This document shows, piece after piece, positions 1 to 64,000 of a stretch of 64,000 nucleotides of DNA. The notes under the pieces were generated by a model. That model ran no database searches. It was not told where the DNA came from and was given only the letters and a program-made list of their open reading frames with translations. The stretch is from an uncultured Methanosarcinales archaeon (GTDB taxonomy: Archaea; Nanobdellota; Nanobdellia; Woesearchaeales; JAGWAF01). Numbering within the stretch: the stretch's first letter is position 1; every line of letters starts with the position of its first letter. The stretch is from NCBI GenBank assembly GCA_964414985.1, contig CAYPXA010000002.1, positions 87,513 through 151,512 on the forward strand, written 5' to 3'. A program made the translations under genes and the position numbers.

Positions 1-9
1 GGAATAGTT

Positions 10-426
10 GTGATGAACTGGGGCAAGGCATACATTGAGCAGAAAGCTGAATTTACTGCAGGCCCGCAGGACGAGTCTGCATGCTCAATGATTGAATTCA
101 GCATAATCAAGGTTTCTGGAAAAGACAGGGTGTGCTACTCTCCTGATGCAGGCTACATTGAGGCTTTTATCGAGAATGGGCCTGATGCAAGACTTGACAA
201 CCTGAACATAAGGCTTGTCGGAAGCAGGGGTGTTGAGACCTTTGCATCAATACTTGACAGCCCTCTTGAAAGAGGCGCTTCACTTCACCTGAAGGCAGCA
301 TATCCATCGCAGATTGGGGAGCTGCATCAGATAAAGCTTATTCCAACAGTAAGCTCAAAAGGCCAGATAATCATCTGCAATTCCCATGAAAACATTTACG
401 AGAGCATTCCGCTCTGCTTAGAATAA
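10..426 (+). CDS. hypothetical protein (5' end may lie upstream of window; GTG/ATG start ambiguous)
   Basis: 138-aa ORF with no stop in frame back to window edge; no recognisable motif. Confidence 0.35.
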   Translation: MMNWGKAYIEQKAEFTAGPQDESACSMIEFSIIKVSGKDRVCYSPDAGYIEAFIENGPDARLDNLNIRLVGSRGVETFASILDSPLERGASLHLKAAYPSQIGELHQIKLIPTVSSKGQIIICNSHENIYESIPLCLE

Positions 427-474
427 TTTTTCTGCAGTTTTTTATTCTGTTTTATCCTCTATTTATCAGGTTTA

Positions 475-3400
475 TCAGATTCTTACAAGGATAATTGCAT
501 CTGCAATATCCTCATCATTCCAGCCTTTCCTGATTATTGCAGGAATCAGCCTGTAAAGAAGAACATTCTTTGCAGACTCCTTCTCAATGTATGAGGCAAG
601 CACTGCAATCTCTCTTGAGCTCTTGTGCTTTTTGGAAGACATAATCTTCCTGTAATCAGCATCCTCTTTTGCTTCGCGCATTGCTTCGCCTATCGATTTT
701 TCAGACCAGCCCACTTTGGAGATGTGCTTGAGGATTATTGAAATTCTGAATCCTCTCCTGACTTCGGTTGTTATGTAATTTTTGAGAAGCTCAATTTTCT
801 CTCCGTGCACTGACTCATCATGGGCTTTTTCATGGTGCAGGTATGCCATGTCAAAGTGATGCATCCATTCAGGAAGCTCTTTTACTCCAAACAAAGACCT
901 TATTCCGAGCTCGTTTCTCAGCCAGAGCTCAAACATAAGCCCGAAAAGGCCTGCGCCATAGAACAATATTGTTACTGCCATGAACACAAGCAGCGAAAGG
1001 CTGATGAAAGGGTTTGCTTCTCCGTTTAAGGAAATTGTTGACGAGTAAAATGATATCACGCTTGTGAAAAAGATAAAGATATAATTGAAGAAGAATGCAA
1101 ATGATGCAATGATTGATGCTGAAGTAATAGCTTTTTTCATGAAAGGAGCAATGCTCATGGCAATGTAAGACAAAATGCCTGCAGCTGCAGATGCTGCTAA
1201 AACCATTTCCAGGTTGGGGAGTACAGCAATGTTGTTTGTCAGTATGTCTACTCCCATCAATCCTTTCAGGTAGATTCCTTTTATTGTGAATGCGCTTGCA
1301 AGCGCAAATGAAGTGAATGAAGCAGCAAACACTGAAACAGTAATTTTTGAAAATTCAATCTTTGGCACTGCTGATGAAGGCAGCTTCCTGTTTCTGTAAA
1401 GGTGGGCCCATACTACTGCAGGAAGCGCAAGAAGCGCAACAATTGCAATTATGTTGAGGGCATAAACTCCGAACAGCACTGCTGAATGCGCAAAGCCCAT
1501 TCCTGCAATTCCCTCTGAAAACAGTGATGTTCCGTTTGGAGGAAGCCCGACAAGCTGCCTTGCCCATCCGAAAATATTGAAGATGGGGATGTGGCCTTCC
1601 TGCCAGCTTGCAAAATAGACTGGGTTGTAAATTCCCAGGACATAAGGCACTATGAAAATTCCGATGGCTGTAAGAGTGTGCAGGATAAGCATTCCTGAAA
1701 TTCCTACCAGAATTGTCTTCCTGTTGTGGAAAAGCTCGACAAATTCTTCATAGAACCTTTCTCCGAGATTGCCTATCTTGTAGACTGTCTTCACAAGCCA
1801 GTGCTTCTGCCTGTGCTTGATAAGCACGAAAAGATAGAACACTATTGCTGCAGTAAGAAGCGATGCATCCACTGCAAGCGCAAGCCATTCCATCATAAGG
1901 TTGAAGACTACTATGAAGAAGAACAAAAGCCCGAGGAAGACAACAACAGCCCTTACAGCCTTCTTGGATATGCTTTCCAGGCTTCCGAATTCGCCCAATG
2001 CTCCCAGGAAGCTCTTCCTGCTTATAGGAGAGGCTGCTGCAATCCATGCAGAGACTGCAAGAAGAATTGCTATGCCTGCAATAAACAAAGTGCTTTCAAA
2101 GAAGTATGCATTGTTTGCTATGAGTATGTACATGTCCTTCATGAATCCTGCGTGCAGGAATTCTGTTTCTGCAATCTTTGACAGGTTCTTCATCATAAGC
2201 ATGAAATATGCAGCGAGAAGCAGGCAGTCAACTTTTGCAGACCTGTTTCCGAAGAGAACCCTTGTTATGCTTGCCTTGAAAAGTATGTAGCCTATGATTG
2301 TCCAGGACACAACAACTTTGGCAAATGAGACTTCTCCTGGAAGAAGTTTCAGGAAGTCAAGCAGATTCAGAAGTATAAGCAGAAGGACTATGAGCTCCTC
2401 AATGTCAATCTCCATCTTTGTGAAAATCAGCCTTGGCAGGCTTGAGCTGAACTTGAGTATGTCTTTTATTGCATTTGTAGCGTATTTTCCCTGCTTAAGG
2501 TATTCTGCAAGAACTTCATCCCTGAACCCCTGCCTTCTCTTTTTTCTTGCCCATGCAATTGCATGATTAAGCGATTGGACCTTTTCCTTCTGCTCATAGC
2601 CGTAAGCAGAAAAGAATGTGATTGTGAATATTATTATTGGAATCAGCAGAAGAGGGATTATTGCGTTTGCAAGCTTTGCTTTAGCTGTTTTCAGAAGTAT
2701 CTGGTGCGCCAACGGAAGGACATTAATCTGGTTTGTGCAGTTCTCGTCTGCAACTTTTTTTATCAGGTAGTTGATTTCATCGTCTGATGAGAGAGTGTCA
2801 AAGTGCCACTTGATTAATGGGTCTTCATTTATTATCTCGAACTCAATGTCAGACTCAATCATCTCCTTCTTGAGTATTTCGACAAGGCATTTGGGGATTT
2901 CAGCAAAGATTGATACATTGTAGAGTATTACTCCTTCCTTCAAGTCCAGGTTTATTGCCAGCGCTGTCTGGTTTTTCTCAAAGTCTGACTGGGTTTTTGT
3001 GGTTATGTTGATGACTTCTGCAGTTTGCTGCGTTATTTTTTCAATATCCTTTTGGACTTCGCTTAATTCTGCTTCTGAAAGGTTTCTTGGAATGATTTCA
3101 ACCAGAATCTGGCTTATCTCGAACTCGCTCAAAGGCTTGTTTATTATGTAGCTGACTGTTGCAGTGCTTCCTGTTTCTATATCTGCTATCATAAACCCAA
3201 TCACAGGGTCTTCTTCAAAGACTGTAAACTGGTCGACAGCAATTATTTCTGAAGCGCTCAGCGCAACATTCTTTGGAATGACTACTTTTATGACTACATC
3301 CTCAAGATTGTAGAATCCTATGTTCTTTATCTCTTCTGCAACCCTCGTTTTGTCTCCTGAAACATAGAACTTTCTTGTGTGCTTTACCTTTGTGTTCATT

Positions 3401-6400
3401 ATTCCAGCAATCACGCTTTCAGGATTGTTCTTTCTTGTTTGCTGCTGGAAAATTCCAGGCGTATTTTGTTGAGGCTGAGTTGTTGAGGGAGGAATATCAC
3501 TTTGGGGTGTTGTGTCAATATTTTCATTTATCACTCCCTGTTCGACAAGCTCTTCAGCCTCTTCTGTTGTCAGGCCTCCGCTGCTTCCTCCTGAGCTAGG
3601 CTTATATCCTACAGACAGCGAAACTGATGGAGAATATCCTTTTGCCATTGAGTCGTCTGCGCTGAATGTTACTGATTCAGAGACTCCGCTAAGCTCTGCT
3701 GAATTTGGAGTGATTCTTGCAATGCCTGCTGTCTGGTTTATGATTACATTAAAGTGTGATGCTGATGATGCGTTGAACAGCAAAGCCTGACTGTCTTCGT
3801 CATAGAAATGCTTTGTCAGGTTTATCTCAACAGAAGAAACACTGCCATACTCCCACGAGTATGAGTTTGTGAAATTTGTTGAGTTGAATTTTGGGATTCT
3901 GTCAATTGTTATGTTTGACGACTGGATTAAGCCAGACTTTCCGTTATTGTCATATGCATAGCAGCTGATGTTTACATTCCTCTGGGCTGGAAGCGATGAC
4001 ACATTCCATTTGCCTTTTTCAGAAACAAGGTATGCCCTGTCGATGTATGTTGCTGCAGTGCCTGACGCCTGTGACTTAATCTGGAATTGGTTTTCTCCCT
4101 GTGCAAGCGTTATGTTTGTGCAGTAAGTTGAAACTGAGGATGACAGGCTTATTGTGCTGCTGTCTGTGCAGATTCCGTCATTCTCATTCTGGCCTGAGAA
4201 TGATGAAGAGCAGTTCCAGCCAAACCTAATTTGAGGAGTGCTTCCGGTTCCGTAGCCTTTTGCGCAGAAAGAATACTCTCCTGCAGGAACATTTATTGAG
4301 AAGTGGGCGTATTTGTATATGGAATTATCTCTTATTATTGCATTCTCATAAACCCCATCATCATAAGCAAGCTCATAGTCATTTGGAATCTGGTCGCCTG
4401 CAAAGTCCTGCTTGAGAACTCTCCACGCTTTTGACGAGCTGTCGTTGTAGTATGCAGTAATGTTGTAGTAAAACTCATCAAGCCTTGTATTGTTTGAGCC
4501 AGAGCAGTAATACTCTATTTCGTACTCGTACAGATTGCTGCCTGCAGGGCTTATTTCTGTTGGAGCAGTTGGAGCTCTGCTGATGTTTGCAAATCCTGAA
4601 TAATTTAGCAATGAGTAATAAGTTCCGTTGAAAGCCCTGCAAGAAATGTTTATGTCCTGCTCTGGAAGAGCGCTTACATCCCATGTGAAAATTTGGTTTG
4701 CAGTTAATGAGTCATTCAATACATTCCAGCTGTATGCTGAAACCGGGCCTGTTTTGTAGTATGCATAAGCCTGGTAGGTTAGTGTTCCTGCTCCTGTGCT
4801 TCCGTTGCAGGAAACGTTTATTTCAGTGTCAAATGCTCCTGATGAAGGATAGACATTTGGAACTGAAGGAGTGTTTGAGTTCTGCACTGAAATGTTTTCT
4901 GCAGAGAAATATCCTGAATCAGCATTAATTCCGTCTTTTGCATTGCATCTTAGGCTAATCCCAGTCTGGTTCTGTATTAAATCAGTATTCCATGTGAAAT
5001 TTCCAAATCCTTTGTCTCCTTCTGATGCATTGGCCTCTGCAATTATCTTCCATTTGCTTCCGTCCCAGTCATTGTAGTATGCCTCAATTGAATATGTGAA
5101 GTTGCTGTCTGAGTCGTTTGCACCAGAGCAGTTTATGCTTACAGGGCTTGAAAATATTTGATTGCTGCAGACTCCTCCGTTGCACGTCATGTTTGTCGGA
5201 GGGTTCGGAGACCCTGGGTGGATGATTTGGATGTCATCATAATTTGATGAGCTTGCTTTGTTTTGAGATAAGGTTATTCCATCTGAAACTATGCAATGGA
5301 TTACTAACTGGATACCTGAGCCTAATTCTGAAACATCCCAAGTGTAATTTCCATTTGTAGTATTAACTATGCTTATTTTTGGGCCTCTGTTATTTTTAAG
5401 TTCATAACTCAAAACATAAGTCAAATTATCTCCGTCGTTATCAGTGCTTCCTGAGCAGCTGATGTTTATCTCATTGTCAAATGTGCCTGATGCAGGGGTC
5501 AATGTTGTTGGAGTTGTTGGAGCAGAATTGTTTACAACAAAGTTCCACGCAGAAGCCTGCTTTGCATTGCTCTGGTTGTTTGTGCACGACACGCTCCAAT
5601 TGTAATTTCCTTTTGGCAAACTCATTCCAGGAAACTGGATAAGATCGTTTGTGAATCTGACCATGTATTGGGAGGTTGCATCGCTTCCGATTGCATAATA
5701 ATTAATTGCATTGTAATTTTTATCTTCAAAGGTTATATTGTTTATTCCGGTTACAAGATAGCTTGAATTCACTATTTTTGAAATCCAAGAATGTGATGTT
5801 TGAACTTCACTGGGAGTTATGTTGAATACATTATGATTATTTATGTAGACTACAAGTGGACCTGCAGCACCTCCGGATGACTGCTTAGCATAAACTTTAA
5901 ACCCAGTATATTGTGTTGAAGACAATGAAAGCTGTTCAGTTATATTTGCGCTTGCTGTGAGGATTGTTTCTCCAGTCCTTGTCCCACTGTCATTCTTTGC
6001 TTCTCCAGCGCCTCCAACAGACGGATTCTGGACTGTTGCATTTGATGTTCCATTTATGTAGAGGGTGCAGTTGTTAATGCTGAAGTCATCGCTAACAATT
6101 GCCTTGAACTCAATTGAGGTGTTTGAATAAAAGCCTGACATTCCGTTTGCAGGGAATGAAAGGTTTACTTCAGGCAAAGGAAGAACATTAATTGTAACAT
6201 TCGTAGAGTTTGTTGCGTTCAAATCATCTATTGCTGTTATTGTTACGTTTCTTTGCCCATAAAAATCAGCATTGGGAGTTATATTCATTATGCCCGTATT
6301 GTTGTTTATGCTTATTGTAATGTTTGCAGCAGAGCTATAATTCCATTTTAGAGTTTGCGACAAATAATCAGGCTCTTCAAAGTAAGGGCTAAGGTTGAAT

Positions 6401-6882
6401 ACATCCATAACATCCTCATCAATAGCTATGGGGGGGATTGACTGCACAATTTGCGGATTCCTGTTGGGGATGGTTATATTGTTTGTTGCATTCAGCCATG
6501 CAAAGCTTGTACTGTTGCAGCTTACGTTATAGGAATGGTTTCCGACGAATGCAAACAATCCTCTCTTGTAAAGCCCTTCTGTTGAGTTGAAATCCATGCT
6601 TCCTTTAAGCACATTGTCAAGGTACAATGAGCAGCTTCCATCAGATATTGCATTGCCTGATGTTGCGTTTGTGTAGTTTGCATAGAAGTAAGTTACTGTT
6701 GTTTCATAGACATTCCTGAATTCTGATGAGTCAAATATTGTCATGTTTGTCTGGCCTATCTGGACAGAAACAGAGGCAAAGACTCCTGCAGCTGCAGCTA
6801 TCAGAATCAGCATCATTATTGCAATATTCCTCAAGCTACTTAATTTTCTCATCTTTTGAATAAGCTTCTGCGAGAGCAGCAA
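475..6882 (-). CDS. giant (about 2135 aa) cell-surface protein: signal/anchor, sequon-rich (NxS/T) beta-rich ectodomain, Thr/Pro/Gln linker, C-terminal polytopic membrane domain (at least 12 predicted TM helices)
   Basis: Uninterrupted 6.4-kb ORF; N-terminal hydrophobic h-region; dozens of N-glycosylation sequons; GSSGG and TTPQ linker; multiple hydrophobic helices in last ~700 aa. Confidence 0.7.
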   Translation of the reverse strand: MLLSQKLIQKMRKLSSLRNIAIMMLILIAAAAGVFASVSVQIGQTNMTIFDSSEFRNVYETTVTYFYANYTNATSGNAISDGSCSLYLDNVLKGSMDFNSTEGLYKRGLFAFVGNHSYNVSCNSTSFAWLNATNNITIPNRNPQIVQSIPPIAIDEDVMDVFNLSPYFEEPDYLSQTLKWNYSSAANITISINNNTGIMNITPNADFYGQRNVTITAIDDLNATNSTNVTINVLPLPEVNLSFPANGMSGFYSNTSIEFKAIVSDDFSINNCTLYINGTSNATVQNPSVGGAGEAKNDSGTRTGETILTASANITEQLSLSSTQYTGFKVYAKQSSGGAAGPLVVYINNHNVFNITPSEVQTSHSWISKIVNSSYLVTGINNITFEDKNYNAINYYAIGSDATSQYMVRFTNDLIQFPGMSLPKGNYNWSVSCTNNQSNAKQASAWNFVVNNSAPTTPTTLTPASGTFDNEINISCSGSTDNDGDNLTYVLSYELKNNRGPKISIVNTTNGNYTWDVSELGSGIQLVIHCIVSDGITLSQNKASSSNYDDIQIIHPGSPNPPTNMTCNGGVCSNQIFSSPVSINCSGANDSDSNFTYSIEAYYNDWDGSKWKIIAEANASEGDKGFGNFTWNTDLIQNQTGISLRCNAKDGINADSGYFSAENISVQNSNTPSVPNVYPSSGAFDTEINVSCNGSTGAGTLTYQAYAYYKTGPVSAYSWNVLNDSLTANQIFTWDVSALPEQDINISCRAFNGTYYSLLNYSGFANISRAPTAPTEISPAGSNLYEYEIEYYCSGSNNTRLDEFYYNITAYYNDSSSKAWRVLKQDFAGDQIPNDYELAYDDGVYENAIIRDNSIYKYAHFSINVPAGEYSFCAKGYGTGSTPQIRFGWNCSSSFSGQNENDGICTDSSTISLSSSVSTYCTNITLAQGENQFQIKSQASGTAATYIDRAYLVSEKGKWNVSSLPAQRNVNISCYAYDNNGKSGLIQSSNITIDRIPKFNSTNFTNSYSWEYGSVSSVEINLTKHFYDEDSQALLFNASSASHFNVIINQTAGIARITPNSAELSGVSESVTFSADDSMAKGYSPSVSLSVGYKPSSGGSSGGLTTEEAEELVEQGVINENIDTTPQSDIPPSTTQPQQNTPGIFQQQTRKNNPESVIAGIMNTKVKHTRKFYVSGDKTRVAEEIKNIGFYNLEDVVIKVVIPKNVALSASEIIAVDQFTVFEEDPVIGFMIADIETGSTATVSYIINKPLSEFEISQILVEIIPRNLSEAELSEVQKDIEKITQQTAEVINITTKTQSDFEKNQTALAINLDLKEGVILYNVSIFAEIPKCLVEILKKEMIESDIEFEIINEDPLIKWHFDTLSSDDEINYLIKKVADENCTNQINVLPLAHQILLKTAKAKLANAIIPLLLIPIIIFTITFFSAYGYEQKEKVQSLNHAIAWARKKRRQGFRDEVLAEYLKQGKYATNAIKDILKFSSSLPRLIFTKMEIDIEELIVLLLILLNLLDFLKLLPGEVSFAKVVVSWTIIGYILFKASITRVLFGNRSAKVDCLLLAAYFMLMMKNLSKIAETEFLHAGFMKDMYILIANNAYFFESTLFIAGIAILLAVSAWIAAASPISRKSFLGALGEFGSLESISKKAVRAVVVFLGLLFFFIVVFNLMMEWLALAVDASLLTAAIVFYLFVLIKHRQKHWLVKTVYKIGNLGERFYEEFVELFHNRKTILVGISGMLILHTLTAIGIFIVPYVLGIYNPVYFASWQEGHIPIFNIFGWARQLVGLPPNGTSLFSEGIAGMGFAHSAVLFGVYALNIIAIVALLALPAVVWAHLYRNRKLPSSAVPKIEFSKITVSVFAASFTSFALASAFTIKGIYLKGLMGVDILTNNIAVLPNLEMVLAASAAAGILSYIAMSIAPFMKKAITSASIIASFAFFFNYIFIFFTSVISFYSSTISLNGEANPFISLSLLVFMAVTILFYGAGLFGLMFELWLRNELGIRSLFGVKELPEWMHHFDMAYLHHEKAHDESVHGEKIELLKNYITTEVRRGFRISIILKHISKVGWSEKSIGEAMREAKEDADYRKIMSSKKHKSSREIAVLASYIEKESAKNVLLYRLIPAIIRKGWNDEDIADAIILVRI

Positions 6883-7096
6883 ACCCCTTGGCTTTTTTGC
6901 TTTCTGTTAATTGAGCAATGCTTGCAGAGCCGACCTGAATAAGGCTGATTACTCCTTCTTTGCTTAGTTCGTGTATTGTCCTGTAAGCTGCATTATAGCT
7001 TAGCTGAGCGTTCTTAGAAAGCTGCAGTATAGTAATAGGCCTGCTTCTGCTTTTGGCAAGTATTTCGACGATTTTGACTGCAAATCTTAGATTCAT
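6836..7096 (-). CDS. small winged-helix (HTH) transcriptional regulator
   Basis: 86 aa; ITILQLSKNAQLSYNAAYRTIHELSKEGVISL resembles wHTH recognition helix; overlaps 5' end of giant surface gene; promoter with direct repeats upstream. Confidence 0.5.
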   Translation of the reverse strand: MNLRFAVKIVEILAKSRSRPITILQLSKNAQLSYNAAYRTIHELSKEGVISLIQVGSASIAQLTESKKAKGFAALAEAYSKDEKIK

Positions 7097-7195
7097 TTGT
7101 TATCTATATTTAGTTAGCTTATTACTTTATTTAATTAATTGTATCTATATTTAGATAATGGGTATATAAGCGTTTCGGTAATCTCTAACTCCTGC
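7097..7195 (-). promoter_or_regulatory. promoter/operator region: AT-rich TATA-like element (7127-7140) flanked by two perfect 13-bp direct repeats TATCTATATTTAG (7101-7113, 7142-7154)
   Basis: Repeats read directly from sequence; positioned about -30 relative to regulator ATG consistent with leaderless archaeal promoter. Confidence 0.5.
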
Positions 7196-7924
7196 TTAAA
7201 TCAACTCTTTGAATGAGCCGTTTTTGTCTATTGTTAGAACGCCATCTTCCATTTGAATTTTATGCACGCCTTTTACAGATCTGAGAAAAACATGATTATC
7301 TTTTATTTTTAGCAGCTCGCTTGAAAAATAGTTGATATCATTGAATTCAAGCTCTTGGCATCGGGGTTCATCATTTCTATATATCTGGAGGTATGTTGTT
7401 TTTCTGCCTCGTACTTCAATTTCTGTATCTTGCCATAAAAACGAGTCTTGCAGGTTTATGCATGAGGACCATCCCATATTTATTTCAAAAGGTTTGACAT
7501 TATTAATTATTTTTTGGATGAACTTAAGAGTCTCTTTTTTTATCATGCCTAATTCCTTTTTATTGTGCTTGTTATTATACCAATAATCATCCCTGAGCCG
7601 AATTACCCAAAAATTACCTGCTTTGTTAAAGCTGAGGCTCCAATCATATAAGGTATTATAATATGGGCTAAAAATTGTATGTGCTGGGTGAATGTATTCA
7701 AAATTTGTTTTAGCAGATTTCCAACTAACCTTTAAAGATTCAATCTTTTTTAGCTCTTTTATTATACTTTCTTCAATTAATTGGGGATTTTGGGAATAGG
7801 AAGTTAGGTACACTTTTAGGAAATCTTTACTTGCTTCCAAAAATCTTTTAATGTACTTTTTATCTTTATGAACATAAATTTCAATTGTTGCCCACTTATT
7901 TTTTTGGTCACTCATTTTAATCAA
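7196..7924 (-). CDS. hypothetical protein, AT-rich; candidate immunity protein for upstream secreted toxin-like protein
   Basis: 242-aa ORF; start overlaps stop of upstream 829-aa gene (8-nt overlap); visibly lower GC than flanking genes; no signal peptide. Confidence 0.5.
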   Translation of the reverse strand: MIKMSDQKNKWATIEIYVHKDKKYIKRFLEASKDFLKVYLTSYSQNPQLIEESIIKELKKIESLKVSWKSAKTNFEYIHPAHTIFSPYYNTLYDWSLSFNKAGNFWVIRLRDDYWYNNKHNKKELGMIKKETLKFIQKIINNVKPFEINMGWSSCINLQDSFLWQDTEIEVRGRKTTYLQIYRNDEPRCQELEFNDINYFSSELLKIKDNHVFLRSVKGVHKIQMEDGVLTIDKNGSFKELI

Positions 7925-10406
7925 TTCCTATGAATATTGTTTTAACCTCAAGTTTTTCAGAAGCATCTTCTAACATTTTTTGAAATTGGATACCCTCAAA
8001 TTTTTTTGAAAGAGCTTCATTCGGCAAAGTATATACTATCTCATCAATTTCCATAAGATAAAATGGTTCGCCATAATCATTTATTAATCTTTTCTTAAAA
8101 TGTTTTCTAAATTTTATTATGTTCTGGGTTACATGCTCCTCGATCCAATTTTCAGGTATAAACCCAAATTTGTTCATGTTTGCTACGCTGAGGCTTTTAC
8201 TTTCAATCCCGATTATTTTATCTCCTTCTGTGGCTAGGCTGTCAAACTGAAATACAGTTTCTCCTTTTTTTCCGTTTTCTAATGCTTCATAAAAATTGGT
8301 TTCCATATGAGTTATCTTTATATTTTTGGATTTTGAGGCTATTATTGCTCCTTTAACTTCAGCAATAATTTCATCAGAATAACTATTTTCTAATTTTTGT
8401 ATTGTCTTTTCTATACCTTTTGCATCTTTTAAATATTTTGAAATATCATTTGCGAGTTGTGCATTTATTTTTTTTATTTTTTTTAGATTTAAAGCATCTC
8501 CTGCATTGTCTGCAATCCTTCCTGCCTTGAACATTCCTGCGCTTAAAACTGGAGTTGCCATGAATGCAATATCTGCAAGGCAGGCTCCCCATCTTATTTC
8601 CTTATCCGAGAATATTCCGCAGTCTTCAACTGCCCAGTATGCATCAGTTATTGTGTCTGTTCCAGGCATTATACCTGTAAAAACTGCTTTCCTTAAAACT
8701 GTATTAGACCCTCCAAGAATCCCAGTCAGTATTTCTGTCGCAGTCTTCTTCATTTGGACAAAAAAGCCGGGCTTTTCTTCCAGCTCTTCTGAAACAACTT
8801 CAATTTCTGCTACTGTGCCTTTTCCGCTGAAATAAAGCGGCTTAATTCCCTCAAACTTATTGAAGTCATAGAGGTTGTACCTCATGGAGGTGTGGCGTGC
8901 AATAACCCATCCTCCTTCATTGTAGTTTATGTTTTCAACATTTGCTTTGACTTCAGACTCAATTTCCCCTGTTTCAGAATTGAATTCAAGTATGCTATTT
9001 CCGGTTATTACAAAAACTGTGCCTATCCCGGGCTTTATCCTTTTAATTCCATAAGGAATCTCTTTCTCCCATACTACGCTATTGTTGTTTATTATTGACT
9101 TTTTTGACAGGAGGGGGGTATATTCTATATTTTTTATGCTTGTGTAGTAATGCTCAAAGTCAGGGTCATATCTTGCTCCAAAGGAGGGGTCATCTAATAA
9201 CTGGTTATACTTTTTGAGAATTGCTTTTGAAACTAATTCTCCAGTTGCAAGGTCATATACCTCAACCCATTTTTCGCCGTATCCTGCATCAATTCCGCAC
9301 ATAAACCTGGCGTAGTCTTCATAGCTGTCAAAAGGTTCGCAGAGGTAGCTGCTGGTTATAACATAAGAATTGCCGGTCTCTTTTTCAATTATTTCATAGT
9401 TGGATTCAAACAATCCTTTTGAGGTTTCCTCTGAAGGGTTGAGTATTACAAGAAAATTGTCTGTCTGCTCAAATACAAACATTGTTTCAGAAATCACTCT
9501 TCTTTCAAAAGTGCGGAGTTCCCACAGTTTTTCTCCGCTATGCGACACTTTAAGCAATCCTGCAGACTGGTGCTCTCCGTTGTAATAAGGGATATTCAGG
9601 TATACTGCATTTTTGTCCGCCAGAATCAATCCAGCTTCATACTGTTCAGGAGTGTTAGTCTCAATTATCCAATCTGTTTTTTCAGAGCAAATATCAATAG
9701 ATGCCAGCTCATTCCCTGTAAAAACATAGGCTTTGCCATTATAATAAATGCTGGAAGTAAAATCTTTTGACTTGATTCCTTCATTTTCAAGTATTTGCTT
9801 TAAGTCGACAACTTTTTTTTCAGAAGTGGCTATATCCTCTTCAGCATAAACAGTGGGGGATTCAATATATTTTATCTTGCCTTCTTCAATGAAATATTTT
9901 GAGTTCCCCTCAAGCTCAAACTGGTTTACAAATCCTTTTTCCCTGCCTTTATGCTGATACCCAAATCCAAGGCTTTTTTCATAGAGAAGGTCTGAAGGGT
10001 AATCTGCTGTGGCATATTCCAGGAAATTGTCCAGCCCGCTGCTGCAGGCTGCGCAAAGAACTTTAAGGCTGCTTAGCCAGCATTGGCTTTTGCCATCTTT
10101 AATAAACAGCTGGCCGAATTTCTTATTTATTTCTCCTTGTGTGAGATTGTTGAATGCTGCCAGCCTGTTGCTAAATTTTTGGTATGTTAATGTGCAGTTT
10201 GAGTTTCCATCTGAATAATAAACAGCATAATGCTTACTTGGGTCTTTAGGCTCATATACTGTTTTCTCATCTGTCTTTATAAAGCCGAAATTTGTAAGGC
10301 TGCTGCTTTCAAATTCATCTATCAACCCTATGCTTCCTGGAGGAATTGCTGAGAAAACAAGTATGATTATCAGCAGTAGTGCTGCGTTTTTTCCTGAAAC
10401 CCCCAT
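7917..10406 (-). CDS. secreted 829-aa protein with beta-propeller-like body and compositionally distinct C-terminal module (candidate polymorphic toxin)
   Basis: N-terminal signal peptide MGVSGKNAALLLIIILVFSAIPPGSIG; C-terminal ~230 aa (approx 7917-8620) much more AT-rich than rest; PGTD/TG-containing segment before C-terminal module. Confidence 0.65.
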   Translation of the reverse strand: MGVSGKNAALLLIIILVFSAIPPGSIGLIDEFESSSLTNFGFIKTDEKTVYEPKDPSKHYAVYYSDGNSNCTLTYQKFSNRLAAFNNLTQGEINKKFGQLFIKDGKSQCWLSSLKVLCAACSSGLDNFLEYATADYPSDLLYEKSLGFGYQHKGREKGFVNQFELEGNSKYFIEEGKIKYIESPTVYAEEDIATSEKKVVDLKQILENEGIKSKDFTSSIYYNGKAYVFTGNELASIDICSEKTDWIIETNTPEQYEAGLILADKNAVYLNIPYYNGEHQSAGLLKVSHSGEKLWELRTFERRVISETMFVFEQTDNFLVILNPSEETSKGLFESNYEIIEKETGNSYVITSSYLCEPFDSYEDYARFMCGIDAGYGEKWVEVYDLATGELVSKAILKKYNQLLDDPSFGARYDPDFEHYYTSIKNIEYTPLLSKKSIINNNSVVWEKEIPYGIKRIKPGIGTVFVITGNSILEFNSETGEIESEVKANVENINYNEGGWVIARHTSMRYNLYDFNKFEGIKPLYFSGKGTVAEIEVVSEELEEKPGFFVQMKKTATEILTGILGGSNTVLRKAVFTGIMPGTDTITDAYWAVEDCGIFSDKEIRWGACLADIAFMATPVLSAGMFKAGRIADNAGDALNLKKIKKINAQLANDISKYLKDAKGIEKTIQKLENSYSDEIIAEVKGAIIASKSKNIKITHMETNFYEALENGKKGETVFQFDSLATEGDKIIGIESKSLSVANMNKFGFIPENWIEEHVTQNIIKFRKHFKKRLINDYGEPFYLMEIDEIVYTLPNEALSKKFEGIQFQKMLEDASEKLEVKTIFIGID

Positions 10407-10522
10407 ATTAGTTCTAAGGTGTTTAGCCTTTTTAAAGCTTTATTTAAATATTTTATAAATTAAATACCACTAGGGAGTGACTAAAGAAACGAAACCTTTA
10501 TATATTAGTATTACCTATACTC
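10407..10522. promoter_or_regulatory. divergent intergenic region with TATA-like box TTTATATATT (10497-10506) upstream of S8 protease gene
   Basis: AT-rich box about 25 nt upstream of candidate start region; divergent gene pair. Confidence 0.4.
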
Positions 10523-13500
10523 TTGAAGGAGTGGGTGTTTGGGTCTAAAATGGATAACAAGTACGGATTATTCATGGTTATTGCAGGAGTTCTTCTACTT
10601 ATAGCAGTGCCATCTGCATTTGTTGCAGACTACCTGCTTAACTGCAATACTGTTATAGCAAGCCCTATATCCTCCAAAGTCTTATCCGAATCATATCTTA
10701 AAGCGCCAGATGCTATTTCTGCGCCAGCAGAGCCTGCCGAGCAGGCTGAAACTGCTGAACCCAAGCCAGCAGAAGTTAGCTCATCTAGCAAAAGCTCTTC
10801 TTCATCAAAGTCATTAGTATCTTACACTCCTCCAACCAGAAGGACAAACGCAAAATCCAAGGTTGAGCAGTCAGTACAGGACAAGATTGAAAATGAAGGA
10901 AATGCAAGAGTCATTGTTTCTCTTAATGAGCCTTCACAGAAGGACTTTGTTCTTAGCCAGCTTTCATCTTTTGAAAAGGAAGCTGACATGAAAGAAGGAT
11001 TTGCAGGCTATGTAAATGAAGCAGACTTAAGCATTCTTGCTGCAAGCGACGCAGTAAACCTTATTGAAGAAGACAGGCCTTTGAGAATTGCAACAGCTGA
11101 AAGCTTTCCACTGATGAAAGTAGCGCAATCAAAGAACTCAACACTCAACGGCTATGCAGGCATTACAGGCGCAGGACAAACAGTCTGCGTGATTGATACG
11201 GGAGTTGATTATTATCACCCTGCTTTGGGTGGTTGTTCAGGAACACAGTTTTTGAATGGAACTTGCCCAAAGGTTATTGGAGGTTATGATTATTATAATA
11301 ATGATGCAAACCCGGTTGACGACAACGGCCACGGAACTGCAATTGCAGGAATCATTGCAGCAAACGGCACAACATACAAAGGAATTGCACCAGAAGCAAA
11401 GATTGTTGCTCTCAAGATAACAGACTCAAATGGAAATGGATGGACTTCAAGGCTGAATAGTGCATTGGATTGGTGCAACAACAATGCAACCCAGTTTAAC
11501 ATAACTGCTATTTCAATAGCTTTTGCATATGATGATAATGGAACCACCTGGAACACATCTACCCTTTGCGATTCAGGAACAACTGCAACAAGGATTGCAA
11601 CAGCTGTAAGTAAAAACATCACAGTCTTTGCGCCTACCGGAAACAACGGAGACATTGACGAAGTTGGTTTCCCTGCGTGCAACTCAAATGTGATTTCTGT
11701 TTCGTCTGTTCAGGACGGCTCTAATGGCGGTTCTGGTGCAGATGTTATTCCAAGCGTTGCAGGAGACGGATGGAGCCCTGCAAGATTCCCAGGCATGGTT
11801 GATGTTTTGGCACCGGGGGATGCTATTGACACAATTAGACTATATCCCTCGGTTAACTACTCTTACAACAATGGTGGCTCTTCTTTGTCAAGTGCGCACG
11901 CAGTTGGTGCAGGCATTATTTTGAGGGAGTATTTCCAGGGAAGGTACAACACAGTCTTGACTCCTAGCCAGATTAAGAATATTCTTACAATTACAGGAAA
12001 GCCAATTTATGATAGCGCTACTTCATACACTTATTACAGGATTGACATGCTCAAGGCTGTAAATTATGAAACTTATGCGCCTGTTCCAACTCAGATTACT
12101 TCAACCAGTGCTGTTTTTACAAATTCAAATGTTGCTTTAGTCTATAATGTTACAGACCATCATGCAATTGCAAACTGCACTTTGTACATCAACGGAACAT
12201 CAAACTTGACAGATACAACTGTTGCAAGGAACACAAACCAGAATTTTACTTTGTCATTGGCAGACGGCTCATACTCATGGAAGATAAGCTGTTATGACAA
12301 CTCAACTATTCCAAACCAGGGCAATTCAACATCAAGGACTTTTACAGTTGACACAACTAATCCTTCTTCAGTTACAGGACTTAACTCTCCATCGCTTAGC
12401 CATAACTGGATTTACTGGAATTGGACAAATCCAAGCGATGCAGATTTTGACAACGCCATTATTTACATCAACGGAACTAATGTTGTCAACACAACAAACA
12501 ATTATTACAACGCAACAGGCCTGAATTCAGGAGTGTCATACCAGATTAAGATTCATACAAAAGACACAAACGGAAACATAAACAATACAGACGTTGCTTT
12601 AACAAACACAACAATAGACATACTGCCACCCTCAAGCATTTCAGCGCTCTCACTTTCATCAAAAGGAGTAACATGGATATTGTGGACCTGGACAAATCCT
12701 TCAGATTCAGACTTCAGCCAGGCAATTGTTTACATTGACGGAAACAACGTTGCAAACATCACAGGAAACAGCTACAATGCAACAGGATTCAGCGGAAACA
12801 CAACGCACACAATCAAAGTGCACACCAAAGACACAAACGGAAACGTAAACAGCACAGATGTTTCAGACTCACAAACAACAAATCCTGTTCCTGACACAAC
12901 ACCACCAGGAACAATCTCCAACTTAGACTCTCCAGCATTGGGAACAGACTGGATTTACTGGACCTGGAACAATCCTTCAGACTCAGACTTTCACCAGGCA
13001 ATAATCTACATTGACGGAAACAACGTTGCAAACATCACAGGAAACTCTTACAACGCAACAGGATTGTCGCACTCAACACAATACACAATAAATGTCCACA
13101 CAAAAGACACATCAGGAAATGTTAACACAAACGACATAACAGACGCACAAACAACAAACACACCAGCACCCTCATCAGTTTCAGGCCTTGCTGCGCAATC
13201 AAAAGGCACAACCTGGATTTACTGGAGCTGGACAAACCCTTCAGAGTCTTATTTTGACGAATGCATAATCTACATAGACAGCATAAATGTTGCAAACACA
13301 ACAAGCAACTACTACAACGCAACAGGCTTCCTGCCTTTTGAACCTCACACAATAGTAATCCACACAAAAGGAGCAAACGGAGCTGTAAACACAGCAGACA
13401 TAACAGACACAGACTCAACTCTGCAGAGCTCAGTTGACCTGGAAGTAACACACTTTGGAATTTATTCAGACAACCCAAGAGCAAACTCAATGACATCCTT

Positions 13501-13756
13501 TGCAGCTTTCATCCAAAACAAAGGAACAATCACTGCAAGCAACATCTACTGGAAATTTGAAAGCGATGAAAACAACATCAACCACACATCAGGCCCATTC
13601 AGCCTTGCACCCGGAGGAATAGCAAGACTCTATCCGTCTTTTAATTACGCATCAGCAGGAGCCTATAATCCTGTATTCACAATAGACTATCAAAACATAG
13701 TAATAGAATCAAACGAATCAAACAACCAGAAAACAATAACAGTCAATATTTCATGA
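10523..13756 (+). CDS. subtilisin-like serine protease (peptidase S8) with four tandem ~95-aa Ig/FN3-like repeats and C-terminal CARDB-like domain
   Basis: Catalytic triad motifs VIDTGVD, DDNGHGTAIAG, GGSSLSSAHAVGAG; N-terminal TM/signal; repeated NW(I/T)YW.WTNPSD...IY(I/D)(N/G)N.VAN..... units; real start may be ATG at 10550. Confidence 0.85.
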   Translation: MKEWVFGSKMDNKYGLFMVIAGVLLLIAVPSAFVADYLLNCNTVIASPISSKVLSESYLKAPDAISAPAEPAEQAETAEPKPAEVSSSSKSSSSSKSLVSYTPPTRRTNAKSKVEQSVQDKIENEGNARVIVSLNEPSQKDFVLSQLSSFEKEADMKEGFAGYVNEADLSILAASDAVNLIEEDRPLRIATAESFPLMKVAQSKNSTLNGYAGITGAGQTVCVIDTGVDYYHPALGGCSGTQFLNGTCPKVIGGYDYYNNDANPVDDNGHGTAIAGIIAANGTTYKGIAPEAKIVALKITDSNGNGWTSRLNSALDWCNNNATQFNITAISIAFAYDDNGTTWNTSTLCDSGTTATRIATAVSKNITVFAPTGNNGDIDEVGFPACNSNVISVSSVQDGSNGGSGADVIPSVAGDGWSPARFPGMVDVLAPGDAIDTIRLYPSVNYSYNNGGSSLSSAHAVGAGIILREYFQGRYNTVLTPSQIKNILTITGKPIYDSATSYTYYRIDMLKAVNYETYAPVPTQITSTSAVFTNSNVALVYNVTDHHAIANCTLYINGTSNLTDTTVARNTNQNFTLSLADGSYSWKISCYDNSTIPNQGNSTSRTFTVDTTNPSSVTGLNSPSLSHNWIYWNWTNPSDADFDNAIIYINGTNVVNTTNNYYNATGLNSGVSYQIKIHTKDTNGNINNTDVALTNTTIDILPPSSISALSLSSKGVTWILWTWTNPSDSDFSQAIVYIDGNNVANITGNSYNATGFSGNTTHTIKVHTKDTNGNVNSTDVSDSQTTNPVPDTTPPGTISNLDSPALGTDWIYWTWNNPSDSDFHQAIIYIDGNNVANITGNSYNATGLSHSTQYTINVHTKDTSGNVNTNDITDAQTTNTPAPSSVSGLAAQSKGTTWIYWSWTNPSESYFDECIIYIDSINVANTTSNYYNATGFLPFEPHTIVIHTKGANGAVNTADITDTDSTLQSSVDLEVTHFGIYSDNPRANSMTSFAAFIQNKGTITASNIYWKFESDENNINHTSGPFSLAPGGIARLYPSFNYASAGAYNPVFTIDYQNIVIESNESNNQKTITVNIS
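12355..13440 (+). repeat. four tandem ~285-bp intragenic repeats (about 90% DNA identity between repeats 2 and 3) encoding FN3/Ig-like domains of the S8 protease
   Basis: Direct comparison e.g. 12700-12800 vs 12965-13065 nearly identical. Confidence 0.7.
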
Positions 13757-13763
13757 GGCTAAA

Positions 13764-14522
13764 ATGGAAAACCCAGAAAAACCAAGATGGTATCAGACTC
13801 TTGCTATGAAAGCAGTATTATACTCTTCAATAGCCAGCTCAATCTTCGGATTTGCAGCAGGATGCAGCGAAAAGCCAAAGCCTCAGCCAGGAGTGCTTAC
13901 AGCAATAATCACAGCATCGCCAAATTCAGGAGGAAAGTCGCTTGACGTGCTTCTTGACGGCTCAGCTTCTGCAAAAGGAGACACAGGAGACATAACAGAG
14001 TATAGGTTTGACTTTGACGGAGACGGAACTGATGACTATACAGAGAATGCAGCAAACGCTCCAGACGGTTTATTTGACGGAAAAACAAATCACACTTACC
14101 CAACACAGGGAGACTTCAATTCAAGGCTCACAATAAAGGATGCATCAGGCAAGGAAAGCATAGACTATGACATTGTAAGGGTTGGATTCGGAACTGACCA
14201 AACAGGAGCAATGGACTATGTAGACCAAAAGTTCTATGATGCTGAAAACTGGGCTCCTTACAGGGCAACATTATTCTCTGTGCTTGACAGGACAAACGGA
14301 AGAACAGACGAATACCAGTATTTTATTGCAGATGTTGACGGATACAACACATCAACAGGAAAATCAAAGTTTGTCATATGGGACTATGACCATTTATCTC
14401 CAGAGCAGAAAAGCTGCCTTGAAAACAGGACTCAGGAAGACATTGAAATAAACCCTCAAATAATCTTCATAGAAGAAGACTACTCTCCTGAAACAATCGG
14501 CTGGCTGCTTGGGCTTGAGTGA
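13764..14522 (+). CDS. lipoprotein with PKD-like domain
   Basis: Lipobox-like AAGCS after hydrophobic segment; VLLDGSAS...HTY...GDFNSRLTIKDASG resembles PKD domain; 8 bp downstream of protease gene. Confidence 0.6.
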   Translation: MENPEKPRWYQTLAMKAVLYSSIASSIFGFAAGCSEKPKPQPGVLTAIITASPNSGGKSLDVLLDGSASAKGDTGDITEYRFDFDGDGTDDYTENAANAPDGLFDGKTNHTYPTQGDFNSRLTIKDASGKESIDYDIVRVGFGTDQTGAMDYVDQKFYDAENWAPYRATLFSVLDRTNGRTDEYQYFIADVDGYNTSTGKSKFVIWDYDHLSPEQKSCLENRTQEDIEINPQIIFIEEDYSPETIGWLLGLE

Positions 14523-14561
14523 ATTTTTCAGATTTAAATCCAAAGCTTTAAATAAATAGTC

Positions 14562-15125
14562 GTGTTTAGTACGACTATTATGGAGATAAACAGAAATGAG
14601 GACAAAATCCTCAAGCTTTTTTTTGACGAGCCTTTAAGGAAATTCAGGTTTAAGGATATTGCAGCGCTTTCAGGGCTTCACAGGGACAATGCAAACAACT
14701 GGCTCTCCAGCCTCTTGAAGAAAAGCCTGATACTAAGGCACAAGCCCAAGGGAAAATATCCTTATTATACTTCAAACCATATGAATGCATCCTTCAGGAA
14801 CCGCAAAAGGATTTATGCCCTCACAATGCTTTACGAATGCGGGCTGCTTGATTTGCTCTGCTCAATCAAAGAAGCTTCTGCAGTCATTCTCTTTGGAAGC
14901 TTTGCAAGAAGCGACTGGCACAAGGGCTCAGACATTGACATTTTTCTATATGGATTGGGAAATCAGCCTGACTTCTCTAAGTTTGAAAAAATTCTTGGAA
15001 GGAAAATCGAAATATTTTCGTGCAAAGACAGGAAATCCTTAAATTCCCTGAACCCTCACCTTCTAAGAAACATTTCAAGGGGGTATTACCTTAAGGGAAA
15101 CATTCCTCCTGCAGGTGAAGCATAA
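14562..15125 (+). CDS. minimal nucleotidyltransferase (MNT) with N-terminal wHTH; antitoxin-like partner of HEPN
   Basis: GSFARSDWHKGSDIDIF = GS-x10-DxD Pol-beta NTase signature. Confidence 0.7.
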   Translation: MFSTTIMEINRNEDKILKLFFDEPLRKFRFKDIAALSGLHRDNANNWLSSLLKKSLILRHKPKGKYPYYTSNHMNASFRNRKRIYALTMLYECGLLDLLCSIKEASAVILFGSFARSDWHKGSDIDIFLYGLGNQPDFSKFEKILGRKIEIFSCKDRKSLNSLNPHLLRNISRGYYLKGNIPPAGEA

Positions 15126-15590
15126 ATGGAAAAGACGATTGAAGATGCATACGACTTCTGCATTGCAGAAGGCAAAATTATTGCAAAGGATGAGGTTGAC
15201 ATAAACAAGGCAATATCCCTTTTTGAGTCTGCTGAAAATGAGATAAGGATTGCAAAAAAGCTTGAATCCATAAGCGAAAATGCAGAAAGCCACCTTTTTA
15301 AGACATATTATGACGCTTTAAGGCTTTTTGCTGATGCGCTGCTTGTTTTTGACAGCACAGAATGCCTCAACCATTACTGCCTTTTTGCCTGCATTGCAGT
15401 CAAGCACCCTGAGCTTGAGCTGGACTGGGAGACTATGGAAAGCCTTAGGCAGATGAGAAACAGGATATGCTATTACGGCAAGACAATAGGCAGCCACGAG
15501 TGGAAGATGCAGCGGCTCAAGCTTGATATATGCATATCCTCGCTTAGGTCTGCAGTCTCAAGCAAGATTAGCGGGCATAAGAGCTGCTGA
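15126..15590 (+). CDS. HEPN domain protein (toxin-like partner of MNT)
   Basis: R-x4-6-H motif (RNRICYYGKTIGSHE); ATG immediately follows TAA of MNT gene (15123-15128 TAAATG). Confidence 0.65.
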   Translation: MEKTIEDAYDFCIAEGKIIAKDEVDINKAISLFESAENEIRIAKKLESISENAESHLFKTYYDALRLFADALLVFDSTECLNHYCLFACIAVKHPELELDWETMESLRQMRNRICYYGKTIGSHEWKMQRLKLDICISSLRSAVSSKISGHKSC

Positions 15591-15639
15591 TTTTTTTCTT
15601 TCATAAAGTATTTAAACTCTCTTTCTTATTCTTTCAATT
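15591..15639 (+). terminator. oligo-T tract (TTTTTTTCTTTC) downstream of HEPN gene followed by TATTTAAA box for next gene
   Basis: Archaeal terminators are oligo-T runs; seen directly. Confidence 0.35.
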
Positions 15640-16422
15640 ATGAGAATCACTCTTGACATCTCCAAATCGCTTGAAAGGAATGCAGAAGCCTACTTTGAAA
15701 AGGCAAAGAAGTCCAGGAAAAAGATAGAAGGAGCAAGAGAGATAGTTGAAAAGACAAAAAAGAAGCTTGAGGCTGCGCTCAAAAGGCAGTCAGAGGAGTG
15801 CGCTGCAGCAGACGAAAAGCAGAAGCTCAAAGACAGGAAAAAGAGATGGTATGAAAAGTTCAGGTGGTTCATAACTTCAGACGGGTTTATGGTTGTTGGA
15901 GGCAGAGATGCAACAACAAACGAGATAATAATCAAGAAGCACGCTGAAAAAGGAGACCTTGTTTTTCACACTGACATGGCAGGCTCGCCTTTCTTTGTAA
16001 TAAAATCTGAAGGAAAGCAGATTTCTGAAACAGCCATAAATGAGACTGCAGACGCAACCTGCTCTTTCAGCAGGGCTTGGCAGCTCGGGCTTCCAAAGCA
16101 GGATGTCTTTTATGTCAATCCAGAGCAGATTACAAAAACTCCAAAGCCAGGAGAATACCTCCAGAAAGGAGCTTTCATAATCAACGGAAAGGCAAACTAT
16201 GCAGATAATAAAATAAACTGCGCATTGGGAATAACTGCTGAAGGAGAGATAATGGCAGGGCCTGCAGAGGCTGTTAAAAAGCACTGCGAAAAATATGTAG
16301 AGATTGTGCAGGGCAATGAAAAATCATCAAAGATAGCAAAGCAGATACTCTACAAAATCGGCGGAGACCTTGACGGAATAATAAGGGCGATGCCCACAGG
16401 CGGCGTCAAGATAAAAAAATAA
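15640..16422 (+). CDS. NFACT-R (DUF814) domain protein with N-terminal coiled coil
   Basis: FITSDGFMVVGGRDATTNEIIIKKHAEKGDLVFHTDMAGSPFFVIK matches DUF814/NFACT-R core. Confidence 0.6.
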   Translation: MRITLDISKSLERNAEAYFEKAKKSRKKIEGAREIVEKTKKKLEAALKRQSEECAAADEKQKLKDRKKRWYEKFRWFITSDGFMVVGGRDATTNEIIIKKHAEKGDLVFHTDMAGSPFFVIKSEGKQISETAINETADATCSFSRAWQLGLPKQDVFYVNPEQITKTPKPGEYLQKGAFIINGKANYADNKINCALGITAEGEIMAGPAEAVKKHCEKYVEIVQGNEKSSKIAKQILYKIGGDLDGIIRAMPTGGVKIKK

Positions 16423-16497
16423 GATTTCTTGATTTTTAGGCAAAGCGCCAGTTTTATATATTGTCTATTATCTCCCTTAAATCAAGTGGGTGAGAAT

Positions 16498-16896
16498 ATG
16501 GGTCAAGATAAGTATTCCAAATATACTGCAAATCAGATAATGGACATGTTTCATCAGAAGGGATGGAACTTTTATGCGCGCCATGCTGGAATCAGCCCTG
16601 AAAAGACAATTGGCGAGCATCTTGCAGACAATCTGGATATTGATACTCCTTATGTCCTTCTTCCATCTGCAAACAACCCTTCTGATGAAAAGCAGGTATT
16701 TGCAGCTCTTGAAGCGCTTGCAATAAGGCTCAACAGGGAAATGCCCACAATCCGTGTTAAAGGAATGGATTATATTATTCTGGGGCTTACACTTGAAGAT
16801 TGCTGTGTAAAAATTCATTCTCCTGAAGGAATAAGAGTCAATTATCCTTCATTTATTCAGGCAATTAATTCTGTAGTGGATGCAAACGTGCAGTAA
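16498..16896 (+). CDS. hypothetical protein (132 aa from ATG 16498 with GGTGAG SD)
   Basis: ORF 16429-16896; internal ATG preceded by SD-like GGTGAG. Confidence 0.4.
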   Translation: MGQDKYSKYTANQIMDMFHQKGWNFYARHAGISPEKTIGEHLADNLDIDTPYVLLPSANNPSDEKQVFAALEALAIRLNREMPTIRVKGMDYIILGLTLEDCCVKIHSPEGIRVNYPSFIQAINSVVDANVQ

Positions 16897-17040
16897 ATTC
16901 AGCTTGATTTTTATTTCAGCCCATTGAGCAGAGCTTCAATCTCATTGAAAACTTTCTTCTTTTTTTCGCTGCTGCCTGCAACCTGGATTTTTGCAAGGGC
17001 TACATCGCTTGGCTTAAGCCGGATTCCTTTCAAACAGAAA

Positions 17041-17107
17041 CATTTATATATCTCATATTTACAAATATGTCCTAATTTAGTAACAATTATGTTACAAATA
17101 TGTAAAC
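17041..17107 (+). promoter_or_regulatory. promoter/operator: TATA-like CATTTATATATCTC plus two 12-bp direct repeats TTACAAATATGT (17059-17070, 17092-17103) ending 5 bp before RHH gene ATG
   Basis: Read from sequence; 33-bp spacing (3 helical turns). Confidence 0.45.
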
Positions 17108-17254
17108 ATGGCAAAAAGAGTCTCAATTTCGCTTGATGCAGAGCAGATTAAGGTGCTTAACTCACTTAAAGGCCTTGGGACAAAGGATGCTGAAAAGGTA
17201 AAAAGCATTTTTCTGGCTTATCTGTCAGAAAAGGGGTATTTTGATAAAAAATGA
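17108..17254 (+). CDS. ribbon-helix-helix (CopG/Arc-like) small DNA-binding protein, 48 aa (not in ORF track)
   Basis: MAKRVSISLDAEQIKVLNSLKGLGTKDAEKVKSIFLAYLSEKGYFDKK: beta-strand (RVSISLD) then two helices typical of RHH; stop TGA overlaps ATG of next gene (ATGA). Confidence 0.4.
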   Translation: MAKRVSISLDAEQIKVLNSLKGLGTKDAEKVKSIFLAYLSEKGYFDKK

Positions 17255-18063
17255 AATTCGTGAAAGAATCAGACATAAGGCTGAAGCAAAGAAGCAGGGA
17301 TGCCAAAAAGGGAGATTCAGGAAAAGCGCTTATTATAGGCGGAAATGAGGATTATGCAGGCTGCCTTGCGCTTGCAGGAGTTGCTGCGCTTATGACTGGC
17401 ATAGACTGGGTTACTGTTGCAGCTCCTGAAAAGCCTGGCTGGGCTGTCAGCGCTCTTTCGCCTGACCTTGTGGTCAAAAAATTCAAATGCAGCCATTTTT
17501 CAGAAAAGCACGCTGATGAAATAATCAGGCTCAGCAGGGATTTTGATGCTGTGCTTATTGGAAACGGAATGGGGCTGAAATCCGCATCCTTTGCAAGAAA
17601 GGTCGCGCAAGGGGTAAACAAGCCGATTGTCATCGACGCAGATGGCATAAAATCAGTGAGGGTGGGAGAAGTGAGGAAGGCTGTCCTCACACCCCACATT
17701 AAAGAATTTGAGATTCTCCTTGAGAACTCAGGCATTAATGAGGATGAGCTCCAGAAAAATCTCGGCAGCAATGTTGTGCTGCTCAAGGGAAGGGTTGACA
17801 AAATAATCTCAAAGAATAAAACTGCCTTCAACAAGACCGGAAATGAGAGAATGGCTGTTGCAGGAACCGGAGATGTGCTTGCAGGCCTTGTCCTCGGCTT
17901 TCTTGCGCAGGGCTATTCCCACTTTGATTCAGCATGCTGGGCTGCCTACATAAACGGAAAAGCAGGAGATAGGCTTAAAAACAAGAAGGGATACTCATTC
18001 ATAGCTTCAGACCTGGCAGAAGAGATAGGCGCAATAATGAAAAAAAGGCTTGCAAACAAATAA
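17251..18063 (+). CDS. YjeF C-terminal domain protein, ADP/ATP-dependent NAD(P)H-hydrate dehydratase
   Basis: KALIIGG...AGC.ALAG.AAL..G.D.V..A; LIGNGMG; TPH; AGTGDVLAG motifs of carbohydrate-kinase-like YjeF-C. Confidence 0.8.
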   Translation: MKFVKESDIRLKQRSRDAKKGDSGKALIIGGNEDYAGCLALAGVAALMTGIDWVTVAAPEKPGWAVSALSPDLVVKKFKCSHFSEKHADEIIRLSRDFDAVLIGNGMGLKSASFARKVAQGVNKPIVIDADGIKSVRVGEVRKAVLTPHIKEFEILLENSGINEDELQKNLGSNVVLLKGRVDKIISKNKTAFNKTGNERMAVAGTGDVLAGLVLGFLAQGYSHFDSACWAAYINGKAGDRLKNKKGYSFIASDLAEEIGAIMKKRLANK

Positions 18064-18073
18064 GGTGATTTTC

Positions 18074-18331
18074 ATGGAAGACATAGCTCAGCTTAGAAAG
18101 AATGCAAAGGCGCTCGAGCCTGTTGTAAGAATAGGCAAATCAGGGCTTTCAGATTCTGTAATATCTGAAATCAAAAAGCATCTTGAGCAGAAAAGGCTTA
18201 TCAAAATAAAGATGCTTAGGAGCTTTATAGGCACATCAGACAAGAAAGCTGCTGCACAGCAGCTTGCAGACAAGACCAATTCAATACTTGTCCAAAGGAC
18301 AGGGCTTGTTGCAGTGCTTGCAAAGAAGTAG
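18074..18331 (+). CDS. YhbY/CRM-domain RNA-binding protein
   Basis: LRKNAKALEPVVRIGKSGLSDSVISEIKKHLEQKRLIKIKM resembles YhbY (GKNGLT..v..i...L..heLiKvk). Confidence 0.65.
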   Translation: MEDIAQLRKNAKALEPVVRIGKSGLSDSVISEIKKHLEQKRLIKIKMLRSFIGTSDKKAAAQQLADKTNSILVQRTGLVAVLAKK

Positions 18332-18378
18332 AAAAGTATATAATCAAAAACTGATAATATATCCCAAAAAAGAGGTGA

Positions 18379-19806
18379 ATGATGGCTGAAGCAGGCGGAG
18401 TCAAGATAATCCCCAAATCCGAGTACTTTAAGCCCAAGGAGGACGGAGGGCTTGGGTATAAAAGGGAATGGATGGAAATGGGCAAAGACCAGCTTATTGA
18501 GACTGATTTCCCTGAATCACTTTACAAATGGAGATGCGTCTACGAAACTCCAAACAAGTCAATTGAAGAGCCTTATTTCTGGCTTCTAAACTATATGAGG
18601 CTCGACTTGGGCTTTCTCTCGATTGAGAAGATTACAGACGTATTTTCAGCTTCAGAGCATTCTGCATTTTTCGGAGTTGCCCAGCAGAGGATAGGCCTGC
18701 AGCAGGACAAGGTTGTCCAGTACCTTGCAACAATAGGCAAGATGATAAAAGACCTTTTCCAGCTTGTTAGGGAGCTTAGGATAATCGATGAAAGGATTGG
18801 CTACTACAAAGACAGCATGGACGAGAAAAGCAAAAGCAGGGGAAGCGCTGAAATAACCCTCAAGGGAATCTGGGTTGACATGGTTGAGGGCGGCTCAAAA
18901 AATCCCGGCTCAGTCTACGGCCTGGCAAGGGAGCTTCAGTTCACAACTCTTCCAGATTTGTTCTACGCAATCCACCCAAAGTCTGCAAAGGATGTTGATA
19001 TGCTTGTTGATGCTCTTGACTTCAACCAAAAGGTAAAGGAAGTGCTGAAGAGGAAGCTAAGGCAGTTTCTTGACTGGAAGCAGTCAACATTCGGAGAGCT
19101 GAATGTAAGAAGGACATTTACTGTCAAATATCTAAGGCAGCACTATGACATAATCAACATGTATATGGCATGGGTAAGGCCTTATTTAAGGAACCTTAGA
19201 AGGCTTAAAGTATCTGGCGAGATGGCAGACTCTCCTGACCTTGTTTCAGCATTTGAGGGAAGCATGATGGAAGTTGAAGTGCTTGCAAAATTTGTTCCTG
19301 CCAACAACAAAAAATACTTTGGCTGCCTTAATATCCACTTTGATTTCAGGACAAGGCCTTCGCTGAACTACCAGCAGGAAGGCTACCAGAGAGGGCCAAT
19401 CCACGTCGGAGAGGCAAAGATTTTCTGGAGATTTTATGCATGGACGCAGGAAGACATTGACAATTACAAGGCAATGAGGGCATATGAGGACTTTGAGATG
19501 CTTTCATCCATAGACAGCTCTGTAAAGTCTGCAATGGACGCATTGGGAACTGAAATGATGAACTACCTTAAGGAAGCAGGCGAGCAGTTTCCCTCAAAAG
19601 AGCAAAAAAAGGAAGAGCTTGCGCCAAAGATGAGGCTTTTCGGATTTTTGCCTCCTGCACGGCCAAAGAAGGAGAAGGCAGGCAAGCCTCCAAAGCCGGA
19701 CAAGTTTAAAGATGAGAAAGAGTTTGGCAAGGCAAAGGCTGCAAAAGGCCTTGCATGGCTTGCTTACAAGAACTTCAAGCAGTCCCACGGCCTTGCAACA
19801 TGGTAG
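18379..19806 (+). CDS. hypothetical 475-aa protein, first gene of uncharacterised 3-gene operon; Lys-rich C-terminal tail
   Basis: GAGGTG SD 7 nt upstream of ATG; no recognisable catalytic or NTP-binding motif. Confidence 0.55.
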   Translation: MMAEAGGVKIIPKSEYFKPKEDGGLGYKREWMEMGKDQLIETDFPESLYKWRCVYETPNKSIEEPYFWLLNYMRLDLGFLSIEKITDVFSASEHSAFFGVAQQRIGLQQDKVVQYLATIGKMIKDLFQLVRELRIIDERIGYYKDSMDEKSKSRGSAEITLKGIWVDMVEGGSKNPGSVYGLARELQFTTLPDLFYAIHPKSAKDVDMLVDALDFNQKVKEVLKRKLRQFLDWKQSTFGELNVRRTFTVKYLRQHYDIINMYMAWVRPYLRNLRRLKVSGEMADSPDLVSAFEGSMMEVEVLAKFVPANNKKYFGCLNIHFDFRTRPSLNYQQEGYQRGPIHVGEAKIFWRFYAWTQEDIDNYKAMRAYEDFEMLSSIDSSVKSAMDALGTEMMNYLKEAGEQFPSKEQKKEELAPKMRLFGFLPPARPKKEKAGKPPKPDKFKDEKEFGKAKAAKGLAWLAYKNFKQSHGLATW

Positions 19807-19851
19807 CCAGGCAGCATTAAGCTTAAAAGCAGGCAAATCATTGTTCAGACT

Positions 19852-20466
19852 ATGGCAGGAATCGACGATTTCAAAAAGATGTCCCCTGAAGAGAGGATAA
19901 AGAAGCTTAAGCAGCTTGAGGCTGATAGGAGAAAGGAGCTTGCCGAAGCTGAAAAGATGATAAAGGAGTCTGAAGGCGAGCTTGCGAATGAGGAAAAGAT
20001 AAGGCAGGAAATTCCTGTGCCCCAGATGGCTGCAGTAGACATAAACAACCTTTTCACAAAAGAGGAAAAGGAGATTTTTGCAGCAAAAAGGTACCAGTCA
20101 TCAGGCCCTCTCAAGGATGATTCAGGAGAGCCTGCAAAAAAGCAGAAAAAGGAAAAATCCCTTGAAGAGGAGATTGAGGATTCAAGGGTTGCAAAGCTGA
20201 CTGATGAGCAGGCTGCAAGCCAAAGGCAGTACGGAGCCCAGCTTGCAAGGGAGCAGCCAAGCCAGCTTTACGTGATGGCAAAGGAGGCATACAGCGAATT
20301 CAGGGAGACAGGAATGGTCGACACTGAAAAAATGTATGCGCTTGATGTTGCAATAAGGATGAAGGACAGCGAATCTCCTTCAGGCAATTACAAGGCAGCA
20401 TCTGAAGAGGCGCAGGAGCAGTTCGGCTCTGTCAAAAGCATAATAAAATACCTTAGAGGAAGATAA
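19852..20466 (+). CDS. acidic coiled-coil protein (204 aa), middle gene of operon
   Basis: K/E-rich heptad-like sequence; stop TAA overlaps ATG of next gene (TAATG at 20464-20468). Confidence 0.5.
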   Translation: MAGIDDFKKMSPEERIKKLKQLEADRRKELAEAEKMIKESEGELANEEKIRQEIPVPQMAAVDINNLFTKEEKEIFAAKRYQSSGPLKDDSGEPAKKQKKEKSLEEEIEDSRVAKLTDEQAASQRQYGAQLAREQPSQLYVMAKEAYSEFRETGMVDTEKMYALDVAIRMKDSESPSGNYKAASEEAQEQFGSVKSIIKYLRGR

Positions 20467-22580
20467 TGGAATTTCAATCATCATACTACAGCCCGATGGA
20501 CAGGAGCTATTCAGGCAACAAGCTTCCAGACATAAAGCCTGCCGAATCGCTTGAGCAGCCGATAATACCAATAAGCCAAATAGGCCAGACTGTAACTGAA
20601 GGAAGCAGGTTTGGAAACCTTATCCAGACAGCGACAGCAGCAATAAGGGCTGGAACAGGCAGGATAGAGCTTCAGACCCAGATGGGCGGCGGAGGAGAGC
20701 CTGTCGGAGCTGAAAGCTACGGCAAAGAGGCAAGGGAAGCATTGAGGGAGCTGGCAAGGGCAAACCAGGTCCAGTTCACTTCAGTCCACACTCCTACTTC
20801 AGTTGGAAACCTTTCAGGATTCAACCCCCAGCAGGGCAACTTTAATGACGAGCACAGGAAGATAGAGCTTGATGAAGTCAAAAAAGCAATAAGGTTTGCT
20901 GCAGACGCAGCCCAGGGAGGCGCTGTTGTAGTCCATACAGGAGAGTTCCATAGGCCAATCTTTGACGCTGACTGGAACAAGAAGGGAAAATGGGCAGACT
21001 CATTCATAGGCTATGATGAGGAGCCTGAAAAGACAGTCATGCACCTTGTGGATGACAGGACAGGCAGGGTAATTTCTGAAGTCAGGAGAAACCAGGAGGT
21101 TTACAGGCCTGTTTGGAACAAATACAAAGGCGATTCTTCCTACAAGGACAGCAAGGGCAATTCAGTCCAGAAAGGCGACTATGTTGATTATGAAGGAAAT
21201 AAGATTCAGAACTTTGAGGAAAGGGTGCCTGAATACGATGCAGAAAAAGGCCTTTTCAAGGTTGAAAAAAAGACTTGGAAGGACTTTGAGGAAGAGGCAG
21301 AGGAGAGAAACACAATCCTGCAGAAGCAGTATGGAAGGCAGCTCAAGCCTGAAGAAAGGGTAACTCCTGAAGAATCTTTTATGCAGGCACAGCTGGAAAG
21401 CAACATAGGAGTTGCAAAGGGCTGGGCTCTCAACTACGGAATGAGGGTCAAGGATGAGCTTGAGGCGCTCGGAAAAGTCAAGAAGGCGCTTGAATACTAT
21501 GAAAAGCTTGAGAAGCAGGCAAACCCTGAAGAGCTTTTTGCAATGCGAAAGGATGCAGGCTCAATGCTCGGAAGGTTTGGAGTGCCTCCAGAGCTTACTC
21601 TTTCTGAAAAAAAGCTTCCTTCAGAAATGCTCAGGGAAGGGCTTTGGGAGATAAGAAAGCAGATAGAGTCTTCAAAAGATATGGCAACATCGCAGATGCA
21701 GCAGGCAAAGGAGCAGGAGCTTATGAAGCAGCACGCTGTGTCAATCGACAAGTATGCAAAAAAGAAGTCTTTCGGCGGCTTTGCAGAGGCAGGGCTTCAT
21801 GCTTACAAGGAGACAAAAAACAATCCTTATGTGAAAAAGGATGTTTTTGTAGCTCCTGAAAACATATTTCCTGAAATGGGATTCGGAAGCCATCCTGAAG
21901 AGCTTATTGAACTTGTTAAAGGTGCAAGAAAAGAGATGGTAAAGAAGCTGACTGAAAAGTATATTGAAGACCCTTCAGGAAGAAGGGATGACGATGGCAA
22001 GCCGATAATGGTTGCAAACCCTGACTTTCAGGGCATTGAAAAGTCAGAGGCTGAAAAGCTTGCAGAAAAGCACATCAAGGCAACTTTTGACACACAGCAT
22101 ATGGGAATGTGGTGGAAGCACTTTAAAGCAAAGCCTGGAGAATCAGAAAACCAGACTAGAAAAAGGTTCAACTCATGGTATATGGATGAAGTTGAAAAGA
22201 TGCAGAATGAGAAAATCATTGGAAACATCCATCTTGTTGACAGCATTGGCGGCGGCCACCATCACCTTCCTGCAGGACAGGGAGACCTTCCTGTTGTTGA
22301 TGCAATCAGGCTGCTCAAGAAAAAAGGCTATGGGGGCTTCATCAATTCAGAGGCTTATGAGGAAGACAGGTTTTCTCCTGGAAGGATTGTCATAGAAACC
22401 TGGGCTGCATTCGGAAGCCCAATCCAGAGGGGCTATGCGTCAATGGCTCCAGGCGGGCCGCAGGCATGGTCTGACGTGAGAAGCGGCTATTTCGGCCAGA
22501 CTTACCCCCCAAGATTTGTTTTCGGAGCGTATGCGCCTTCAAACGACTGGACGCTGTGGAGCCAGACGCCGATGGAGTAA
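20466..22580 (+). CDS. xylose-isomerase-like / endonuclease-IV-like TIM-barrel protein with ~320-aa charged coiled-coil insertion
   Basis: Ordered metal-ligand motifs VHTP, HTGEF, PENIFPEMGFG, DTQHMG, IHLVDSIGGGHHH, SEAYEE matching AP-endonuclease-2/xylose isomerase fold; insert between HTGEF (~res 157) and PEN (~res 478). Confidence 0.6.
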   Translation: MEFQSSYYSPMDRSYSGNKLPDIKPAESLEQPIIPISQIGQTVTEGSRFGNLIQTATAAIRAGTGRIELQTQMGGGGEPVGAESYGKEAREALRELARANQVQFTSVHTPTSVGNLSGFNPQQGNFNDEHRKIELDEVKKAIRFAADAAQGGAVVVHTGEFHRPIFDADWNKKGKWADSFIGYDEEPEKTVMHLVDDRTGRVISEVRRNQEVYRPVWNKYKGDSSYKDSKGNSVQKGDYVDYEGNKIQNFEERVPEYDAEKGLFKVEKKTWKDFEEEAEERNTILQKQYGRQLKPEERVTPEESFMQAQLESNIGVAKGWALNYGMRVKDELEALGKVKKALEYYEKLEKQANPEELFAMRKDAGSMLGRFGVPPELTLSEKKLPSEMLREGLWEIRKQIESSKDMATSQMQQAKEQELMKQHAVSIDKYAKKKSFGGFAEAGLHAYKETKNNPYVKKDVFVAPENIFPEMGFGSHPEELIELVKGARKEMVKKLTEKYIEDPSGRRDDDGKPIMVANPDFQGIEKSEAEKLAEKHIKATFDTQHMGMWWKHFKAKPGESENQTRKRFNSWYMDEVEKMQNEKIIGNIHLVDSIGGGHHHLPAGQGDLPVVDAIRLLKKKGYGGFINSEAYEEDRFSPGRIVIETWAAFGSPIQRGYASMAPGGPQAWSDVRSGYFGQTYPPRFVFGAYAPSNDWTLWSQTPME

Positions 22581-22597
22581 TCTGCTGAAAAATTAAA

Positions 22598-23779
22598 TCA
22601 CGCTGCATCCAGCTTTTTGTTTGATTTCTTTATCAGAATAATAGCCAATGAGCCGATTGCAAGCGCGATAACTCCCTGCATAAAAAGGGCAAAGAATATT
22701 GAATACATGTCTGCCAGGCACCCAAAAATAGGGAACAGGATAATGCCTATTATGCTCTCAAAAAATCCATTTAGCGAATGGACTGTCGCCCTGTGATGGG
22801 ATTCAGTGTGCTGGTTTATGCAGCCGCTTATTACAGGCCTTATAGCGCCCCAGCTGAACTGGCCTAAAAATATTATCAGGATTCCTGCAGGCGAAAAATG
22901 CAGCGCCAGCATCATTGTGCTTAAGAAAACTCCAATCAAGATTATTATGAGCATTCTTAATTCTCCAACCCTTTTTTCAAGTGTGTGGGAGATTCTTGAG
23001 CTGAATGCAGAAAACAAGAGCCATACAAGGTAGATTGCCCCAAAGTATTTCAGCTCAATCCCATTCATCTGCAGGTAAGGCTGAAAAAACTTGTGGCTTG
23101 CAATCATTATTGAAAGCATGAAGCCGTAGAAAAGGATAGCCCATTTTATTTTTGGGTGCTTCAATGTGAATCCTGCAGCTTCTTTAAGGTGAAGGAAATA
23201 CCTCCTGTCTTCAGACTCCTTCCTTCTTCTGGGCTCTTTGAGCAGAATTGCAAAAACAGCAGCTGCAATAAGCGAGCACATTGTAGCTGCAACAGGAATC
23301 CTTAATCCGGAGTCTGCCATAATTCCTCCGAAAAATGCAGCAATGCCCATTGCTGCAAGCCCGAATGAAGATGCCTTTCCCTCAATCTTCTTGAATTCTT
23401 TTTCCCTTTTCAAGTCCTTAAGTGTGTCATAAATAAATGCAAAATCGCTTCCTGACCTGAATGCAAGCCTTGCACCGAAAAGCACAGAGCCCAGCAAAAA
23501 AATCCAAAATTCATGTGCAATAAGGAGTATGCCCATGTATGCTGCTCCTGACACTGCAGAGATTATAAGGCAGGTTTTTCTGCCGTAATAGTCTGCAAAG
23601 ACTCCGCTTGGAACTTCAAGAATCAGCTGAGAGGCTGCTATTACTACGCTTAGCAGAAACATCTGGGTGTAGCTAAGCCCTGCATCAAGGAAAAAAATAG
23701 TGAATATCGGCAGCCAGAAGCTGAACTGCATGAAAAATGAATATGCATAATACTTTCTTATGTTGGACTCTTCTTTCAT
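22598..23779 (-). CDS. major facilitator superfamily transporter
   Basis: 12 hydrophobic segments, G..aDr.GRK-like motif (ADYYGRKT); start chosen at MKEES to avoid overlap. Confidence 0.7.
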   Translation of the reverse strand: MKEESNIRKYYAYSFFMQFSFWLPIFTIFFLDAGLSYTQMFLLSVVIAASQLILEVPSGVFADYYGRKTCLIISAVSGAAYMGILLIAHEFWIFLLGSVLFGARLAFRSGSDFAFIYDTLKDLKREKEFKKIEGKASSFGLAAMGIAAFFGGIMADSGLRIPVAATMCSLIAAAVFAILLKEPRRRKESEDRRYFLHLKEAAGFTLKHPKIKWAILFYGFMLSIMIASHKFFQPYLQMNGIELKYFGAIYLVWLLFSAFSSRISHTLEKRVGELRMLIIILIGVFLSTMMLALHFSPAGILIIFLGQFSWGAIRPVISGCINQHTESHHRATVHSLNGFFESIIGIILFPIFGCLADMYSIFFALFMQGVIALAIGSLAIILIKKSNKKLDAA

Positions 23780-23781
23780 TT

Positions 23782-24315
23782 CTATGTCAGGCTTATCTCG
23801 TAAAGAACTGTTGCAACACCAGGATTTGCTAGCTTCCACCACTTGTAGGCTGTCCTTTTCTCAGTGCTTTCGTAGCTCCTGTTGTTGTTTTGTATCTGGT
23901 CCATCTTCCACTCTTCAGTAAACTGCTTGATTTCATCCCAGGAGATTGTCTCTTCCTTCCTGAATGCAATTTTTGAAGTTTCCTGCTCTGCAGCCTCATA
24001 CTTGTAGACAGCAGACTTTGTCTCGCCAAGATAGCTGAAAAGGCTGGAATAGTCAAGCTTTTTCACATAGCCTTCCAGAAACTGCATGTATTCCCTGCTT
24101 TCAATTTCCTTTTTTTCTTTTTTAAGGGAAATTTCTTTGCTGTCTTTTTCGCCCTTCTTTGCAGCTGGCTTCTTGCCTGCTTCAGTTTTTTTGCCGGAAG
24201 ATTCAGGCTTTGCCTCATTTTCAAGGGAAGGTTTGATTTTTTTTGCAATTGCATCTGAAGCAGCCTTCTGCGCTTCCCTTTCCACTTTTGCCTCAAGCTT
24301 TTCCTCTTCCTGCAT
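23782..24315 (-). CDS. Lys-rich hypothetical protein
   Basis: 177-aa ORF, K/E-rich N-terminus. Confidence 0.4.
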   Translation of the reverse strand: MQEEEKLEAKVEREAQKAASDAIAKKIKPSLENEAKPESSGKKTEAGKKPAAKKGEKDSKEISLKKEKKEIESREYMQFLEGYVKKLDYSSLFSYLGETKSAVYKYEAAEQETSKIAFRKEETISWDEIKQFTEEWKMDQIQNNNRSYESTEKRTAYKWWKLANPGVATVLYEISLT

Positions 24316-24359
24316 GAGCTATCAAAAGTTATAAATAATATATAAACTTATGGGGGCTT

Positions 24360-24896
24360 ATGGAAGGCGCTGAAGCAAGATTCGAGAGGATAAAAGATGC
24401 ATATGATGATTTCTATAAGGAGATTCTCAAAACAGGCCAGCTTCCTATGAGAGACACTGAAGTGGGTTTCTGGGGCACTGCAGCCTGCGACGACATATTT
24501 GAGCTTTTCAAAAAGGCAGGCCTGCACAACTACAGGAATTTCATAGACCTGGGAAGCGGAGACGGAAAGGTTGTGATGATTGCATCGCTTTTCACAAAGG
24601 CGTCAGGAGTTGAGTTTGACAGGGAGCTGCACGACAAGGCTGAAGAGATAAGGGCAAAGCTGGGGATTGATGCAGAGTTGATATGCGGAGACTTCCTTAA
24701 AATGGACATTTCAGGATATGACCTTGTTTTTATCAACCCTGACAAGGCTTTCCACAAGGGTGTTGAGAAAAAGCTTAGGGAAGAGCTGAAGGGAACTCTT
24801 ATTGTATACAACATGGTTTACCAGCCTTCAGGCATGAGCAAGGGAAGGACTTTCTGGATGGGCCAGACTCCTGCAACTGTCTATACTCCGAAATAG
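24360..24896 (+). CDS. class I SAM-dependent methyltransferase
   Basis: Motif I DLGSGDG, acidic post-I residue, GDF motif. Confidence 0.65.
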   Translation: MEGAEARFERIKDAYDDFYKEILKTGQLPMRDTEVGFWGTAACDDIFELFKKAGLHNYRNFIDLGSGDGKVVMIASLFTKASGVEFDRELHDKAEEIRAKLGIDAELICGDFLKMDISGYDLVFINPDKAFHKGVEKKLREELKGTLIVYNMVYQPSGMSKGRTFWMGQTPATVYTPK

Positions 24897-24950
24897 TCAC
24901 AAAACTATTTAAAGCATTTTTCAGGTATATATGCTAAACCGGGGTTTTAG

Positions 24951-25766
24951 ATGGAATTCAACATAAAACAGAAGAAGCACCATAATATTCCAAAGTACAT
25001 TGATGATGACTACAGGCTTGCCCTCAAGTTTTCTGAGAACATTCACAAGGAGCTTGGCGAATTCCTAAAGGCTGTTGTGCTTTTCGGAAGCGCAGGCAGG
25101 AATGAGAAGACTTTGTATGAAAAAGACATTGATGTAATGATTGTTGTCAATGATTTAACAGTTGTCATAAGCCAGGAAGTGATTGAGGCTTACAGGATAA
25201 TAACTGAAAAGGTTGCTTCATCAGTCTCAAGAAGGCTTCACATCACCACAATGAAGATGACTGCGTTCTGGGACTATATGAAGGCAGGAGACCCGATTGC
25301 AATAAACATACTAAGGGATGGAGTGCCTCTTTATGACACAGGATTCTTTGAGCCTATGCAGGTGCTTCTTTTCCAGGGAAGGATAAGGCCGACAGAGGAA
25401 AGCATCTGGGTATATTTCACAAGGGCTCCAACAACTCTTGTAAATTCAAGATGGCATTTGCTTCAGGCAACTTTGGATTTGTACTGGGCAGTAATCGACT
25501 CTGCGCACGCAGCTCTTATGAGAATGGGCGAGATTCCGCCTTCTCCTTCAAAGGTTGCAGGCTTGATTAATGATAAGATGGTCAAAAAAGGCATTGTCTC
25601 CAGGAAATACGCAAACACAATGCATTTCTTCTACGAGCTTTCAAAGAAGATAACTCATAGGCAGCTGCAGAATGTTACAGGCCCGCAGTACGAAAGGTAC
25701 TTTAAGGAAGCAAACGAGTTTGTAAGCGCAATGCAGAAAGTCATTGAGAACAGGCACATTAAGTAA
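24951..25766 (+). CDS. nucleotidyltransferase-domain protein with C-terminal HEPN-like region
   Basis: FGSAGRNEKTLYEKDIDVMIVV = GS-x-DxD NTase signature; C-terminal R-x6-H (RKYANTMH). Confidence 0.6.
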   Translation: MEFNIKQKKHHNIPKYIDDDYRLALKFSENIHKELGEFLKAVVLFGSAGRNEKTLYEKDIDVMIVVNDLTVVISQEVIEAYRIITEKVASSVSRRLHITTMKMTAFWDYMKAGDPIAINILRDGVPLYDTGFFEPMQVLLFQGRIRPTEESIWVYFTRAPTTLVNSRWHLLQATLDLYWAVIDSAHAALMRMGEIPPSPSKVAGLINDKMVKKGIVSRKYANTMHFFYELSKKITHRQLQNVTGPQYERYFKEANEFVSAMQKVIENRHIK

Positions 25767-25815
25767 GCTGTTGGTTCTAGGACGGTTTTTGAGTTGGTTC
25801 CAAGCAAGCTATTGT

Positions 25816-25911
25816 GCATTGCCACCCAGCGCAGTACTTATTTTGGACATTGTTCAAAAGGTGGCTCCTCAACAGAAGAGGTTCAATACTCAACACGAAG
25901 CTCGAGCAATG
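25816..25911 (+). repeat. MITE-like intergenic repeat, copy 1 (~96 bp)
   Basis: Shares >80% identity by eye with 35035-35131 and reverse complement of 56053-56148; begins GCATTGCCACC. Confidence 0.7.
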
Positions 25912-25961
25912 AAATCTATTTGAGTGATATCTTTTTATAATCCTCCTCCATAACATCCATC

Positions 25962-26564
25962 ATGAACTTCAGCAATGAAAAAAAGCAGTGCCTTGAAAAG
26001 TCTGATAAATCCAAAAAGCAGTCTGTAGACATCCGAATCAGGGAGATTGTTGATTTCATAAACTCCCTTGAAGACTACTACACTACAAGCAGCTGTTCAG
26101 GCAGGATACTGGTCATTGAAAATCTTGAAAGCAGAAAGAAGAATGAGGCTGAATGGCTTTTTGCATCTCATGAAAAGGCTTCTGTCCAGGACATAAAAAA
26201 TGCGCTGGCATCACCAAGCCGGAATTCAGCATGGCTCAAGCAGGAAGGCTTCATACTCCACATCTGCTGCAGGACTCTTGATGCTGCAGACAAAATAATC
26301 TCCCTTGCAAGGGACTGCGGGCTTAAGCGAAGCGGCGCAATATCCTTCAGCAAGAGGATTATTGTTGAAATATTGGGCACAGACCGCATTGAGGCAGTGC
26401 TTGCAAGGCATGGAGCTGTCATTGCATCTGACTCTTACATAGAAGCAGCTGCTGAAGAGGCCAATTTGAAGATGGAAAAGAACTTTGAAAGGCTGATTCT
26501 GTTTTTTGATGCGCTTAAGCGCAGGGCTCTAAATAATGCAGGGAATGCTCCAAAAGATTTATAA
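25962..26564 (+). CDS. tRNA wybutosine-synthesis protein 3-like (TYW3/Taw3 family)
   Basis: ~200 aa with SSCSGRI motif characteristic of TYW3. Confidence 0.55.
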   Translation: MNFSNEKKQCLEKSDKSKKQSVDIRIREIVDFINSLEDYYTTSSCSGRILVIENLESRKKNEAEWLFASHEKASVQDIKNALASPSRNSAWLKQEGFILHICCRTLDAADKIISLARDCGLKRSGAISFSKRIIVEILGTDRIEAVLARHGAVIASDSYIEAAAEEANLKMEKNFERLILFFDALKRRALNNAGNAPKDL

Positions 26565-26609
26565 ACTGCCTTCACCTATTCAGTTAGGGTTTTTAATTTT
26601 GGAGTGAAG

Positions 26610-26738
26610 ATGCTGATAAAATACGTGAAATACGTAAATGATCCCTGCTTTGGCGAGAAGTATGAGCAGCATGAGCAGTGTGAATCCTGCTGGGTCAAGA
26701 AGAGCTGCTTTGTAAGGTTCAGGAACCGCAAGGAATAA
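26610..26738 (+). CDS. possible 42-aa four-Cys zinc-ribbon mini-protein (not in ORF track)
   Basis: MLIKYVKYVNDPCFGEKYEQHEQCESCWVKKSCFVRFRNRKE; C-x10-C-x2-C-x6-C. Confidence 0.2.
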   Translation: MLIKYVKYVNDPCFGEKYEQHEQCESCWVKKSCFVRFRNRKE

Positions 26739-26811
26739 AAAATAAAAAAACAAATTCTTTTTCGTGCATTAACTCATTTGTGCATCAATTCCTTATATCT
26801 TATTATCTCAA

Positions 26812-27747
26812 TTATATCTTTGCAGGGCTTATCATTATCCTGCCTGAATACTTTCCTGCAGCAGCGCTTCCTGATGCTTTTACTGTGATTTTTGCTGATG
26901 CAAACTCTCCTGGCTGGATTGATATTCCTGCTGTTTTTGCTGAACTTTCGCACTTTCCAGTGTAGCTTCCTGAAGACAGCTCTACTGAAGTGGTGTTTGA
27001 TGAAAAGCCTGTGCAGTAAAACCTTATGCCTGCAGCCACGCTTCCTGTATTCTGTATTGAAACCTGCCTTTCATAAGCTGTGCCCTTTTCAATCTTGCCA
27101 AAGTCTATTTTTGAAGTGCTTACAGATATTCTCGGATTTGTGTCTTCTTTGACTTCAAATTCTATCCCAATTTCAGAGGCATTGCTTGCGCTGCTGCCCG
27201 AAGATCCAAATGAAGGCTGTGATTCAATAAAATCTTTTGAGTTGTCTCCTGTGTATGCAACCCTCATCAGCGAATTGCCTTCTGATGTTTCGTTTGCAGG
27301 AGTGCCTTTGAAGAACATTGAGCCGATTTCATCAGGGTTGCCCCATCCGACTGCATCAATTACATCATCATTCATCATGATTGCAACACCTGAATTTGTG
27401 TTGTAAAGGTTAATCAGCTCTTCATGGTCTGCATCAGGCCAGTCCTGGCTGTCTTTTGAGCTGTTCCAGCCAAGGTCTGCAACAAGATAGTAGCAGCCTG
27501 CGCAAAGAGTGGTGTTTTCGGGTATTACAGCGTCCCTTGAGCTTGCTTCTGTCGCAATTTTCAGGCCTCCGATGTTTTCTGCAGAATTTTGGTTATTGTA
27601 TATTTCTACAGCCTCTCCGCCGGATTCTGTGCCTATAGGGTTGTACAAAACCTGGCTGATGACCAGTGCGCTTCCTGCATATGAAAAGCAGGACAAAAAA
27701 AGTGTTACAGCCAAAGCTGAAGCCGCAAATTGTTTTGCATTTTTCAT
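26812..27747 (-). CDS. secreted protein with lamin-tail-domain (LTD)-like N-terminal region
   Basis: Signal peptide; ISQVLYNPIGTESGGEAVEIYNN resembles LTD core (EV.yNP.G.D.g.E.iEl.N). Confidence 0.55.
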   Translation of the reverse strand: MKNAKQFAASALAVTLFLSCFSYAGSALVISQVLYNPIGTESGGEAVEIYNNQNSAENIGGLKIATEASSRDAVIPENTTLCAGCYYLVADLGWNSSKDSQDWPDADHEELINLYNTNSGVAIMMNDDVIDAVGWGNPDEIGSMFFKGTPANETSEGNSLMRVAYTGDNSKDFIESQPSFGSSGSSASNASEIGIEFEVKEDTNPRISVSTSKIDFGKIEKGTAYERQVSIQNTGSVAAGIRFYCTGFSSNTTSVELSSGSYTGKCESSAKTAGISIQPGEFASAKITVKASGSAAAGKYSGRIMISPAKI

Positions 27748-27789
27748 GCAGCAATCAAAATAAAGAGAATTAAAATGGGTTTTGCAGAA

Positions 27790-28098
27790 TTATTCGCAAT
27801 ATTTCCGTGCTTCTTCGCTTTTGCATGCATTGCAGTGCCTGTAGTAAATCCTTGTCTTGGGGTCTTCCTGCATTATCTTTGTAAGAATAGTGCCTGCATG
27901 CTCACAGGGTATCAAAGGCACACGGTAATAATTACCCATAATGTTGAAGAAAACTGAAAGCGGGCATACAGGGCCGCTGATTGAAATCATCTCAATATCC
28001 TTTGACTTTGAGAATCCGCCTTCTCTGCACTCCTTAACTTGCTCTTCGATTGATTTTGTGCACTTATTGTTATTGCCTTCTTCAGCCATTTGTCTCAC
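27790..28098 (-). CDS. hypothetical Cys-containing small protein
   Basis: 102-aa ORF. Confidence 0.35.
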   Translation of the reverse strand: MRQMAEEGNNNKCTKSIEEQVKECREGGFSKSKDIEMISISGPVCPLSVFFNIMGNYYRVPLIPCEHAGTILTKIMQEDPKTRIYYRHCNACKSEEARKYCE

Positions 28099-28158
28099 TT
28101 ATTTCTTTTTTTGACTAAAAAATATAAATAAAGTAAAAAAACAAAAAAATGTTTTTGC

Positions 28159-29622
28159 TTACTTAACAATAAGCAGCTTTGCTATGATGAATGCGCCTGC
28201 CATCACTACAGCAGCTATTGCCAAAACCAAAAGAAGCACATAGACTGTGCTGTCCCTGAATCCCTGGCCTGATGTTCCTGTAACTGTTGTTACTGGGACT
28301 GTGCTGCCTGATGTTGGCTGAGCTTCAGCAACTCCTGCTCCTGCTGCTGCAGTTGCGCCTGTGCTTGTTGATGGCGCTGTTGCATTAGCCTGGGCTGGAG
28401 CGCTTGGCTGCTCTGCTTCGCATGACTTGATGTTTATTGACACTGTCTGCCTGTCTGTTTCCTTGCTCCTGTCATAGTAAGCTACTACAGTAAATGCCTT
28501 TGAGCCTGTAGAGTCAACTTCTGAAGGAATTGCAATGTCAAATACAACCTTCTTGTCATCGCCTTCGTCAAGCGAGAGGTCAACTTTCCATGAGTCTATC
28601 TCAAGGTCCTCGTTGTATATCCTGACTGCAGCTTCGTCCTCGTCATTCTTTCCTATGTTGGAAATGCTGACTTCAACAGCAACAGACTCTCCGCATGATG
28701 CTGTTGCAGGGCTGATAGTTGCAGAGTTAATCCTTATCTCGTGGTTGTTCTTCTTGACTTCAAAGTCGCCTTCAATCCTCTGGCCGTGCTTTGCGCCAAA
28801 GCTGTCTTCGCCTGCTGCTATAACCAGTATGTCATACTCGTCATCGTCAACATCATCTTCAACATCAAATGAGAACTCCAGTGTTTCCTCTTCTCCTGCG
28901 CCAATGTCGCCGAATTCGAGGTCATCATCCTCATCTATGTCTCCGCCGATTTCCCATTTTCCGTCATCAGCTTCGATGTCAATGTCGTCAGATGACTTGA
29001 ACCTGTTTTTTGCTGAAATTGTTAGCTTTACAGAATCGCCTGGCTTGACGTCATCAATTGAGTCTCCGTCATCCTTAAGGCTCTGTGTTTCTCCGCCGAT
29101 TTCAAAGTCAATGTCTGAAATCTCAATCATGTTTTTTCTCTGCATGTATGCATTGAATGTTGCAACTGTTGCAGTTCCTGCCTTGAGGGTTACTGCTGCA
29201 ATGTTGAATGCAGCTGCCTTCTGCTCTGAATTGACTGCATCCAGCTTTTCAGAAATCCTTGCCTTCAGTGTGATGTCTGCAGTGCTGTTTGCAGCGATTG
29301 TTACAGCGCTGACAAGGCTTATGTTCATGTCGCTCTCTGTAAACCCAAGGTTGTACAGTGCGCTTACTGAATTTATTGTGACTGCTGATACTCCATTGTT
29401 GTAGACTCTTACAACTCCGGTATCATAAACATTGTAGTCTGAATCATCGTCATCCAAATCCGGATTGCTTGCCTTCTGGTCAGCCCCTCCGAATATCGGG
29501 CTTGTTTCGCTGAATGTGCTTGTAACACTTACTGCTGCAAGTGCTGGTGCTGCAAAAACAGCCAAAATAAGCACAGCGCATAGGCCGAGTATTGAAAACT
29601 TCTTCATTTTTTGAACCCCCAT
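28159..29622 (-). CDS. acidic cell-surface protein with N-terminal signal peptide and C-terminal TM anchor
   Basis: Signal MKKFSILGLCAVLILAVFAAPALA; D/E-rich; C-terminal VYVLLLVLAIAAVVMAGAFIIAKLLIVK. Confidence 0.65.
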   Translation of the reverse strand: MGVQKMKKFSILGLCAVLILAVFAAPALAAVSVTSTFSETSPIFGGADQKASNPDLDDDDSDYNVYDTGVVRVYNNGVSAVTINSVSALYNLGFTESDMNISLVSAVTIAANSTADITLKARISEKLDAVNSEQKAAAFNIAAVTLKAGTATVATFNAYMQRKNMIEISDIDFEIGGETQSLKDDGDSIDDVKPGDSVKLTISAKNRFKSSDDIDIEADDGKWEIGGDIDEDDDLEFGDIGAGEEETLEFSFDVEDDVDDDEYDILVIAAGEDSFGAKHGQRIEGDFEVKKNNHEIRINSATISPATASCGESVAVEVSISNIGKNDEDEAAVRIYNEDLEIDSWKVDLSLDEGDDKKVVFDIAIPSEVDSTGSKAFTVVAYYDRSKETDRQTVSINIKSCEAEQPSAPAQANATAPSTSTGATAAAGAGVAEAQPTSGSTVPVTTVTGTSGQGFRDSTVYVLLLVLAIAAVVMAGAFIIAKLLIVK

Positions 29623-29713
29623 TTGTTTAGCTTAATAGCAGTATTTAACAGAAGTTAGTATTACACAGTAGTATATAAAGATTACTATACTTGGCGGACT
29701 ACACAATTGCTTT

Positions 29714-30115
29714 TTATTCCTCTTCCCGCATCTCTTCAAGCTCTTCTTCAGCGTCGCTTATCTCTTTTTCCATCTTTTTAATCTCTGCCTCTTCATCATT
29801 CTCGCTTTTTTCAAAAGCCTTGAGCTCCTTTTCAATCTCCTCTGCAGTGCCCAATGCCTTTTCTGCAAGCTCGCCGGATTTTTCCTCTTCTATGAAAAGC
29901 TCCTTGACTGTCTTGAGCTCGCTTATTGGAGGGTTTGCTGCAGCCTTTGCATGCGAAGCAGGGGCTTTTTTTTCAGTGCAGAGTATCTGCTTTGCCTTTT
30001 CGAATGCCTCTTCCATGTTTGCTGCAAGGTGGTTGTCCTTGAGCGATTTTGCGAGCTTGTTTACCTTTTCAGCAATTTTTGTATCCATTGTCTCACCTTG
30101 TTGTTGTAAACTCAT
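29714..30115 (-). CDS. acidic coiled-coil hypothetical protein
   Basis: 133 aa, E/K-rich. Confidence 0.45.
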   Translation of the reverse strand: MSLQQQGETMDTKIAEKVNKLAKSLKDNHLAANMEEAFEKAKQILCTEKKAPASHAKAAANPPISELKTVKELFIEEEKSGELAEKALGTAEEIEKELKAFEKSENDEEAEIKKMEKEISDAEEELEEMREEE

Positions 30116-30584
30116 CCTTCCAGATGTGGAAAAGCCTTTTGCCTTCCTTCTGCAGATTTGAGCTTACAATTTTTCCTATGAAAATGATATGGTCTCCTGC
30201 CTCGATTTCATTCACTACTTCGCATTCGGCATAGCCCAAAGCTCCTGAAATCCTCGGGCAGTCAACTGCCTGCGCCTCTTCAGCCTTAAGGCCTGCAGCG
30301 CTTATCTTGTCTTCATGCTCTCCTGAATGCCTGCCGATGTAGGCTGCGCTTTCCTTCATCTCAAAAGGCACAAAATTGACTACAAACACTCCTGAATCAT
30401 GAATCATCCCTGCGCTGAACCTGCCTTTTCCGATGGATATTGCATACATCTGAGGGTCAAGCGAGACAGGCATATGCCAGTCGACAGTTATTGCATTGTC
30501 TTTTTCAGCGCTTTTTCCGAGAACATCCACCTTTGACCTGCAGGTGATTATTACAGTCTGCCTGGGATTTGTCAGCGCTCCCAT
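30093..30584 (-). CDS. flavin reductase-like (FMN-binding split barrel) protein
   Basis: Length and pattern (SVGK.DK...nfipvSldPpm....s....T..ni..tgeFvvN) fit flavin reductase-like domain. Confidence 0.65.
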   Translation of the reverse strand: MGALTNPRQTVIITCRSKVDVLGKSAEKDNAITVDWHMPVSLDPQMYAISIGKGRFSAGMIHDSGVFVVNFVPFEMKESAAYIGRHSGEHEDKISAAGLKAEEAQAVDCPRISGALGYAECEVVNEIEAGDHIIFIGKIVSSNLQKEGKRLFHIWKDEFTTTR

Positions 30585-31453
30585 TCTGCGCTCTCCACTT
30601 CAGGATATTCCTCTTCAGGCTTGAGCTTCTTTACATGCTTTGCTGCAAAATAAGATGCAGAAACTCCAAGCAGTGCATACGCCAGAAGCGTAATGAGGCA
30701 GAAATTCATTCCCATGAACTGGAAGACAGGAACAAGGTATTTTGAGTTAAAAGGCATAAGGACAATCTCTAAAAAAATCATTGGCGTTGCTGCATAAATC
30801 GCAGTGTTTAGCGCTTTCTTTATTCCGAGGTCCTTCTTCGCAATCCTGACTCCTGCAAACAAAACAAGCGCAAATGCTGTTATTGTAATTGCATACTTTG
30901 CAAGCAGCATTGCATACGCAGTTATGAACAAGGTTGGAATAAGCAGTATGAAAATAAACACTATGAGCCTGCTTGCCTCGCTCTTTTTTGCAGTTATGTC
31001 CTTGAACTCTGAAAAATTGATTACTCTTTGCCTTCCGTAAGGCCTGTACACCATGAACTCTTCTGTTACAAGCGCTTTTTCACTGCCCATTTCAGGAGAG
31101 GTTATGCTTGTGTCAATTATTATCTGAGGGTCTTCACCTGCAATCATGACAGGCTCTGAAGTTTTTGCGCTTATGCTTATGTTCAGCTCGCTGAACTTTG
31201 AAAGCTCTGACTCAATATAAGAATTCATTGATAGCAGCCTTGGTGCTGAAACAAGCGCCATGACTATGAACGATGCAAGCATCAGTGAAAGGATAAATAC
31301 TATTCCTGACTTCAGGCTCCTTGCTGAAAGCTCTGAATACTGCCTTGGGTGCATTGCAAGAAGCACCTTCTTCCAGAAGTTCAGCCTGATTGTATCTGTT
31401 ACCCTGTTTTTTGCATGCCTTAAATGCTCTTTGGCCTTCCTGATTTTTGCCAT
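30572..31453 (-). CDS. membrane protein, hypothetical
   Basis: Several TM helices; overlaps downstream gene by 13 nt (operon). Confidence 0.5.
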   Translation of the reverse strand: MAKIRKAKEHLRHAKNRVTDTIRLNFWKKVLLAMHPRQYSELSARSLKSGIVFILSLMLASFIVMALVSAPRLLSMNSYIESELSKFSELNISISAKTSEPVMIAGEDPQIIIDTSITSPEMGSEKALVTEEFMVYRPYGRQRVINFSEFKDITAKKSEASRLIVFIFILLIPTLFITAYAMLLAKYAITITAFALVLFAGVRIAKKDLGIKKALNTAIYAATPMIFLEIVLMPFNSKYLVPVFQFMGMNFCLITLLAYALLGVSASYFAAKHVKKLKPEEEYPEVESAEWER

Positions 31454-31514
31454 GGGTTAAGCCCAGCATCTGCAGTATAAAAACTTTTTTATAATAATGC
31501 ATTAAACAAATTGA

Positions 31515-32012
31515 TTAAGAAATAAAAATAATATCCTTTTCCTGTTCGATTCTTTCTTTTGGGCTGAACAGCTTTTTTACCAGAGTTTCTATAATCTCTG
31601 CCTTCTGCGACTTCTTAAGATAAGTTAGGACAAAATTGCCTTTGCCAACCCTCCTGATTTCCCTTAGGCCTTTTTCAATGTCATCAAAGTTCTGGATTGC
31701 TGTAATGCTCACAACATAGTCAAACTCATTGTCTGGAAAAGGAATATTTTCTGCAGCTGCAAGAATGTATTTTCCTTTTGGGTCGTATTTTCTTGCTTTC
31801 TCAAGCAGCTTTTCAGAAGGGTCAATCCCAGTCCTATCGCACTGCCAGCATCTTGTGGTGAGGCCTGACCCGCAGCCTACATCAAGGAGCCTGCCTGCCA
31901 AATCAGGAGTGAAGTGCTGCTTGATCCGCGCAATCTTCTTTTCCTGCTCCTCTTTGTGGAGCTCTTCATAGCCCTGCGCAATTTCGTCGTAGTAATTCAT
32001 CCTAATCTGCAT
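31515..32012 (-). CDS. SAM-dependent methyltransferase (Methyltransf_11-like)
   Basis: LLDVGCGSGLTT motif I. Confidence 0.7.
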   Translation of the reverse strand: MQIRMNYYDEIAQGYEELHKEEQEKKIARIKQHFTPDLAGRLLDVGCGSGLTTRCWQCDRTGIDPSEKLLEKARKYDPKGKYILAAAENIPFPDNEFDYVVSITAIQNFDDIEKGLREIRRVGKGNFVLTYLKKSQKAEIIETLVKKLFSPKERIEQEKDIIFIS

Positions 32013-32055
32013 AGTGCAAATATATTTAAATACCTATGCCTGCTATTTTTCTGAA
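32013..32055. promoter_or_regulatory. shared bidirectional promoter with near-palindromic TATA element AAATATATTTAAATA
   Basis: Only 43 bp separate divergent starts; palindromic TATA visible. Confidence 0.35.
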
Positions 32056-32856
32056 ATGATTGTCGAGATTAAGAAAAGGCTTTCTGAACTGACTGGAAAG
32101 AAGAATATAATTCTGACAAGAAGGGGCAACAAGGCGCTGAAGTTCATACTCAAGGCGCTTAAGGAAAAAGGGCTTAAAAAAATAGTAATCCAGGACCAGG
32201 GCGGATGGATAACATACCCCCAGTATGCAAAAGAGCTTGGATTTGAGCTTGTCGAGATAAAAACCGACTATGGCATTTCAGACCTTAAAGACTTGGAAAG
32301 CAAGGCTGACTCATCTTCGATACTTCTGATTAACTCCATGCCTGGCTACATTGCATATGAAGACATGGACAAAATCGCTGAAATTGCAAAAAGGAAAAAA
32401 TCAGTGCTTGTAAACGATGTTTCAGGCTCGATAGGTTCAGCAAATGCAAAAATAGGGGATATAATCTTCGGAAGCTTCGGCCATTGGAAGCCTATTGACC
32501 TTGGCTACGGAGGGTTTATTGCAGACGATTCAGGAGCTGTGAAAATCGACTCTGTTTTTGACTTAAAATGGGAGAAGGGGCTTCTTGAAAAAATTGCAGT
32601 TATGGAAAAAAGGGTTGGGCAGCTGAAGGAGCTTTCTTCAAAAACAAAAAAAGACCTTTCTTCTTTTGAAATAATCCATCGGGAGGCTGGCGGATTTAAT
32701 GTTGCGGTAAAATTCAGGGATGATGCTGAAAAAGAAAAGATTATAAATTACTGCGCTGAAAAAAAGCTTGAGTGGGCAGAGTGCCCAAGGTATATTCGCG
32801 TTAATGAGAAGGCAATATGCATTGAGGTAAAAAGGAGGGAGACAGATGGCGATTAA
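32056..32856 (+). CDS. short PLP-dependent (fold type I, DegT/aminotransferase-like) protein
   Basis: SFGHWKPIDLGYGGFI resembles PLP-lysine region SFH..K.i..GeGG.i; start set at ATG 32056. Confidence 0.4.
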   Translation: MIVEIKKRLSELTGKKNIILTRRGNKALKFILKALKEKGLKKIVIQDQGGWITYPQYAKELGFELVEIKTDYGISDLKDLESKADSSSILLINSMPGYIAYEDMDKIAEIAKRKKSVLVNDVSGSIGSANAKIGDIIFGSFGHWKPIDLGYGGFIADDSGAVKIDSVFDLKWEKGLLEKIAVMEKRVGQLKELSSKTKKDLSSFEIIHREAGGFNVAVKFRDDAEKEKIINYCAEKKLEWAECPRYIRVNEKAICIEVKRRETDGD

Positions 32857-33244
32857 GGAACCGCAGTCAATTGATGAAGTTATCTACTTCACACGAAGGG
32901 CTGTAGGAAACGGAAATGTTACTGCATGGGTCTACAGGAAGCAGTGCCCAAAATGCGGCAAGGCAAAGATGGGCAAGCCTGTTGATGCAAAGACAGGCAA
33001 GGTCAAGAGCAGGGCTGAGTTGTATGCCTGCCCAGAATGCGGGTATGAAGAGCAGAAAACAGCGCATGAGGAAAGCCTCAAGCTTGAGGCAAAATACAAG
33101 TGCCCGCACTGCGGAAAGCAGGGCGAGTCCACAGCAGACTACAAAAGGAAAACATTTGAGGGAGTTCCATCTTATATTGTTGTGTGCGAGCACTGCTCAG
33201 GCAAGATAGGCCTTACAAAAAAGATGAAGCAAGGAAAAAAATAA
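32846..33244 (+). CDS. double zinc-ribbon protein
   Basis: Four CxxC pairs: CPKCG, CPECG, CPHCG, CEHCSG. Confidence 0.55.
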   Translation: MAIKEPQSIDEVIYFTRRAVGNGNVTAWVYRKQCPKCGKAKMGKPVDAKTGKVKSRAELYACPECGYEEQKTAHEESLKLEAKYKCPHCGKQGESTADYKRKTFEGVPSYIVVCEHCSGKIGLTKKMKQGKK

Positions 33245-33254
33245 GAGGTGCGTT

Positions 33255-33533
33255 ATGGCTGCAAAAAAATCTTCAAAAAAGAAAAGTTCAGGAGACTCTG
33301 TAAGCATAAAGATAGACGGCATAGGAAAGATGGCTGACAAGGCAAAGTGCTTCACAATGACAAAATCATGCAGCTCTTCAGGAGGGTTTGCATACTTTCT
33401 TGCTGTTTTGGGAGCTGCAATCTACTATGTGTCGACAGCAGCAGGATTTTGGGCAGGAGTGCTTGGCATCCTGAAGGCGCTTGTTTGGCCTGCATTTCTC
33501 ATATTTGAAATAATGAAGTTTTTGGGAATGTAA
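33255..33533 (+). CDS. small membrane protein
   Basis: GAGGTG SD upstream; two hydrophobic helices. Confidence 0.4.
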   Translation: MAAKKSSKKKSSGDSVSIKIDGIGKMADKAKCFTMTKSCSSSGGFAYFLAVLGAAIYYVSTAAGFWAGVLGILKALVWPAFLIFEIMKFLGM

Positions 33534-33665
33534 TCTTGCTGTTTCTTTTATTTTTTTAACTTTTTTAGCATTATTTATTTCTTCAGTTTTTTAGTTTTCT
33601 TTATTTTTTGATTCTGCTGATTATTTTTCATTAGCTTTATTAACCATTATTCAATTTTCTGTCTT

Positions 33666-35018
33666 ATGAAAAAAGTCCTGCTTGCCTACCTTCCGTTCTG
33701 CACTCCTGCAGCACCGCCGTATTCAATAACCTACCTTGCATCTTTTCTCAAGGCAAACTGCAGCGATGAAATAATGGTGCTGGACTTAAATCTTGAATTC
33801 CACAAAATCAAGTTTCCAGAAGATGCAGAATATTTCAGGGATTCTGGCAGGTGGGCGGATTATGAAGAAAAGGCCCTCGAATACAAGAAGGTTTCTTTCA
33901 AGGCTTATGCTGACAGCAACAGGAATGTTGTGATGGGCGGAAAGCCTGAGCTTTTTGCAGAGATGCTTGAGATGATAGCTTCGCGCAAGCCTGACATAGT
34001 TGCCTTCAGCATAGTCTACTCAAGCCAGGCGTTCTATGCTTCGTGCATGCTTGATGAGCTTGCAAGGAGGGGAATAAAGACTGTTATTGGAGGCCCGGCT
34101 GCAAACGAGAAGCTTGGCAGGCTTGCCTCTGCATCGCTCTGCACAGAGTCTGATTTGCTTGAGTTCATAACAGGCGAAAAAAAAGATGAATCCAAATTAA
34201 ACTTCAATGTTGTTCCTGACTTTTCAGCATACAATCTTAAGGATTACTTTACTCCATTTCCGGTAATTCCTGTAAAAACATCAAGCAGCTGCTACTACAG
34301 GCAGTGCGCATTCTGCACACACTACAGCAAATCTCCTTATAAGGAATACCCTGTTTCACAGGTAAAAGAGGCAATCCTGAAATCAGGCCAGAAGCACTTT
34401 TTTCTTATAGACGACATGATTCCTGCAAAAAGGCTTCTTGAGATTGCAGAGGCAGTAAAAGGGCTTGGCATAAAATGGGCATGCCAGCTGAAGCCCACAA
34501 AAGAATTTACTTATGAAGTGCTGAAAAAACTCAATGAGTCAGGGCTTGTTATGCTTATGTGGGGCATTGAGTCAGGCAGCAGCAGAATACTTGACCTTAT
34601 CAAAAAAGGTACAAATCCTGCAGACATGGAAAAAGTCCTTGAAGCTTCGCACAGGGCAGGCATCAAAAACATTGCATACATGCTGTTTGGATTTCCGACA
34701 GAAACAAAATCAGAGTTTCTTGAGACAATTGATTTTCTGAAAAGGAACGAGAAGAGAATAGACCTTGTTTCCTGCTCGATTTTCGGGCTGCAGAAAGGCA
34801 CAGCTGTTTATTCAAATCCGTCTGGCTTCTGCATAACTGAAATCATTGAGGAGAAAAGGACTTTTCTTGAGCCGAGCATTTCATACAAGTGCAGCGCAGG
34901 GCTTTCAGAAGACGAGGCTTCAAAGCTTCTTTCAAGGCACAGGAAGCTAATCTGCAGGATAAACAAATACCCGAAGATAATGAACTTCTTCAGGGAGCAC
35001 ATGCTGTGCATGCTTTGA
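33666..35018 (+). CDS. B12-binding radical SAM enzyme (class B)
   Basis: CYYRQCAFC = CxxxCxxC radical-SAM cluster motif; N-terminal cobalamin-binding-like region. Confidence 0.8.
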   Translation: MKKVLLAYLPFCTPAAPPYSITYLASFLKANCSDEIMVLDLNLEFHKIKFPEDAEYFRDSGRWADYEEKALEYKKVSFKAYADSNRNVVMGGKPELFAEMLEMIASRKPDIVAFSIVYSSQAFYASCMLDELARRGIKTVIGGPAANEKLGRLASASLCTESDLLEFITGEKKDESKLNFNVVPDFSAYNLKDYFTPFPVIPVKTSSSCYYRQCAFCTHYSKSPYKEYPVSQVKEAILKSGQKHFFLIDDMIPAKRLLEIAEAVKGLGIKWACQLKPTKEFTYEVLKKLNESGLVMLMWGIESGSSRILDLIKKGTNPADMEKVLEASHRAGIKNIAYMLFGFPTETKSEFLETIDFLKRNEKRIDLVSCSIFGLQKGTAVYSNPSGFCITEIIEEKRTFLEPSISYKCSAGLSEDEASKLLSRHRKLICRINKYPKIMNFFREHMLCML

Positions 35019-35034
35019 TTAAGCTGAAGCATAA

Positions 35035-35131
35035 GCATTGCCGCCAAGCGCAGTACTCCTTATTTGAGTTTGATTAACACGTGACTCCTTTGAAGAAGAG
35101 GTGCAATGAGCAACACGAAGCGCGGCAATGC
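35035..35131 (+). repeat. MITE-like intergenic repeat, copy 2 (~97 bp)
   Basis: GCATTGCCGCCAAGCGCAGTACT...GAAGCGCGGCAATGC with 10-bp TIR; overlaps ORF-track metG extension. Confidence 0.7.
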
Positions 35132-35198
35132 AATAACTTATGATGCTGTTTGCTTTTTCTTCGCAATATTTAAATACAAACCTGATTTTTCAGATTGC

Positions 35199-37334
35199 AT
35201 GGCAGAAAAGGCAAAATCTGTAAATGGCAGCGGAAGCAGCAAACTCAGCGAAAGCAAAGCAGCAAAAAGCGCAAAGACCAAGATAGTTGTGACTTCAGCG
35301 CTGCCTTATGCAAACGGAAGCATCCACATCGGCCATCTTATCGAGTATATCCAGACAGACATTTTTGTAAGGTTCCTGAAATCAATCGGAGAAGATGCAA
35401 TCTACTGCTGCGCTGACGACACCCACGGAACCCCGATCCAGATAAAAGCAGAGCAGATGGGAATAACGCCTGAAGCGCTGATTGCAAAATACCACGAGGA
35501 GCACCTTAAGGACTTCAGGGCTTTCCACATTGACTTTGACTCATACTACACTACAAACAGCCCTGAAAACAGGAAGTATTCAGAGCAGATATTCAATGAG
35601 CTCAAAAAGAAGGGAGACATCTACACAAAGGAGATAACCCAGACTTACTGCGAGAAATGCAGGAGGTTTCTTCCAGACAGGTATGTAAGGGGAGAATGCC
35701 CGAACTGCGGAGCGCCTGACCAGTACGGCGATGTCTGCGAGAAGTGCGGAAAGGCGCACTCAACAACAGACTTGATAGGCCCAAAATGCGCAATCTGCGG
35801 CAGCCCTGCATCCAAAAAAGGGTCTGTCCATTACTTCTTCAAGCTCACCAATTATGAAAGCAGGCTCAAAAAATGGTTTGAGGAAAACAAAAATCTGCAG
35901 CCTGAAATAGTCAATTCAGTTTCAAACTGGTTCAAGCAAGGGCTTCAGGACTGGGACATCTCAAGGGACGGGCCTTACTTCGGCTTTAAAATTCCAGGCG
36001 AGACAGACAAGTACTTTTATGTCTGGCTTGACGCTCCTGTAGGATATATTGCATCAACTGCAAACTACTGCAAAGGAAAGGATTTTGACGAGTCTGAATA
36101 CTGGAAAAAGCCCACAGGCAGGGTAATTCACGTTATAGGAAAGGACATAATCTACTTCCACTACCTGTTCTGGCCTGCAATGCTAATGGGCTCAGGGTTC
36201 AACCTGCCGGAATACATTTTGACCCACGGCTTCATCACAGTAAACGGAGAGAAGATGTCAAAGAGCAGGGGAACATTCTACACTGCATCAGAGTTCTTAA
36301 GCAAGTTTGACCCGCAGTACTTAAGGTATTATTATGCATCCCTGCTTAGCAGGAAAATGTCAGACATAGACTTAGACTTTAAGGAGTTCCAGGCAAAAGT
36401 CAACAACGAGCTTGTTGCAAACATTGCAAACTTCTGCTTCAGGGTGCTCACTTTTACAAAGAAGAACTTTGAAGGAAAGATAGAGGGAATTGACGAGAAC
36501 AAGGAGCTTTTTGCAAATGTGCTAAGGCATGCTGAAAATGCAAAGCAGTCATATTCAGAATTTAATTTTACAAATGCAGTGAAGGAGATACTTGCGCTTT
36601 CATCTGAAGGAAACAAGTACTTCCAGGAGAATGAGCCGTGGAAGCTTGTCAAGGAAGACCCTGAAAAGGCCCAAAAAATATTAGGGACATGCATAAACAT
36701 TGCAAGGATACTTTCAATAGTCATTGCTCCTGTGCTGCCAAAGTTTGCAGCAGACTTGAGGGAGCAGCTCAATCTTCAGGCATTAAAATGGAGCGATATT
36801 GATTTCAGCCTGAAGAGCCACGAGATAGGGAATGCTGAAATACTCATAAGAAAGCTTGATGAGCTTCCTGCAGAAAAGGAAACTTTTCCAATCAATCTGA
36901 AGGTTGCAAAAATAATCTCTGCAGAGCCGCACCCTGAAGCTGAAAAGCTTGTAGTCCTGCAGATAGACCTCGGAAAGGAGAAGAGGCAGATTGTTGCAGG
37001 AATAAGGAAGTTCTACAAGGTTGAGGAGCTCTGCGGAAGGAACATAGTTGTTGTCACAAATCTGAAGCCTGCAAAGCTTAGGGGGAAGGAAAGCAACGGA
37101 ATGCTTCTTGCAGCAGGAGAGAATGCAAGCCTGCTTTCAGCTCCGCTCTCGCACCCGGGAGACCAGGTTTTTGTTGAAGGTATGGACACTGGAACAGCCA
37201 AGGTCGGCATTGAGGAGTTTGCAAATGTCCAGCTGTCTGTTTCAGCAGGAAAAGCATGCTACAAGGGAAAGGCATTAAGGACTTCAAAAGAGGAGATATC
37301 TGTAAATGCGAAAGACGGAGAAAAAATCAAGTAA
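35199..37334 (+). CDS. metG: methionyl-tRNA synthetase with C-terminal EMAP/Trbp111-like tRNA-binding domain
   Basis: HIGH (IHIGHL) and KMSKS motifs, zinc knuckles CPNCG/CEKCG; TATTTAAATA box ~25 nt upstream of ATG 35199 (leaderless). Confidence 0.9.
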   Translation: MAEKAKSVNGSGSSKLSESKAAKSAKTKIVVTSALPYANGSIHIGHLIEYIQTDIFVRFLKSIGEDAIYCCADDTHGTPIQIKAEQMGITPEALIAKYHEEHLKDFRAFHIDFDSYYTTNSPENRKYSEQIFNELKKKGDIYTKEITQTYCEKCRRFLPDRYVRGECPNCGAPDQYGDVCEKCGKAHSTTDLIGPKCAICGSPASKKGSVHYFFKLTNYESRLKKWFEENKNLQPEIVNSVSNWFKQGLQDWDISRDGPYFGFKIPGETDKYFYVWLDAPVGYIASTANYCKGKDFDESEYWKKPTGRVIHVIGKDIIYFHYLFWPAMLMGSGFNLPEYILTHGFITVNGEKMSKSRGTFYTASEFLSKFDPQYLRYYYASLLSRKMSDIDLDFKEFQAKVNNELVANIANFCFRVLTFTKKNFEGKIEGIDENKELFANVLRHAENAKQSYSEFNFTNAVKEILALSSEGNKYFQENEPWKLVKEDPEKAQKILGTCINIARILSIVIAPVLPKFAADLREQLNLQALKWSDIDFSLKSHEIGNAEILIRKLDELPAEKETFPINLKVAKIISAEPHPEAEKLVVLQIDLGKEKRQIVAGIRKFYKVEELCGRNIVVVTNLKPAKLRGKESNGMLLAAGENASLLSAPLSHPGDQVFVEGMDTGTAKVGIEEFANVQLSVSAGKACYKGKALRTSKEEISVNAKDGEKIK

Positions 37335-37929
37335 GGCTGCTTTTTTTGCCCTTGCTGCACTAACTCCTATTCTTATAATTCTGCTTGCGTTCAGCTCTGC
37401 AGCATATGATTCAGAATTCATCCTTAAGCATATGCAGAAGGCAGGCTCAGGCCAGCACAGTGCGCTTAACAGCCAGGTAGTCCATTACCTTGCTTCTCCT
37501 GCCAAAGGGCTTATCATGTCAGATTATTTTGATGATAATGAAGAGCAGCACCTTCTTGATGTAAAAATACTTATGCACAGGACTTTTGGCTGCCTGTTTT
37601 TCCTGCTGATTTTGTTTTTTGCACTGCTCCGCTACAATTATATCCATTTCCCAGGCAATATTCCCAAAGCATTGTTTTATGGGGGCATTGCAGCAGCTGC
37701 AATTCCTGCTGTTTTGTATTTTCTGCCTTTCGATTTCCTTTTTGTTTTGTTCCACAGAATATTCTTTGAGGATGGGACATGGATTTTTTGGAAATCCTCA
37801 ATGCTGATACAGGCATACCCTGCTGAATTCTGGCAGTCAATCTCATTTTCAATATTTGCAAGGGCTGTGTTTGCAGGCGCAGCAGCTGCACTGCTTTCTG
37901 CGCATGCAATGATTTCTTCAAGGAAGTAA
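37306..37929 (+). CDS. membrane protein, hypothetical
   Basis: 207 aa, multiple TM helices; overlaps metG 3' end by 29 nt. Confidence 0.45.
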   Translation: MRKTEKKSSKAAFFALAALTPILIILLAFSSAAYDSEFILKHMQKAGSGQHSALNSQVVHYLASPAKGLIMSDYFDDNEEQHLLDVKILMHRTFGCLFFLLILFFALLRYNYIHFPGNIPKALFYGGIAAAAIPAVLYFLPFDFLFVLFHRIFFEDGTWIFWKSSMLIQAYPAEFWQSISFSIFARAVFAGAAAALLSAHAMISSRK

Positions 37930-38164
37930 ATTGTCTTGGGCATTTTTCAGCATGCTTTTTTAGCGGATGTTATGCGCATTATTTTGGGTTATCCTCTGCT
38001 TTTTACCACTGGTTTTGACAAATTCTTAATTATAGAATGATACTATAATCTAACTATTGTAGAATAGTAATTATTATAAAGTAATCCGCAAACCATTTCA
38101 TGCTTATACTTGGCAAACCAAGGATACAAATCATAATCAAAATAAAAACACGAGGTGGAAAATA

Positions 38165-39337
38165 ATGAACAGCAAGATTCTTCTGGCGGTTTTGGCTGTG
38201 GCAATGCTCATGGCCTCAGGATGCGTCTCTGTGATAAAGACTCCCGGAGAAAACATCACTTACGAGGAAAGCGTTGCGACTGAAATAGGGATTCCAGCAG
38301 GCCTGGAAGAGGCTGATGAGCCTGAAGCAGGCTCTGCGCTTCCGACAAAAACAGTAGTTGAAGGGGAAAAAGTCAGCTTTCCAAATTTGAAGGCTGTTGA
38401 CCCTGACGGCGACCCGATAACTTATACATTCACAAAGCCTTTGGACAGCAAGGGAGAGTGGCAGACCAAGAAGGGCGATGCAGGCCAGTACAAGGTGCTG
38501 ATAACAGCATCAGACGGCACAAGCAAAGTTTCGCAGGAAGTCCTTATTGTTGTCAAATCACTCAACAAGATTCCAGTCCTTGGAGGGCTTGAAGACATTG
38601 CAGTTGAGGAAGGCCAGACAGTATCATTGAGCCCTGCAGCTACAGACGCAGACGGCGATGATGTCAAGCTTTCATTTTCAGGCTGGATGGACTCTGCATC
38701 AAAAGAGACATCATACGGCGATGCAGGAGTGCATGAAGTCACAGTGACAGCTGATGACGGAAAGGATTCTGTATCCAAAACCATAAAGGTTACAGTCAAG
38801 AAAGTGAACAGGGCTCCAGTGCTTGACGCATTTGACGACGTCCAGGTTACTGAAGGCGACAGCATTTCAGTCAAGGCAAGCGCAGCAGATGCTGACGGCG
38901 ACGATGTCGTGATTAAGTTTTCAGAGCCTTTGGACAGCAACGGCGAGTGGAAGACTGAAGTTGGCGATGCAGGAAAATACAAGGTAAAGGTAACTGCATC
39001 AGACGGCGCTTCAGAGGCTGTTGAGTCATTCTACCTGACAGTTGTTTCAGCAAACAAGGCGCCTGTCCTTTCAGGAATCAATGACATCACTGCTAAAGAG
39101 GGAGACCTTATAACCCTCTCAATAACTGCAGCAGACCCTGAAGGCGATGATGTAGCCATATCATTCAGCCAGCCATTTGATGCTGAAGGAAAATGGCAGA
39201 CAGGATATGAGGATGCAGGCAGCTATGAGGTTGTTGCAACAGCTTCAGACGGAAATTCAGAGTCCAAGCAGTCCTTCAAGGTTACAGTGCAGGACTACAA
39301 CAGGGCTCCGGCATTTTCAGAAGGCGCGTTTGAGTAA
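38165..39337 (+). CDS. lipoprotein-like surface protein with four tandem cadherin-like (dystroglycan-type) ~85-aa domains
   Basis: Signal + Cys (ASGCVS); repeated D(A/P)DGD(D/P)....S.P...G.W.T..GDAG.YKV...ASDG units; strong GAGGTGG SD. Confidence 0.65.
   Translation: MNSKILLAVLAVAMLMASGCVSVIKTPGENITYEESVATEIGIPAGLEEADEPEAGSALPTKTVVEGEKVSFPNLKAVDPDGDPITYTFTKPLDSKGEWQTKKGDAGQYKVLITASDGTSKVSQEVLIVVKSLNKIPVLGGLEDIAVEEGQTVSLSPAATDADGDDVKLSFSGWMDSASKETSYGDAGVHEVTVTADDGKDSVSKTIKVTVKKVNRAPVLDAFDDVQVTEGDSISVKASAADADGDDVVIKFSEPLDSNGEWKTEVGDAGKYKVKVTASDGASEAVESFYLTVVSANKAPVLSGINDITAKEGDLITLSITAADPEGDDVAISFSQPFDAEGKWQTGYEDAGSYEVVATASDGNSESKQSFKVTVQDYNRAPAFSEGAFE
38370..39300 (+). repeat. four tandem ~250-bp intragenic repeats encoding cadherin-like domains
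   Basis: Protein-level periodicity visible. Confidence 0.55.
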
Positions 39338-39339
39338 AT

Positions 39340-39425
39340 CCTGAATTTGTTTTTTGTTTTTTTATTCTTTTTTTCTTTTCTTGTTTTTTGGTTTTTGTTT
39401 TTCTGTTTTTGGCTTATTGAGGATT
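39340..39425 (+). terminator. long pyrimidine/T-rich tract (oligo-T runs) downstream of 38165 gene
   Basis: TTTTTTGTTTTTTTATTCTTTTTTTCTTTTCTTGTTTTTTGGTTTTTGTTTTTCTGTTTTTGG; ORF-track start 39354 is translation of this tract. Confidence 0.4.
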
Positions 39426-39431
39426 TTGGAC

Positions 39432-40181
39432 ATGGCTTTAAGCACTCCGGGCAAAAAGAGAAAGGCTGCATCAAAGAGAGCATCCAGAAAAAGCGCTCCC
39501 CAGCTTTGGCACTATTATTCTTACAGCCAGATGTATTCAGCGTTTATTGCAGAGTTTGGCATGCCTGGCTCTGTTTTATACCCTTCCTGCGGGTTTGACG
39601 CATCGCCTGCAGACTCATTCAGCAATGTCACATTTTTGGACAATGAGTCTTTCAGCAAGGGCTGCATAGATGCGCTTGCCAATGCAGGCTATAATGCAAT
39701 CAAGTCAGATATAAATGATTACAGGCCTTCGGAAGATTATGGCCTTGTGATACTCCTAAAGCCCCGCATAACTTCAGATATAATTTTGCCGTTCCTTAAA
39801 ACAGGGGGATTTGTGATTGCAGACGACTACCACCTCAATGCATCCCAGATGATTAGGCTTCCCTCTGATTTTGAGCTGTCTGCAGGAATCTATCCTGCCA
39901 AAGGCTCGTCCTCTATCATTGAAAGAAGCGCCTCAATTCTGCTTGAGAGGTACAGCTCGCCAGAGCTTTTTATGAATGAGAACCCAGAGCTTGTCAGGCT
40001 GTTTTATGCAGGCAATATAATCTCCCAGGCAGCAAAACTCGGGCTTAAGCTCAGCAAAAACAATCCATATCCTGAAAATTTCAGGAAGCTTGAATCATTC
40101 ATGGAGAAGGAAGGCTGCAGGGAAAAGATTGAGCTGCCCTACAGGAACCCTCCTGAACTCTACGTTTTCAAGAAGAAATAA
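39432..40181 (+). CDS. hypothetical protein with basic N-terminus
   Basis: ORF from ATG 39432 (MALSTPGKKRK...). Confidence 0.45.
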   Translation: MALSTPGKKRKAASKRASRKSAPQLWHYYSYSQMYSAFIAEFGMPGSVLYPSCGFDASPADSFSNVTFLDNESFSKGCIDALANAGYNAIKSDINDYRPSEDYGLVILLKPRITSDIILPFLKTGGFVIADDYHLNASQMIRLPSDFELSAGIYPAKGSSSIIERSASILLERYSSPELFMNENPELVRLFYAGNIISQAAKLGLKLSKNNPYPENFRKLESFMEKEGCREKIELPYRNPPELYVFKKK

Positions 40182-40212
40182 AGAATAGCTTTATCTTCTC
40201 TTTTTAGGCTTT

Positions 40213-41013
40213 TTATTTTTTTGAAGATTTGGCTGATTCCAGAAGCGAGGTGAGCTCATCAAATTCTCTGAAAGCCCAGACATAACTCCTAAGCTCATTC
40301 TTTGTGCATACAAGGGTAGCAGTGTATTCAGCACCCTCTTCCAGGAAATCCCTGAGGCTGTCCTTGCTCATCGACTCAAGCTCAATCTTTTTTCCAAGCT
40401 CATCTGCCAGGATTATTCCTTTTTCAGGCCTGGATTCAGCGTGCATTTTCTTCAGCTTGTCATAAAGCCAGCCTACTGAAAGCCTGTGTATTTTCTCAAA
40501 GCTGAACACAATGCTTCTTTCAGCAGGCTCAAGGTCTTTAACTGCCTGGCTTACAGCTGCCTCAAGCGAGCTGTCCACAGAATAAGGGCCTGTCATATGC
40601 TCGTTGAAAGAACCAGCCTCCCACAGATAAGTGGAGTTCTCCTTAATGCACACCCAATCTTTCCTTTCTTCAATCCATAGCATGAAATAATTGTTTCCAG
40701 GCACATGCCTTGTGGTGATGCCTATAGGGCTGTACTTTTTGTCAAACACTCTATGAGCCTTATATGAAAACCCAATCTCATTTTCCCTAAGGCTTGCATG
40801 AACCAATTGGCCTTCAACAGGTATCTCAAAAATCTTTTCAGCCATCCTGTAGCCGCTGTGCCAGGGGCAGATGCCTATGTCTTTCATCCCGAAAGCTTCA
40901 AGAAACTTTTCCTTTGAGCCAAAAGGGCATTTGTACTCTGAGCCTTCTCCGTCGCCTGCTTCAGCAACATAGTAGTACTGGAACTCAGCCCTCACAGAAA
41001 CTGTTTTTCCCAT
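40213..41013 (-). CDS. hypothetical protein
   Basis: 266-aa ORF downstream of EndoQ-like gene on same strand. Confidence 0.45.
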   Translation of the reverse strand: MGKTVSVRAEFQYYYVAEAGDGEGSEYKCPFGSKEKFLEAFGMKDIGICPWHSGYRMAEKIFEIPVEGQLVHASLRENEIGFSYKAHRVFDKKYSPIGITTRHVPGNNYFMLWIEERKDWVCIKENSTYLWEAGSFNEHMTGPYSVDSSLEAAVSQAVKDLEPAERSIVFSFEKIHRLSVGWLYDKLKKMHAESRPEKGIILADELGKKIELESMSKDSLRDFLEEGAEYTATLVCTKNELRSYVWAFREFDELTSLLESAKSSKK

Positions 41014-41065
41014 AAAAAATGGGGTTTATTGCAGGTTTATATCTTTTTTGGTTGAATTAACGGAT

Positions 41066-42328
41066 TCAGAAATCAGCAAGGCTTTTCTGCTTTGCCTTGG
41101 GGCTTGGAAGGTCTGGCTGTTCTACGCTTTCTCCGTTGAACAACGGCTCGCCGTAAACTCCGTCGTATCCTGGCTTTATCTTAATCCTTCCTTCCCTCAC
41201 ATCAATTATCGCTTTTGCAATCTTTTCTGTAGTCATCTGCTTAAGCGCATTGAAAGGAGTGTCAAGAAGTATCTCAAATTCAGGCCTTGTTGAAGTGACT
41301 AAGTTGTTGTATTCTGCCCAGACATTTTTTGTTGCAACTGCCTTGCCCATTATGCCTGAAATTATCTCAGACAAAGGAATCAATGACTTGAACCCCGGCC
41401 TGTTTTTTGGGATGTATCCTTCAGGCCTGTCAGCAAGCTGCTCGACCCTGTCCCACACGCCTATTGTGAGGCCCTTGCCGCATTTTGGGCAGAGATAATT
41501 ATGCTTTTTGGACTGCTCTGGATTCATCCACACATCGCATGCCCTGTGGCCGTCAGCATGGTATTTGCCGTAGTTTGGGTCAACCTCAACTGTCATTGCA
41601 ATGCCGTTCTTCTCCCTAAGTTTTCCAAGGATGCTTTTGTAGGAAAGCTTGTCAACTTCAAAGACTGTTGCCTCCCTTCCAATCCTCCACGGCCAGTAGC
41701 TGTGCAAGTCAGAGAAGCTTACAAGGTTGAAGTCATCAAGCTGGCTTAATCTCCAGTTCATCGCAGGGTCGCTGCTAAGCCCTGTCTCAAGCGCATGAAT
41801 GTGCTTTGTCTGGTCAAGAAAGCATTCCTTGATGCTGTCAAAGCCTGACTTTGAGCCGAACATGCTGAACCACGGAGTCCAGATATGCGCAGGTATAACC
41901 TCAATGTCTTCAGAGATTTTTCTTAATGACTCAACAAATTCAGGGCAGGGAATCTTGAATATAGGCCTTCCGTCATAGTCAACCCTGCCTTTTGTCAGCA
42001 GGTAGTCTGTAATCTGCCTTACAACATCAAGGCTTGGCGCAAGGACAACATTGTGAACCCTTCGGCCTTTGCCTCCCTGCGAATAAATCAATGAGATTTC
42101 TGTCTGGAGCATGAAAGGAAATCCGTTCTTTGTGTAGTAAATCCCCTCATTTTCAGTCGGCAGGCTTTCTTTTATGTGCTCAATCCATTTTGGATGAGTA
42201 AAGTCTCCAGTGCCAAGAAGCCCAACTCCTTTCATCCGTGCATATTTCTCAAGCTGGGGGACTGTCAGGTCCTTGGAGGTTGCCTGTGAGTTCCTTCCGT
42301 GGATGTGCAGGTCTGCAATTACTCTCAT
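41066..42328 (-). CDS. PHP-domain nuclease, endonuclease Q-like
   Basis: N-terminal DLHIHG PHP motif, multiple His/Asp ligands, C4 zinc finger CPKCGKG near C-terminus, ~420 aa as for archaeal EndoQ. Confidence 0.6.
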   Translation of the reverse strand: MRVIADLHIHGRNSQATSKDLTVPQLEKYARMKGVGLLGTGDFTHPKWIEHIKESLPTENEGIYYTKNGFPFMLQTEISLIYSQGGKGRRVHNVVLAPSLDVVRQITDYLLTKGRVDYDGRPIFKIPCPEFVESLRKISEDIEVIPAHIWTPWFSMFGSKSGFDSIKECFLDQTKHIHALETGLSSDPAMNWRLSQLDDFNLVSFSDLHSYWPWRIGREATVFEVDKLSYKSILGKLREKNGIAMTVEVDPNYGKYHADGHRACDVWMNPEQSKKHNYLCPKCGKGLTIGVWDRVEQLADRPEGYIPKNRPGFKSLIPLSEIISGIMGKAVATKNVWAEYNNLVTSTRPEFEILLDTPFNALKQMTTEKIAKAIIDVREGRIKIKPGYDGVYGEPLFNGESVEQPDLPSPKAKQKSLADF

Positions 42329-42438
42329 AAAATTGTGGATTTCTGCAGTGTATATAAATTTTGTGAGAAAAAATATTTAAATACTAGCATCAAGTTACTA
42401 AGCTATATCAATCAACAAAAAATCATAAAAGCAGCCAA

Positions 42439-42762
42439 ATGTCATTGCTAATAACCATCATTGTTTTTGCAGCAGTGTTCCTGATTGCAGGCATTCCACT
42501 GCATCTTGCTGCAAAGCTGCTCGGCGGTGAATCCTCAATCCTGAAGGCTGCAGCAGTAAACCTTCTTGTTGGAATCCTGACAGGCATTGCTTATGTTTTC
42601 CTAAGCTGGGGCGCAATTGCAGCATTCATACTCTGCATTGCAGCATACAAGCTTGCTTTTAAGATTGGATGGATAAGGGCTATTCTTGTCTGGGCTTTAC
42701 AGGCAGTAATCTCATTCCTCCTGCTGATGCTTGCACTGTTTATAGGTGTTCTTGCGCTATGA
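42439..42762 (+). CDS. small membrane protein
   Basis: 107 aa, 3 TM helices; stop overlaps next start (ATGA). Confidence 0.45.
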   Translation: MSLLITIIVFAAVFLIAGIPLHLAAKLLGGESSILKAAAVNLLVGILTGIAYVFLSWGAIAAFILCIAAYKLAFKIGWIRAILVWALQAVISFLLLMLALFIGVLAL

Positions 42763-43238
42763 GAAAGCACATCAAGAAAATAAAGGCAAAAGTAAAAAAG
42801 CATGCAAAGGAAACCTACTACTATCTTGTCTACAGGACAATGTATGTTGCAGGCCTTACATTCTTAATCCCAATGGTCTTTGCGTTTGCATTCCATTCAG
42901 GAGGAGATCTTAAAGTCCCTCTGGGATATCTTATGTTTTCGCTTTTCCTGATAATGTTTGCATTCTTCGGCCTGCTGCGCAGGAAAAGGCACAGGGGAGA
43001 AACTCTCAAGTCATTCGGCAGGATGACCCTTATTCCAGGCACTATTGCATTTATCCTTCTTATTTTGGGAAATGAGGTTGTAGTAAGGCTCTTTTCAGTC
43101 CTGCCTGGATTCGGCAGCTTTGAGATATGGCTTTCCTTCTACCTGCATTATTTTATTCCGAAGATAAGCGCGATAATCATCAGCTACATTGTGATAGGCT
43201 CTGCGCTCTACTTTGCAGGCTCAAGAATTAAAAAATAG
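42759..43238 (+). CDS. membrane protein
   Basis: Start MRKHIKK at 42759 overlapping upstream stop; 4 TM helices. Confidence 0.45.
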   Translation: MRKHIKKIKAKVKKHAKETYYYLVYRTMYVAGLTFLIPMVFAFAFHSGGDLKVPLGYLMFSLFLIMFAFFGLLRRKRHRGETLKSFGRMTLIPGTIAFILLILGNEVVVRLFSVLPGFGSFEIWLSFYLHYFIPKISAIIISYIVIGSALYFAGSRIKK

Positions 43239-43239
43239 C

Positions 43240-44289
43240 TTATTCAAGAAGGAAAAAGCCGCTCATCTCGCTGTATGCCATTGCTTTTGCTTCCAGCTTT
43301 TCTGCCAATTCCTCAAATTGGTCAATGCTTGCTTTCATCTGTGCAATAGTCCTTTCGGGATTTGCCTTCTTAAGATTTTCAACAGCATTTACACTCTCAT
43401 CAATTTCATCTATTAAATTATGGTACTTTATTATCATCTCGTTGCTGTCGCTTTTGCTCATGGTTTTTTTTGCCTTGAGTGTGCTTACCATGTTTTCGCA
43501 CTCATTTTTAAGCTTTTTCAGAGATGATTCACCGTCGAGCGAGACATGCAGCCTTACATTGGATGCTTTTGCAAGGGGCATAACCCTGCTGTGTGCAACT
43601 TCACCAGGCACCAATGTTGCCAAAAAGACAAAGAAGAGCGTGGCAGCTGCGAATATTCTTGCAAATGCAGGAATCCTCGCTTTTTTTATGCTTGAAATCT
43701 CTGCATATGCTGCTTTGAATGCAGGCTTTGCCTCATCAAACATAATGCCTTTGCCCTCCTGGTACTCAAAGAATCCCTTCATTTTGTCAATAACAGACTC
43801 AACGACATTATCAAACTGCTTGTAAAGCTTAAGCTCGCTTTTAAAAATAATTTCAAATTTAGAGTAATCCTTTTCTTCAAGCGCATTATCTTCCATTTCA
43901 AGGATAGAGCTTATTTTATGGTCTTTAAGGAATTTTGAAAGCATGCCAAGCATTTGGCTTTGATAATTAATGTAAGGCACGAGCTGAAGCGCCCCTACTT
44001 CCTGAAGCCATGCAGCAAGCCTTGGGCCCTTGGAGTTTGCAAAATCCTCCATAGATGCCTCTGCTTCAGCAACGAATTTTATCTGCTTATCAAGAACGCT
44101 TTTGACTTGGCTTGCAGCCTTTGCAATCCCAGAAGAATCATTCTTAATGTGTGCGATAATAAGCTCGACAGACCTTCCTTTCTTGACAAACTCTATCCTG
44201 TAATACCTTGTAAGCATCCTTTGGTAATTCCTTGCATAAATCCTTATTATCCTTCGGACCATCAGCTGCTTTCTATTAAAAATGCCCAT
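43240..44289 (-). CDS. hypothetical protein with one central TM segment
   Basis: 349-aa ORF. Confidence 0.45.
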   Translation of the reverse strand: MGIFNRKQLMVRRIIRIYARNYQRMLTRYYRIEFVKKGRSVELIIAHIKNDSSGIAKAASQVKSVLDKQIKFVAEAEASMEDFANSKGPRLAAWLQEVGALQLVPYINYQSQMLGMLSKFLKDHKISSILEMEDNALEEKDYSKFEIIFKSELKLYKQFDNVVESVIDKMKGFFEYQEGKGIMFDEAKPAFKAAYAEISSIKKARIPAFARIFAAATLFFVFLATLVPGEVAHSRVMPLAKASNVRLHVSLDGESSLKKLKNECENMVSTLKAKKTMSKSDSNEMIIKYHNLIDEIDESVNAVENLKKANPERTIAQMKASIDQFEELAEKLEAKAMAYSEMSGFFLLE

Positions 44290-44331
44290 AATTTATAGAA
44301 TTGGGGAGGCAAATATTTAAGCTTTTCTGAA

Positions 44332-45312
44332 TTAAAAAATAGCTTTCTTTATCGACTCTTCGTCCAGGGCTTCGTATTTTTCAGCGAATTCTCTGTAGTC
44401 ATCCTTGTCAAGTATGTCGGTTTTGCTGATATAGACAATCACCTGCTTGTTCATCTTCTTCACAACCTCAAAAAGCTTTTCCTGCTCTTCAAGAGGGTAG
44501 GGCTCTGTAAGGTCAAAGACATAGATTATCTTTTCAGCGAGAAGCCTGAGCGCAAGATAGGCAACCTTCTCGATGTTGTTCATCTTGTCAAACCTGTTGA
44601 GAGTTCCGGGAGTGTCAAGGAACTGAATCTTTTCAGATGCAGTCTGCAAATATCCCACGTTTATGCCCTGTGTTGTGAAAGCGTATGGCTGTATGTCAGC
44701 CTTTGCGCCGGTCAGCTTCATTAGGAGAGTTGTCTTTCCGACATTCGGGAAGCCTGCGATTGCAATTGTCTTGACTCCTGTCTTGATTGCAGGAAAGCCC
44801 TTCATCGTCCTTCTGGCAATCTCAATCTGCTTTAGGTTGGGGTTTATCTGCTTAAGCACAGAGCAGACCCTTCCGTAGAATTCCCTCCTGTAGAATGATA
44901 TCTTCTGGAGCTCCCTGCATTTTTTTATCTTGTTGGAATAATTCTTGTGCATCTGCATGATTGTGGACCTTGCCCACTTCACGCCTGCAAGCGACCTCTT
45001 GAGCTCGGGAAAGTCGACAGTTGCCTTAAGCAGCTCGTTGTAGAATTCAGGAAGCGCTTCAGTGTCTGGAAACGCCCTTCCAATGCCGAACAGCTTGTCT
45101 GCAAGAGCATCCCTTATCGCGTCGATTCTGACAAGCTCAATCCTTATGCTCTTCTCATTCCTTGTGCCCATGAGCTTTTTGCTGCTCCTGAAAAGGCTTG
45201 CCTTTTCGCTTGCCTTTTTCAGCGCAAAATCTATGTAAAACTTTGAATCCTCTATTGTGCTAAGCCCCTGGAAGTTCATGCTATTGAGGTTTATTAGCCC
45301 ATTTATAAACAT
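44332..45312 (-). CDS. Nog1-like (Obg/NOG1 family) GTP-binding protein
   Basis: G1 GFPNVGKTT, G3 DTPG, N-terminal NOG1-type helical region. Confidence 0.8.
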   Translation of the reverse strand: MFINGLINLNSMNFQGLSTIEDSKFYIDFALKKASEKASLFRSSKKLMGTRNEKSIRIELVRIDAIRDALADKLFGIGRAFPDTEALPEFYNELLKATVDFPELKRSLAGVKWARSTIMQMHKNYSNKIKKCRELQKISFYRREFYGRVCSVLKQINPNLKQIEIARRTMKGFPAIKTGVKTIAIAGFPNVGKTTLLMKLTGAKADIQPYAFTTQGINVGYLQTASEKIQFLDTPGTLNRFDKMNNIEKVAYLALRLLAEKIIYVFDLTEPYPLEEQEKLFEVVKKMNKQVIVYISKTDILDKDDYREFAEKYEALDEESIKKAIF

Positions 45313-45377
45313 TGTCTAAAACAGTGGTATCAAAACCAGCAAAAAGAATATAAATAAGCAAGATTTTCCCTCTCAAA

Positions 45378-45761
45378 ATGGCAAAGTTTGACGAGGATGT
45401 GGGTCAGAGCCTGGACATAAGCGAGTCCATGGATGATTTTAAGGAGGATGAAGAAATGGAAGACGATGAATTTGAAAGCGGCAGCCAGGATGAAGCTGAA
45501 GACGGTGCTGAAGAGCAGCAGGAAACAGAGAAGCCTAAGTCCAGGAAAGCCCCAAAGAAGAGCGCAAAAAAGCAGGCATCAAAATCAAAAAGGAAGAAAA
45601 AGGAAGAGGCTGAAGAGGACGACTTTGAAGACGAGGATGAGGATGACTTTGAGGAAGGGTCAAGCCCAATGAAATATGTCTTCTGGCTTGTAGTTCTTGC
45701 AGTCGGACTGCTTCTTGCATTGTGGATATTCACAAACTGGAAGCTCTGCATACAGTTCTAA
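45378..45761 (+). CDS. highly acidic protein with C-terminal TM helix
   Basis: D/E-rich then KR-rich then hydrophobic C-terminus. Confidence 0.45.
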   Translation: MAKFDEDVGQSLDISESMDDFKEDEEMEDDEFESGSQDEAEDGAEEQQETEKPKSRKAPKKSAKKQASKSKRKKKEEAEEDDFEDEDEDDFEEGSSPMKYVFWLVVLAVGLLLALWIFTNWKLCIQF

Positions 45762-45856
45762 GCCTTCTTTTTTTTGTTTTTTAATATTTTTTTCTGAATC
45801 TTTGGTTTTTTAAAGCGCTTGGTGAAACTTTATAAATCTCCTTTTATTGTTATCAC

Positions 45857-48800
45857 TTGTTTGGGGCATTCATGGCTTTGAAAATCAGAAACAAAAAAAC
45901 TGAAAATCAAGCATTTCTTACGCATTCCTCGCGCTTCCTGATTTTTTTTGCATCTTGCTTCTTGCTTTTTGCCATTGCTTTTGCGGCAGTTCCTGCAGCA
46001 TATGCAGTCGACTGCGCTTCACTCTGCTCATACAACTCAACAGAGTCGATTTACACCTGCACAGGCAGCCTTGCGTGCGACACGCTGGACACTTCAAATG
46101 CAAGCATACTGATTGAGAATGCGCTTTTCAACAGGAGCGGCAATTTCGGAAGGTTTAACACGACTTACGGAAGCATACAAATAATAAATTCGACGCTTAA
46201 CTTTTATGGAATCAGCCAGCCATATTCTGCGTGGAGCACTTATCAAGGAGGCCCTGGAAGCATCAAGATTTATTCTGAAGAAAGGATTGAAATTGAGGAT
46301 TCATATTTGAATTCTTATGGCGGGCTAGGTTCAGTAGGTGGGCATACAAGCGGAGGCTCTGGCGGCTCTGGATACTTTTATATTTATTCAGCCAATCCTG
46401 TCAAAATTGAAAATTCAGAGATTAATGCTTATGGCGGTTCAGGGGGGCGGAGCTGGGATGAAGGCAGCGGAGGAAGCGGAGCTTCAGGAACATTTGAGCT
46501 GCACAATTCAGGCCATGTGTTAATTGTAAATTCAAAAATAAAAGCTTATGGCGGCAATGGCGCCAATGGCGATGATTCTCATGGCGGTTCAGGAGGTTCA
46601 GGCAACTTCTTTATTTATGCAGATATGGGCATCCAGCTTCTGAACACAGGCATTTATTCATACGGAGGCGGTGCTGCCAACGGGTTTTGGGGGCCTGGAA
46701 GCGGAGGCTCGTCTTCGACTAAAATTATATCTTCTTATTCAGGAGCTGATATACACTCAAATATTTTTGAGTCTTATGGGGGAAATGGAGAGCCTACCAC
46801 AAGATGCCAGAAATACATGGTTGATGGAGCAGGAGGCTCTTCTTATTTTGAAATCAAGGCTGGAAGCAAGTCTGAAATTTTATCCATCAAAAATAATAAG
46901 ATAAGCGCTCATTCAGGAAATGCAGGCGATGGGCAATGCTATGCCAACGGCGGCGGCTCAACAACATTTAATCTTTATGGCGGAATAATCCTTGGCGCAA
47001 ATAACATAACAGGATACGGGGGGTATAGCAGTTCTTCAACAGGAGGCAGCGTCAGTCTTAACATTGATGGAGACGATTCTCTTGTGCAGGAAATTAAAGG
47101 CGATTTCAAATGGGATTTTACAAGCGGAAGGAGCAGGTCAGCATCAGGAAATGTCAATGCAAACATAAACCTTGGAGACATAATAATCCGCTCAAACAAT
47201 TCTGTGCTTAACTTTTCAACAGGCGTTTCTGCAACTCTTGGAAAAAGCAATCTTAACTGGAAGGTAAACAAGGAATTCTCCATTTACGGCACGTCTGTTA
47301 TTGAGGCAAGGAGTGCAGACTCTTCACTGCCTAAAATTAATATAACTGAAACTGAGCTTTACAACAGGTTTGGCCTGCTCAATGCAAGGTCTCCTTATAA
47401 CCTTAACATTTACTGCGGAAAATCCGGCCTTAAGTACGGGAAGGAAGGCGCAGGCACAAAAGCAGTAACTTTTAGCCAGTCCTGCCAGGATGTAGCAAAC
47501 CTGTCTGAGAGCGAATACAGCAACATCATGCAGATATACACCCCGGAATACTTTTTTTTAACTTTGAGAGGGGGGCTGGCATCTTATGGGGTCTCTTATA
47601 ATCTTACTGGCGAAAGCTCAAAATTTGACAAGTGCATTGCATCTGTTTTTAATTCTTCAAGCACCTATGATTTTGCGTCTGGCGTGTCAAAGGAACAAAG
47701 CATGTGCTTTCTTGAGTTTAGCCATCCTCAAGGGGAAGGATTCAATGCAACTTTATCACTCAACTCAACTGACGGCAAGGTTGAAACTTACCCGATTGTT
47801 CAGAGATTGATTGACACATCATTTTCAGGATTTAAGTTCAACCCTTCAGTTTCAAGCGGCTTTTCAGGCCAGAACCTGTTTAAGGTTTATAGCATCACAA
47901 ACAATCTTCCACAAAGCTTTAACAATGTGGATTTCAACTTTTCAGGCGAAGGGGGCGAAATTGAAAAAGTCAATCTTCCTGCAGGCTCAACATCATCTCT
48001 TGACGCAAGGTACCAAGTTGACCTAGTGCATGAGCGCCCTTATTTTGCATCAAACGAAACAGCCATGGAAATCGGCTCAAGCTACTATGCCTGGAATCCA
48101 ATAAATTACACAAATACCGAGCAGTTTGCGCTGCCTGCAATAAACCTAACTGTGTTAAGGGGGCTTACAACATCTTCTGTTGCAAATAATATTATTAAAG
48201 GTGGAACTGCAGATGATTATGGCTGCACAGGCTCTGCAGGATACATTTGGTGCCCTGCAAAACAGAAGTGCTACCGTACTTTTGAGGAGGACTGCGCAGA
48301 ATTCAAGGCAGATGGCTTTGACTACACATCGTCTTCATCTTTAGACAGCACAAATCCAATTCCATTATTCTTCAAAGGAGGATCTGTAAGCCCTTATACT
48401 TACAGCTCGGAAACAGTAACACTTTACCTTGCAGCTCTTCCGGCAAACGCATCTGACAACTACATTTACGGCTACAATGCACATCTTTCTGACTTTTCAG
48501 GAAGAGACCCTGCAGTCTACTATGACTCTGGAAATGACAGGATATGGGATTTCAGGGAAAGGTACACGCTTAAAGTTCCTGCATCAGGCTCGCAGGTGTT
48601 TTTTACTTCAATAAGCGCTTCAAAATACCTGCCTTCGCACTCTTCAATAAAAAGCCAGAGCATGTCGCTCACTGCTGAAAACGGCACTTCAATTAATTTT
48701 ACAGCAGTTCAGTCAGGAGACTTGATTAACATAACATTTGGCAATGCTACGCCTCAATATTACATATTTGATTTAACATACACCACAGATGCTCCTAACA

Positions 48801-49384
48801 CCAATGGAGGCGGTGGAGGGGGCGGCGGTGGAAGTGGAGGAGGTGGCGGAAGCTCTGGCACTGTTGAGTGCAAAAGCGTGTGCAGCCCTGGAACAAAAGG
48901 ATGCTTTGATGATGGAGATTCAGCAGAATGCCATTTGAATCCTTCAACAGGCTGCTGGGAATGGTCAAGATTGCCATGTGCGTCAAAGAAGTGCAGTGCA
49001 GGCTTCTGCGAGGAAATCCAGAACAATACTGCCTGCAATGAATCCTGGGCCTGCAATGACTGGGGCGAATGCCTCGGCGGATTCAGGTATAGGCAGTGCG
49101 AGGATGCAAATTCCTGCTCAACCCAGTTTTTAATGCCGCCACTTTCAGAGAACTGCAAAAAGGATGAAAAAGCTGAGAATAATTCTGAACTTCCTGCTGC
49201 AGAGCCAAAGCAGGCGCCTCCTGTTTTTGGAAGGGTTGTAGCTTCAAAAAGCCAGAACAGCTTTGAAGTGAAAAAGGCAGCATCAGTGCTTGCAGTATTC
49301 CTTGGAATCAGCGCGCCTGCAGTTGTTATTTTCCTGCTTCTTAGAAAGGCTGCGCTAAAGCTGGCAAGGCGAAGGAACGCTTAG
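45857..49384 (+). CDS. giant secreted protein with Gly-rich beta-helix-like 40-aa repeats, poly-Gly linker, Cys-rich module and C-terminal TM anchor
   Basis: Signal/anchor at N-terminus; repeated ..YGG.G....GGSGGSG.F.IY units (46300-46700); GGGGGGGGGSGGGGGSS tract at 48800-48850; 12+ Cys in 48850-49100; C-terminal hydrophobic helix + RRRNA. Confidence 0.7.
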   Translation: MFGAFMALKIRNKKTENQAFLTHSSRFLIFFASCFLLFAIAFAAVPAAYAVDCASLCSYNSTESIYTCTGSLACDTLDTSNASILIENALFNRSGNFGRFNTTYGSIQIINSTLNFYGISQPYSAWSTYQGGPGSIKIYSEERIEIEDSYLNSYGGLGSVGGHTSGGSGGSGYFYIYSANPVKIENSEINAYGGSGGRSWDEGSGGSGASGTFELHNSGHVLIVNSKIKAYGGNGANGDDSHGGSGGSGNFFIYADMGIQLLNTGIYSYGGGAANGFWGPGSGGSSSTKIISSYSGADIHSNIFESYGGNGEPTTRCQKYMVDGAGGSSYFEIKAGSKSEILSIKNNKISAHSGNAGDGQCYANGGGSTTFNLYGGIILGANNITGYGGYSSSSTGGSVSLNIDGDDSLVQEIKGDFKWDFTSGRSRSASGNVNANINLGDIIIRSNNSVLNFSTGVSATLGKSNLNWKVNKEFSIYGTSVIEARSADSSLPKINITETELYNRFGLLNARSPYNLNIYCGKSGLKYGKEGAGTKAVTFSQSCQDVANLSESEYSNIMQIYTPEYFFLTLRGGLASYGVSYNLTGESSKFDKCIASVFNSSSTYDFASGVSKEQSMCFLEFSHPQGEGFNATLSLNSTDGKVETYPIVQRLIDTSFSGFKFNPSVSSGFSGQNLFKVYSITNNLPQSFNNVDFNFSGEGGEIEKVNLPAGSTSSLDARYQVDLVHERPYFASNETAMEIGSSYYAWNPINYTNTEQFALPAINLTVLRGLTTSSVANNIIKGGTADDYGCTGSAGYIWCPAKQKCYRTFEEDCAEFKADGFDYTSSSSLDSTNPIPLFFKGGSVSPYTYSSETVTLYLAALPANASDNYIYGYNAHLSDFSGRDPAVYYDSGNDRIWDFRERYTLKVPASGSQVFFTSISASKYLPSHSSIKSQSMSLTAENGTSINFTAVQSGDLINITFGNATPQYYIFDLTYTTDAPNTNGGGGGGGGGSGGGGGSSGTVECKSVCSPGTKGCFDDGDSAECHLNPSTGCWEWSRLPCASKKCSAGFCEEIQNNTACNESWACNDWGECLGGFRYRQCEDANSCSTQFLMPPLSENCKKDEKAENNSELPAAEPKQAPPVFGRVVASKSQNSFEVKKAASVLAVFLGISAPAVVIFLLLRKAALKLARRRNA

Positions 49385-49433
49385 GTTGTTTTTTTTAAAT
49401 CAAAAAATAAGAAATAAAAATAATAAAATAAAT

Positions 49434-50651
49434 CTACCAGTGCCCGAAGCATCTCTCAAGCGTTGCAGGCATTGCAATCTTGTGCTCGTTTGCAGCCTGT
49501 ATCACTTCATAATCCTTGTTTGAGCCGTAAGGCTGTATGATTGCCTTAACTCCGACAGATGCAATTGTGTCGATTGAATCCCTGAATGGAAAGAATGCGT
49601 CTGACGAGCACACTGCTCCCTCAAAAGGATTCTTTGAAAGGCATTCGCTTCCGACAATTCCCATAAGAGGATTGTACTTAATGCCTTCCCTGTCCATTGC
49701 CTTCTGCATTCCCTTGACTATTGCCTGCTCTACTGCGCCTACCCTCTCAACCTGGCCAGAGCCGATTGCAACCGATATTCCGTCTTTAACAAATACAACT
49801 CCGTTGCTTCTCGCGCCCGCAATATTCAGGTACCATGCAGTCAGAAGGTCGTCAACCTGCTCGGGTGTCGGCTCTGTTTCAATTGCATACTGCTTTTCCT
49901 TGTGAATAACCATTGGCCTTAGCACAAGGTTTTCAACCCCCTCTATTGAGGAAAGGTAAAGGTCCTGCACTCCCATCCTTCCGGTTGGCATTTCCTTTAG
50001 CGAGAAAAGGCCTTCCGTGTCTTCCCCCTTGAAAGCAGGCGGGAGAAAAATGTTTGAAAAGGAGGCAATCCTCATCTCTTTCCTGCTCTTTTCAAGATAA
50101 CCTACAACTCCCTCTTTATATCCTGGCGCTGCAATAACATCAATAAAGAATGGGTTTGTTCCCTTAAGCTCAAATATCGCTTCTGCTGTTTGCATGTCCA
50201 GCTCTTCTGGAAATACTGCTGTTCCTCCAAAGTTGCTTCTTAAGTCTGCATCTCTCGCGTACCTGAAAAGCTCTGCCATTGACTGGCTTTCTTTTGTCTG
50301 CTTTGCAAATCCTGAAACAATGTTGTGCTTCATTATTGCAACTGCAGGTGTTTCACTGAAACTGAAAAACTTCAGCACATCAATTGCCCTTGTTATGTCC
50401 ATCTCATTTGTGAGGGACAGCCCGCCTTTTCCTTCGTGGACAGGCTTTAAATCTGTATCTTCTGCGATTGACTTTGTCTTTTTCCCTCCAATGGAAAAGA
50501 TGTGGTATGTTGCGCAGTGCTGCGACGGGTTCTCGCCGTATTTTTTGTGGGAATCCAGTTCAAGCACAATGGGAAGGATTTGCGGAAAGTCTCCTTCGTT
50601 TCTCTCCCTGTATGCCAGTTTCATTTTTGAAATATCTTGTGGTTCTGCCAT
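49434..50651 (-). CDS. purH: AICAR transformylase (PurH, AICARFT domain only, archaeal short form)
   Basis: KYGENPSQ, AVAIMKHNIVSG, SNFGGTAVF, AIGSGQVERV motifs of AICARFT domain; no MGS-like IMPCH domain. Confidence 0.75.
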   Translation of the reverse strand: MAEPQDISKMKLAYRERNEGDFPQILPIVLELDSHKKYGENPSQHCATYHIFSIGGKKTKSIAEDTDLKPVHEGKGGLSLTNEMDITRAIDVLKFFSFSETPAVAIMKHNIVSGFAKQTKESQSMAELFRYARDADLRSNFGGTAVFPEELDMQTAEAIFELKGTNPFFIDVIAAPGYKEGVVGYLEKSRKEMRIASFSNIFLPPAFKGEDTEGLFSLKEMPTGRMGVQDLYLSSIEGVENLVLRPMVIHKEKQYAIETEPTPEQVDDLLTAWYLNIAGARSNGVVFVKDGISVAIGSGQVERVGAVEQAIVKGMQKAMDREGIKYNPLMGIVGSECLSKNPFEGAVCSSDAFFPFRDSIDTIASVGVKAIIQPYGSNKDYEVIQAANEHKIAMPATLERCFGHW

Positions 50652-50652
50652 T

Positions 50653-51552
50653 TTACGCCTCGTTGAATTTGCTTAAGGTCTGGACCCTGTAGCTTTTTTC
50701 AGTTATCTCTTTTGCTGCAAGAGCAACCTTCCAGCTTGGCTCAAGCGAATTCCAAATCTTCTGCATCGAGCCTTCAAGCGAGTCTCCCAAAGGTATGATG
50801 AAAGGCTCTCCTTCAAATGAAGGCAGTGCATTGCTTCCAGGCATATATGTTGTCAGGCAGTGCCCATGCCCTTTTGTAAGGACAACTTCAAACAGGCTTC
50901 TCTGGCTTAGGAATTCCCTGTGGTTAAGCCCTGTCATCTCTCCTAGCTTAATGCAGACTTGCTCATTCAGCGCGTTGCCATTAAGCCCTTTTTCTTTAAG
51001 AGCCTCAACAATTGAGGGGCCATATTCTTCGACAGCTTCTTTCCAGAACTCTTTTGCCCTCGGGTCTGCCTTAATCAGCGACAGATAAGCCCTTCCAGGC
51101 AGGTCTTCAGAGCAGAATAAAGTTATTCTTGGAGTCAAGTTTGCCTGCGGAAATGCGTCAGGCTCGCAGTATCTTGTTTCAAGCGCTTCTATAAAGTCCC
51201 ATGCAGAAATCCCCCATCCAGTCTGCTCAAAAGAGTCATGAACAGTGTCTGTCTGGTCTCCGTTGCTTGCAATGTGTGCAGCATAATTTCCATTCATAGT
51301 CTTCAAAGACCTCATTGCATTGTAGATTACAAGCTCAGGATTCTTCATCTTTGAAGGGTCGCGCGCCTTTGTCCTTACAATGTCTCCTTCAGTTTCATAA
51401 ATCCTGTTCTGGCTGTTCTCGCTCCTGCCCATAATCCACGCAAACTGCATAATATTCCCATTCTTTCCTTTGCCTACAGCAATTCCCCTGCAGGGGTTGT
51501 CATTAAGCTTTTCGTCAAGATTCTTTTCTGCAATTTCATCTATCGATGCCAT
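50653..51552 (-). CDS. purO: archaeal IMP cyclohydrolase PurO-like
   Basis: N-terminal CRGIAVGKGKNGNIMQFAWIMGRSENSQNR parallels PurO [29 protein letters not shown]; adjacent to purH. Confidence 0.6.
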   Translation of the reverse strand: MASIDEIAEKNLDEKLNDNPCRGIAVGKGKNGNIMQFAWIMGRSENSQNRIYETEGDIVRTKARDPSKMKNPELVIYNAMRSLKTMNGNYAAHIASNGDQTDTVHDSFEQTGWGISAWDFIEALETRYCEPDAFPQANLTPRITLFCSEDLPGRAYLSLIKADPRAKEFWKEAVEEYGPSIVEALKEKGLNGNALNEQVCIKLGEMTGLNHREFLSQRSLFEVVLTKGHGHCLTTYMPGSNALPSFEGEPFIIPLGDSLEGSMQKIWNSLEPSWKVALAAKEITEKSYRVQTLSKFNEA

Positions 51553-51554
51553 TT

Positions 51555-52430
51555 TTATTCCTCCTTTAGACTCTTATATCCTGCAATTCCATTGATTTTC
51601 TTTTCTGAATCATTATCCAGAGTTATAAATCCTGGAACTCCCTTGTACAATGCAGTGTTTGCATTAACATCAATCATTATATTGCCAAGCGCAACTTCAA
51701 GAACAATTCTTGGCAGGATAACCCAGTCGCTTTTTTCCTTCAGCATGCTCTGAAGCGTTTTTGGGTTTTTTTCATTTCCTATTTCCAGCTTTGGCCCGAT
51801 TCCGAGAATAGGCCCGTCATCCATGTTTTCTCCTGCGCCTTTGTAAGGAGTTGCGAGAATCACGCTTGACCTCAAGTAATCAAGGCCTTCGTCCAGCGCC
51901 CTTTCAACAGGAACTGTGTGAAGCCCGACAAGATGCCTTTGCCCATTTTTCATGTAAGTAAGGTCTCCAGGGTGCACATTAAGGCAGGGAAACTCTTCCA
52001 TTATGTTTGTCAAAGGCTCAAACCCGCCGAAAACTCCAAAGTCAACTTGATACGGCTTTAGAATCATGCCCAATATTTTTGTGTATTCTTCCCTTGCTTT
52101 TCTGCCTTCTTCAGTCTTCAGCGTCTTTTTTACTTTCATCTCCCTGTGGAAGTCGCTTATGTCAAAAATGACAAGCTCTCTCTTCCACTCCTTGGCAATC
52201 TTATCGGCATTTGATGAATAGTTGTCTGTCACAATCACTCTCATTCTGAAAGGAGCATCCTCGCCAAGAGTCTGCTCAAGGCTTCTTTCAGATTCAAGCA
52301 CTTTTACAATGTTTGTGCCAGAGCCGCTCATAAAGCCTGCAACAACTGCCGGCGCATGAGGCTTTGGATTGTATACCCTTTCAATGCAATGGGCATCTTG
52401 GCTTTCCGGATTCAAATTTATTCTGTTCAT
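51555..52430 (-). CDS. purN: formyltransferase family protein (PurN-like GAR transformylase)
   Basis: SGSGTN N-terminal motif, NVHPG motif; located within pur operon. Confidence 0.6.
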   Translation of the reverse strand: MNRINLNPESQDAHCIERVYNPKPHAPAVVAGFMSGSGTNIVKVLESERSLEQTLGEDAPFRMRVIVTDNYSSNADKIAKEWKRELVIFDISDFHREMKVKKTLKTEEGRKAREEYTKILGMILKPYQVDFGVFGGFEPLTNIMEEFPCLNVHPGDLTYMKNGQRHLVGLHTVPVERALDEGLDYLRSSVILATPYKGAGENMDDGPILGIGPKLEIGNEKNPKTLQSMLKEKSDWVILPRIVLEVALGNIMIDVNANTALYKGVPGFITLDNDSEKKINGIAGYKSLKEE

Positions 52431-52448
52431 AGTATGTCACCTGATTTC

Positions 52449-53567
52449 CTAATTCACCAGCTCGTCAACTATCTTCTGCAGGCCTGAAATTATCCTTTCC
52501 TCCCTGGTTCTCAAATCAGGCACAAAAGGCTTTTTGAGAAGGTGCTGTATTCCTTCTATGTACCTTGCAGCAATCTCTATCCTCTGCTCTTCTGTGAAGC
52601 TTTCATCGCCTTTTGCCAGGCCTCTTGCAAATTCCTTTGAGTAGGAAATCGGGCTTATTTTGCTGATTTCGCCTTTCAGGAATTTTGCCATCTGCTGATT
52701 GTAGTCGTCACGCATCCAGAATCTTGAAGAGTCCATTGTCCAGATTTCGTCCCGCGAAACAATAATGCCTTTGGTGTTCTTGCCGTGCTCTGTTTTTGTG
52801 TCAACAGCAATCATTCCCCTTTCGCCCATAAACTGGTCAACAATGCCGAATGCAAAAATCGAGCCGTTCCTTATCTGCCTGTATTCTTCCGGAGTGCATA
52901 CTCCCATCTCAAATAATTTTGCAGGAGACACAGACTCATCATGCACATCTGACTTTGTTGAGGGAGTGTCCATTATATAAGGCAAAGGCCCGTTTGCAAC
53001 AAGGTTTTCAGGAAGCGTATGCCCGCAAAAGCTTCTGCTTCCTTTCATAAAATGCTGGTATAATGAGGTTGATGTCGGGCTTTCTGCCATAAATGCCCTT
53101 AGGACATTTTCAAAATCTATCGGCTCAAGGTTTTCTGCTGCAATGACAATTGAGCCGTCATCCAGCCCAGGCACTTCAAACTGCGATGTGCCGATTGCAT
53201 GCTCTACAAGCTTTCTCATGTAGTTGTGGTTTTCTGCAAGAATCTGGGCTTTGAATGGAACATATCCCCTGTTCACATCCTGGGTTGAGATTCTTTCAGT
53301 CCTTACCATCAGCCTTAGGGGAATTCCGTCTTTTGTTTCCAGCTCTGGATTTTCAAATACGCATTCTGCGCCTGTTTTTTTGTCAATATAATCCCCTTCT
53401 CCTCCAAAAATAGAATCTGAAACCTTTCCAGGCTTTACGCAAAATCCTTTCAGCTTGGGAACTGCGCCTGAATCAAGAATTTCCTGCGTTGTGACAATCT
53501 TCTTCTCATTTGCAATATACTTCATTGCAGCATCTTTTGCCTCATCCTTGCTCATGTATTTTTCCAT
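52449..53567 (-). CDS. purC: SAICAR synthetase (PurC) with N-terminal extension
   Basis: ERISTQDV (cf DRISAFD) and SRDEIWTMDSSRFW (cf GDEFSPDGSRLWD) motifs. Confidence 0.65.
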   Translation of the reverse strand: MEKYMSKDEAKDAAMKYIANEKKIVTTQEILDSGAVPKLKGFCVKPGKVSDSIFGGEGDYIDKKTGAECVFENPELETKDGIPLRLMVRTERISTQDVNRGYVPFKAQILAENHNYMRKLVEHAIGTSQFEVPGLDDGSIVIAAENLEPIDFENVLRAFMAESPTSTSLYQHFMKGSRSFCGHTLPENLVANGPLPYIMDTPSTKSDVHDESVSPAKLFEMGVCTPEEYRQIRNGSIFAFGIVDQFMGERGMIAVDTKTEHGKNTKGIIVSRDEIWTMDSSRFWMRDDYNQQMAKFLKGEISKISPISYSKEFARGLAKGDESFTEEQRIEIAARYIEGIQHLLKKPFVPDLRTREERIISGLQKIVDELVN

Positions 53568-53671
53568 ATCAGCATCTACCTCATCTGTTTTTTAGAATAT
53601 TATTTCAAAGGCTCTTCGCTTAGAATCTGGAATTTTGTTTATAAGCCCCATTGCGATTCGTGATTATCAAA

Positions 53672-53716
53672 TACTATATAAGTTTTTCCTGCGTTTTTTC
53701 GTCTAAAAAAGTGGTA
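53672..53716 (-). promoter_or_regulatory. purC-operon promoter: BRE/TATA (GGAAAAACTTATATA on coding strand) plus upstream conserved motif ACCACTTTTTTAGACGAAAAA
   Basis: Motif shared with purE upstream region. Confidence 0.45.
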
Positions 53717-53720
53717 AAAT

Positions 53721-54638
53721 CTAGCTCTTCATCACTTTTCCGTTCATCACAATATACTGGGGAGAGTTTTCAAGCGACTCTCTTTTTGCATTCATCTTTT
53801 TTGCATATTCCTGAATTGAGGGCTCATCCTCAAAAATCCTTGCAGCGAGCATTGCAGCGTTCCCTACTCCTGCAGAGCCCAATGGAAGAGTTCCTGTTGC
53901 GCGAAGCCCGTTAAATGAGCTCATGTACTTGTTTGCAAACCCTGCAAATGACTCTTTCTTTGAAGGGCACAAAAGCGCTATCTGGAACCCGCCTGAATCT
54001 GCAAGGGCATTGTCGATTGCTCTTGCTTCTGCGCATGAAAGCGTAAAATCCTCATTATAAACTGAAATAAGGAAGCTGCCCTTTGCCTTTTCACAGGCTT
54101 CATCTGCTGTTTTTCCGTCAATTGCGCCTATGCATTCCAGCCTGTCGCCTATTTTCAGTTCAGCAAATTTCGATTTGAGCAGCTCTATTGAGCCTTCGTT
54201 CTTTTGGCCATACTGCGCAACAAGCGCATTGCCTAATTTTTTTGTTTCAATTGCATACGCTATGTTGAGGCAGCTTTCAATGTTGTCTACGCCTGTGCAT
54301 ATCACAGGATGGTTTGGAGGCATCTCTGAAATTGAAAGGAATGCTGAAAGCCCTCCCCAGTAAGCATCAGACAACGGAACTCCTATGCTTACCTCATTTG
54401 GGTAAGTATAGCATGCCTCAATTATGCCAGGCAGTGCTGCAGACATTCCTGCTCCGCTTGCAATTGCCTTTGCTTCAGGAAGAACCATTTCAACCCTTGC
54501 AGGAGTGTTGTGGGCAGATGCAAACTTTACAATAACTCCCAGGTCAGGATTCTTTTGTGTGGCATTTACTATCCCATCTACAACCTTCTGGTTTTTCCAG
54601 TCTGAATCTGAGCCGAAAATAATTGTTATGCCTGCCAT
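53721..54638 (-). CDS. purE: N5-CAIR mutase / AIR carboxylase PurE, extended (305 aa) form with partial second PurE-like half
   Basis: GSDSD, SAHNTP, GAGMSAALPG, SISEMP motifs; C-terminal half repeats G-rich PurE segment (LPLGSAGVGNAAMLAARIF). Confidence 0.75.
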   Translation of the reverse strand: MAGITIIFGSDSDWKNQKVVDGIVNATQKNPDLGVIVKFASAHNTPARVEMVLPEAKAIASGAGMSAALPGIIEACYTYPNEVSIGVPLSDAYWGGLSAFLSISEMPPNHPVICTGVDNIESCLNIAYAIETKKLGNALVAQYGQKNEGSIELLKSKFAELKIGDRLECIGAIDGKTADEACEKAKGSFLISVYNEDFTLSCAEARAIDNALADSGGFQIALLCPSKKESFAGFANKYMSSFNGLRATGTLPLGSAGVGNAAMLAARIFEDEPSIQEYAKKMNAKRESLENSPQYIVMNGKVMKS

Positions 54639-54699
54639 TTTTTCCTCCGTTTTTTATTTTTGAATATTCTGCTTTGAAAAGAACAACATTGCGTATATA

Positions 54700-54745
54700 A
54701 TTTTTTCCCAATATTTTTCGTCTGAAAAAGTGGTTACATCGCTGT
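54700..54745 (-). promoter_or_regulatory. purE promoter: GGAAAAAATTATATACG plus upstream motif CCACTTTTTCAGACGAAAAA; GGAGG SD before ATG
   Basis: Paralogous to purC upstream region. Confidence 0.45.
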
Positions 54746-54851
54746 TTGCTGCCTTGCTTTTCTCCGCAACCTTTAAATAGCCCCATCTCATTCTGGGTGT
54801 ATTCTTATGCTGAGTCGGCGTGCTTAAGACCGGCTCGGGAGGTTTAAGAAA

Positions 54852-55250
54852 ATGGCAGAATTCAAAGCGGTTATAGGCTTGAAGAGCGGAAAATGCGTCC
54901 AGAAAGAGATTAAGGAAGACCAGGCTAAGCCTCTTCTCGGAATGAAGATAGGCGACAAAGTCAATGGAAATGAGATTGGCTTTGAAGGCTATGAGTTTGA
55001 GATAACAGGCGGAAGCGACTACTGCGGATTTCCAATGAGGAAAGACGTTGACGGCCAGGCAAGAAAAAGGATACTTGCAATCGGCGGAGTCGGCCTTAAG
55101 AAAGCTGGAAAGGGAATAAGGCAGAGGAAGACAGTCTGCGGAAACACAATCCACGCAAAGATTGCGCAGGTCAACCTCAAAGTCCTGAAAGAAGGAAAGG
55201 AAAGCCTTGAGCCTGCAGAAAGCAAGGCAGAAGAGAAGCCTGCTGAGTAA
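54852..55250 (+). CDS. rps6e: ribosomal protein S6e
   Basis: Close match to archaeal S6e pattern (KIGD...GYEFEITGGSD..GFPMR.D..G..RKRIL...G.G....KG.R.RKTV.GN.I...I.QVN.KV). Confidence 0.8.
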   Translation: MAEFKAVIGLKSGKCVQKEIKEDQAKPLLGMKIGDKVNGNEIGFEGYEFEITGGSDYCGFPMRKDVDGQARKRILAIGGVGLKKAGKGIRQRKTVCGNTIHAKIAQVNLKVLKEGKESLEPAESKAEEKPAE

Positions 55251-55358
55251 ATTCTCTTTTTTTATTGTTTTTTTTCTTTCTCAAGATATTGCTGCGGGCC
55301 TTTATTCAGAGCATGTTAATGGGAAAAGTTTAAATACTCAGTTTTTCTTTTTTGTATT

Positions 55359-56012
55359 ATGGCAAAAGAGGATGGCAAGGATGATGAACTGGATTTCTCA
55401 AGCCAGCAGTTTTTCATGCCAAGATTCAATACTCTTCATAATCTTGCAAAGGAGCAGCTAAGGCGAAGCGAGGTTTCATCAGCAAAGGAAACTTATTCAA
55501 GGATGCTTTCAATATACGACCAGATAAACAAGAGCCAGATAAGCACAAATGACAAGCAGATGGCTTATGGAAAGCTGATGTATGTTTTTACAGCGCTTTC
55601 AAATGATGAGGCATATGAGCCGATGACAGGGATAATGCCTCTTGCAAAATACATTGTGCCTGCATCAATGGTTGTTCTTGTACTCCTCATAATCTTCTTT
55701 GTCAAGCCTGAATTTTCGCTTACAGGACTTGTAGTTGCAGATTCAAACACTGCTCCATACTGGTCAGCTGAAGGCGCAGTCTTCAAGGTCAGCGGAGAAA
55801 CTTATATAAGCCTTGGCGCATACTTTGCTGATGCTGAAGGAGACGGACTTTCTTACTCTGTAGGCGCTGCTCCAGGCTTGCAGCTTTCAGTTGAGGGAAG
55901 CACTTTGAAGATTGTTCCTGAAGAATACGCATTCGGAAGGATAGCTGTTCCAATCACTGCTTCAGACTCAAGGAAAGAAACAACCTATTATGTTACTGCA
56001 GAAATAATCTGA
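55359..56012 (+). CDS. membrane-anchored protein with C-terminal cadherin-like domain
   Basis: TM helix; YFADAEGDGLSYSV...ITASD motif similar to 38165 protein repeats. Confidence 0.45.
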   Translation: MAKEDGKDDELDFSSQQFFMPRFNTLHNLAKEQLRRSEVSSAKETYSRMLSIYDQINKSQISTNDKQMAYGKLMYVFTALSNDEAYEPMTGIMPLAKYIVPASMVVLVLLIIFFVKPEFSLTGLVVADSNTAPYWSAEGAVFKVSGETYISLGAYFADAEGDGLSYSVGAAPGLQLSVEGSTLKIVPEEYAFGRIAVPITASDSRKETTYYVTAEII

Positions 56013-56052
56013 TTTCTTTGATTAATTTATTTTGCGATTTGCTGATAATGCT

Positions 56053-56148
56053 GCATTGCCGCGCTCCGTGTAGACAATTGGACAGCTTCGTTGCAGGAGT
56101 CACCTTTTGAAAGATGTCCAGAACAAGTACTTCGCTTGGCGGCAATGC
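56053..56148 (-). repeat. MITE-like intergenic repeat, copy 3 (~96 bp, inverted orientation); followed by 15-bp partial direct duplicate GCTTGGCGGCAATGC at 56170-56184
   Basis: Reverse complement aligns along full length with copies 1 and 2; TIR GCATTGCCGC/GCGGCAATGC. Confidence 0.7.
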
Positions 56149-56165
56149 TGCTTACTTTTTAATTA

Positions 56166-56903
56166 ATGTGCTTGGCGGCAATGCAGTTCATGCTGATTGT
56201 TATGTTTCTTGGTTTGATTAAACTCCCAAAAGCCTTTTATACTAATGTTTTCAAGATGTCAGCAATGCATAAAAACCTCAAGATTGTGTTGCTCTGCTTT
56301 GAGTTTGCAATTATATTTCTCGCTCTGCCTGTGCTCTACCTTATGTTTCCGATACTCCCAAAAATACCGCTCCTGCTTTTGATGACAATGTACTGCTTTG
56401 CAGCAATGATTATAGACAAGAAATTTCCAATCGGCTCGCTTATGGACGGAAAGGAAGCGCTCAAAAAGGAGATTAATCCAATAATGAAAAGGTTTGTGTT
56501 CTTTGCGCTTCTGATAGCTGCGCTTGTTTTTGCCTTTAGGAAAGAGCTGCTTTTCTCGTTTCCTTTGCAGAATGTATACCTTTGGGTCGGAGTAATGCTT
56601 TTGTACCCAATATTTTCAGCATACCCCCAGGAGCTTATCTACAGGTCTTTCTTCTTCTGGAGGTACAAGCAGATTTTCAAAAGCAAATTTTTGATAGGAA
56701 TGATGAGCGCATGGCTTTTTGCATTCATGCACATAGTCTATTTCAACCCTGTTGCAATACTCTTCTCTTTGATTGGAGGAATAATCTTTGCAAGGACTTA
56801 TGCGAGGACAAATTCGCTGCTGATAGTTGCATTTGAGCACGCGCTTTACGGAGCATATATCTTTACGATTGGACTGGGAGTTTATTTCTATTCGGGAATG
56901 TAG
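56166..56903 (+). CDS. CPBP family intramembrane metalloprotease (CAAX protease/Abi)
   Basis: EELIYRSFFF (EExxxR) and FAFMHIVYFN (FxxxH) motifs; start uncertain because first codons lie inside repeat fragment. Confidence 0.7.
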   Translation: MCLAAMQFMLIVMFLGLIKLPKAFYTNVFKMSAMHKNLKIVLLCFEFAIIFLALPVLYLMFPILPKIPLLLLMTMYCFAAMIIDKKFPIGSLMDGKEALKKEINPIMKRFVFFALLIAALVFAFRKELLFSFPLQNVYLWVGVMLLYPIFSAYPQELIYRSFFFWRYKQIFKSKFLIGMMSAWLFAFMHIVYFNPVAILFSLIGGIIFARTYARTNSLLIVAFEHALYGAYIFTIGLGVYFYSGM

Positions 56904-56945
56904 ATTTAAGAAAAGTTTATATACCCATAATCAAAAATCAGCAGT

Positions 56946-59609
56946 GTGAAAAAGAGGCAGTTATACTTTGTAGTTTTTGCAGCACTCTCTGCTATTATTA
57001 TTTCTGTTCTAGCTTCTGCTGTTTCTGCAGCACCTGCAGCAAATGAAGGAATGCTTGGAAATGTTCTGGGCATGTTCGGAGACCTTAGCAAGGTCTATGA
57101 TAAGTTTTCTGCTCTTATCGATGCAGGCATCTACCTTGTCATTTTCCTAGGGCTTGCCCAGGCAACTATTGGGAAGAAGTTTGAAAACAAAGGCGGAAAA
57201 GTCATGGTTGTTGGAATTGCACTTGTCCTTGCGCTGGGCCTTGCGCTTTGGGAGAGGCAGGCTGGCTTTAACCTTAAGTCATTCGGGCCGATTGCAGCGC
57301 TTATACTCCTCGGCCTTTTGGGCTTTATGATTTGGTATCTTCTCAAAGATGTCAAAATACCCTGCCTTGGCGAAATCGGCAAGATTGCTATTATTTATAT
57401 TGTTATATACTCTATGTTTAATGCCACTGTTCCAGGGATAGTCTGGTGGCTTAACACAAAAGTGCCTATTATAGGAGGGCTTCTTGCGCTTCTGTTCCTT
57501 GCATTCTTTGTAATACTTATCATTCAGGTTATCCGGTGCCTTATGGAGCATGTTGGAGGCGGAGATGGAGGCTCATGGGGCTCGGATGATGATAATGATG
57601 ACCATAATGATAACGACAACAATAATGGGGGAGGCGGTAATACTCCTTCAGGTCCAAGGCCTCCAGGCAGAGTGCCCCCTCCAACGCCTCCTAGCTTTAA
57701 TCCTAAGGATCCATCAACAGACCCTGACAAGACGCCTTCAGGAATAAACCCTAAGGCGCCAGGCCCAAAGCCTTCAGCGCCAAAGGTGCCTAAAAAGCCA
57801 AAGATTCCAAACAAGGAAGTGATTTATGTTGACCTTTCACCTCATTTTGATGGAATAAGGAGCCAGGACAGCCTAGGGGCATGCACTGCATTTGCAGCAA
57901 CATCTATGTTTGAGTATATCCTGAATATTCTTAAGCTGAAATCCAAAAATACATGGCTTTCACCGCTTTTCCTGTGGTATAAAACAAGGGAGGCAATGGG
58001 CGAGCCATTGGATGATACAGGCCCGTATAGTTGCACACTGCCTATGGATATGCTTTTCAAGCATGGAGTATGCTGGGAATCTTTATGGAGTTTTGAAGAA
58101 AAATCTACTTTGAAATATCAGAGAACACCAGACGCAAGTGCAATTATGGACGCTGTGAATAAAAAGATTGTGAAATTTTACAGCCTTTCAAAAGATGACC
58201 CCGACCAATGGGTTCATGAGCTTCTTGCAGGAAATCCAATCAATATAGGCGCGGGCGTTCCTATGAACTTTGGCAGCAATTTGGATGGAAAAAAATTATA
58301 TAATGACTATGTCCCTCAAAGCAGAGGTGGCCATGCAATGGTTATTGTAGGCTATCATTCGCATTACCCTATAGACGGCAAAGGAGTAAAATGCTTCAAG
58401 ATAAGGAATTCATGGAGTTCCAAATGGGGTGAAAATGGTTACATCTGGGTGCCTGCAGAAATTCTTAAAAAGATGATGATGGAGCCCCCTCTTGTCATAA
58501 AAGGCTGGAAGAAGGAATCATTCAACAAATTCACAATCAAGGGAAGGGCTGTTTTTGACTATGACCCAAGATACAGAATTAGTGAGGCTGACACAGGCAA
58601 GAGCTTGTGCCTTAACAATTCAGTATCCTGCCCTGGAGACCACGAGTTTGTAGTTGGTGTCAAGGCGCAGATTGCAGGAAACATCGTCTGCCTCGGAGAA
58701 ACTAAAGTAAAGGACAAGCATGCCAAGTTTGAGATTTCATTCAAGGCAGATGCATCACAGTTTGAGAAGCTTACAAACCTGTTCAGCGGAGCAGACGGCA
58801 GATTCTTCAAGCAGTATCTTGGCGACATCAACTTCCATGAGCTTCCTCCTGGAGTGCTTGTCTACAAGAGGGCTGTTGACCAGGAGAAAGACCCTGCATA
58901 TTACTTCCACATTCTTCCAATAAAGTTTTCGCGCGGAGGAAGGGGCGGAGAGGGAATAACCAACAATGACAATCCGTTCTCGCTATTGCTTAGAAAGGGC
59001 ATCAATTGTTCAGGAGTGCCTATAGGATTTACTGACAAGCACATTGTAGAGGAGAATGTCATTATTCCTGTTGTTAGGTATCCATGGGAAGAGCCAATCT
59101 TTATTCTTGGCGAAGAGGACATGAAGCTGATTAAAAAAGTCCATAAGCTTGCAGTTGATGAGAAGGACTGGCTTGCATCAGAGTACAAGTACCTGGAGGA
59201 CCTTAACGCTGCGTTCAAGGAAGGCAATCTTGAGAAGGCATTGAAGCTGGAAATACCTGTAGGAAGGTCTGAAAGAAAGGCGGATATCTTTGAAAACAGG
59301 ATTGAAAGCAGGCTCAACAAGGTAAAAAAAGACCTTCCTGACAATTTCAGAAAAAAAGTTGACCAGATAGAGATGGTTATGGATACTCTCGGAAAGTCTC
59401 TGCTAAAAATTACTTCAAGGTATGGCGGCTATCTCAAGCACGACCTTATAGAGCTTCCCAAGGCAAAAGACCAAAAAAGCAGGGATGCAATCCACAAGAA
59501 GACAGCAGGAGAAATTCAGGAGGCTATTACCCTGATAAGGGGCATTGAATCAGAAATCAATAAGCTTCTCAAGACAGAAGAGGAAATCCTGAAATCTGTA
59601 AAGCAATAA
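56946..59609 (+). CDS. membrane-anchored papain-like (C1 family) cysteine peptidase with Gly/Asp/Pro-rich linker and ~400-aa C-terminal extension
   Basis: 6 N-terminal TM helices; catalytic Cys region QDSLGACTAFA, His GGHAMVIVGY, Asn NSWSSKWGENGYIWV. Confidence 0.65.
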   Translation: MKKRQLYFVVFAALSAIIISVLASAVSAAPAANEGMLGNVLGMFGDLSKVYDKFSALIDAGIYLVIFLGLAQATIGKKFENKGGKVMVVGIALVLALGLALWERQAGFNLKSFGPIAALILLGLLGFMIWYLLKDVKIPCLGEIGKIAIIYIVIYSMFNATVPGIVWWLNTKVPIIGGLLALLFLAFFVILIIQVIRCLMEHVGGGDGGSWGSDDDNDDHNDNDNNNGGGGNTPSGPRPPGRVPPPTPPSFNPKDPSTDPDKTPSGINPKAPGPKPSAPKVPKKPKIPNKEVIYVDLSPHFDGIRSQDSLGACTAFAATSMFEYILNILKLKSKNTWLSPLFLWYKTREAMGEPLDDTGPYSCTLPMDMLFKHGVCWESLWSFEEKSTLKYQRTPDASAIMDAVNKKIVKFYSLSKDDPDQWVHELLAGNPINIGAGVPMNFGSNLDGKKLYNDYVPQSRGGHAMVIVGYHSHYPIDGKGVKCFKIRNSWSSKWGENGYIWVPAEILKKMMMEPPLVIKGWKKESFNKFTIKGRAVFDYDPRYRISEADTGKSLCLNNSVSCPGDHEFVVGVKAQIAGNIVCLGETKVKDKHAKFEISFKADASQFEKLTNLFSGADGRFFKQYLGDINFHELPPGVLVYKRAVDQEKDPAYYFHILPIKFSRGGRGGEGITNNDNPFSLLLRKGINCSGVPIGFTDKHIVEENVIIPVVRYPWEEPIFILGEEDMKLIKKVHKLAVDEKDWLASEYKYLEDLNAAFKEGNLEKALKLEIPVGRSERKADIFENRIESRLNKVKKDLPDNFRKKVDQIEMVMDTLGKSLLKITSRYGGYLKHDLIELPKAKDQKSRDAIHKKTAGEIQEAITLIRGIESEINKLLKTEEEILKSVKQ

Positions 59610-59649
59610 GACTCCTAACCTTTTTAAATTCCCTTTTTTTCTCAGATTA

Positions 59650-60267
59650 ATGCAGGATATAGTGAGTGAGCTGGAATCATGCAGAAAGGTCAATCTTCTA
59701 AGCCTTAAGCAGGTAAACCCTCTTGAGGTAAAGGTTTCAAATCCCAAAAGCAGGCAGGAAGTGATGGGCAGGATTGCTGAAGCTTATGTCAGCCTGTGGC
59801 TAAGCAGGTGCAGCGGCATTTCACTTGATACAGACTTTCCAAGGAATGCAAACGGCTACAGGCTTGAAAAAAGGGATTCAGGAATACTTGTTGTTGAAAA
59901 AAGGGAATACGGCGAAGCAGACCTTATAGAATATGATTTTCTTGCTGAACATAATGGCACAAAATATGTTGTAGAAGTCAAGTCAAGGGGGCTTAACGGA
60001 GTTGAGGGCAAAATAGAAAAGTCAATTGAAGTTGGCAGGCATATCTACGGCACTGACAAAATAAGGATGCTGATTTTCTGCCCTGAATGCAGAGGCCAGG
60101 ACAAATTTGCGCCTATCAAGTCAAAGCATCCTGAAGTGGAATGCATTAATTCAGGCTATTCAAAAATACAGCTTGAGGAAGCAATTGAGGCATACTACCA
60201 GACAACTGGGCAGAAGCAATGGTATTATCCGTCACGTCATGGTAGCTCGCGCAAAGGAAAGCGATGA
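59650..60267 (+). CDS. PD-(D/E)xK nuclease-fold protein (Hjc/NERD-like motif arrangement)
   Basis: E...SG...ADLIEYD...YVVEVKS arrangement = D-x(n)-E-x-K core. Confidence 0.45.
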   Translation: MQDIVSELESCRKVNLLSLKQVNPLEVKVSNPKSRQEVMGRIAEAYVSLWLSRCSGISLDTDFPRNANGYRLEKRDSGILVVEKREYGEADLIEYDFLAEHNGTKYVVEVKSRGLNGVEGKIEKSIEVGRHIYGTDKIRMLIFCPECRGQDKFAPIKSKHPEVECINSGYSKIQLEEAIEAYYQTTGQKQWYYPSRHGSSRKGKR

Positions 60268-60435
60268 AAGCCTAATTTTAAGTCATATATGTTTCATATA
60301 GGAAAATAAATCGTCTTTTTCTTAATAACTACTAAATAGTAAGAACAAAACCGAAAGATTTATATAGTAGATTGCTTATAAAGATTACGGAGTGAAGGGG
60401 TGGTAGCATGGAAATATGTCAGATAGGTGAGAAAC

Positions 60436-61347
60436 ATGCTAACAGACAGGAAAAAGTGCCCTGAATGCGGTGGAGACAGCTTCTTTACTGACAGGGACAG
60501 GGGAGAAATAATTTGCAAGTCATGCAGCTTCGTTCTCGAAGAGGCAATGCCTGATTTTGGCAGAGACAGCTTTGCAGATTCTGAAGACGCTGAAAAGAAG
60601 AGCAGGTCAGGCGCTCCGTTTGACCCGAGAATAGTCAACAATCTTTCTACAGAGGTTGGTAACTACTCAGACATAAGCAGGCTGCCAAAGAAGGCGCAGC
60701 AGCTGATGCACAGGATTAAGAAGAAGAACAGGTGGGTCAGCTCAAGCATTGAGCACAACCTGAACAATTCTTTGACAACCCTAAAGCTTCTTGCTGCACA
60801 GCTTAAGATGCCAGAGTATTCTGAAAAAGAGGCTGCAAGAGTCTACAGGGAATGCGTTGAGAGGGGCATAACAATCGCAAGGCCTGCAGAAAACGTTATT
60901 GCAGGATGCATCTACATCTCGTGCAGGATTTACGGGCTTCCAAAGACCCTTAATGAGGTTTCAGACAAAACACACATAGGAAAGAAGGTCCTTGGAAAGA
61001 TGTACAAGCTCATAACAAGGAAGCTTAACATCAACATCAAGCCTTTGAGCCCTGTTGATTTCATATCAAGGTTTGCAGGACATCTCAACATAACAGCAAA
61101 ATCCGAGACAAAGGCGTGCAAGATGTATGAGCAGTTTGTGAAAAAGGAGCTGACTTCAGGAAAGTCTCCTGTAAGCATGGCTGCAACATGCCTTTACCTT
61201 TCTGCAATGATGAATGAAGAAAAGGTCACCCAGCAGAGGATGGCTGAAACTTCAGGCATAACAGAAACCACATTGAGGATAAGGTGCAAGGAAATGATAA
61301 AGGCGCTCAAGCTTGAGAAGTCTTTCAAGGGAAAAATCGCATTCTGA
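60436..61347 (+). CDS. tfb: transcription initiation factor IIB (TFB)
   Basis: N-terminal zinc ribbon CPECGG...CKSC, B-reader/linker, two cyclin-like repeats; TTTATATAG box upstream. Confidence 0.9.
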   Translation: MLTDRKKCPECGGDSFFTDRDRGEIICKSCSFVLEEAMPDFGRDSFADSEDAEKKSRSGAPFDPRIVNNLSTEVGNYSDISRLPKKAQQLMHRIKKKNRWVSSSIEHNLNNSLTTLKLLAAQLKMPEYSEKEAARVYRECVERGITIARPAENVIAGCIYISCRIYGLPKTLNEVSDKTHIGKKVLGKMYKLITRKLNINIKPLSPVDFISRFAGHLNITAKSETKACKMYEQFVKKELTSGKSPVSMAATCLYLSAMMNEEKVTQQRMAETSGITETTLRIRCKEMIKALKLEKSFKGKIAF

Positions 61348-61416
61348 TTTTTTGTTTTTTTGTTTTTTTTAGGCAGTATAGCAACATTTTTAAATAAACC
61401 TTTAAACCTTGGAAAA

Positions 61417-61785
61417 ATGGATGAAAGAAAAAAGATACTTATTGTTGATGATGAATTAAGCGAGATATTCAGCGATATGCTTAGCAGCAGCTATGAATGC
61501 ATAACTGCCTCTAACGGCATTGAAGCGCTTAGAAAAGCAAAGGAGCTTAGTGATATCAGCTTGATACTCTGCGATTACATAATGCCTGCAATGAACGGAT
61601 ATAATTTTCTAAAAACATTAAGGCAAGACCCTGATTATTCGCATCTTGCATCAGTTCCTGTCATTTTAGTCGGCTCTTTTTCGCAGGAGCAGAGAGATGA
61701 GCTCAATGCAGAGCAGCTGGCAAAGCCTGTACTGATGAAGGATTTGCATTACTCTGTTGCAAAATACTTTAAAGATATTAATTAG
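61417..61785 (+). CDS. CheY-like response regulator receiver domain (stand-alone REC)
   Basis: ILIVDDE, phospho-acceptor D in LILCDYIMP, conserved K in AKP; TTTAAATAAACC box upstream. Confidence 0.7.
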
Positions 61786-61834
61786 CTTATCGACTATAGA
61801 AAGCTTTATAAATAGGCGCAAAATCCTATACAGC

Positions 61835-62272
61835 ATGGGAAAGAAAGCAAGGGGTCTCAATTCGGCAAAAAAGCTGAAGCAGAGGAGAAAAGTAAGCCTT
61901 TGGTCTTACAGGCCTTACATAAAAAGGGCTCTCAACCTCAAAAAGAAGTCAGACCCTCTTGAAGGCGCATCCCAGGCAAGGGGCATAGTTCTTGAGAAGA
62001 TTCAGCTTGAGGCAAAGCAGCCAAACTCAGCAATGAGAAAGTGCGTCAAAGTCCAGCTCATAAAGAATGGAAAGCACGTTACTGCATTCTGCCCTGGAGA
62101 CGGCGCAACAAAGCTCATAGACGAGCACGACGAAGTCCACATTGAGTGCATCGGCGGACGAATGGGAAGGTCAAAGGGAGACATTCCAGGAGTCAGGTGG
62201 GCTGTCACAAAAGTCAACAAGCAGTCGCTTATTGCTCTTCTTTCAGGAAAGATTGAGAAGGCAAGGAAGTAA
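61835..62272 (+). CDS. rps12: ribosomal protein S12 (uS12/S23e)
   Basis: 146 aa from ATG 61835; [22 protein letters not shown] motif; CTTTATAAATAG TATA ~25 nt upstream. Confidence 0.9.
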
Positions 62273-62377
62273 GCCGGTTTTTTTCTTAAGATTGATTTTT
62301 GGATAGAATTTGTTCTGAAAACTTTCTGGAAAAATTGAGGTTAAGCTTAATAACCTTTTTTTATCAGAAAATAATTT

Positions 62378-62698
62378 GTGTGGATTCTCGAAAAAACCCT
62401 GAAGTTTGAAAAAAAGTTTAATTCAATTATTCCTGCGCAGTACAGGCCTCAATTAGAGAGAAGGATTGAAAAAGCAGTTTCTAATAATCCTCTAAATGCA
62501 GGCAAGCCGTTGGGATGCTCATTTTTTAGGGAGCTGAAACTTGGCAAATGGAGAATTTATTATTTGGCTTACAGGAAATTTTTGGTAGTTTTTTTTATAG
62601 ACATAAGCGATAAATCCGGCCAGAATTGCGCAATTCGTGAAATACGGAATTATCTGAAAGATTACGAGAAAGTGATTGCTTCCAAATACAGCAAGTAA
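62378..62698 (+). CDS. RelE/ParE-family mRNA interferase-like toxin (GTG start)
   Basis: LKFEKKFNSIIPAQYRPQLERRIEKAVSNNPLNAGKPL...RELKLGKWRIYYLAYRK..LVVFFIDISDK pattern typical of RelE. Confidence 0.5.
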   Translation: MWILEKTLKFEKKFNSIIPAQYRPQLERRIEKAVSNNPLNAGKPLGCSFFRELKLGKWRIYYLAYRKFLVVFFIDISDKSGQNCAIREIRNYLKDYEKVIASKYSK

Positions 62699-62702
62699 AT
62701 CC

Positions 62703-62834
62703 CTATCGCTCCCTGAAAGGCTTTACTTTGCCTTCAATAATCTGGGATAAGCTTTCAGCTATCTCTTTGAGCAGCTTATTTTTTTCCCTAAGAAGCTCCT
62801 GTGATTTTTTGGAGCTAAGGTTTGGTTTTGCCAT
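62703..62834 (-). CDS. possible 43-aa coiled-coil micro-protein convergent to RelE-like gene (not in ORF track)
   Basis: MAKPNLSSKKSQELLREKNKLLKEIAESLSQIIEGKVKPFRER. Confidence 0.2.
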   Translation of the reverse strand: MAKPNLSSKKSQELLREKNKLLKEIAESLSQIIEGKVKPFRER

Positions 62835-62900
62835 TGATAATTACATACTTTTTTTATTTATAAGCTTTGTGATTACTTTGCCGTTGTTTTTGCAAATATG

Positions 62901-63176
62901 CTATTTGCTCCCTAAAAAGGAAAGGAACTGCATTTCTTCAGCGTGATCCAAAGGCCTTGGCTTTGCGCCCATCCTGCTGAATATCTCCTTTAATTCAGGG
63001 GCTTCATTGATTATTGCCTTGTAGCAGAATATGTTTGCCTCATTTATAATCTGGGCAGTCCTGCTGATTTTTCCAGAATATCCTTCGTGCGCAAAGTTAT
63101 CTCCGAAAAGGTGCGCAACATACCTTGTGCCTTCCTCGCACTCCAGTGCGTAATACTGCAGACTTACATCTTCCAT
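62901..63176 (-). CDS. hypothetical protein
   Basis: 91-aa ORF. Confidence 0.3.
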   Translation of the reverse strand: MEDVSLQYYALECEEGTRYVAHLFGDNFAHEGYSGKISRTAQIINEANIFCYKAIINEAPELKEIFSRMGAKPRPLDHAEEMQFLSFLGSK

Positions 63177-63226
63177 TTTCTCACCTATATTGACAAAAAA
63201 ACAGAAAAAGAAGTTCTATTTAAAGC

Positions 63227-63772
63227 TTATTCAACCTTAAAATAATAGTATCCATCGCCTATTTTTGCTTCCTTGCCGACAAATTCAGCGTGGTACTTGA
63301 CTTTATAGGTTCCTGGAAGAAGCTCTTCTCCAAAGTACTTGATTGCAACAACAAGGTCAGGGTCGCCGAGCGCAACATCGCCTATGTCATACCTGACAAC
63401 TTCCTTGTCATCCCACACTTCAACAGTTGTTGTTGTCTTGAGAGGGAATGTGAAAACAAGGTCGACTTTCCTTGGCCTCATGCTTGTGACTGCACCGACT
63501 CCAGGCCTGCCGTGGCTGAAGTAGACTGTGTCAGCGTGGTCTTCGAGCAGATTCTTGGGTGCTGCCTTAACCGGCTCTTCAGGCTCTTCTTCAGGCTCAG
63601 GGACATGCGAAGGCACAATCACATCCTCTTCTACAGTAACCTGGCCGTTCACTTCCGGAACAGACGGCTGCTCCAGATTTGGAGCTTCCTGCTCGCTGCT
63701 GTTTCCGCAGCCTGCAAGAATAAGCGATGCAATCAAAATGCAGATAACTGTTGCTGTTCTCATAAAAGCCAT
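63227..63772 (-). CDS. lipoprotein (lipobox LAGC), acidic Pro/Glu-rich linker then beta-rich domain
   Basis: Signal + LILAGCGNS; GAGGTG SD upstream on minus strand. Confidence 0.55.
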   Translation of the reverse strand: MAFMRTATVICILIASLILAGCGNSSEQEAPNLEQPSVPEVNGQVTVEEDVIVPSHVPEPEEEPEEPVKAAPKNLLEDHADTVYFSHGRPGVGAVTSMRPRKVDLVFTFPLKTTTTVEVWDDKEVVRYDIGDVALGDPDLVVAIKYFGEELLPGTYKVKYHAEFVGKEAKIGDGYYYFKVE

Positions 63773-63879
63773 AAAAGCGCACCTCTGTTTTTTTATTTGA
63801 TAAGATTGTGAGGTGTACTATAAAAGTTTTTCGATGCAGAAAAATAGAAATATAAAAAAATAAACAGAAAATCGGCTAC

Positions 63880-63942
63880 TTAGTTGTAGTCGTCGTCTTC
63901 TTCCTCAAAATCATCATCATCGCCATAATCTTCGTCGCTCAT
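63880..63942 (-). CDS. possible 20-aa hyper-acidic micro-peptide MSDEDYGDDDDFEEEDDDYN with strong SD
   Basis: GGAGG 8 nt upstream of ATG on minus strand; window edge prevents context. Confidence 0.2.
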   Translation of the reverse strand: MSDEDYGDDDDFEEEDDDYN

Positions 63943-64000
63943 TTTGGGTTCCTCCTTTGTTTTTTTGCCTTTTAAAAAAAGGCTTCTCCATAATATATAG

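What the first reader, a model, noticed from the sequence alone, without database searches (positions are those of the whole stretch)
475..7195. 2135-aa protein fusing a heavily sequon-decorated ectodomain to a ~700-aa polytopic membrane domain, with a small wHTH regulator and repeat-flanked promoter upstream
The N-terminal ~1400 residues look extracytoplasmic. They follow a signal/anchor, are beta-rich and carry very many NxS/T sequons. A Thr/Pro/Gln linker follows. The final ~700 residues contain at least 12 hydrophobic helices, an architecture more typical of transporters or glycosyl/oligosaccharyl-transferase-like integral enzymes than of S-layer anchors. An 86-aa wHTH gene overlaps its 5' end. 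The promoter has two perfect 13-bp direct repeats (TATCTATATTTAG) flanking the TATA-like element, which suggests autoregulated expression of a surface structure.
Basis: partly seen in the sequence, partly recalled or inferred. Interest (0 to 1): 0.5.

Follow-up and report, generated by a model that had tools for sequence, protein, structure and literature searches.

The report
Woesearchaeal giant surface protein fused to base
A tiny symbiotic-type archaeon (Woesearchaeota) encodes a 2125-residue sugar-coated surface protein fused to an undescribed 12-helix membrane domain that relatives make as a separate neighbouring protein, and a small repressor-like gene with two conserved palindromic binding sites appears to control both.

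Summary
ORF 475-6882(-) is intact and identical in independent assemblies. A 47%-identical 2098-aa orthologue exists in another Woesearchaeota MAG. It has a signal peptide and 71 NxS/T sequons: 63 in the first 1150 aa, where 27±4 are expected. It has one anchor helix plus 12 further TM helices, and an 86-aa wHTH gene overlaps its start.

The 12-TM domain matches no Pfam or NCBIfam family, no PDB sequence and no PDB fold. It belongs to a family found almost only in DPANN archaea: 562 clusters, mostly standalone proteins of about 490 aa.

A tandem β-sandwich "stalk" module lies just outside the membrane.
- It is present in all 18 fusion proteins examined.
- In 14 standalone loci it sits in a separate surface-protein gene no more than 1.3 kb from the 12-TM gene.
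- It occurs nowhere else in the fetched flanks.

So the window protein is a Rosetta-stone fusion of a two-gene surface system.

The "13-bp direct repeats" are two 16-bp dyads, TATCTA-N4-TAGATA. Two copies lie upstream of every wHTH homologue found (7 loci), spaced 20 or 40-41 bp. The TATA box is more likely upstream of them than between them, which implies autorepression. What the 12-TM base does biochemically remains inferred.

The parts
7163..7170 (-). TATA-like box CTTATATA, 5 nt upstream of the distal operator
   Evidence: Read directly from the sequence. A TTTATATA-type box lies 1-6 nt upstream of the distal dyad in L009, L025, L049, L050 and L051. Its function is inferred.
7142..7157 (-). 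Distal operator dyad TATCTAAATATAGATA (TATCTA-N4-TAGATA)
   Evidence: The same dyad occurs upstream of the wHTH homologues in L009, L025 and L049-L052 and nowhere else in the 45 loci then held.
7101..7116 (-). Proximal operator dyad TAACTAAATATAGATA; it ends 4 nt before the wHTH ATG and starts 41 bp from the start of the distal dyad
   Evidence: In 7 loci the dyads are spaced 20, 20, 20, 20, 40, 40 and 41 bp.
6836..7096 (-). 86-aa winged-helix-type DNA-binding protein, the putative autorepressor of the operon
   Evidence: Sub-threshold Rrf2, HTH_11, IclR and TrmB matches. Homologues are 42% identical in L009 and 31-39% in L025, with the SYNA(A/T)xRT helix conserved.
475..6852 (-). Giant fusion gene, 2125 aa plus stop
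6772..6852 (-). Sec-type signal peptide, aa 1-27
   Evidence: Basic n-region, hydrophobic core 10-28 and VFA|S motif. Cleavage is inferred.
3553..6771 (-). Variable N-glycosylation-sequon-rich ectodomain, aa 28-1100. It includes a Big_9 Ig domain (aa 160-222) and four ~100-aa Cys-pair Ig-like repeats (aa ~445-985).
   Evidence: Ectodomains differ completely among related fusion proteins.
3388..3555 (-). Thr/Pro/Gln-rich low-complexity linker, aa ~1100-1155
   Evidence: Composition.
2665..3390 (-). Tandem β-sandwich stalk module, aa 1155-1396: two copies of the IPK...(D/E)DP.I.W.F domain joined by a helix
2608..2664 (-). Anchor TM helix IIPLLLIPIIIFTITFFS, carrying the PLLxIP motif
   Evidence: The same motif is found in the C-terminal anchors of separately encoded partner proteins.
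2401..2607 (-). Cytoplasmic basic loop with a small helical motif, aa 1416-1484
   Evidence: 14 K+R; small helical bundle in the AF2 model.
901..2400 (-). 12-TM integral membrane domain, aa 1485-1984, of an undescribed family found almost only in DPANN archaea. Conserved D1542, E1655-W1656, D1662, H1725, G1867-x-D1869, and an extracellular β-hairpin.
478..900 (-). Cytoplasmic tail, aa 1985-2125, with two further copies of the small helical (GW..E.I..A) motif
   Evidence: No Pfam or PDB match.

Best explanation
Region 475-7195 is a two-gene operon of a Woesearchaeota (DPANN) archaeon.

Gene 1
- It encodes an 86-aa winged-helix protein.
- Probably as a dimer, it binds two 16-bp dyads (TATCTA-N4-TAGATA).
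- The dyads lie between a TATA box and its own start codon, on the same face of the DNA.
- Binding would repress its own transcription and that of the overlapping downstream gene.

Gene 2
It encodes a type-I-oriented, N-glycosylated surface protein. From N to C terminus it has:
- a variable adhesin-like head of Ig-like domains;
- a flexible T/P/Q linker;
- a conserved tandem β-sandwich stalk module;
- one anchor helix;
- a 12-TM domain of a previously undescribed family;
- a cytoplasmic tail.

In most relatives the head + stalk module + anchor helix is one gene. The 12-TM protein is the adjacent gene. Here the two are fused.

The most likely role of the 12-TM domain is a dedicated membrane base. 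It would hold module-bearing surface proteins at the cell surface by docking the stalk module and anchor helix on its extracellular face.

Shown: the architecture, the topology logic, the family distribution, the gene-neighbour and fusion linkage, and the operator conservation.

Inferred: repression, glycosylation, docking, and any catalytic or transport activity.
For: Integrity and orthology.

Taxon: 36 genome loci, nearly all Woesearchaeota, Nanoarchaeota or Nanoarchaeia MAGs, plus some bins labelled "uncultured Methanosarcinales". The window carries archaeal markers (TFB, NOG1, TYW3).

Family: 562 representatives at E<=1e-3, mostly 470-600 aa standalone proteins. 18 fusion proteins of 790-3179 aa were examined.

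Fusions: all 18 carry the tandem module directly N-terminal to the TM helix and 12-TM domain. Their heads are unrelated: Ig repeats, FG-GAP, β-helix, subtilase.

Rosetta stone: an iterated module HMM hits only fusion genes, or genes no more than 1.3 kb from a standalone 12-TM gene. That covers 14 standalone loci, with no other hit in the remaining fetched flanks. The partner proteins have a signal peptide, a variable ectodomain, the module, and a PLLxIP anchor helix with a basic tail.

Phylogeny: the fusions form two clades in an NJ tree.

Topology: positive-inside counts. AF2 pLDDT 76 with pTM 0.76 for the 12-TM domain and 0.64 for the 976-aa unit.

Conserved polar residues: a cluster of E/D/H residues. 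By my topology assignment they lie at the outer ends of TM5 and TM6, in TM7 and in the β-hairpin.

Regulator: wHTH homologues overlap the giant gene in L009 and L025, and precede giant-type ORFs in L049-L051. Two dyads lie upstream of all 7 wHTH genes, spaced 20 or 40-41 bp. The motif is absent elsewhere in the window (0.04 expected) and in the other fetched loci.
Against: - There is no experimental data of any kind.
- The docking role of the 12-TM domain was not tested. The AF2 output gives no inter-domain error map, and pTM falls to 0.64 for the whole unit.
- Strongly conserved acidic and His residues fit an enzyme or an ion/ligand site better than a passive anchor.
- About 19 standalone loci show no module gene nearby.
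- Some partner proteins (the pilin-like class) lack the C-terminal anchor.
- Some fusion loci (L046) have no small regulator upstream. Others use unrelated small DNA-binding genes.
- One wHTH with dyads (L052) is followed by an AbiE-like pair, not a giant gene.
- The AT-rich dyads themselves resemble TATA boxes, so the promoter geometry is uncertain.
Confidence: 0.55

Rival explanations
1. The 12-TM domain is a processing or sorting enzyme. It would work like exosortase/archaeosortase, or like a lipid or glycan transferase, acting on the stalk module or the PLLxIP anchor of its neighbouring (here fused) surface protein. For example, it might cleave or modify the anchor so that the ectodomain is re-attached or released.
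For: - Partner proteins end in a conserved domain + Pro-rich helix start + TM + basic tail, the layout of C-terminal sorting signals.
- The polytopic protein is tightly linked to them in the genome.
- Polar residues E1655, D1662, H1725, D/E1729 and D1869 are nearly invariant.
Against: - No similarity to exosortase, archaeosortase or any enzyme family.
- No conserved Cys: the maximum column frequency is 10%.
- The pilin-like partner proteins carry the module but no C-terminal anchor.
- The window protein has Ala at the D/E1729 position.
- Covalent fusion to the substrate is unusual for sorting enzymes.
Confidence: 0.2
2. The 12-TM domain is a transporter or channel physically coupled to an adhesin. 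Attachment of this DPANN cell to a host or substrate would then position an uptake or exchange pore at the contact site.
For: - Twelve TM helices with conserved charged residues within or at the ends of helices.
- DPANN lineage with a reduced genome (the lifestyle is from general knowledge).
- Heads look like adhesins or hydrolases.
Against: - No match to any transporter family or fold.
- No internal 6+6 repeat is evident.
- The conserved neighbour is a specific β-sandwich module rather than any solute-binding protein or ATPase.
Confidence: 0.15
3. The membrane domain is a GT-C/oligosaccharyltransferase-like glycosyltransferase that glycosylates the sequon-rich ectodomain.
For: - 13 TM helices plus a large extracytoplasmic domain in one chain.
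- Very many sequons.
Against: - No STT3, PMT or other GT-C Pfam or NCBIfam match.
- No WWDxG motif.
- The soluble part is N-terminal, not C-terminal as in STT3.
- Sequon enrichment is shared by other secreted proteins of the genome.
Confidence: 0.03
4. The fusion is an artefact: a mis-assembly, a frameshift, or a decaying pseudogene joining two neighbouring genes.
For: In most relatives the two parts are separate genes.
Against: - Identical sequence in independent assemblies.
- A 47%-identical orthologue with the same 2100-aa frame.
- 18 fusion representatives in two clades, all with the same junction architecture.
Confidence: 0.02

Closest known systems
Exosortase/archaeosortase systems with C-terminal sorting signals (e.g. 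ArtA with PGF-CTERM proteins)
   Same: A polytopic membrane protein is tied to surface proteins that end in a conserved signature + TM helix + basic tail. The link is recognised through genomic association.
   Different: - No sequence or fold similarity and no conserved Cys.
- The shared unit is a ~120-aa β-sandwich module, not a short motif.
- There are only 1-2 adjacent partners, not many dispersed ones.
- Here the two parts are covalently fused and the anchor helix is retained.
- No NCBIfam family of any kind, CTERM-type or other, matches the anchors.
Giant, variable surface proteins of DPANN archaea (e.g. the SPEARE proteins of Nanohaloarchaeum antarcticus; from my own knowledge, not tested here)
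   Same: Very large, lineage-variable extracellular proteins carrying adhesion or protease domains, in small archaea that depend on hosts.
   Different: Those proteins are not known to carry this stalk module or a 12-TM C-terminal domain. No homology was established here.
STT3/AglB oligosaccharyltransferases and other GT-C enzymes
   Same: About 13 TM helices plus a large extracytoplasmic domain in one polypeptide.
   Different: Opposite domain order, no catalytic motifs, and no family or fold match.
Archaeal winged-helix autorepressors that bind palindromes overlapping or downstream of the TATA box/TSS (e.g. MDR1, Phr, Lrp/TrmB-type; general knowledge)
   Same: A small wHTH protein. Dyad-symmetric operators lie between the TATA box and the start codon of its own operon, in two copies spaced by whole helical turns.
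   Different: All Pfam wHTH matches are below threshold and there is no PDB relative. The protein is only ~86 aa with no ligand-binding domain. Binding was not tested.
AliA/AliB archaeal lipoprotein lipidation proteins (PMC12462473)
   Same: A polytopic archaeal membrane protein family with no detectable fold relative, assigned to surface-protein biogenesis by comparative genomics.
   Different: - That family (arCOG02177/02178) acts on N-terminal lipobox cysteines.
- The window protein has no lipobox Cys in its signal peptide.

Membership tests
STT3/AglB oligosaccharyltransferase (GT-C) | Match to the Pfam STT3 or related GT-C models | tested here: not met
   No such hit for the whole protein at E<=0.1, or for the isolated 12-TM domain at E<=5.
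STT3/AglB oligosaccharyltransferase (GT-C) | WWDxG motif and a C-terminal extracytoplasmic domain | tested here: not met
   No WWD anywhere in the protein. The large soluble domain is N-terminal and the C-terminal tail is cytoplasmic by the positive-inside rule.
STT3/AglB oligosaccharyltransferase (GT-C) | GT-C fold | tested here: not met
Exosortase/archaeosortase | Match to the exosortase/archaeosortase family models | tested here: not met
   No Pfam or NCBIfam hit.
Exosortase/archaeosortase | Invariant catalytic Cys (with Arg and His) | tested here: not met
   Across 138 family representatives no column has Cys above 10%. One His is 96% conserved.
Exosortase/archaeosortase | Substrates carry a recognised CTERM sorting domain | tested here: not met
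   The module+anchor tails of five proteins give no significant NCBIfam or Pfam hit. A PLLxIP + TM + basic tail layout is nevertheless present.
Known transporter superfamilies (MFS, ABC-2, RND and others) | Family model or fold match | tested here: not met
   No Pfam hit. The Foldseek matches to SLC and ABC structures have TM 0.1-0.16, which is noise.
Winged-helix transcription factors (Rrf2, IclR, TrmB, HTH_11 types) | Pfam match above the gathering score | tested here: inconclusive
   Best is Rrf2 at E 1.5e-4 and 22.4 bits against a cut-off of 30. Several HTH families match the same residues 3-58. No PDB sequence relative. The generic wHTH assignment is likely; no specific family is established.
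Winged-helix transcription factors (Rrf2, IclR, TrmB, HTH_11 types) | Sequence-specific DNA binding to a dyad operator | not testable with these tools
   Indirect only: two TATCTA-N4-TAGATA dyads lie upstream of all 7 homologues, and the putative recognition helix SYNA(A/T)xRT is conserved.
Bacterial Ig-like domain Big_9 (PF17963) | Pfam match above the gathering score | tested here: met
   aa 160-222, 26.8 bits against a cut-off of 23.6, E 1e-5. This concerns one head domain only.
New DPANN 12-TM family (defined here) | Full-length match to the profile of the standalone proteins, with the EW...D, H...(D/E) and GxD motifs | tested here: met
   aa ~1470-1984 aligns end to end with the standalone proteins at 29-37% identity. 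The family profile scores 617 bits against this ORF. The motifs are present, except Ala at the D/E1729 position.

The most novel reading that the evidence does not exclude
The stalk module and the 12-TM protein form a previously unrecognised surface machine found almost only in DPANN archaea. The 12-TM component, with a fold not seen in the PDB, would actively sort, process or gate, rather than merely anchor, interchangeable giant adhesin or enzyme heads used for host contact. Each head-bearing operon would be switched by its own small repressor, giving a phase-variable or contact-regulated surface repertoire.
Probability: 0.3. Interest if true: 0.8.

Novelty: new variant of a known kind. Interest (0 to 1): 0.6.

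Why it matters
Woesearchaeota and other DPANN archaea are abundant, mostly uncultured, and thought to live attached to other cells. How they build and hold their contact surface is largely unknown.

This locus gives three testable handles:
- a ~560-cluster membrane protein family, found almost only in DPANN archaea, with no annotation and no solved fold relative;
- a specific β-sandwich module that links that family to variable surface proteins, both by gene adjacency and by repeated fusion;
- a compact regulator-operator pair with a clear sequence motif.

Together they define a candidate surface-display or host-contact system. It can be searched for in MAGs, modelled as a complex, and tested biochemically without cultivating the organism.

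Tried and rejected
- Pfam and NCBIfam scans of the whole protein and of eight sub-segments gave only faint Ig-domain hits.
- PDB sequence and profile searches with the tail, the 12-TM alignment and the wHTH found nothing.
- The Foldseek AFDB library was not available.
- A word-indexed search with the alignment returned one extra protein. The same search with the juxtamembrane region returned none, not even the query itself, so those two searches were unproductive.
- I considered whether the ~100-aa extracellular loop insertion in the 570-640-aa standalone members is a degenerate copy of the stalk module. The module HMM gives no significant hit there, so I rejected the idea.
- BLAST self-comparison of the ectodomain found no repeats. 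The four Ig-like repeats appear only in a direct alignment.
- The bare 13-mer is not statistically unusual in the window. Only the dyad reading is.
- No tRNA genes, and no sign of a mobile element around the locus.
- Literature searches found no description of this family or of its fusion proteins.
- An apparent recurrence of Archease near family members (L005, L045) was judged likely synteny or coincidence and was not pursued.

Full report
**1. The observation**

The window has an uninterrupted ORF at 475-6882 on the minus strand, 2135 aa from a TTG. The plausible start is ATG 6852. That gives 2125 aa beginning MRKLSSLRNIAIMMLILIAAAAGVFA|SV, a typical Sec signal. Public gene calls use Met13, giving 2113 aa.

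The same DNA occurs with 0 mismatches over 6726 nt in two independent Logan assemblies. It also occurs over 3376 nt (0 mismatches) and 2590 nt (1 mismatch) in two truncated ones. A Woesearchaeota MAG from another site (L009) encodes a 2098-aa orthologue. It is 47% identical along its whole length, with 33-66% identity in every 100-aa bin. A frameshift or assembly artefact is therefore excluded.

There are 71 N-x-S/T sequons. Of these, 63 lie in aa 1-1150, against 26.8±4.2 in shuffles. There is no enrichment in the membrane part. 28 sequon columns are shared with the orthologue. Other secreted proteins of the window are similarly enriched (2.2-3.0 per 100 aa, against about 0.3 for cytoplasmic proteins). 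So this is a genome-wide surface-protein trait, not a peculiarity of this gene.

**2. Anatomy**

From hydropathy, two AF2 models and comparison with relatives, the protein reads as follows.

| Residues | Feature |
|---|---|
| 1-27 | Signal peptide |
| 28-1100 | Variable head: a Big_9 Ig domain (the only Pfam hit above threshold) and four ~100-aa repeats with an invariant Cys pair |
| ~1100-1155 | Thr/Pro/Gln linker |
| 1155-1396 | Two β-sandwich domains joined by a helix, each with the signature IPK...(D/E)DP.I.W.F |
| 1397-1415 | Anchor helix IIPLLLIPIIIF |
| 1416-1484 | Basic cytoplasmic loop with a small helical motif |
| 1485-1984 | Twelve further TM helices, with a conserved extracellular β-hairpin |
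| 1985-2125 | Cytoplasmic tail with two more copies of the helical motif |

K+R counts alternate as expected for an N-out, C-in topology.

The linker, however, is not adjacent to the membrane. A conserved 240-aa extracellular module lies between them.

**3. What the membrane domain is not**

It gives no Pfam or NCBIfam match, whether searched within the whole protein or alone at E up to 5. A profile of the family finds nothing among PDB sequences.

There is no WWDxG motif, and no conserved Cys in the family. Membership of GT-C/oligosaccharyltransferase, exosortase/archaeosortase or known transporter families was therefore tested and not met.

**4. What it is**

The domain (aa ~1470-1984) aligns end to end with standalone proteins of 477-636 aa. 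An exhaustive profile search finds 562 cluster representatives. Most are standalone proteins of 470-600 aa.

A scan of one genome per species finds 36 loci. Nearly all are in Woesearchaeota, Nanoarchaeota or Nanoarchaeia MAGs, plus some bins labelled "uncultured Methanosarcinales". The window itself carries archaeal markers (TFB, NOG1, TYW3, archaeal IMP cyclohydrolase).

Across 138 representatives the conserved polar residues, in window numbering, are:
- D1542, K1555, S1614;
- E1655-W1656 and D1662, which sit at the outer turn between TM5 and TM6;
- H1725, with D/E at 1729 (the window has Ala there);
- Y1746 and W1815;
- G1867-x-D1869 in the extracellular hairpin.

**5. The key finding: a Rosetta-stone fusion**

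18 fusion proteins of 790-3179 aa were examined. In an NJ tree they form two clades, of 11 (including the window) and 7 members. A further N-terminally extended singleton, P0066 (707 aa), gave no module hit.

All 18 carry the tandem β-sandwich module immediately N-terminal to the anchor helix and 12-TM domain. Their heads are unrelated to one another:
- Ig repeats in the window protein;
- FG-GAP/VCBS-type repeats plus an fn3-like domain in L010, P0035 and P0152;
- β-helix arrays in P0119;
- a subtilase plus β-helix and cadherin-like arrays in L025.

An HMM of the module, iterated on the fetched DNA, hits only two kinds of gene. One is the fusion genes. The other is genes lying 0-1323 nt from a standalone 12-TM gene. 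That second kind covers 14 loci, sometimes with two tandem partner genes. There is no other hit in the remaining fetched flanks or elsewhere in the 64-kb window.

Most partner proteins have a signal peptide, a variable ectodomain, the module, and a C-terminal anchor with the motif PLL(V/I)IP(L/F), a hydrophobic run and a basic tail. Some also carry the cytoplasmic helical motif. A second class has an N-terminal MKKRGQ + hydrophobic (pilin-like) start and the module in mid-protein.

So the stalk module and the 12-TM protein are linked in two independent ways: by neighbourhood and by repeated fusion. The window gene is the fused form of a two-gene surface system.

**6. The regulator and its sites**

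The 86-aa ORF (6836-7096, minus strand) gives only sub-threshold wHTH-type matches to Rrf2, HTH_11, IclR and TrmB.

Homologues lie directly upstream of the giant gene and overlap it in two loci:
- L009, 42% identity;
- L025, 31-39% identity, whose 3113-aa fusion has a completely different head.

A metagenome scan with the three sequences returned four more homologues. Three of them are followed by ORFs with the window-type N-terminus, cut by contig ends. The fourth (L052) is followed by an AbiE-like pair.

Each is part of a 16-bp dyad, TATCTA-N4-TAGATA. The distal one is TATCTAAATATAGATA at 7157-7142. The proximal one is TAACTAAATATAGATA at 7116-7101.

Two such dyads precede every one of the seven wHTH genes. 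In six loci the proximal dyad ends 0-4 nt before the ATG; in L052 it ends 33 nt before. The start-to-start spacing is 20, 20, 20, 20, 40, 40 and 41 bp, roughly whole numbers of helical turns.

The dyad with up to 1 mismatch occurs nowhere else in the window (0.04 expected). The exact dyad occurs nowhere else in the 45 loci then held.

A TTTATATA-type box lies 1-6 nt upstream of the distal dyad in six loci. Where the dyads are 4 nt apart there is no room for a TATA box between them. The likely geometry is therefore TATA, then the distal site covering about -20 to -2, then the proximal site in the leader. In archaea that is a repressor arrangement; this is inferred from general knowledge of archaeal promoters. 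The AT-rich dyads could themselves act as TATA boxes, and I cannot exclude that.

Other fusion loci carry different small DNA-binding genes in the same position:
- RHH-type in L010 and L048;
- a ~100-aa HTH protein in L045 and L047;
- none in L046.

**7. Mechanism**

I commit to the following. A wHTH autorepressor controls an operon whose product is a glycosylated, interchangeable-head surface protein. That protein is held in the membrane by a dedicated 12-TM base. The base normally works as a separate subunit that docks the stalk module and anchor helix.

My confidence differs by part:

| Claim | Confidence |
|---|---|
| Architecture, linkage and fusion | high, about 0.85 |
| Autoregulation | moderate, about 0.7 |
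| 12-TM domain as a passive dock | about 0.4 |
| 12-TM domain as a processing enzyme | about 0.2-0.3 |
| 12-TM domain as a channel or transporter | about 0.15 |

The last three cannot be resolved here. The conserved outer-face acidic and His residues leave an active role open.

**8. Novelty**

Nothing in Pfam, NCBIfam, the PDB or the searched literature describes the 12-TM family, the module or their fusion.

In logic the system resembles sorting-enzyme/CTERM systems, and other giant DPANN surface proteins. It shares no component with them. I rate it a new variant of a known kind: a surface-protein anchoring or sorting system with a dedicated polytopic partner. A more novel reading is kept open at about 0.3.

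Noticed in passing
window 7196-10406 (-): An 829-aa secreted protein with no Pfam match. Its C-terminal ~150 aa contain a D...GIESK motif reminiscent of PD-(D/E)xK nucleases. It is followed by a 242-aa protein, also with no Pfam match. This could be a polymorphic toxin + immunity pair sitting just upstream of the operon.
   Followed up: no
L010 6264-6407; L048 2624-3004; L045 5708-6004; L047 1808-2113: Other fusion genes of the family are preceded, often with overlap, by small DNA-binding genes of unrelated types. These are a 47-aa RHH-like protein, a 126-aa tandem-RHH protein with repeated TGTGCA/TGCACA upstream, and a ~100-aa protein with a C-terminal HTH. A small dedicated regulator appears to be a recurring partner whatever its fold.
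   Followed up: partly
L012, L013, L014, L019, L042 (genes adjacent to standalone 12-TM genes); L001 14595-15452: A second class of module-bearing partner proteins starts MKKRGQ + hydrophobic segment, like archaeal class-III (pilin-type) signal peptides. In the source contig a Peptidase_A24 prepilin peptidase gene lies about 2.3 kb beyond the 3' end of the giant gene, just outside the window.
   Followed up: no
L052 1667-2899: A wHTH homologue with two dyads 40 bp apart is followed by an AbiEi/AbiEii-like toxin-antitoxin pair rather than a giant gene. The regulator-operator cassette is therefore not strictly tied to the fusion genes.
   Followed up: partly
window 10523-13756 (+), 45857-49384 (+), 56946-59609 (+), 28159-29622 (-), 38165-39337 (+): The window is rich in other large secreted or anchored proteins. 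They include an S8 subtilase with fn3/CARDB domains, a 1175-aa protein with a C-terminal TM helix and basic tail, a papain-family protease, and CARDB and PKD/Big_9 proteins. None carries the stalk module.
   Followed up: partly
window aa 1416-1484 and 1985-2125 of the giant protein (nt 2401-2607 and 478-900): A ~30-aa helical motif (roughly Y....L..G.....I...L...GW....I..A) recurs three times on the cytoplasmic side. It also follows the anchor helix in some separately encoded partner proteins (L020, L032). It has no Pfam or PDB match and its role is unknown.
   Followed up: partly
P0001, P0002, P0004 and other 570-640-aa family members: A subgroup of standalone 12-TM proteins carries a ~100-aa insertion, with sequons, in the predicted extracellular TM3-TM4 loop. 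It is not detectably related to the stalk module.
   Followed up: yes

What the first reader, a model, noticed from the sequence alone, without database searches (positions are those of the whole stretch)
18379..22580. Uncharacterised, translationally coupled three-gene operon ending in a TIM-barrel enzyme split by a giant coiled-coil insertion
Three genes sit on one strand (475 aa, 204 aa, 704 aa). The first has a GAGGTG SD. Genes two and three share a TAATG stop/start overlap. The 704-aa protein carries, in order, the metal-ligand motif set of the xylose-isomerase/endonuclease-IV TIM-barrel fold: VHTP, HTGEF, PENIFPEMGFG, DTQHMG, IHLVDSIGGGHHH and SEAYEE. However, ~320 residues of K/E-rich predicted coiled coil are inserted between the HTGEF strand and the PEN motif. 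The 204-aa middle protein is itself an acidic coiled coil. The 475-aa protein has no recognisable motif and a Lys-rich tail. I know of no described system with this arrangement. The coiled-coil elements suggest a scaffolded or filament-associated enzyme rather than a soluble repair nuclease.
Basis: partly seen in the sequence, partly recalled or inferred. Interest (0 to 1): 0.65.

Follow-up and report, generated by a model that had tools for sequence, protein, structure and literature searches.

The report
Conserved orphan operon with capped metalloenzyme
This is a real three-gene cluster, kept together in Woesearchaeota (tiny uncultured DPANN archaea), that pairs two proteins unlike anything known with an endonuclease-IV-like metal enzyme carrying a large extra domain on its active-site face; no function has been described, so it is a sound but only moderately surprising target for experiment.

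Summary
Three same-strand genes lie at 18379-22580: A (475 aa), B (204 aa) and C (704 aa). The stated motifs, the GAGGTG and the TAATG overlap are all present.

- **Distribution.** All three have homologues almost only in records labelled Woesearchaeota or Nanoarchaeota. At least 168 species-level genomes encode C.
- **Clustering.** In 80 loci found through C, 43 are A-B-C. Exceptions fall in a few clades, and orders A-C-B and C..A-B also occur. Three loci found through A all contain C.
- **The insertion.** Residues ~166-455 leave the beta4-alpha4 loop on the catalytic face. AlphaFold models them confidently as a beta subdomain plus a helical bundle, not a canonical coiled coil. No sequence relative was found.
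- **A and B.** Neither has a Pfam, NCBIfam or PDB relative. A also has no significant structural match.
- **Context.** The genes sit in a conserved housekeeping block, not a mobile or defence island.

Best reading: a lineage-specific multi-subunit metallo-(phospho)esterase of unknown substrate. The filament idea has no support. It is undescribed: a new variant of a known enzyme kind with orphan partners.

The parts
18050..18331 (+). YhbY/CRM-domain RNA-binding protein gene (93 aa). It is a frequent upstream companion of A.
   Evidence: Pfam PF01985, E 1.3e-21. It lies directly upstream of A on the same strand in 24 of 42 loci, and it stays with A-B when C is separated (L047).
18332..18378 (+). 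Intergenic leader of A: an A/T-rich TATA-like box (AAAAGTATATAAT, 18332-18344) and a GAGGTG Shine-Dalgarno (18372-18377).
   Evidence: Read directly from the sequence. Promoter function is inferred, not tested.
18379..19806 (+). Gene A: 475-aa (probably 474-aa, starting at 18382) orphan alpha/beta protein. It has two very long antiparallel helices, a basic disordered tail and the invariant C-terminal motif MW..YKN[YF]KKAH.ML.W.
19579..19803 (+). Lys-rich tail of A (aa 401-475): a disordered linker followed by two conserved terminal helices.
   Evidence: Net charge +10; conservation of the terminal motif. pLDDT is below 50 for 402-420 and about 90 for 442-469.
19852..20466 (+). Gene B: 204-aa, fast-evolving, mildly acidic protein with a conserved N-terminal SPEERIKKLK...PxPQ...VDI..LF..EEKE.F motif region.
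   Evidence: Only 32 word-based homologues; alignment A3. No Pfam or PDB relative. Median 35% identity, against 52% for A and 45% for C. In some genomes it lies after C (L079, L085, L086).
20466..22580 (+). Gene C: 704-aa xylose-isomerase-like/AP_endonuc_2 TIM-barrel metalloenzyme with a large inserted domain.
20556..20960 (+). C barrel, N-terminal half (aa 31-165: beta1-beta4), with ligands H108 (beta3) and H157 (beta4) and invariant E160 and R163.
   Evidence: Strand positions; conservation in 201 sequences.
20961..21830 (+). Inserted domain of C (aa 166-455) in the beta4-alpha4 loop: a beta subdomain (190-270) plus four long helices (271-452). The last helix probably serves as barrel helix alpha4.
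21831..22415 (+). C barrel, C-terminal half (aa 456-650: beta5-beta8), with ligands E465, D542, H545, H589, H598, H600 and E629.
   Evidence: Motif-by-motif match to E. coli Nfo: DTCH, HLND, DRH, LET.
22416..22577 (+). C-terminal tail of C (aa 651-704). It is predicted disordered but ends in the near-invariant motif FGAYSPSNDWTLWSQVPME-COOH. It is a candidate docking or arm-exchange peptide.
   Evidence: pLDDT below 50. At least 95% conservation of F686, G687, Y689, P691, S692, W695, W698, P702 and E704. The role is inferred.
24360..24896 (+). Small DOT1-like SAM methyltransferase gene. It is the usual downstream neighbour of C elsewhere, displaced here by two minus-strand genes.
   Evidence: Pfam PF08123, E 6e-6. 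It lies downstream of C on the same strand in 28 of 71 loci, including loci where C has no A or B nearby. A functional link is not established.

Best explanation
A-B-C is a vertically inherited core-gene cluster of Woesearchaeota-type DPANN archaea, often preceded by a YhbY/CRM gene. It most likely encodes a cytoplasmic multi-subunit metalloenzyme.

C is the catalytic subunit. It is a (beta/alpha)8 barrel of the xylose-isomerase-like superfamily, closest to the uncharacterised archaeal protein MJ1311. It keeps all nine residues that hold the three-metal centre of endonuclease IV. It should therefore bind two or three divalent metal ions and most likely hydrolyses a phosphoester bond. A ~290-residue domain grown out of the beta4-alpha4 loop sits on the catalytic face and is proposed to select or cap the substrate.

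A and B are non-enzymatic partners made from the same transcript. A is an orphan fold with a long helical stalk and a basic tail; B is fast-evolving. They are proposed to bind C, possibly through C's invariant but intrinsically disordered N- and C-terminal peptides. The substrate is unknown. A nucleic-acid end or lesion is the leading guess.

Shown: gene conservation and clustering, the barrel fold, ligand conservation, the position and foldedness of the insertion, and the lack of relatives for A, B and the insertion.
Inferred: metal binding, hydrolase chemistry, complex formation and the substrate.
For: **Cluster**
- 80 species-level loci found through C: 43 A-B-C, 7 A-C, 7 B-C, 1 C..A-B and 1 A-C-B. 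Of the 21 with C only, 12 have too little upstream sequence to judge.
- The exceptions fall into about 4 clades.
- Three loci found through A all contain C; two of them have the order A-C-B.
- Median spacing is 32 nt for A-B and 8 nt for B-C.

**Enzyme**
- PF01261 scores above its gathering threshold.
- Eight barrel strands are modelled.
- Ligand positions H108/H157/E465/D542/H545/H589/H598/H600/E629 correspond by strand order and motif to Nfo H69/H109/E145/D179/H182/H216/D229/H231/E261.
- These positions are 91-100% conserved in 201 sequences. Where position 598 is not His it is mostly Asp, the Nfo residue.

**Insertion**
- It lies in a beta-to-alpha loop, which in TIM barrels is the catalytic face (established knowledge of the fold).
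- It is modelled at pLDDT about 90, with overall pTM 0.77, and contains invariant residues.

**Other**
- No transmembrane segments, so all three proteins are expected to be soluble.
- A and C evolve at the rate of neighbouring housekeeping genes.
Against:
- The wider 10-gene block of unrelated housekeeping genes is also syntenic, and its genes also overlap. Adjacency and TAATG overlaps therefore carry less weight in this lineage.
- C is separated from A-B in about 4 clades, and B is undetectable in some genomes.
- C hits no NCBIfam model, including those for endonuclease IV.
- The Nfo signature H-x-x-Y (Tyr72) is not kept; C has H-T-P-x-x-[IV]-G-N.
- From my memory of Uechi et al. 2014 (paper not held): MJ1311 has the nine ligands but lacks a DNA-binding groove and has no known activity.
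Confidence: 0.42

Rival explanations
1. C is an ordinary sugar or sugar-phosphate isomerase/epimerase, as several databases name it. The insertion is a lineage-specific decoration, and A and B are unrelated neighbours retained by general synteny.
Against: Five further conserved His ligands (H108, H157, H545, H598, H600) match the endonuclease-IV three-metal site. By my recollection, not tested here, the mononuclear epimerase site does not use them. No NCBIfam isomerase or epimerase model is hit. The trio survives order shuffling (A-C-B, C..A-B), which passive synteny does not predict. A-C adjacency (42 of 57 informative loci) is more frequent than that of any other neighbour.
Confidence: 0.17
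2. C is the lineage's DNA-repair AP endonuclease, a highly derived endonuclease IV orthologue. The inserted domain, together with A (basic tail) and B, serves as DNA-binding or repair-complex scaffold.
Against: No NCBIfam model is hit, nfo included. E. coli Nfo is not detectable by profile comparison. The Tyr72 position of the H-x-x-Y motif is not conserved. I could not check whether these genomes also carry a canonical nfo or xth. The neighbours are RNA- and translation-related (YhbY, NFACT-R, TYW3), not repair genes.
Confidence: 0.15
3. One reading: the helical elements of A, B and C's insertion pair into a scaffold or filament that carries the enzyme. That is, a cytoskeleton-like or structural assembly.
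Confidence: 0.08
4. C is a protein- or peptide-modifying metalloenzyme analogous to MbnB or TglH (DUF692 TIM barrels that need an adjacent partner protein). It would act on B or on a conserved tail.
Against: Similarity to DUF692 proteins is much lower than to MJ1311 or EndoIV. There is no short precursor-peptide gene. B is poorly conserved and is sometimes absent.
Confidence: 0.04

Closest known systems
MJ1311 of Methanocaldococcus jannaschii (PDB 3WQO, 'D-tagatose 3-epimerase-like protein', function unknown)
   Different: MJ1311 is 293 aa with no insertion. C has about 290 extra residues in the beta4-alpha4 loop, plus conserved disordered N- and C-terminal tails and the two partner genes. Whether MJ1311 has partners was not examined.
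Endonuclease IV (Nfo; PDB 1QTW, 3AAM, 2X7W, 5ZHZ)
   Different: There is no significant sequence-profile match and no NCBIfam hit. The Tyr72 signature position is not kept. D229 is usually His. C also has the large insertion and the operon partners. DNA cleavage is untested.
Ketose 3-epimerases and sugar(-phosphate) isomerases of PF01261 (D-tagatose/D-allulose 3-epimerase, UlaE, YcjR, IolI)
   Different: C has five extra conserved His ligands, about 12-18% identity only, a large insertion and no specific family model hit.
MbnB/MbnC and TglH/TglI (DUF692 TIM-barrel enzymes with an obligate partner protein)
   Different: They are much more distant. They use different ligands and chemistry (iron-dependent oxidative peptide modification). 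A and B are unrelated to MbnC or TglI as far as sequence and fold searches show.

Membership tests
Xylose isomerase-like TIM barrel / AP_endonuc_2 (Pfam PF01261) | Score above the Pfam gathering threshold | tested here: met
   59.7 bits against a cut-off of 31.1, E 4.6e-16, in two stretches flanking the insertion. All listed homologues carry PF01261.
Xylose isomerase-like TIM barrel / AP_endonuc_2 (Pfam PF01261) | (beta/alpha)8 barrel fold superposable on family members | tested here: met
Endonuclease IV (Nfo) family | Nine ligands of the three-metal centre (H69, H109, E145, D179, H182, H216, D229, H231, E261 in E. coli Nfo) | tested here: met
   Counterparts H108, H157, E465, D542, H545, H589, H598 (Asp in 15 of 201), H600 and E629 lie at the ends of the same strands and are 91-100% conserved. 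The beta3-beta5 correspondences rest on strand order, not on a significant alignment.
Endonuclease IV (Nfo) family | Recognition by curated family models or significant sequence similarity to Nfo | tested here: not met
   No NCBIfam hit at E <= 1. hhalign against E. coli Nfo gives probability 0.2%. No EndoIV chain appears in the PDB sequence searches.
Endonuclease IV (Nfo) family | DNA-recognition elements (H-x-x-Y-L-I-N signature with Tyr72; DNA-binding loops) | tested here: inconclusive
   C has H108-T-P-x-x-[IV]-G-N115-[LM]-S-G. Asn and the hydrophobic residues are kept, but there is no Tyr at +3 and one extra residue (compared). The loops could not be compared without coordinates.
Endonuclease IV (Nfo) family | AP-endonuclease / 3'-diesterase activity | not testable with these tools
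   Needs biochemistry.
Ketose 3-epimerase / sugar-phosphate isomerase subfamilies | E-D-H-E metal ligands | tested here: met
   E465, D542, H589 and E629 are at least 98% conserved.
Ketose 3-epimerase / sugar-phosphate isomerase subfamilies | Significant similarity to a characterised subfamily or curated model | tested here: not met
   Only a local 60-residue match to UlaE (E 7e-5) and marginal D-tagatose 3-epimerase hits (E 0.005-0.03) with the family profile. No NCBIfam model is hit.
Conserved functional gene cluster (operon) A-B-C | Co-occurrence and adjacency across divergent genomes, robust to rearrangement | tested here: met
   42 of 57 informative C-anchored loci have A upstream. 43 of 80 are A-B-C. 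All 3 A-anchored loci contain C, with the order A-C-B in two. Exceptions fall in about 4 clades.
Conserved functional gene cluster (operon) A-B-C | Co-transcription | not testable with these tools
   Only spacing is available: medians of 32 and 8 nt, and a TATA-like box upstream of A.
Coiled-coil / filament-forming proteins | Canonical heptad register and homology or fold match to a known filament former | tested here: not met
Mobile, viral or defence module | Hits to phage, plasmid or defence libraries, or a variable genomic context | tested here: not met
   No significant PHROGs hits. No significant PADLOC hit (only B vs Csa3, E 0.027). No phage or plasmid tblastn match. The cluster is embedded in a conserved housekeeping block.

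The most novel reading that the evidence does not exclude
(YhbY)-A-B-C encodes a previously unrecognised, Woesearchaeota-wide nucleic-acid (possibly RNA- or ribosome-linked) processing or repair machine. In it, an endonuclease-IV-type three-metal nuclease has acquired a new substrate-recognition domain. Two orphan-fold proteins recruit it through its invariant disordered terminal peptides.
Probability: 0.2. Interest if true: 0.7.

Novelty: new variant of a known kind. Interest (0 to 1): 0.5.

Why it matters
Woesearchaeota are abundant, uncultured, reduced-genome archaea whose biology is largely inferred from annotated genes. This cluster behaves like a core function: it is conserved at the rate of housekeeping genes across order-level divergence. 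Yet two of its three proteins, and the 290-residue domain of the third, have no detectable relatives.

Defining its activity would assign a function to hundreds of 'hypothetical' or mis-named ('sugar phosphate isomerase') proteins. It could reveal how an endonuclease-IV-type three-metal site is re-targeted by a cap domain. It would also give a first functional handle on MJ1311-like proteins. A is in addition a candidate new fold.

Tried and rejected
**Searches for relatives that found nothing useful**
- NCBIfam, PHROGs and PADLOC scans of all three proteins: nothing significant.
- Per-member Pfam scans of the A, B and insertion-only alignments: only scattered sub-threshold hits (DivIVA, Mitoc_L55).
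- PDB sequence-profile searches for A, B and the insertion: none significant.
- Profile-profile comparison among A, B and the insertion: no internal homology.
- An exhaustive HMM search with the A profile: 697 clusters, all of the same roughly 450-550-aa family, with no annotated outgroup visible.

**Endonuclease IV comparison**
- hhalign of C, whole or barrel-only, against E. coli Nfo was not significant. It gave motif-level correspondence only.
- The sampled loci contain no canonical Nfo or insertion-less paralogue. This is not a whole-genome test.

**Ideas dropped**
- That A's C-terminal helix is a membrane-targeting amphipathic helix. Its hydrophobic moment is low (0.21) and it is modelled at high pLDDT.
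- A recurrent fourth gene in the B-C gaps. The gap contents are heterogeneous.
- Rosetta-stone fusions of A, B and C. None appear in the length distributions.

**Literature and source records**
- Literature searches (MJ1311; Woesearchaeota with TIM barrel or EndoIV; DPANN hypothetical protein families) found no description of this cluster.
- The MJ1311 structure paper is not held.
- An exact look-up of the window's own record failed.
- No tRNA or Rfam element lies in the window.


Full report
**1. Observation**

- GAGGTG (18372-18377) precedes ATGATG. The identical database protein is 474 aa, so the second ATG is the likelier start.
- B's stop and C's start share one base (TAATG).
- Pfam PF01261 (AP_endonuc_2, xylose-isomerase-like TIM barrel) matches above threshold in two stretches that flank a long unmatched middle.
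- A and B hit nothing in Pfam, NCBIfam, PHROGs or PADLOC.

**2. Distribution**

- C has more than 457 homologues. The 120 listed are all about 670-740 aa and cover 96-100% of the query at 44-74% identity.
- Where sources give names, almost all are Woesearchaeota or Nanoarchaeota, called 'sugar phosphate isomerase/epimerase', 'TIM barrel protein' or 'hypothetical'. The insertion is therefore a constant part of the family.
- A has 2303 homologues, none with a Pfam domain. An exhaustive profile search finds 697 clusters at 50% identity, all of the same size class.
- B is fast-evolving and gave only 32 word-based hits.
- A scan of one genome per GTDB species found 168 genomes encoding C.
- No phage or plasmid record carries A or C.

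**3. Clustering**

I built HMMs for A, B and C and ran them on six-frame ORFs of the 80 loci anchored on C.
- Arrangements: 43 A-B-C, 7 A-C, 7 B-C, 1 C..A-B, 1 A-C-B and 21 C only. Twelve of those 21 have less than 2.5 kb upstream and say nothing.
- The nine informative 'C alone' loci and the 'no B' loci fall into a handful of C-sequence clades. They reflect a few rearrangements rather than random scatter.
- Three look-ups anchored on A all found C next to it. In two of them the order is A-C-B, and the downstream 163-165-aa gene matches the B profile (E 4e-16 and 1e-20).
- Median spacing is 32 nt for A-B and 8 nt for B-C.
- Caveat: the cluster lies in a longer block that is also partly conserved, and whose genes also abut or overlap. 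The block runs NFACT-R, NAD(P)HX dehydratase, Na+/H+ exchanger, YhbY/CRM, A, B, C, small DOT1-like methyltransferase, nucleotidyltransferase, TYW3.
- Overlap alone is therefore weak evidence. The stronger argument is that the trio persists more often than any other adjacency and survives reshuffling of its internal order.
- YhbY lies directly upstream of A in 24 of 42 loci and stays with A-B when C is elsewhere (L047).

**4. C: fold and active site**

- AlphaFold with a 24-sequence alignment gives pLDDT 80.4 and pTM 0.77, with eight barrel strands.
- The family profile finds MJ1311 in the PDB at E 2.8e-8.
- I took the E. coli Nfo sequence from NC_000913.3 and checked that the textbook ligand numbers fall on His, Glu or Asp in it.
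- The nine ligands map by strand order and local motif as follows (Nfo first, C second):

| Barrel element | Nfo | C |
|---|---|---|
| beta3 | H69 | H108 |
| beta4 | H109 | H157 |
| beta5 | E145 | E465 |
| beta6, DT-x-H | D179, H182 | D542, H545 |
| beta7, H-L-x-D | H216 | H589 |
| Loop, x-x-H-x-L-x-G-x-G | D229, H231 | H598, H600 |
| beta8 | E261 | E629 |

- The C-terminal three motifs also line up in an otherwise insignificant hhalign.
- In 201 distinct C sequences these positions are 91-100% conserved. When position 598 is not His it is mostly Asp, the Nfo residue.
- E160, R163, H476, W549 and D592 are also invariant.
- The site is therefore under strong selection and resembles a multinuclear EndoIV/MJ1311-type centre more than the single-metal E-D-H-E site of ketose epimerases, which it also contains.
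- C is not an orthodox endonuclease IV. No NCBIfam model is hit, Nfo is undetectable by profile, and the Tyr of the H-x-x-Y signature is missing.

**5. The insertion**

- It begins right after beta4 (VVVHTGE) and ends before beta5 (APEN), so it elaborates the beta4-alpha4 loop.
- In TIM barrels these loops form the catalytic face (established knowledge of the fold). The domain must therefore sit over or beside the active site.
- It is modelled with pLDDT about 90 as a beta-rich subdomain (190-270) plus four long helices (271-452). The last helix probably doubles as barrel helix alpha4.
- It has its own invariant residues: W170, D196, R198, G200, R253 and W271.
- It is 36% charged, but a crude heptad scan finds no canonical coiled-coil register.
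- An insertion-only profile finds nothing in Pfam or the PDB.

**6. A and B**

- A is modelled at pLDDT 77.5. It has an N-terminal beta-meander, helices of 50 and 66 residues joined by a small helical tip, a second beta-meander, a disordered basic linker, and two conserved terminal helices ending in an invariant Trp.
- B has a conserved N-terminal region, a variable acidic linker and a weakly conserved C-terminal part.
- None of the three has a transmembrane segment.
- A, B and the insertion are mutually unrelated.

**7. Unexplained**

The first 30 and last 54 residues of C are predicted disordered. Yet the tail ends in one of the most conserved motifs of the protein, FGAYSPSNDWTLWSQVPME-COOH. 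A also ends in an invariant motif. Docking peptides for partners, or arm exchange between subunits, are the obvious ideas. Neither was tested.

**8. Mechanism and rivals**

- The best-supported reading is a lineage-specific, cytoplasmic, multi-subunit metalloenzyme. C provides a two- or three-metal hydrolytic centre, its inserted domain gates or selects the substrate, and A and B are accessory subunits.
- The substrate is unknown. The EndoIV-type site, A's basic tail and the YhbY/CRM neighbour point loosely to nucleic acid.
- Rivals considered:
  - a plain sugar isomerase or epimerase with unrelated neighbours;
  - a derived DNA-repair endonuclease IV;
  - an MbnB/TglH-like protein-modifying enzyme.
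- None is excluded outright. The filament idea has no positive evidence beyond the presence of long helices.

**9. Known relatives and novelty**

- C is a member of PF01261 and is nearest to MJ1311, itself of unknown function. MJ1311 was listed as the predicted EndoIV homologue of M. jannaschii in PMC2770678.
- My recollection is that its structure paper reports the nine EndoIV ligands but no DNA groove. I could not check this because the paper is not held.
- Nothing in the searchable literature describes the insertion, A, B or the cluster.
- I rate it a new variant of a known enzyme kind, accompanied by two orphan families.
- Interest is moderate. Conserved hypothetical clusters are common in DPANN archaea. 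This one is widespread within Woesearchaeota, evolves at a housekeeping rate and is structurally distinctive.

Noticed in passing
window 14562-15590: A nucleotidyltransferase (NTP_transf_2, E 5.5e-9) is followed immediately (15125/15126) by a 154-aa ORF with no Pfam hit. The layout resembles a minimal nucleotidyltransferase/HEPN-type pair.
   Followed up: partly
window 22598-24315 (minus strand): An MFS transporter gene (22598-23842) and a K/E-rich 177-aa orphan (23782-24315) sit between C and the DOT1-like methyltransferase (24360-24896). In many other genomes that methyltransferase directly follows C, so this looks like a local insertion into the conserved block.
   Followed up: partly
window 15640-26564 and loci L003-L086: A ten-gene order is partly conserved across order-level divergence: NFACT-R, NAD(P)HX dehydratase, Na+/H+ exchanger-TrkA, YhbY, A, B, C, small methyltransferase, nucleotidyltransferase, TYW3. 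Genes abut or overlap throughout. This is unusually stable synteny for unrelated functions.
   Followed up: partly
L040 6178-8328; L069 281-2498: C is split into two consecutive ORFs in these two loci. The cause could be a frameshift, a pseudogene or an assembly error.
   Followed up: no
loci L006, L010, L011, L014, L016 and about 30 others: Many GTDB representative records that carry this cluster and its Woesearchaeota synteny are titled 'uncultured Methanosarcinales archaeon (binchicken ...)'. This is probably a placeholder or wrong taxonomy label.
   Followed up: no
L038 9566-9916; L051 9654-9908: A small CxxC...CxxC zinc-ribbon ORF (79% identical between the two loci) is inserted between B and C.
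   Followed up: no
L085 8423-11186; L086 8439-11287: In these genomes the order is A-C-B and C is longer (736-746 aa). Where the extra residues lie was not examined.
   Followed up: partly
L084 14211-15452: A RuBisCO large-subunit gene lies about 3 kb downstream of the cluster in the 1.0-Mb contig of Woesearchaeota archaeon B3_Woes.
   Followed up: no
window 20466-20555 and 22416-22577: The N-terminal 30 and C-terminal 54 residues of C are predicted disordered yet carry some of the most conserved motifs of the family (PMDR.Y; FGAYSPSNDWTLWSQVPME at the very C-terminus).
   Followed up: partly

What the first reader, a model, noticed from the sequence alone, without database searches (positions are those of the whole stretch)
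25816..56184. A ~96-bp MITE-like repeat family with 10-bp terminal inverted repeats in three intergenic regions
Copies at 25816-25911 (+), 35035-35131 (+) and 56053-56148 (-) align over their full length. Consensus is roughly GCATTGCCGCCAAGCGCAGTACTT..TTTGGACAT.TTCAAAAGGTG.CTCCT.AAC.GAAG.GGTTCAAT..TCAACACGAAGC.CG.GCAATGC. Terminal inverted repeat is GCATTGCCGC / GCGGCAATGC. All copies are intergenic. Copy 3 is followed 21 bp later by a 15-bp duplicate of its own terminus (GCTTGGCGGCAATGC at 56134-56148 and 56170-56184). This resembles a target-site or partial-end duplication, or a tandem fragment. The element could be a non-autonomous transposable element, a structured small RNA family, or a recombination/regulatory site. 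Copy 2 explains a false 5' extension of the metG ORF in the six-frame track. The duplicated terminus of copy 3 overlaps the annotated start of the CPBP protease ORF.
Basis: seen in the sequence. Interest (0 to 1): 0.65.

Follow-up and report, generated by a model that had tools for sequence, protein, structure and literature searches.

The report
MITE-like intergenic repeat in a Woesearchaeon
Three copies of a ~96-bp non-coding repeat with 10-bp inverted ends lie between genes of a Woesearchaeota (DPANN archaeon) genome; it is most likely a small non-autonomous transposon (MITE), an ordinary kind of genomic parasite.

Summary
Three full copies (25816-25911 +, 35035-35131 +, 56053-56148 -) each match a joint profile at E ~1e-28. 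A solo 15-23-nt 5'-end fragment lies at 56162-56184 (-). Copies 2 and 3 have perfect 10-bp terminal inverted repeats (GCATTGCCGC/GCGGCAATGC); copy 1 is decayed.

The host is a Woesearchaeota archaeon. All copies sit between the stop codon of one gene and the TATA box of the next, in both orientations. No reading frame is open in all three copies. There is no Rfam match, no tRNA and no covariation.

Between copies 2 and 3 the ends are far better conserved (40/43) than the interior (31/54; p = 7e-5).

The element is absent from 67 kb of relatives' DNA, including four orthologous metG loci.

Independent assemblies of four sequencing runs all break at the same bases inside copies 2 and 3 but run through decayed copy 1. 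This implies near-identical sibling copies elsewhere.

Best reading: a MITE-like non-autonomous DNA transposon family, confidence 0.55. Target-site duplications are not consistent, and no transposase lies in the window. No other copies could be retrieved from public collections. It is a new member of a known kind and of low to moderate interest.

The parts
25816..25911 (+). Copy 1. A decayed copy between the NTP_transf_2 gene (24951-25766) and TYW3 (25962-26564). It ends about 20 nt upstream of the TYW3 TATA box (25932-25941). Its TIR is degenerate (GCATTGCCAC / GAGCAATG).
   Evidence: E = 3.6e-28. Logan contigs of four runs pass through it unbroken.
35035..35131 (+). Copy 2. An intact copy, 16 nt after the stop of a radical SAM gene (33666-35018) and about 35 nt upstream of the metG TATA box (35167-35176). 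TIR arms are 35035-35044 and 35122-35131. Its internal ATG at 35106 creates the false 31-codon extension of metG (35106-35198).
   Evidence: (E = 3e-28). Contigs of four runs stop at 35092 or start at 35069.
56053..56148 (-). Copy 3. An intact copy in the opposite orientation, between a 217-aa gene (55359-56012) and the CPBP/Rce1-like gene. TIR arms are 56053-56062 and 56139-56148. It is flanked by AGCA on both sides in the element's orientation.
   Evidence: E = 3.5e-29. Contigs of four runs stop at 56101; the contig from the other side, seen in one run (L134), stops at 56120.
56162..56184 (-). Solo 5'-end fragment. 15 nt are identical to the element's 5' terminus (GCATTGCCGCCAAGC, 56170-56184), with weaker similarity for 8 more nt. 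It has no 3' partner. It is a truncated second copy or an end duplication, not a target-site duplication.
   Evidence: model positions 1-23, E = 0.17

Best explanation
This is a family of miniature inverted-repeat transposable elements (MITE-like, about 96 bp) in a Woesearchaeota genome.

Proposed mechanism (inferred): a transposase encoded elsewhere in the genome, or formerly in it, binds the conserved ends. These are the 10-bp TIR GCATTGCCGC plus about 13 further conserved subterminal bases at the 5' end and about 9 at the 3' end. The transposase cuts and pastes the DNA into new sites.

Copies survive only in the narrow neutral zone between the end of one gene and the TATA box of the next. 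That is where all three are found, in either orientation.

Copies 2 and 3 belong to different subfamilies that share the ends but differ in the interior. They still have near-identical siblings elsewhere. Copy 1 is an old copy that is decaying. The solo end at 56162-56184 is the remnant of another copy.

Shown here: the repeat, its TIRs, the lack of coding capacity, the intergenic position, the conservation gradient, the absence from relatives, and reproducible assembly breaks. Inferred: transposition, the transposase, and copy number outside the window.
For: (1) Three full copies and one fragment occur in 64 kb, each at E ~1e-28 to a joint profile.

(2) Copies 2 and 3 have perfect 10-bp TIRs.

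(3) No frame is open in all three copies, and a 1-nt indel shifts frames between copies.

(4) All copies lie between the upstream stop codon and the downstream TATA box. The median inter-ORF gap in the window is about 44 nt. The gaps holding the element are 195, 180 and 153-250 nt, roughly 96 nt longer than typical.

(5) Both orientations occur relative to the flanking genes.

(6) Between the two intact copies the ends are 40/43 identical and the interior 31/54 (Fisher p = 6.6e-5). This is expected if only elements with intact ends propagate.

(7) The element is absent from 67 kb of five loci of related Woesearchaeota, including four orthologous metG upstream regions that keep the same promoter block.

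(8) In four separate run assemblies (SRR14492170-73), contigs stop at exactly 35092 (all four runs) or start at exactly 35069 (shown in two runs) in copy 2. In copy 3 they stop at exactly 56101 (all four runs), and the contig from the other side stops at 56120 (one run). They run straight through decayed copy 1 and through tens of kb of flanks. With k = 31 this pattern implies other sequences sharing exact stretches of 30 nt or more with copies 2 and 3, that is, sibling copies.

(9) A published census reports MITEs in 20% of archaeal genomes and names a Woesearchaea genome among the densest, at 105 per Mb (PMC11602168). Three copies in 64 kb is about 47 per Mb.
Against: There is no consistent target-site duplication. 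Copy 3 has AGCA/AGCA, copy 2 has ATAA/AATA (which matches only after a 1-nt shift), and copy 1 has none.

The TIR is only 10 bp, the lower bound of MITE definitions.

No transposase or integrase domain is found in any window ORF scanned. No longer element is bounded by the same TIR.

No further copy could be retrieved from genome, metagenome, viral, phage or plasmid collections.

Pairwise identity of 73-76% is low for a recently active family.

The assembly breaks could instead reflect strain variants at these loci.
Confidence: 0.55

Rival explanations
1. A multi-copy family of small non-coding RNA genes, or RNA processing/stability elements, of about 96 nt. The RNA would be closed by the 10-bp terminal stem, with a variable interior.
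For: Intact copies fold better than shuffles on either strand (z = -2.3 to -3.1), driven by the terminal stem. Conserved ends with a variable interior are also seen in guide-type RNAs. Copy 1's arm substitutions would be G-U compatible on the reverse strand.
Against: There is no Rfam family at gathering or at permissive thresholds and no tRNA. The consensus fold has a positive (penalising) covariation term on both strands, and no interior helix is kept in all three copies. No TATA-like box lies at a constant distance upstream in either orientation (direct reading). No C/D boxes or K-turn are present (direct reading). Copy 1 has lost the stem on the forward strand. The element is absent from relatives.
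Confidence: 0.12
2. DNA sites recognised by a protein other than a transposase. These could be recombination sites marking inserted gene cassettes (attC-like) or operator/architectural sites upstream of promoters.
For: Copy 2 sits at the 3' end of a radical SAM gene. That gene, plus a 92-aa ORF, fills a slot upstream of metG that holds different genes in each of four relatives. Copy 1 also lies at a synteny break just upstream of TYW3. The size of about 96 bp, the inverted ends and the variable centre resemble attC sites. Two copies lie just upstream of promoters of tRNA-related genes (TYW3, metG).
Against: The ends do not carry the attC core GTTRRRY/RYYYAAC (direct reading). Only 10 bp of the arms pair. 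The copies are 9 and 21 kb apart rather than in a cassette array. No integrase is in the window. Copy 3 is inverted relative to its neighbours. Relatives are so distant that synteny breaks are frequent anyway. A 96-bp operator shared by unrelated genes would be unusual. The metG promoter block is conserved in relatives without the element.
Confidence: 0.12
3. Paralogous duplication of an intergenic or promoter segment, or a chance resemblance, with no mobility and no function.
For: Only three copies could be seen directly. No target-site duplications are evident.
Against: The E-values are about 1e-28. The flanking genes are unrelated. The flanks do not align beyond the TIRs. One copy is inverted. 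Assembly breaks point to more copies.
Confidence: 0.04

Closest known systems
Prokaryotic MITEs in general, as censused in archaea (MITE-Tracker survey, PMC11602168). A Woesearchaea genome is reported there with about 105 MITEs per Mb.
   Same: Size within the 50-800 bp range. TIR of at least 10 bp. No ORF. Intergenic position. Several copies per genome. Taxon-restricted distribution. Density of the same order (about 47 per Mb in this window).
   Different: Target-site duplications are not demonstrable here. Whether this particular family is in that survey's sequence set could not be checked, because its supplements are not held.
Sulfolobus solfataricus SM1-SM4 MITEs (archaeal MITEs whose TIRs match resident IS elements; recalled from my own knowledge, not checked here).
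   Same: Archaeal, roughly 80-350 bp, TIR-bounded, non-coding, dispersed in intergenic DNA.
   Different: For the SM elements the partner IS elements and TSDs are known. Here neither is shown. There is no sequence similarity.
Neisseria Correia elements (NEMIS), Streptococcus RUP and enterobacterial ERIC (bacterial ~100-150-bp TIR repeats; recalled from my own knowledge, not checked here).
   Same: About 100 bp. Terminal inverted repeats able to form a long-range stem in read-through transcripts. Subfamilies with different interiors. Located between genes, close to promoters.
   Different: Those are bacterial. Correia elements have 26-bp TIRs and a TA duplication, and they carry promoter and IHF sites. 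None of this is seen here.
Integron attC sites, including those reported in archaeal MAGs (recalled from my own knowledge, not checked here).
   Same: About 60-140 bp. Inverted ends with a variable centre. Positioned just 3' of a gene that occupies a variable slot (copy 2).
   Different: There are no GTTRRRY/RYYYAAC core sites, no near-full-length hairpin, no cassette array and no integrase nearby.

Membership tests
MITE (non-autonomous class II element) | Small size (about 50-800 bp) and no coding capacity | tested here: met
   The copies are 96-97 bp. No frame is open in all three, and a 1-nt indel shifts frames between copies 2 and 3.
MITE (non-autonomous class II element) | Terminal inverted repeats of at least 10-15 bp | tested here: met
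   Copies 2 and 3 have perfect 10-bp TIRs. This is the lower bound of the definition quoted in PMC11602168. Copy 1 is degenerate.
MITE (non-autonomous class II element) | Target-site duplication of 2-10 bp flanking each copy | tested here: inconclusive
   Copy 3 has AGCA|...|AGCA. Copy 2 has ATAA|...|AATA, which matches only after a 1-nt shift. Copy 1 has none. Three copies are too few to decide.
MITE (non-autonomous class II element) | Multiple dispersed copies in one genome | tested here: met
   The window holds three copies plus one fragment in 64 kb. Further copies are inferred from identical contig breakpoints inside copies 2 and 3 across run assemblies: four runs from one side of each copy, one or two runs from the other.
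MITE (non-autonomous class II element) | A cognate autonomous IS or transposase with matching TIRs | not testable with these tools
   No transposase domain was found in the window ORFs. No longer TIR-bounded unit is present. The remaining ~88 kb of the source contig and the rest of the MAG could not be fetched.
MITE (non-autonomous class II element) | Insertion polymorphism (empty sites in close relatives) | tested here: inconclusive
   The element is absent from four orthologous metG loci and one TYW3 locus of relatives. These relatives are 52-74% identical at protein level, and gene order differs at the very sites, so no exact empty site can be aligned.
Any Rfam RNA family / tRNA | Match to a curated covariance model, or a tRNA cloverleaf | tested here: not met
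   No hits at gathering threshold in the window. Only chance-level hits (E of 1.5 or higher, none of them on the element itself apart from a weak 14-bit InvR overlap) appear at permissive thresholds. ARAGORN finds no tRNA.
Integron attC site | R''/R' core sites (RYYYAAC ... GTTRRRY), a near-full-length imperfect hairpin, tandem cassette array, IntI nearby | tested here: not met
   The ends read GCATTGCC.../...GGCAATGC. Only the terminal 10 bp pair. The copies are 9.2 and 21 kb apart. No integrase domain was found. No attC covariance model was available.
Diversity-generating retroelement TR/VR pair | Mismatches confined to template adenines; VR inside a target gene; reverse transcriptase nearby | tested here: not met
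   Substitutions affect all four bases. All copies are intergenic. No RT domain was found.
Archaeal C/D box sRNA | C box RUGAUGA and D box CUGA near the termini forming a K-turn | tested here: not met
   Neither box is present on either strand of the consensus (direct reading).

The most novel reading that the evidence does not exclude
The repeats may not be selfish DNA. They could be a DPANN-specific family of functional elements with conserved ends and an exchangeable interior. One version is ~96-nt RNAs closed by the 10-bp stem (guide-like or processing modules). The other is attC-like recombination sites that mark gene cassettes dropped into variable slots, such as the radical SAM gene upstream of metG.
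Probability: 0.1. Interest if true: 0.6.

Novelty: new member of a known kind. Interest (0 to 1): 0.27.

Why it matters
If it is a MITE, it is a marker of past or present transposase activity in a small DPANN genome.

It also has practical consequences:
- It fragments short-read assemblies at fixed points.
- It has already produced at least one wrong gene model in public data, the 742-aa metG whose first 31 codons start inside the element.
- It inflates the ORF of the neighbouring CPBP gene.

Its copy number and flanks in the full MAG would give a simple strain marker. Biologically it is an ordinary kind of element. It does not open a new question unless the RNA or recombination-site reading turns out to be true.

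Tried and rejected
**Exact-pattern scans**
- The conserved 5' block (GCATTGCCNCCNAGCGNAGTACT) in GTDB species genomes gave one hit. It lies inside a coding region of an Acidobacteriota MAG with no further similarity, so it is chance.
- The same block gave no hits in JGI metagenomes or IMG/VR.
- A TIR-only gapped pattern in metagenomes gave more than 120 hits, and 8 in IMG/VR. None resembles the element's interior by nhmmer.
- A 3'-end pattern and an interior pattern were scanned in IMG/VR. The first gave none; the second gave one chance hit.
- blastn against phage and plasmid collections found nothing.

**Other searches for copies**
- A 498-aa concatenate of the six-frame translations of the three copies was searched against 5.8 billion proteins, to catch copies mis-called as ORFs. 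No hit scored E of 10 or lower.
- The 152,629-bp NCBI source contig could not be fetched. Only Logan contigs were indexed.
- The MITE census paper's sequence supplements are not held.
- No paper mentions the SRA runs.

**Readings considered and rejected**
- tRNA or tRNA-derived element: no T-arm can be drawn, and ARAGORN is negative.
- K-turn or C/D sRNA: no GA/GA or boxes.
- DGR repeat.
- att sites of an integrated element between copies 1 and 2: identity is only 75%, and the 9 kb between them is syntenic core DNA in relatives.
- Small peptide gene: there are stops and frameshifts.


Full report
**What is there**

Reading the three stated intervals and aligning them confirms a 96-97-nt repeat. 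The copies are at 25816-25911 (+), 35035-35131 (+) and 56053-56148 (-).

Pairwise identity is 73-76%. An nhmmer profile built from the three finds each at E = 3e-28 to 4e-29. The only other hit of note in the 64-kb window is a 23-nt piece of the 5' end at 56162-56184 (-), of which 15 nt are exact.

Copies 2 and 3 begin with GCATTGCCGC and end with its exact reverse complement. Copy 1 has a substitution in the 5' arm, and a substitution plus a 1-nt insertion in the 3' arm. The flanks do not align beyond these ends, so the inverted repeats are the boundaries.

**Host and setting**

The best named relatives of metG are Candidatus Woesearchaeota. TYW3, TFIIB and S6e are present. The genome is therefore a DPANN archaeon of about 43% G+C.

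Genes are tightly packed, with a median gap of about 44 nt between maximal ORFs. Promoters are of the leaderless archaeal type, with a TATA box 25-27 nt before the ATG:
- TYW3: TATA at 25932-25941, ATG at 25962.
- metG: TATA at 35167-35176, ATG at 35199.

The metG promoter block GCAA(C)ATTTAWAWA is conserved in relatives.

Each copy lies between the stop codon of the upstream gene and the TATA box of the downstream gene. These gaps are about 96 nt longer than usual.

Copies 1 and 2 have the same orientation as their neighbours; copy 3 is inverted. The neighbouring genes are unrelated to one another:
- an NTP_transf_2 protein and TYW3;
- a radical SAM protein and metG;
- a 217-aa protein and a CPBP/Rce1-like protease.

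**What it is not**

- *Not coding.* No frame is open in all three copies, and an indel shifts the frame between copies 2 and 3.
- *Not a known RNA.* Rfam gives nothing at gathering thresholds and only chance-level hits at permissive ones. ARAGORN finds no tRNA.
- *No support for a conserved RNA fold.* Single-sequence folds of the intact copies beat shuffles only because of the terminal stem, and equally on both strands. Consensus folding gives a penalising covariation term on both strands, and no interior helix is shared by all copies.
- *No C/D boxes or K-turn, and no attC core sites* (direct reading).
- *Not a DGR repeat.* Substitutions hit all four bases.
- *No transposase, integrase or reverse transcriptase domain* in any window ORF that I or the Logan annotation scanned.

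**Evidence bearing on mobility**

*(a) Conservation gradient.* Between the two intact copies the terminal 24 + 19 nt are 40/43 identical, while the interior is 31/54 identical (p = 6.6e-5). The interior is also mosaic: copy 1 resembles copy 3 on the left and copy 2 on the right. This is the pattern of subfamilies that must keep their ends in order to propagate.

*(b) Absence from relatives.* The element is absent from 67 kb of DNA from related Woesearchaeota. This includes four loci orthologous to the metG region (metG 72-74% identical) and one TYW3 locus (52% identical). In every relative the gene upstream of metG is different. These comparisons therefore show lineage restriction but not an exact empty site.

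*(c) Reproducible assembly breaks.* This is the most informative point. The collection holds independent Logan assemblies of four runs (SRR14492170-73) of this same organism.
- In all four runs the contig coming from the left stops at window base 35092.
- The contigs from the right, retrieved for two runs, start at 35069. Both positions are inside copy 2.
- In all four runs the contig from the left stops at 56101. The contig from the right, retrieved for one run, stops at 56120. Both positions are inside copy 3.
- The same assemblies run straight through decayed copy 1 and through up to 21 kb of flanking sequence.

For a k = 31 graph these breakpoints mean that other DNA in the sample shares exact stretches of 30 nt or more with copies 2 and 3. 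The shared stretch is about 35063-35098 in copy 2. In copy 3 there is one on either side of 56102-56119. The other DNA then diverges from copies 2 and 3 beyond these stretches.

The simplest source is sibling copies of about 90-97% identity elsewhere in the genome. Strain variants at the same loci are the alternative, and I cannot exclude them.

**What is missing**

Target-site duplications are not consistent. Copy 3 has AGCA on both sides, copy 2 has ATAA/AATA, and copy 1 has none.

The 15-nt duplicate next to copy 3 is element sequence, not target sequence. It is best read as the stump of another copy.

No additional copy could be retrieved from GTDB species genomes, JGI metagenomes, IMG/VR, phage or plasmid collections, or from called proteins.

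**Verdict**

The architecture and context fit a MITE-like non-autonomous transposon better than any rival, and I put this at 0.55. The remainder is split as follows:
- a small-RNA family, 0.12;
- a protein-binding or recombination site, 0.12;
- inert duplication, 0.04;
- other unknowns.

MITEs are already reported to be dense in at least one Woesearchaea genome (PMC11602168). This is therefore a new member of a known kind.

Its visible effects are practical. It supplies the ATG for the false 31-codon extension of metG: the public product P0001 is 742 aa, against 690 aa in orthologues that align from residue 55-56. It also lengthens the apparent CPBP ORF, and it breaks short-read assemblies.

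Noticed in passing
window 53675-53721 and 54694-54740 (read on the - strand): Two purine-biosynthesis genes, SAICAR synthase (52449-53567, -) and AIR carboxylase (53721-54638, -), share an 81%-identical 47-nt upstream block. It reads ACCACTTTTTYAGACGAAAAA..GGAAAAAMTTATATA and ends in the TATA box. Its 20-mer core occurs only at these two places (0.02 expected). It is a candidate operator of a purine regulon.
   Followed up: partly
window 35106-35198; public protein P0001: The public gene model of metG (742 aa) carries a false 31-codon N-terminal extension that starts at an ATG inside repeat copy 2. The real start is ATG 35199, 26 nt after a promoter block conserved in relatives.
   Followed up: yes
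window 56166-56265: The longest ORF of the CPBP/Rce1-like gene starts at 56166, and Logan calls it from 56190. The TATA-like box at 56235-56245 suggests a leaderless start at ATG 56265. The solo repeat fragment is therefore probably not coding.
   Followed up: partly
window 33245-35131, compared with L138:5744-6209, L140:1002-2034, L151:3781-5773 and L152:3493-4209: The slot immediately upstream of metG holds different genes in every relative. The window has a 92-aa ORF plus a B12-binding radical SAM gene plus the repeat. The relatives have nothing, two small ORFs, a 519-aa gene, or a metallophosphoesterase. This is a gene-content hotspot.
   Followed up: partly
L149:9760-9960 (GCA_964577685.1): In a related Woesearchaeon, what look like two tRNA genes (read by eye, not run through ARAGORN) lie directly upstream of TYW3, where the window has repeat copy 1. 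The window itself has no tRNA gene in 64 kb.
   Followed up: no
window 12407-13422 and 38433-39253: In-frame repeats occur inside large secreted proteins: four units of about 267 nt in the subtilase/fn3/CARDB protein (10523-13756), and three units in the PKD/He_PIG-like protein (38165-39337). These are repeated Ig-like domains, unrelated to the MITE-like element.
   Followed up: no
window 54654-55154 (-) versus 54852-55250 (+): The 166-aa minus-strand ORF is spurious. The real gene is ribosomal protein S6e on the plus strand, so 54639-54851 is a divergent promoter region.
   Followed up: yes
L151:5640-5745: A relative has a short tandem repeat (units like AACTGAAACTG / AATTGAAACTT) directly upstream of its metG promoter.
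   Followed up: no
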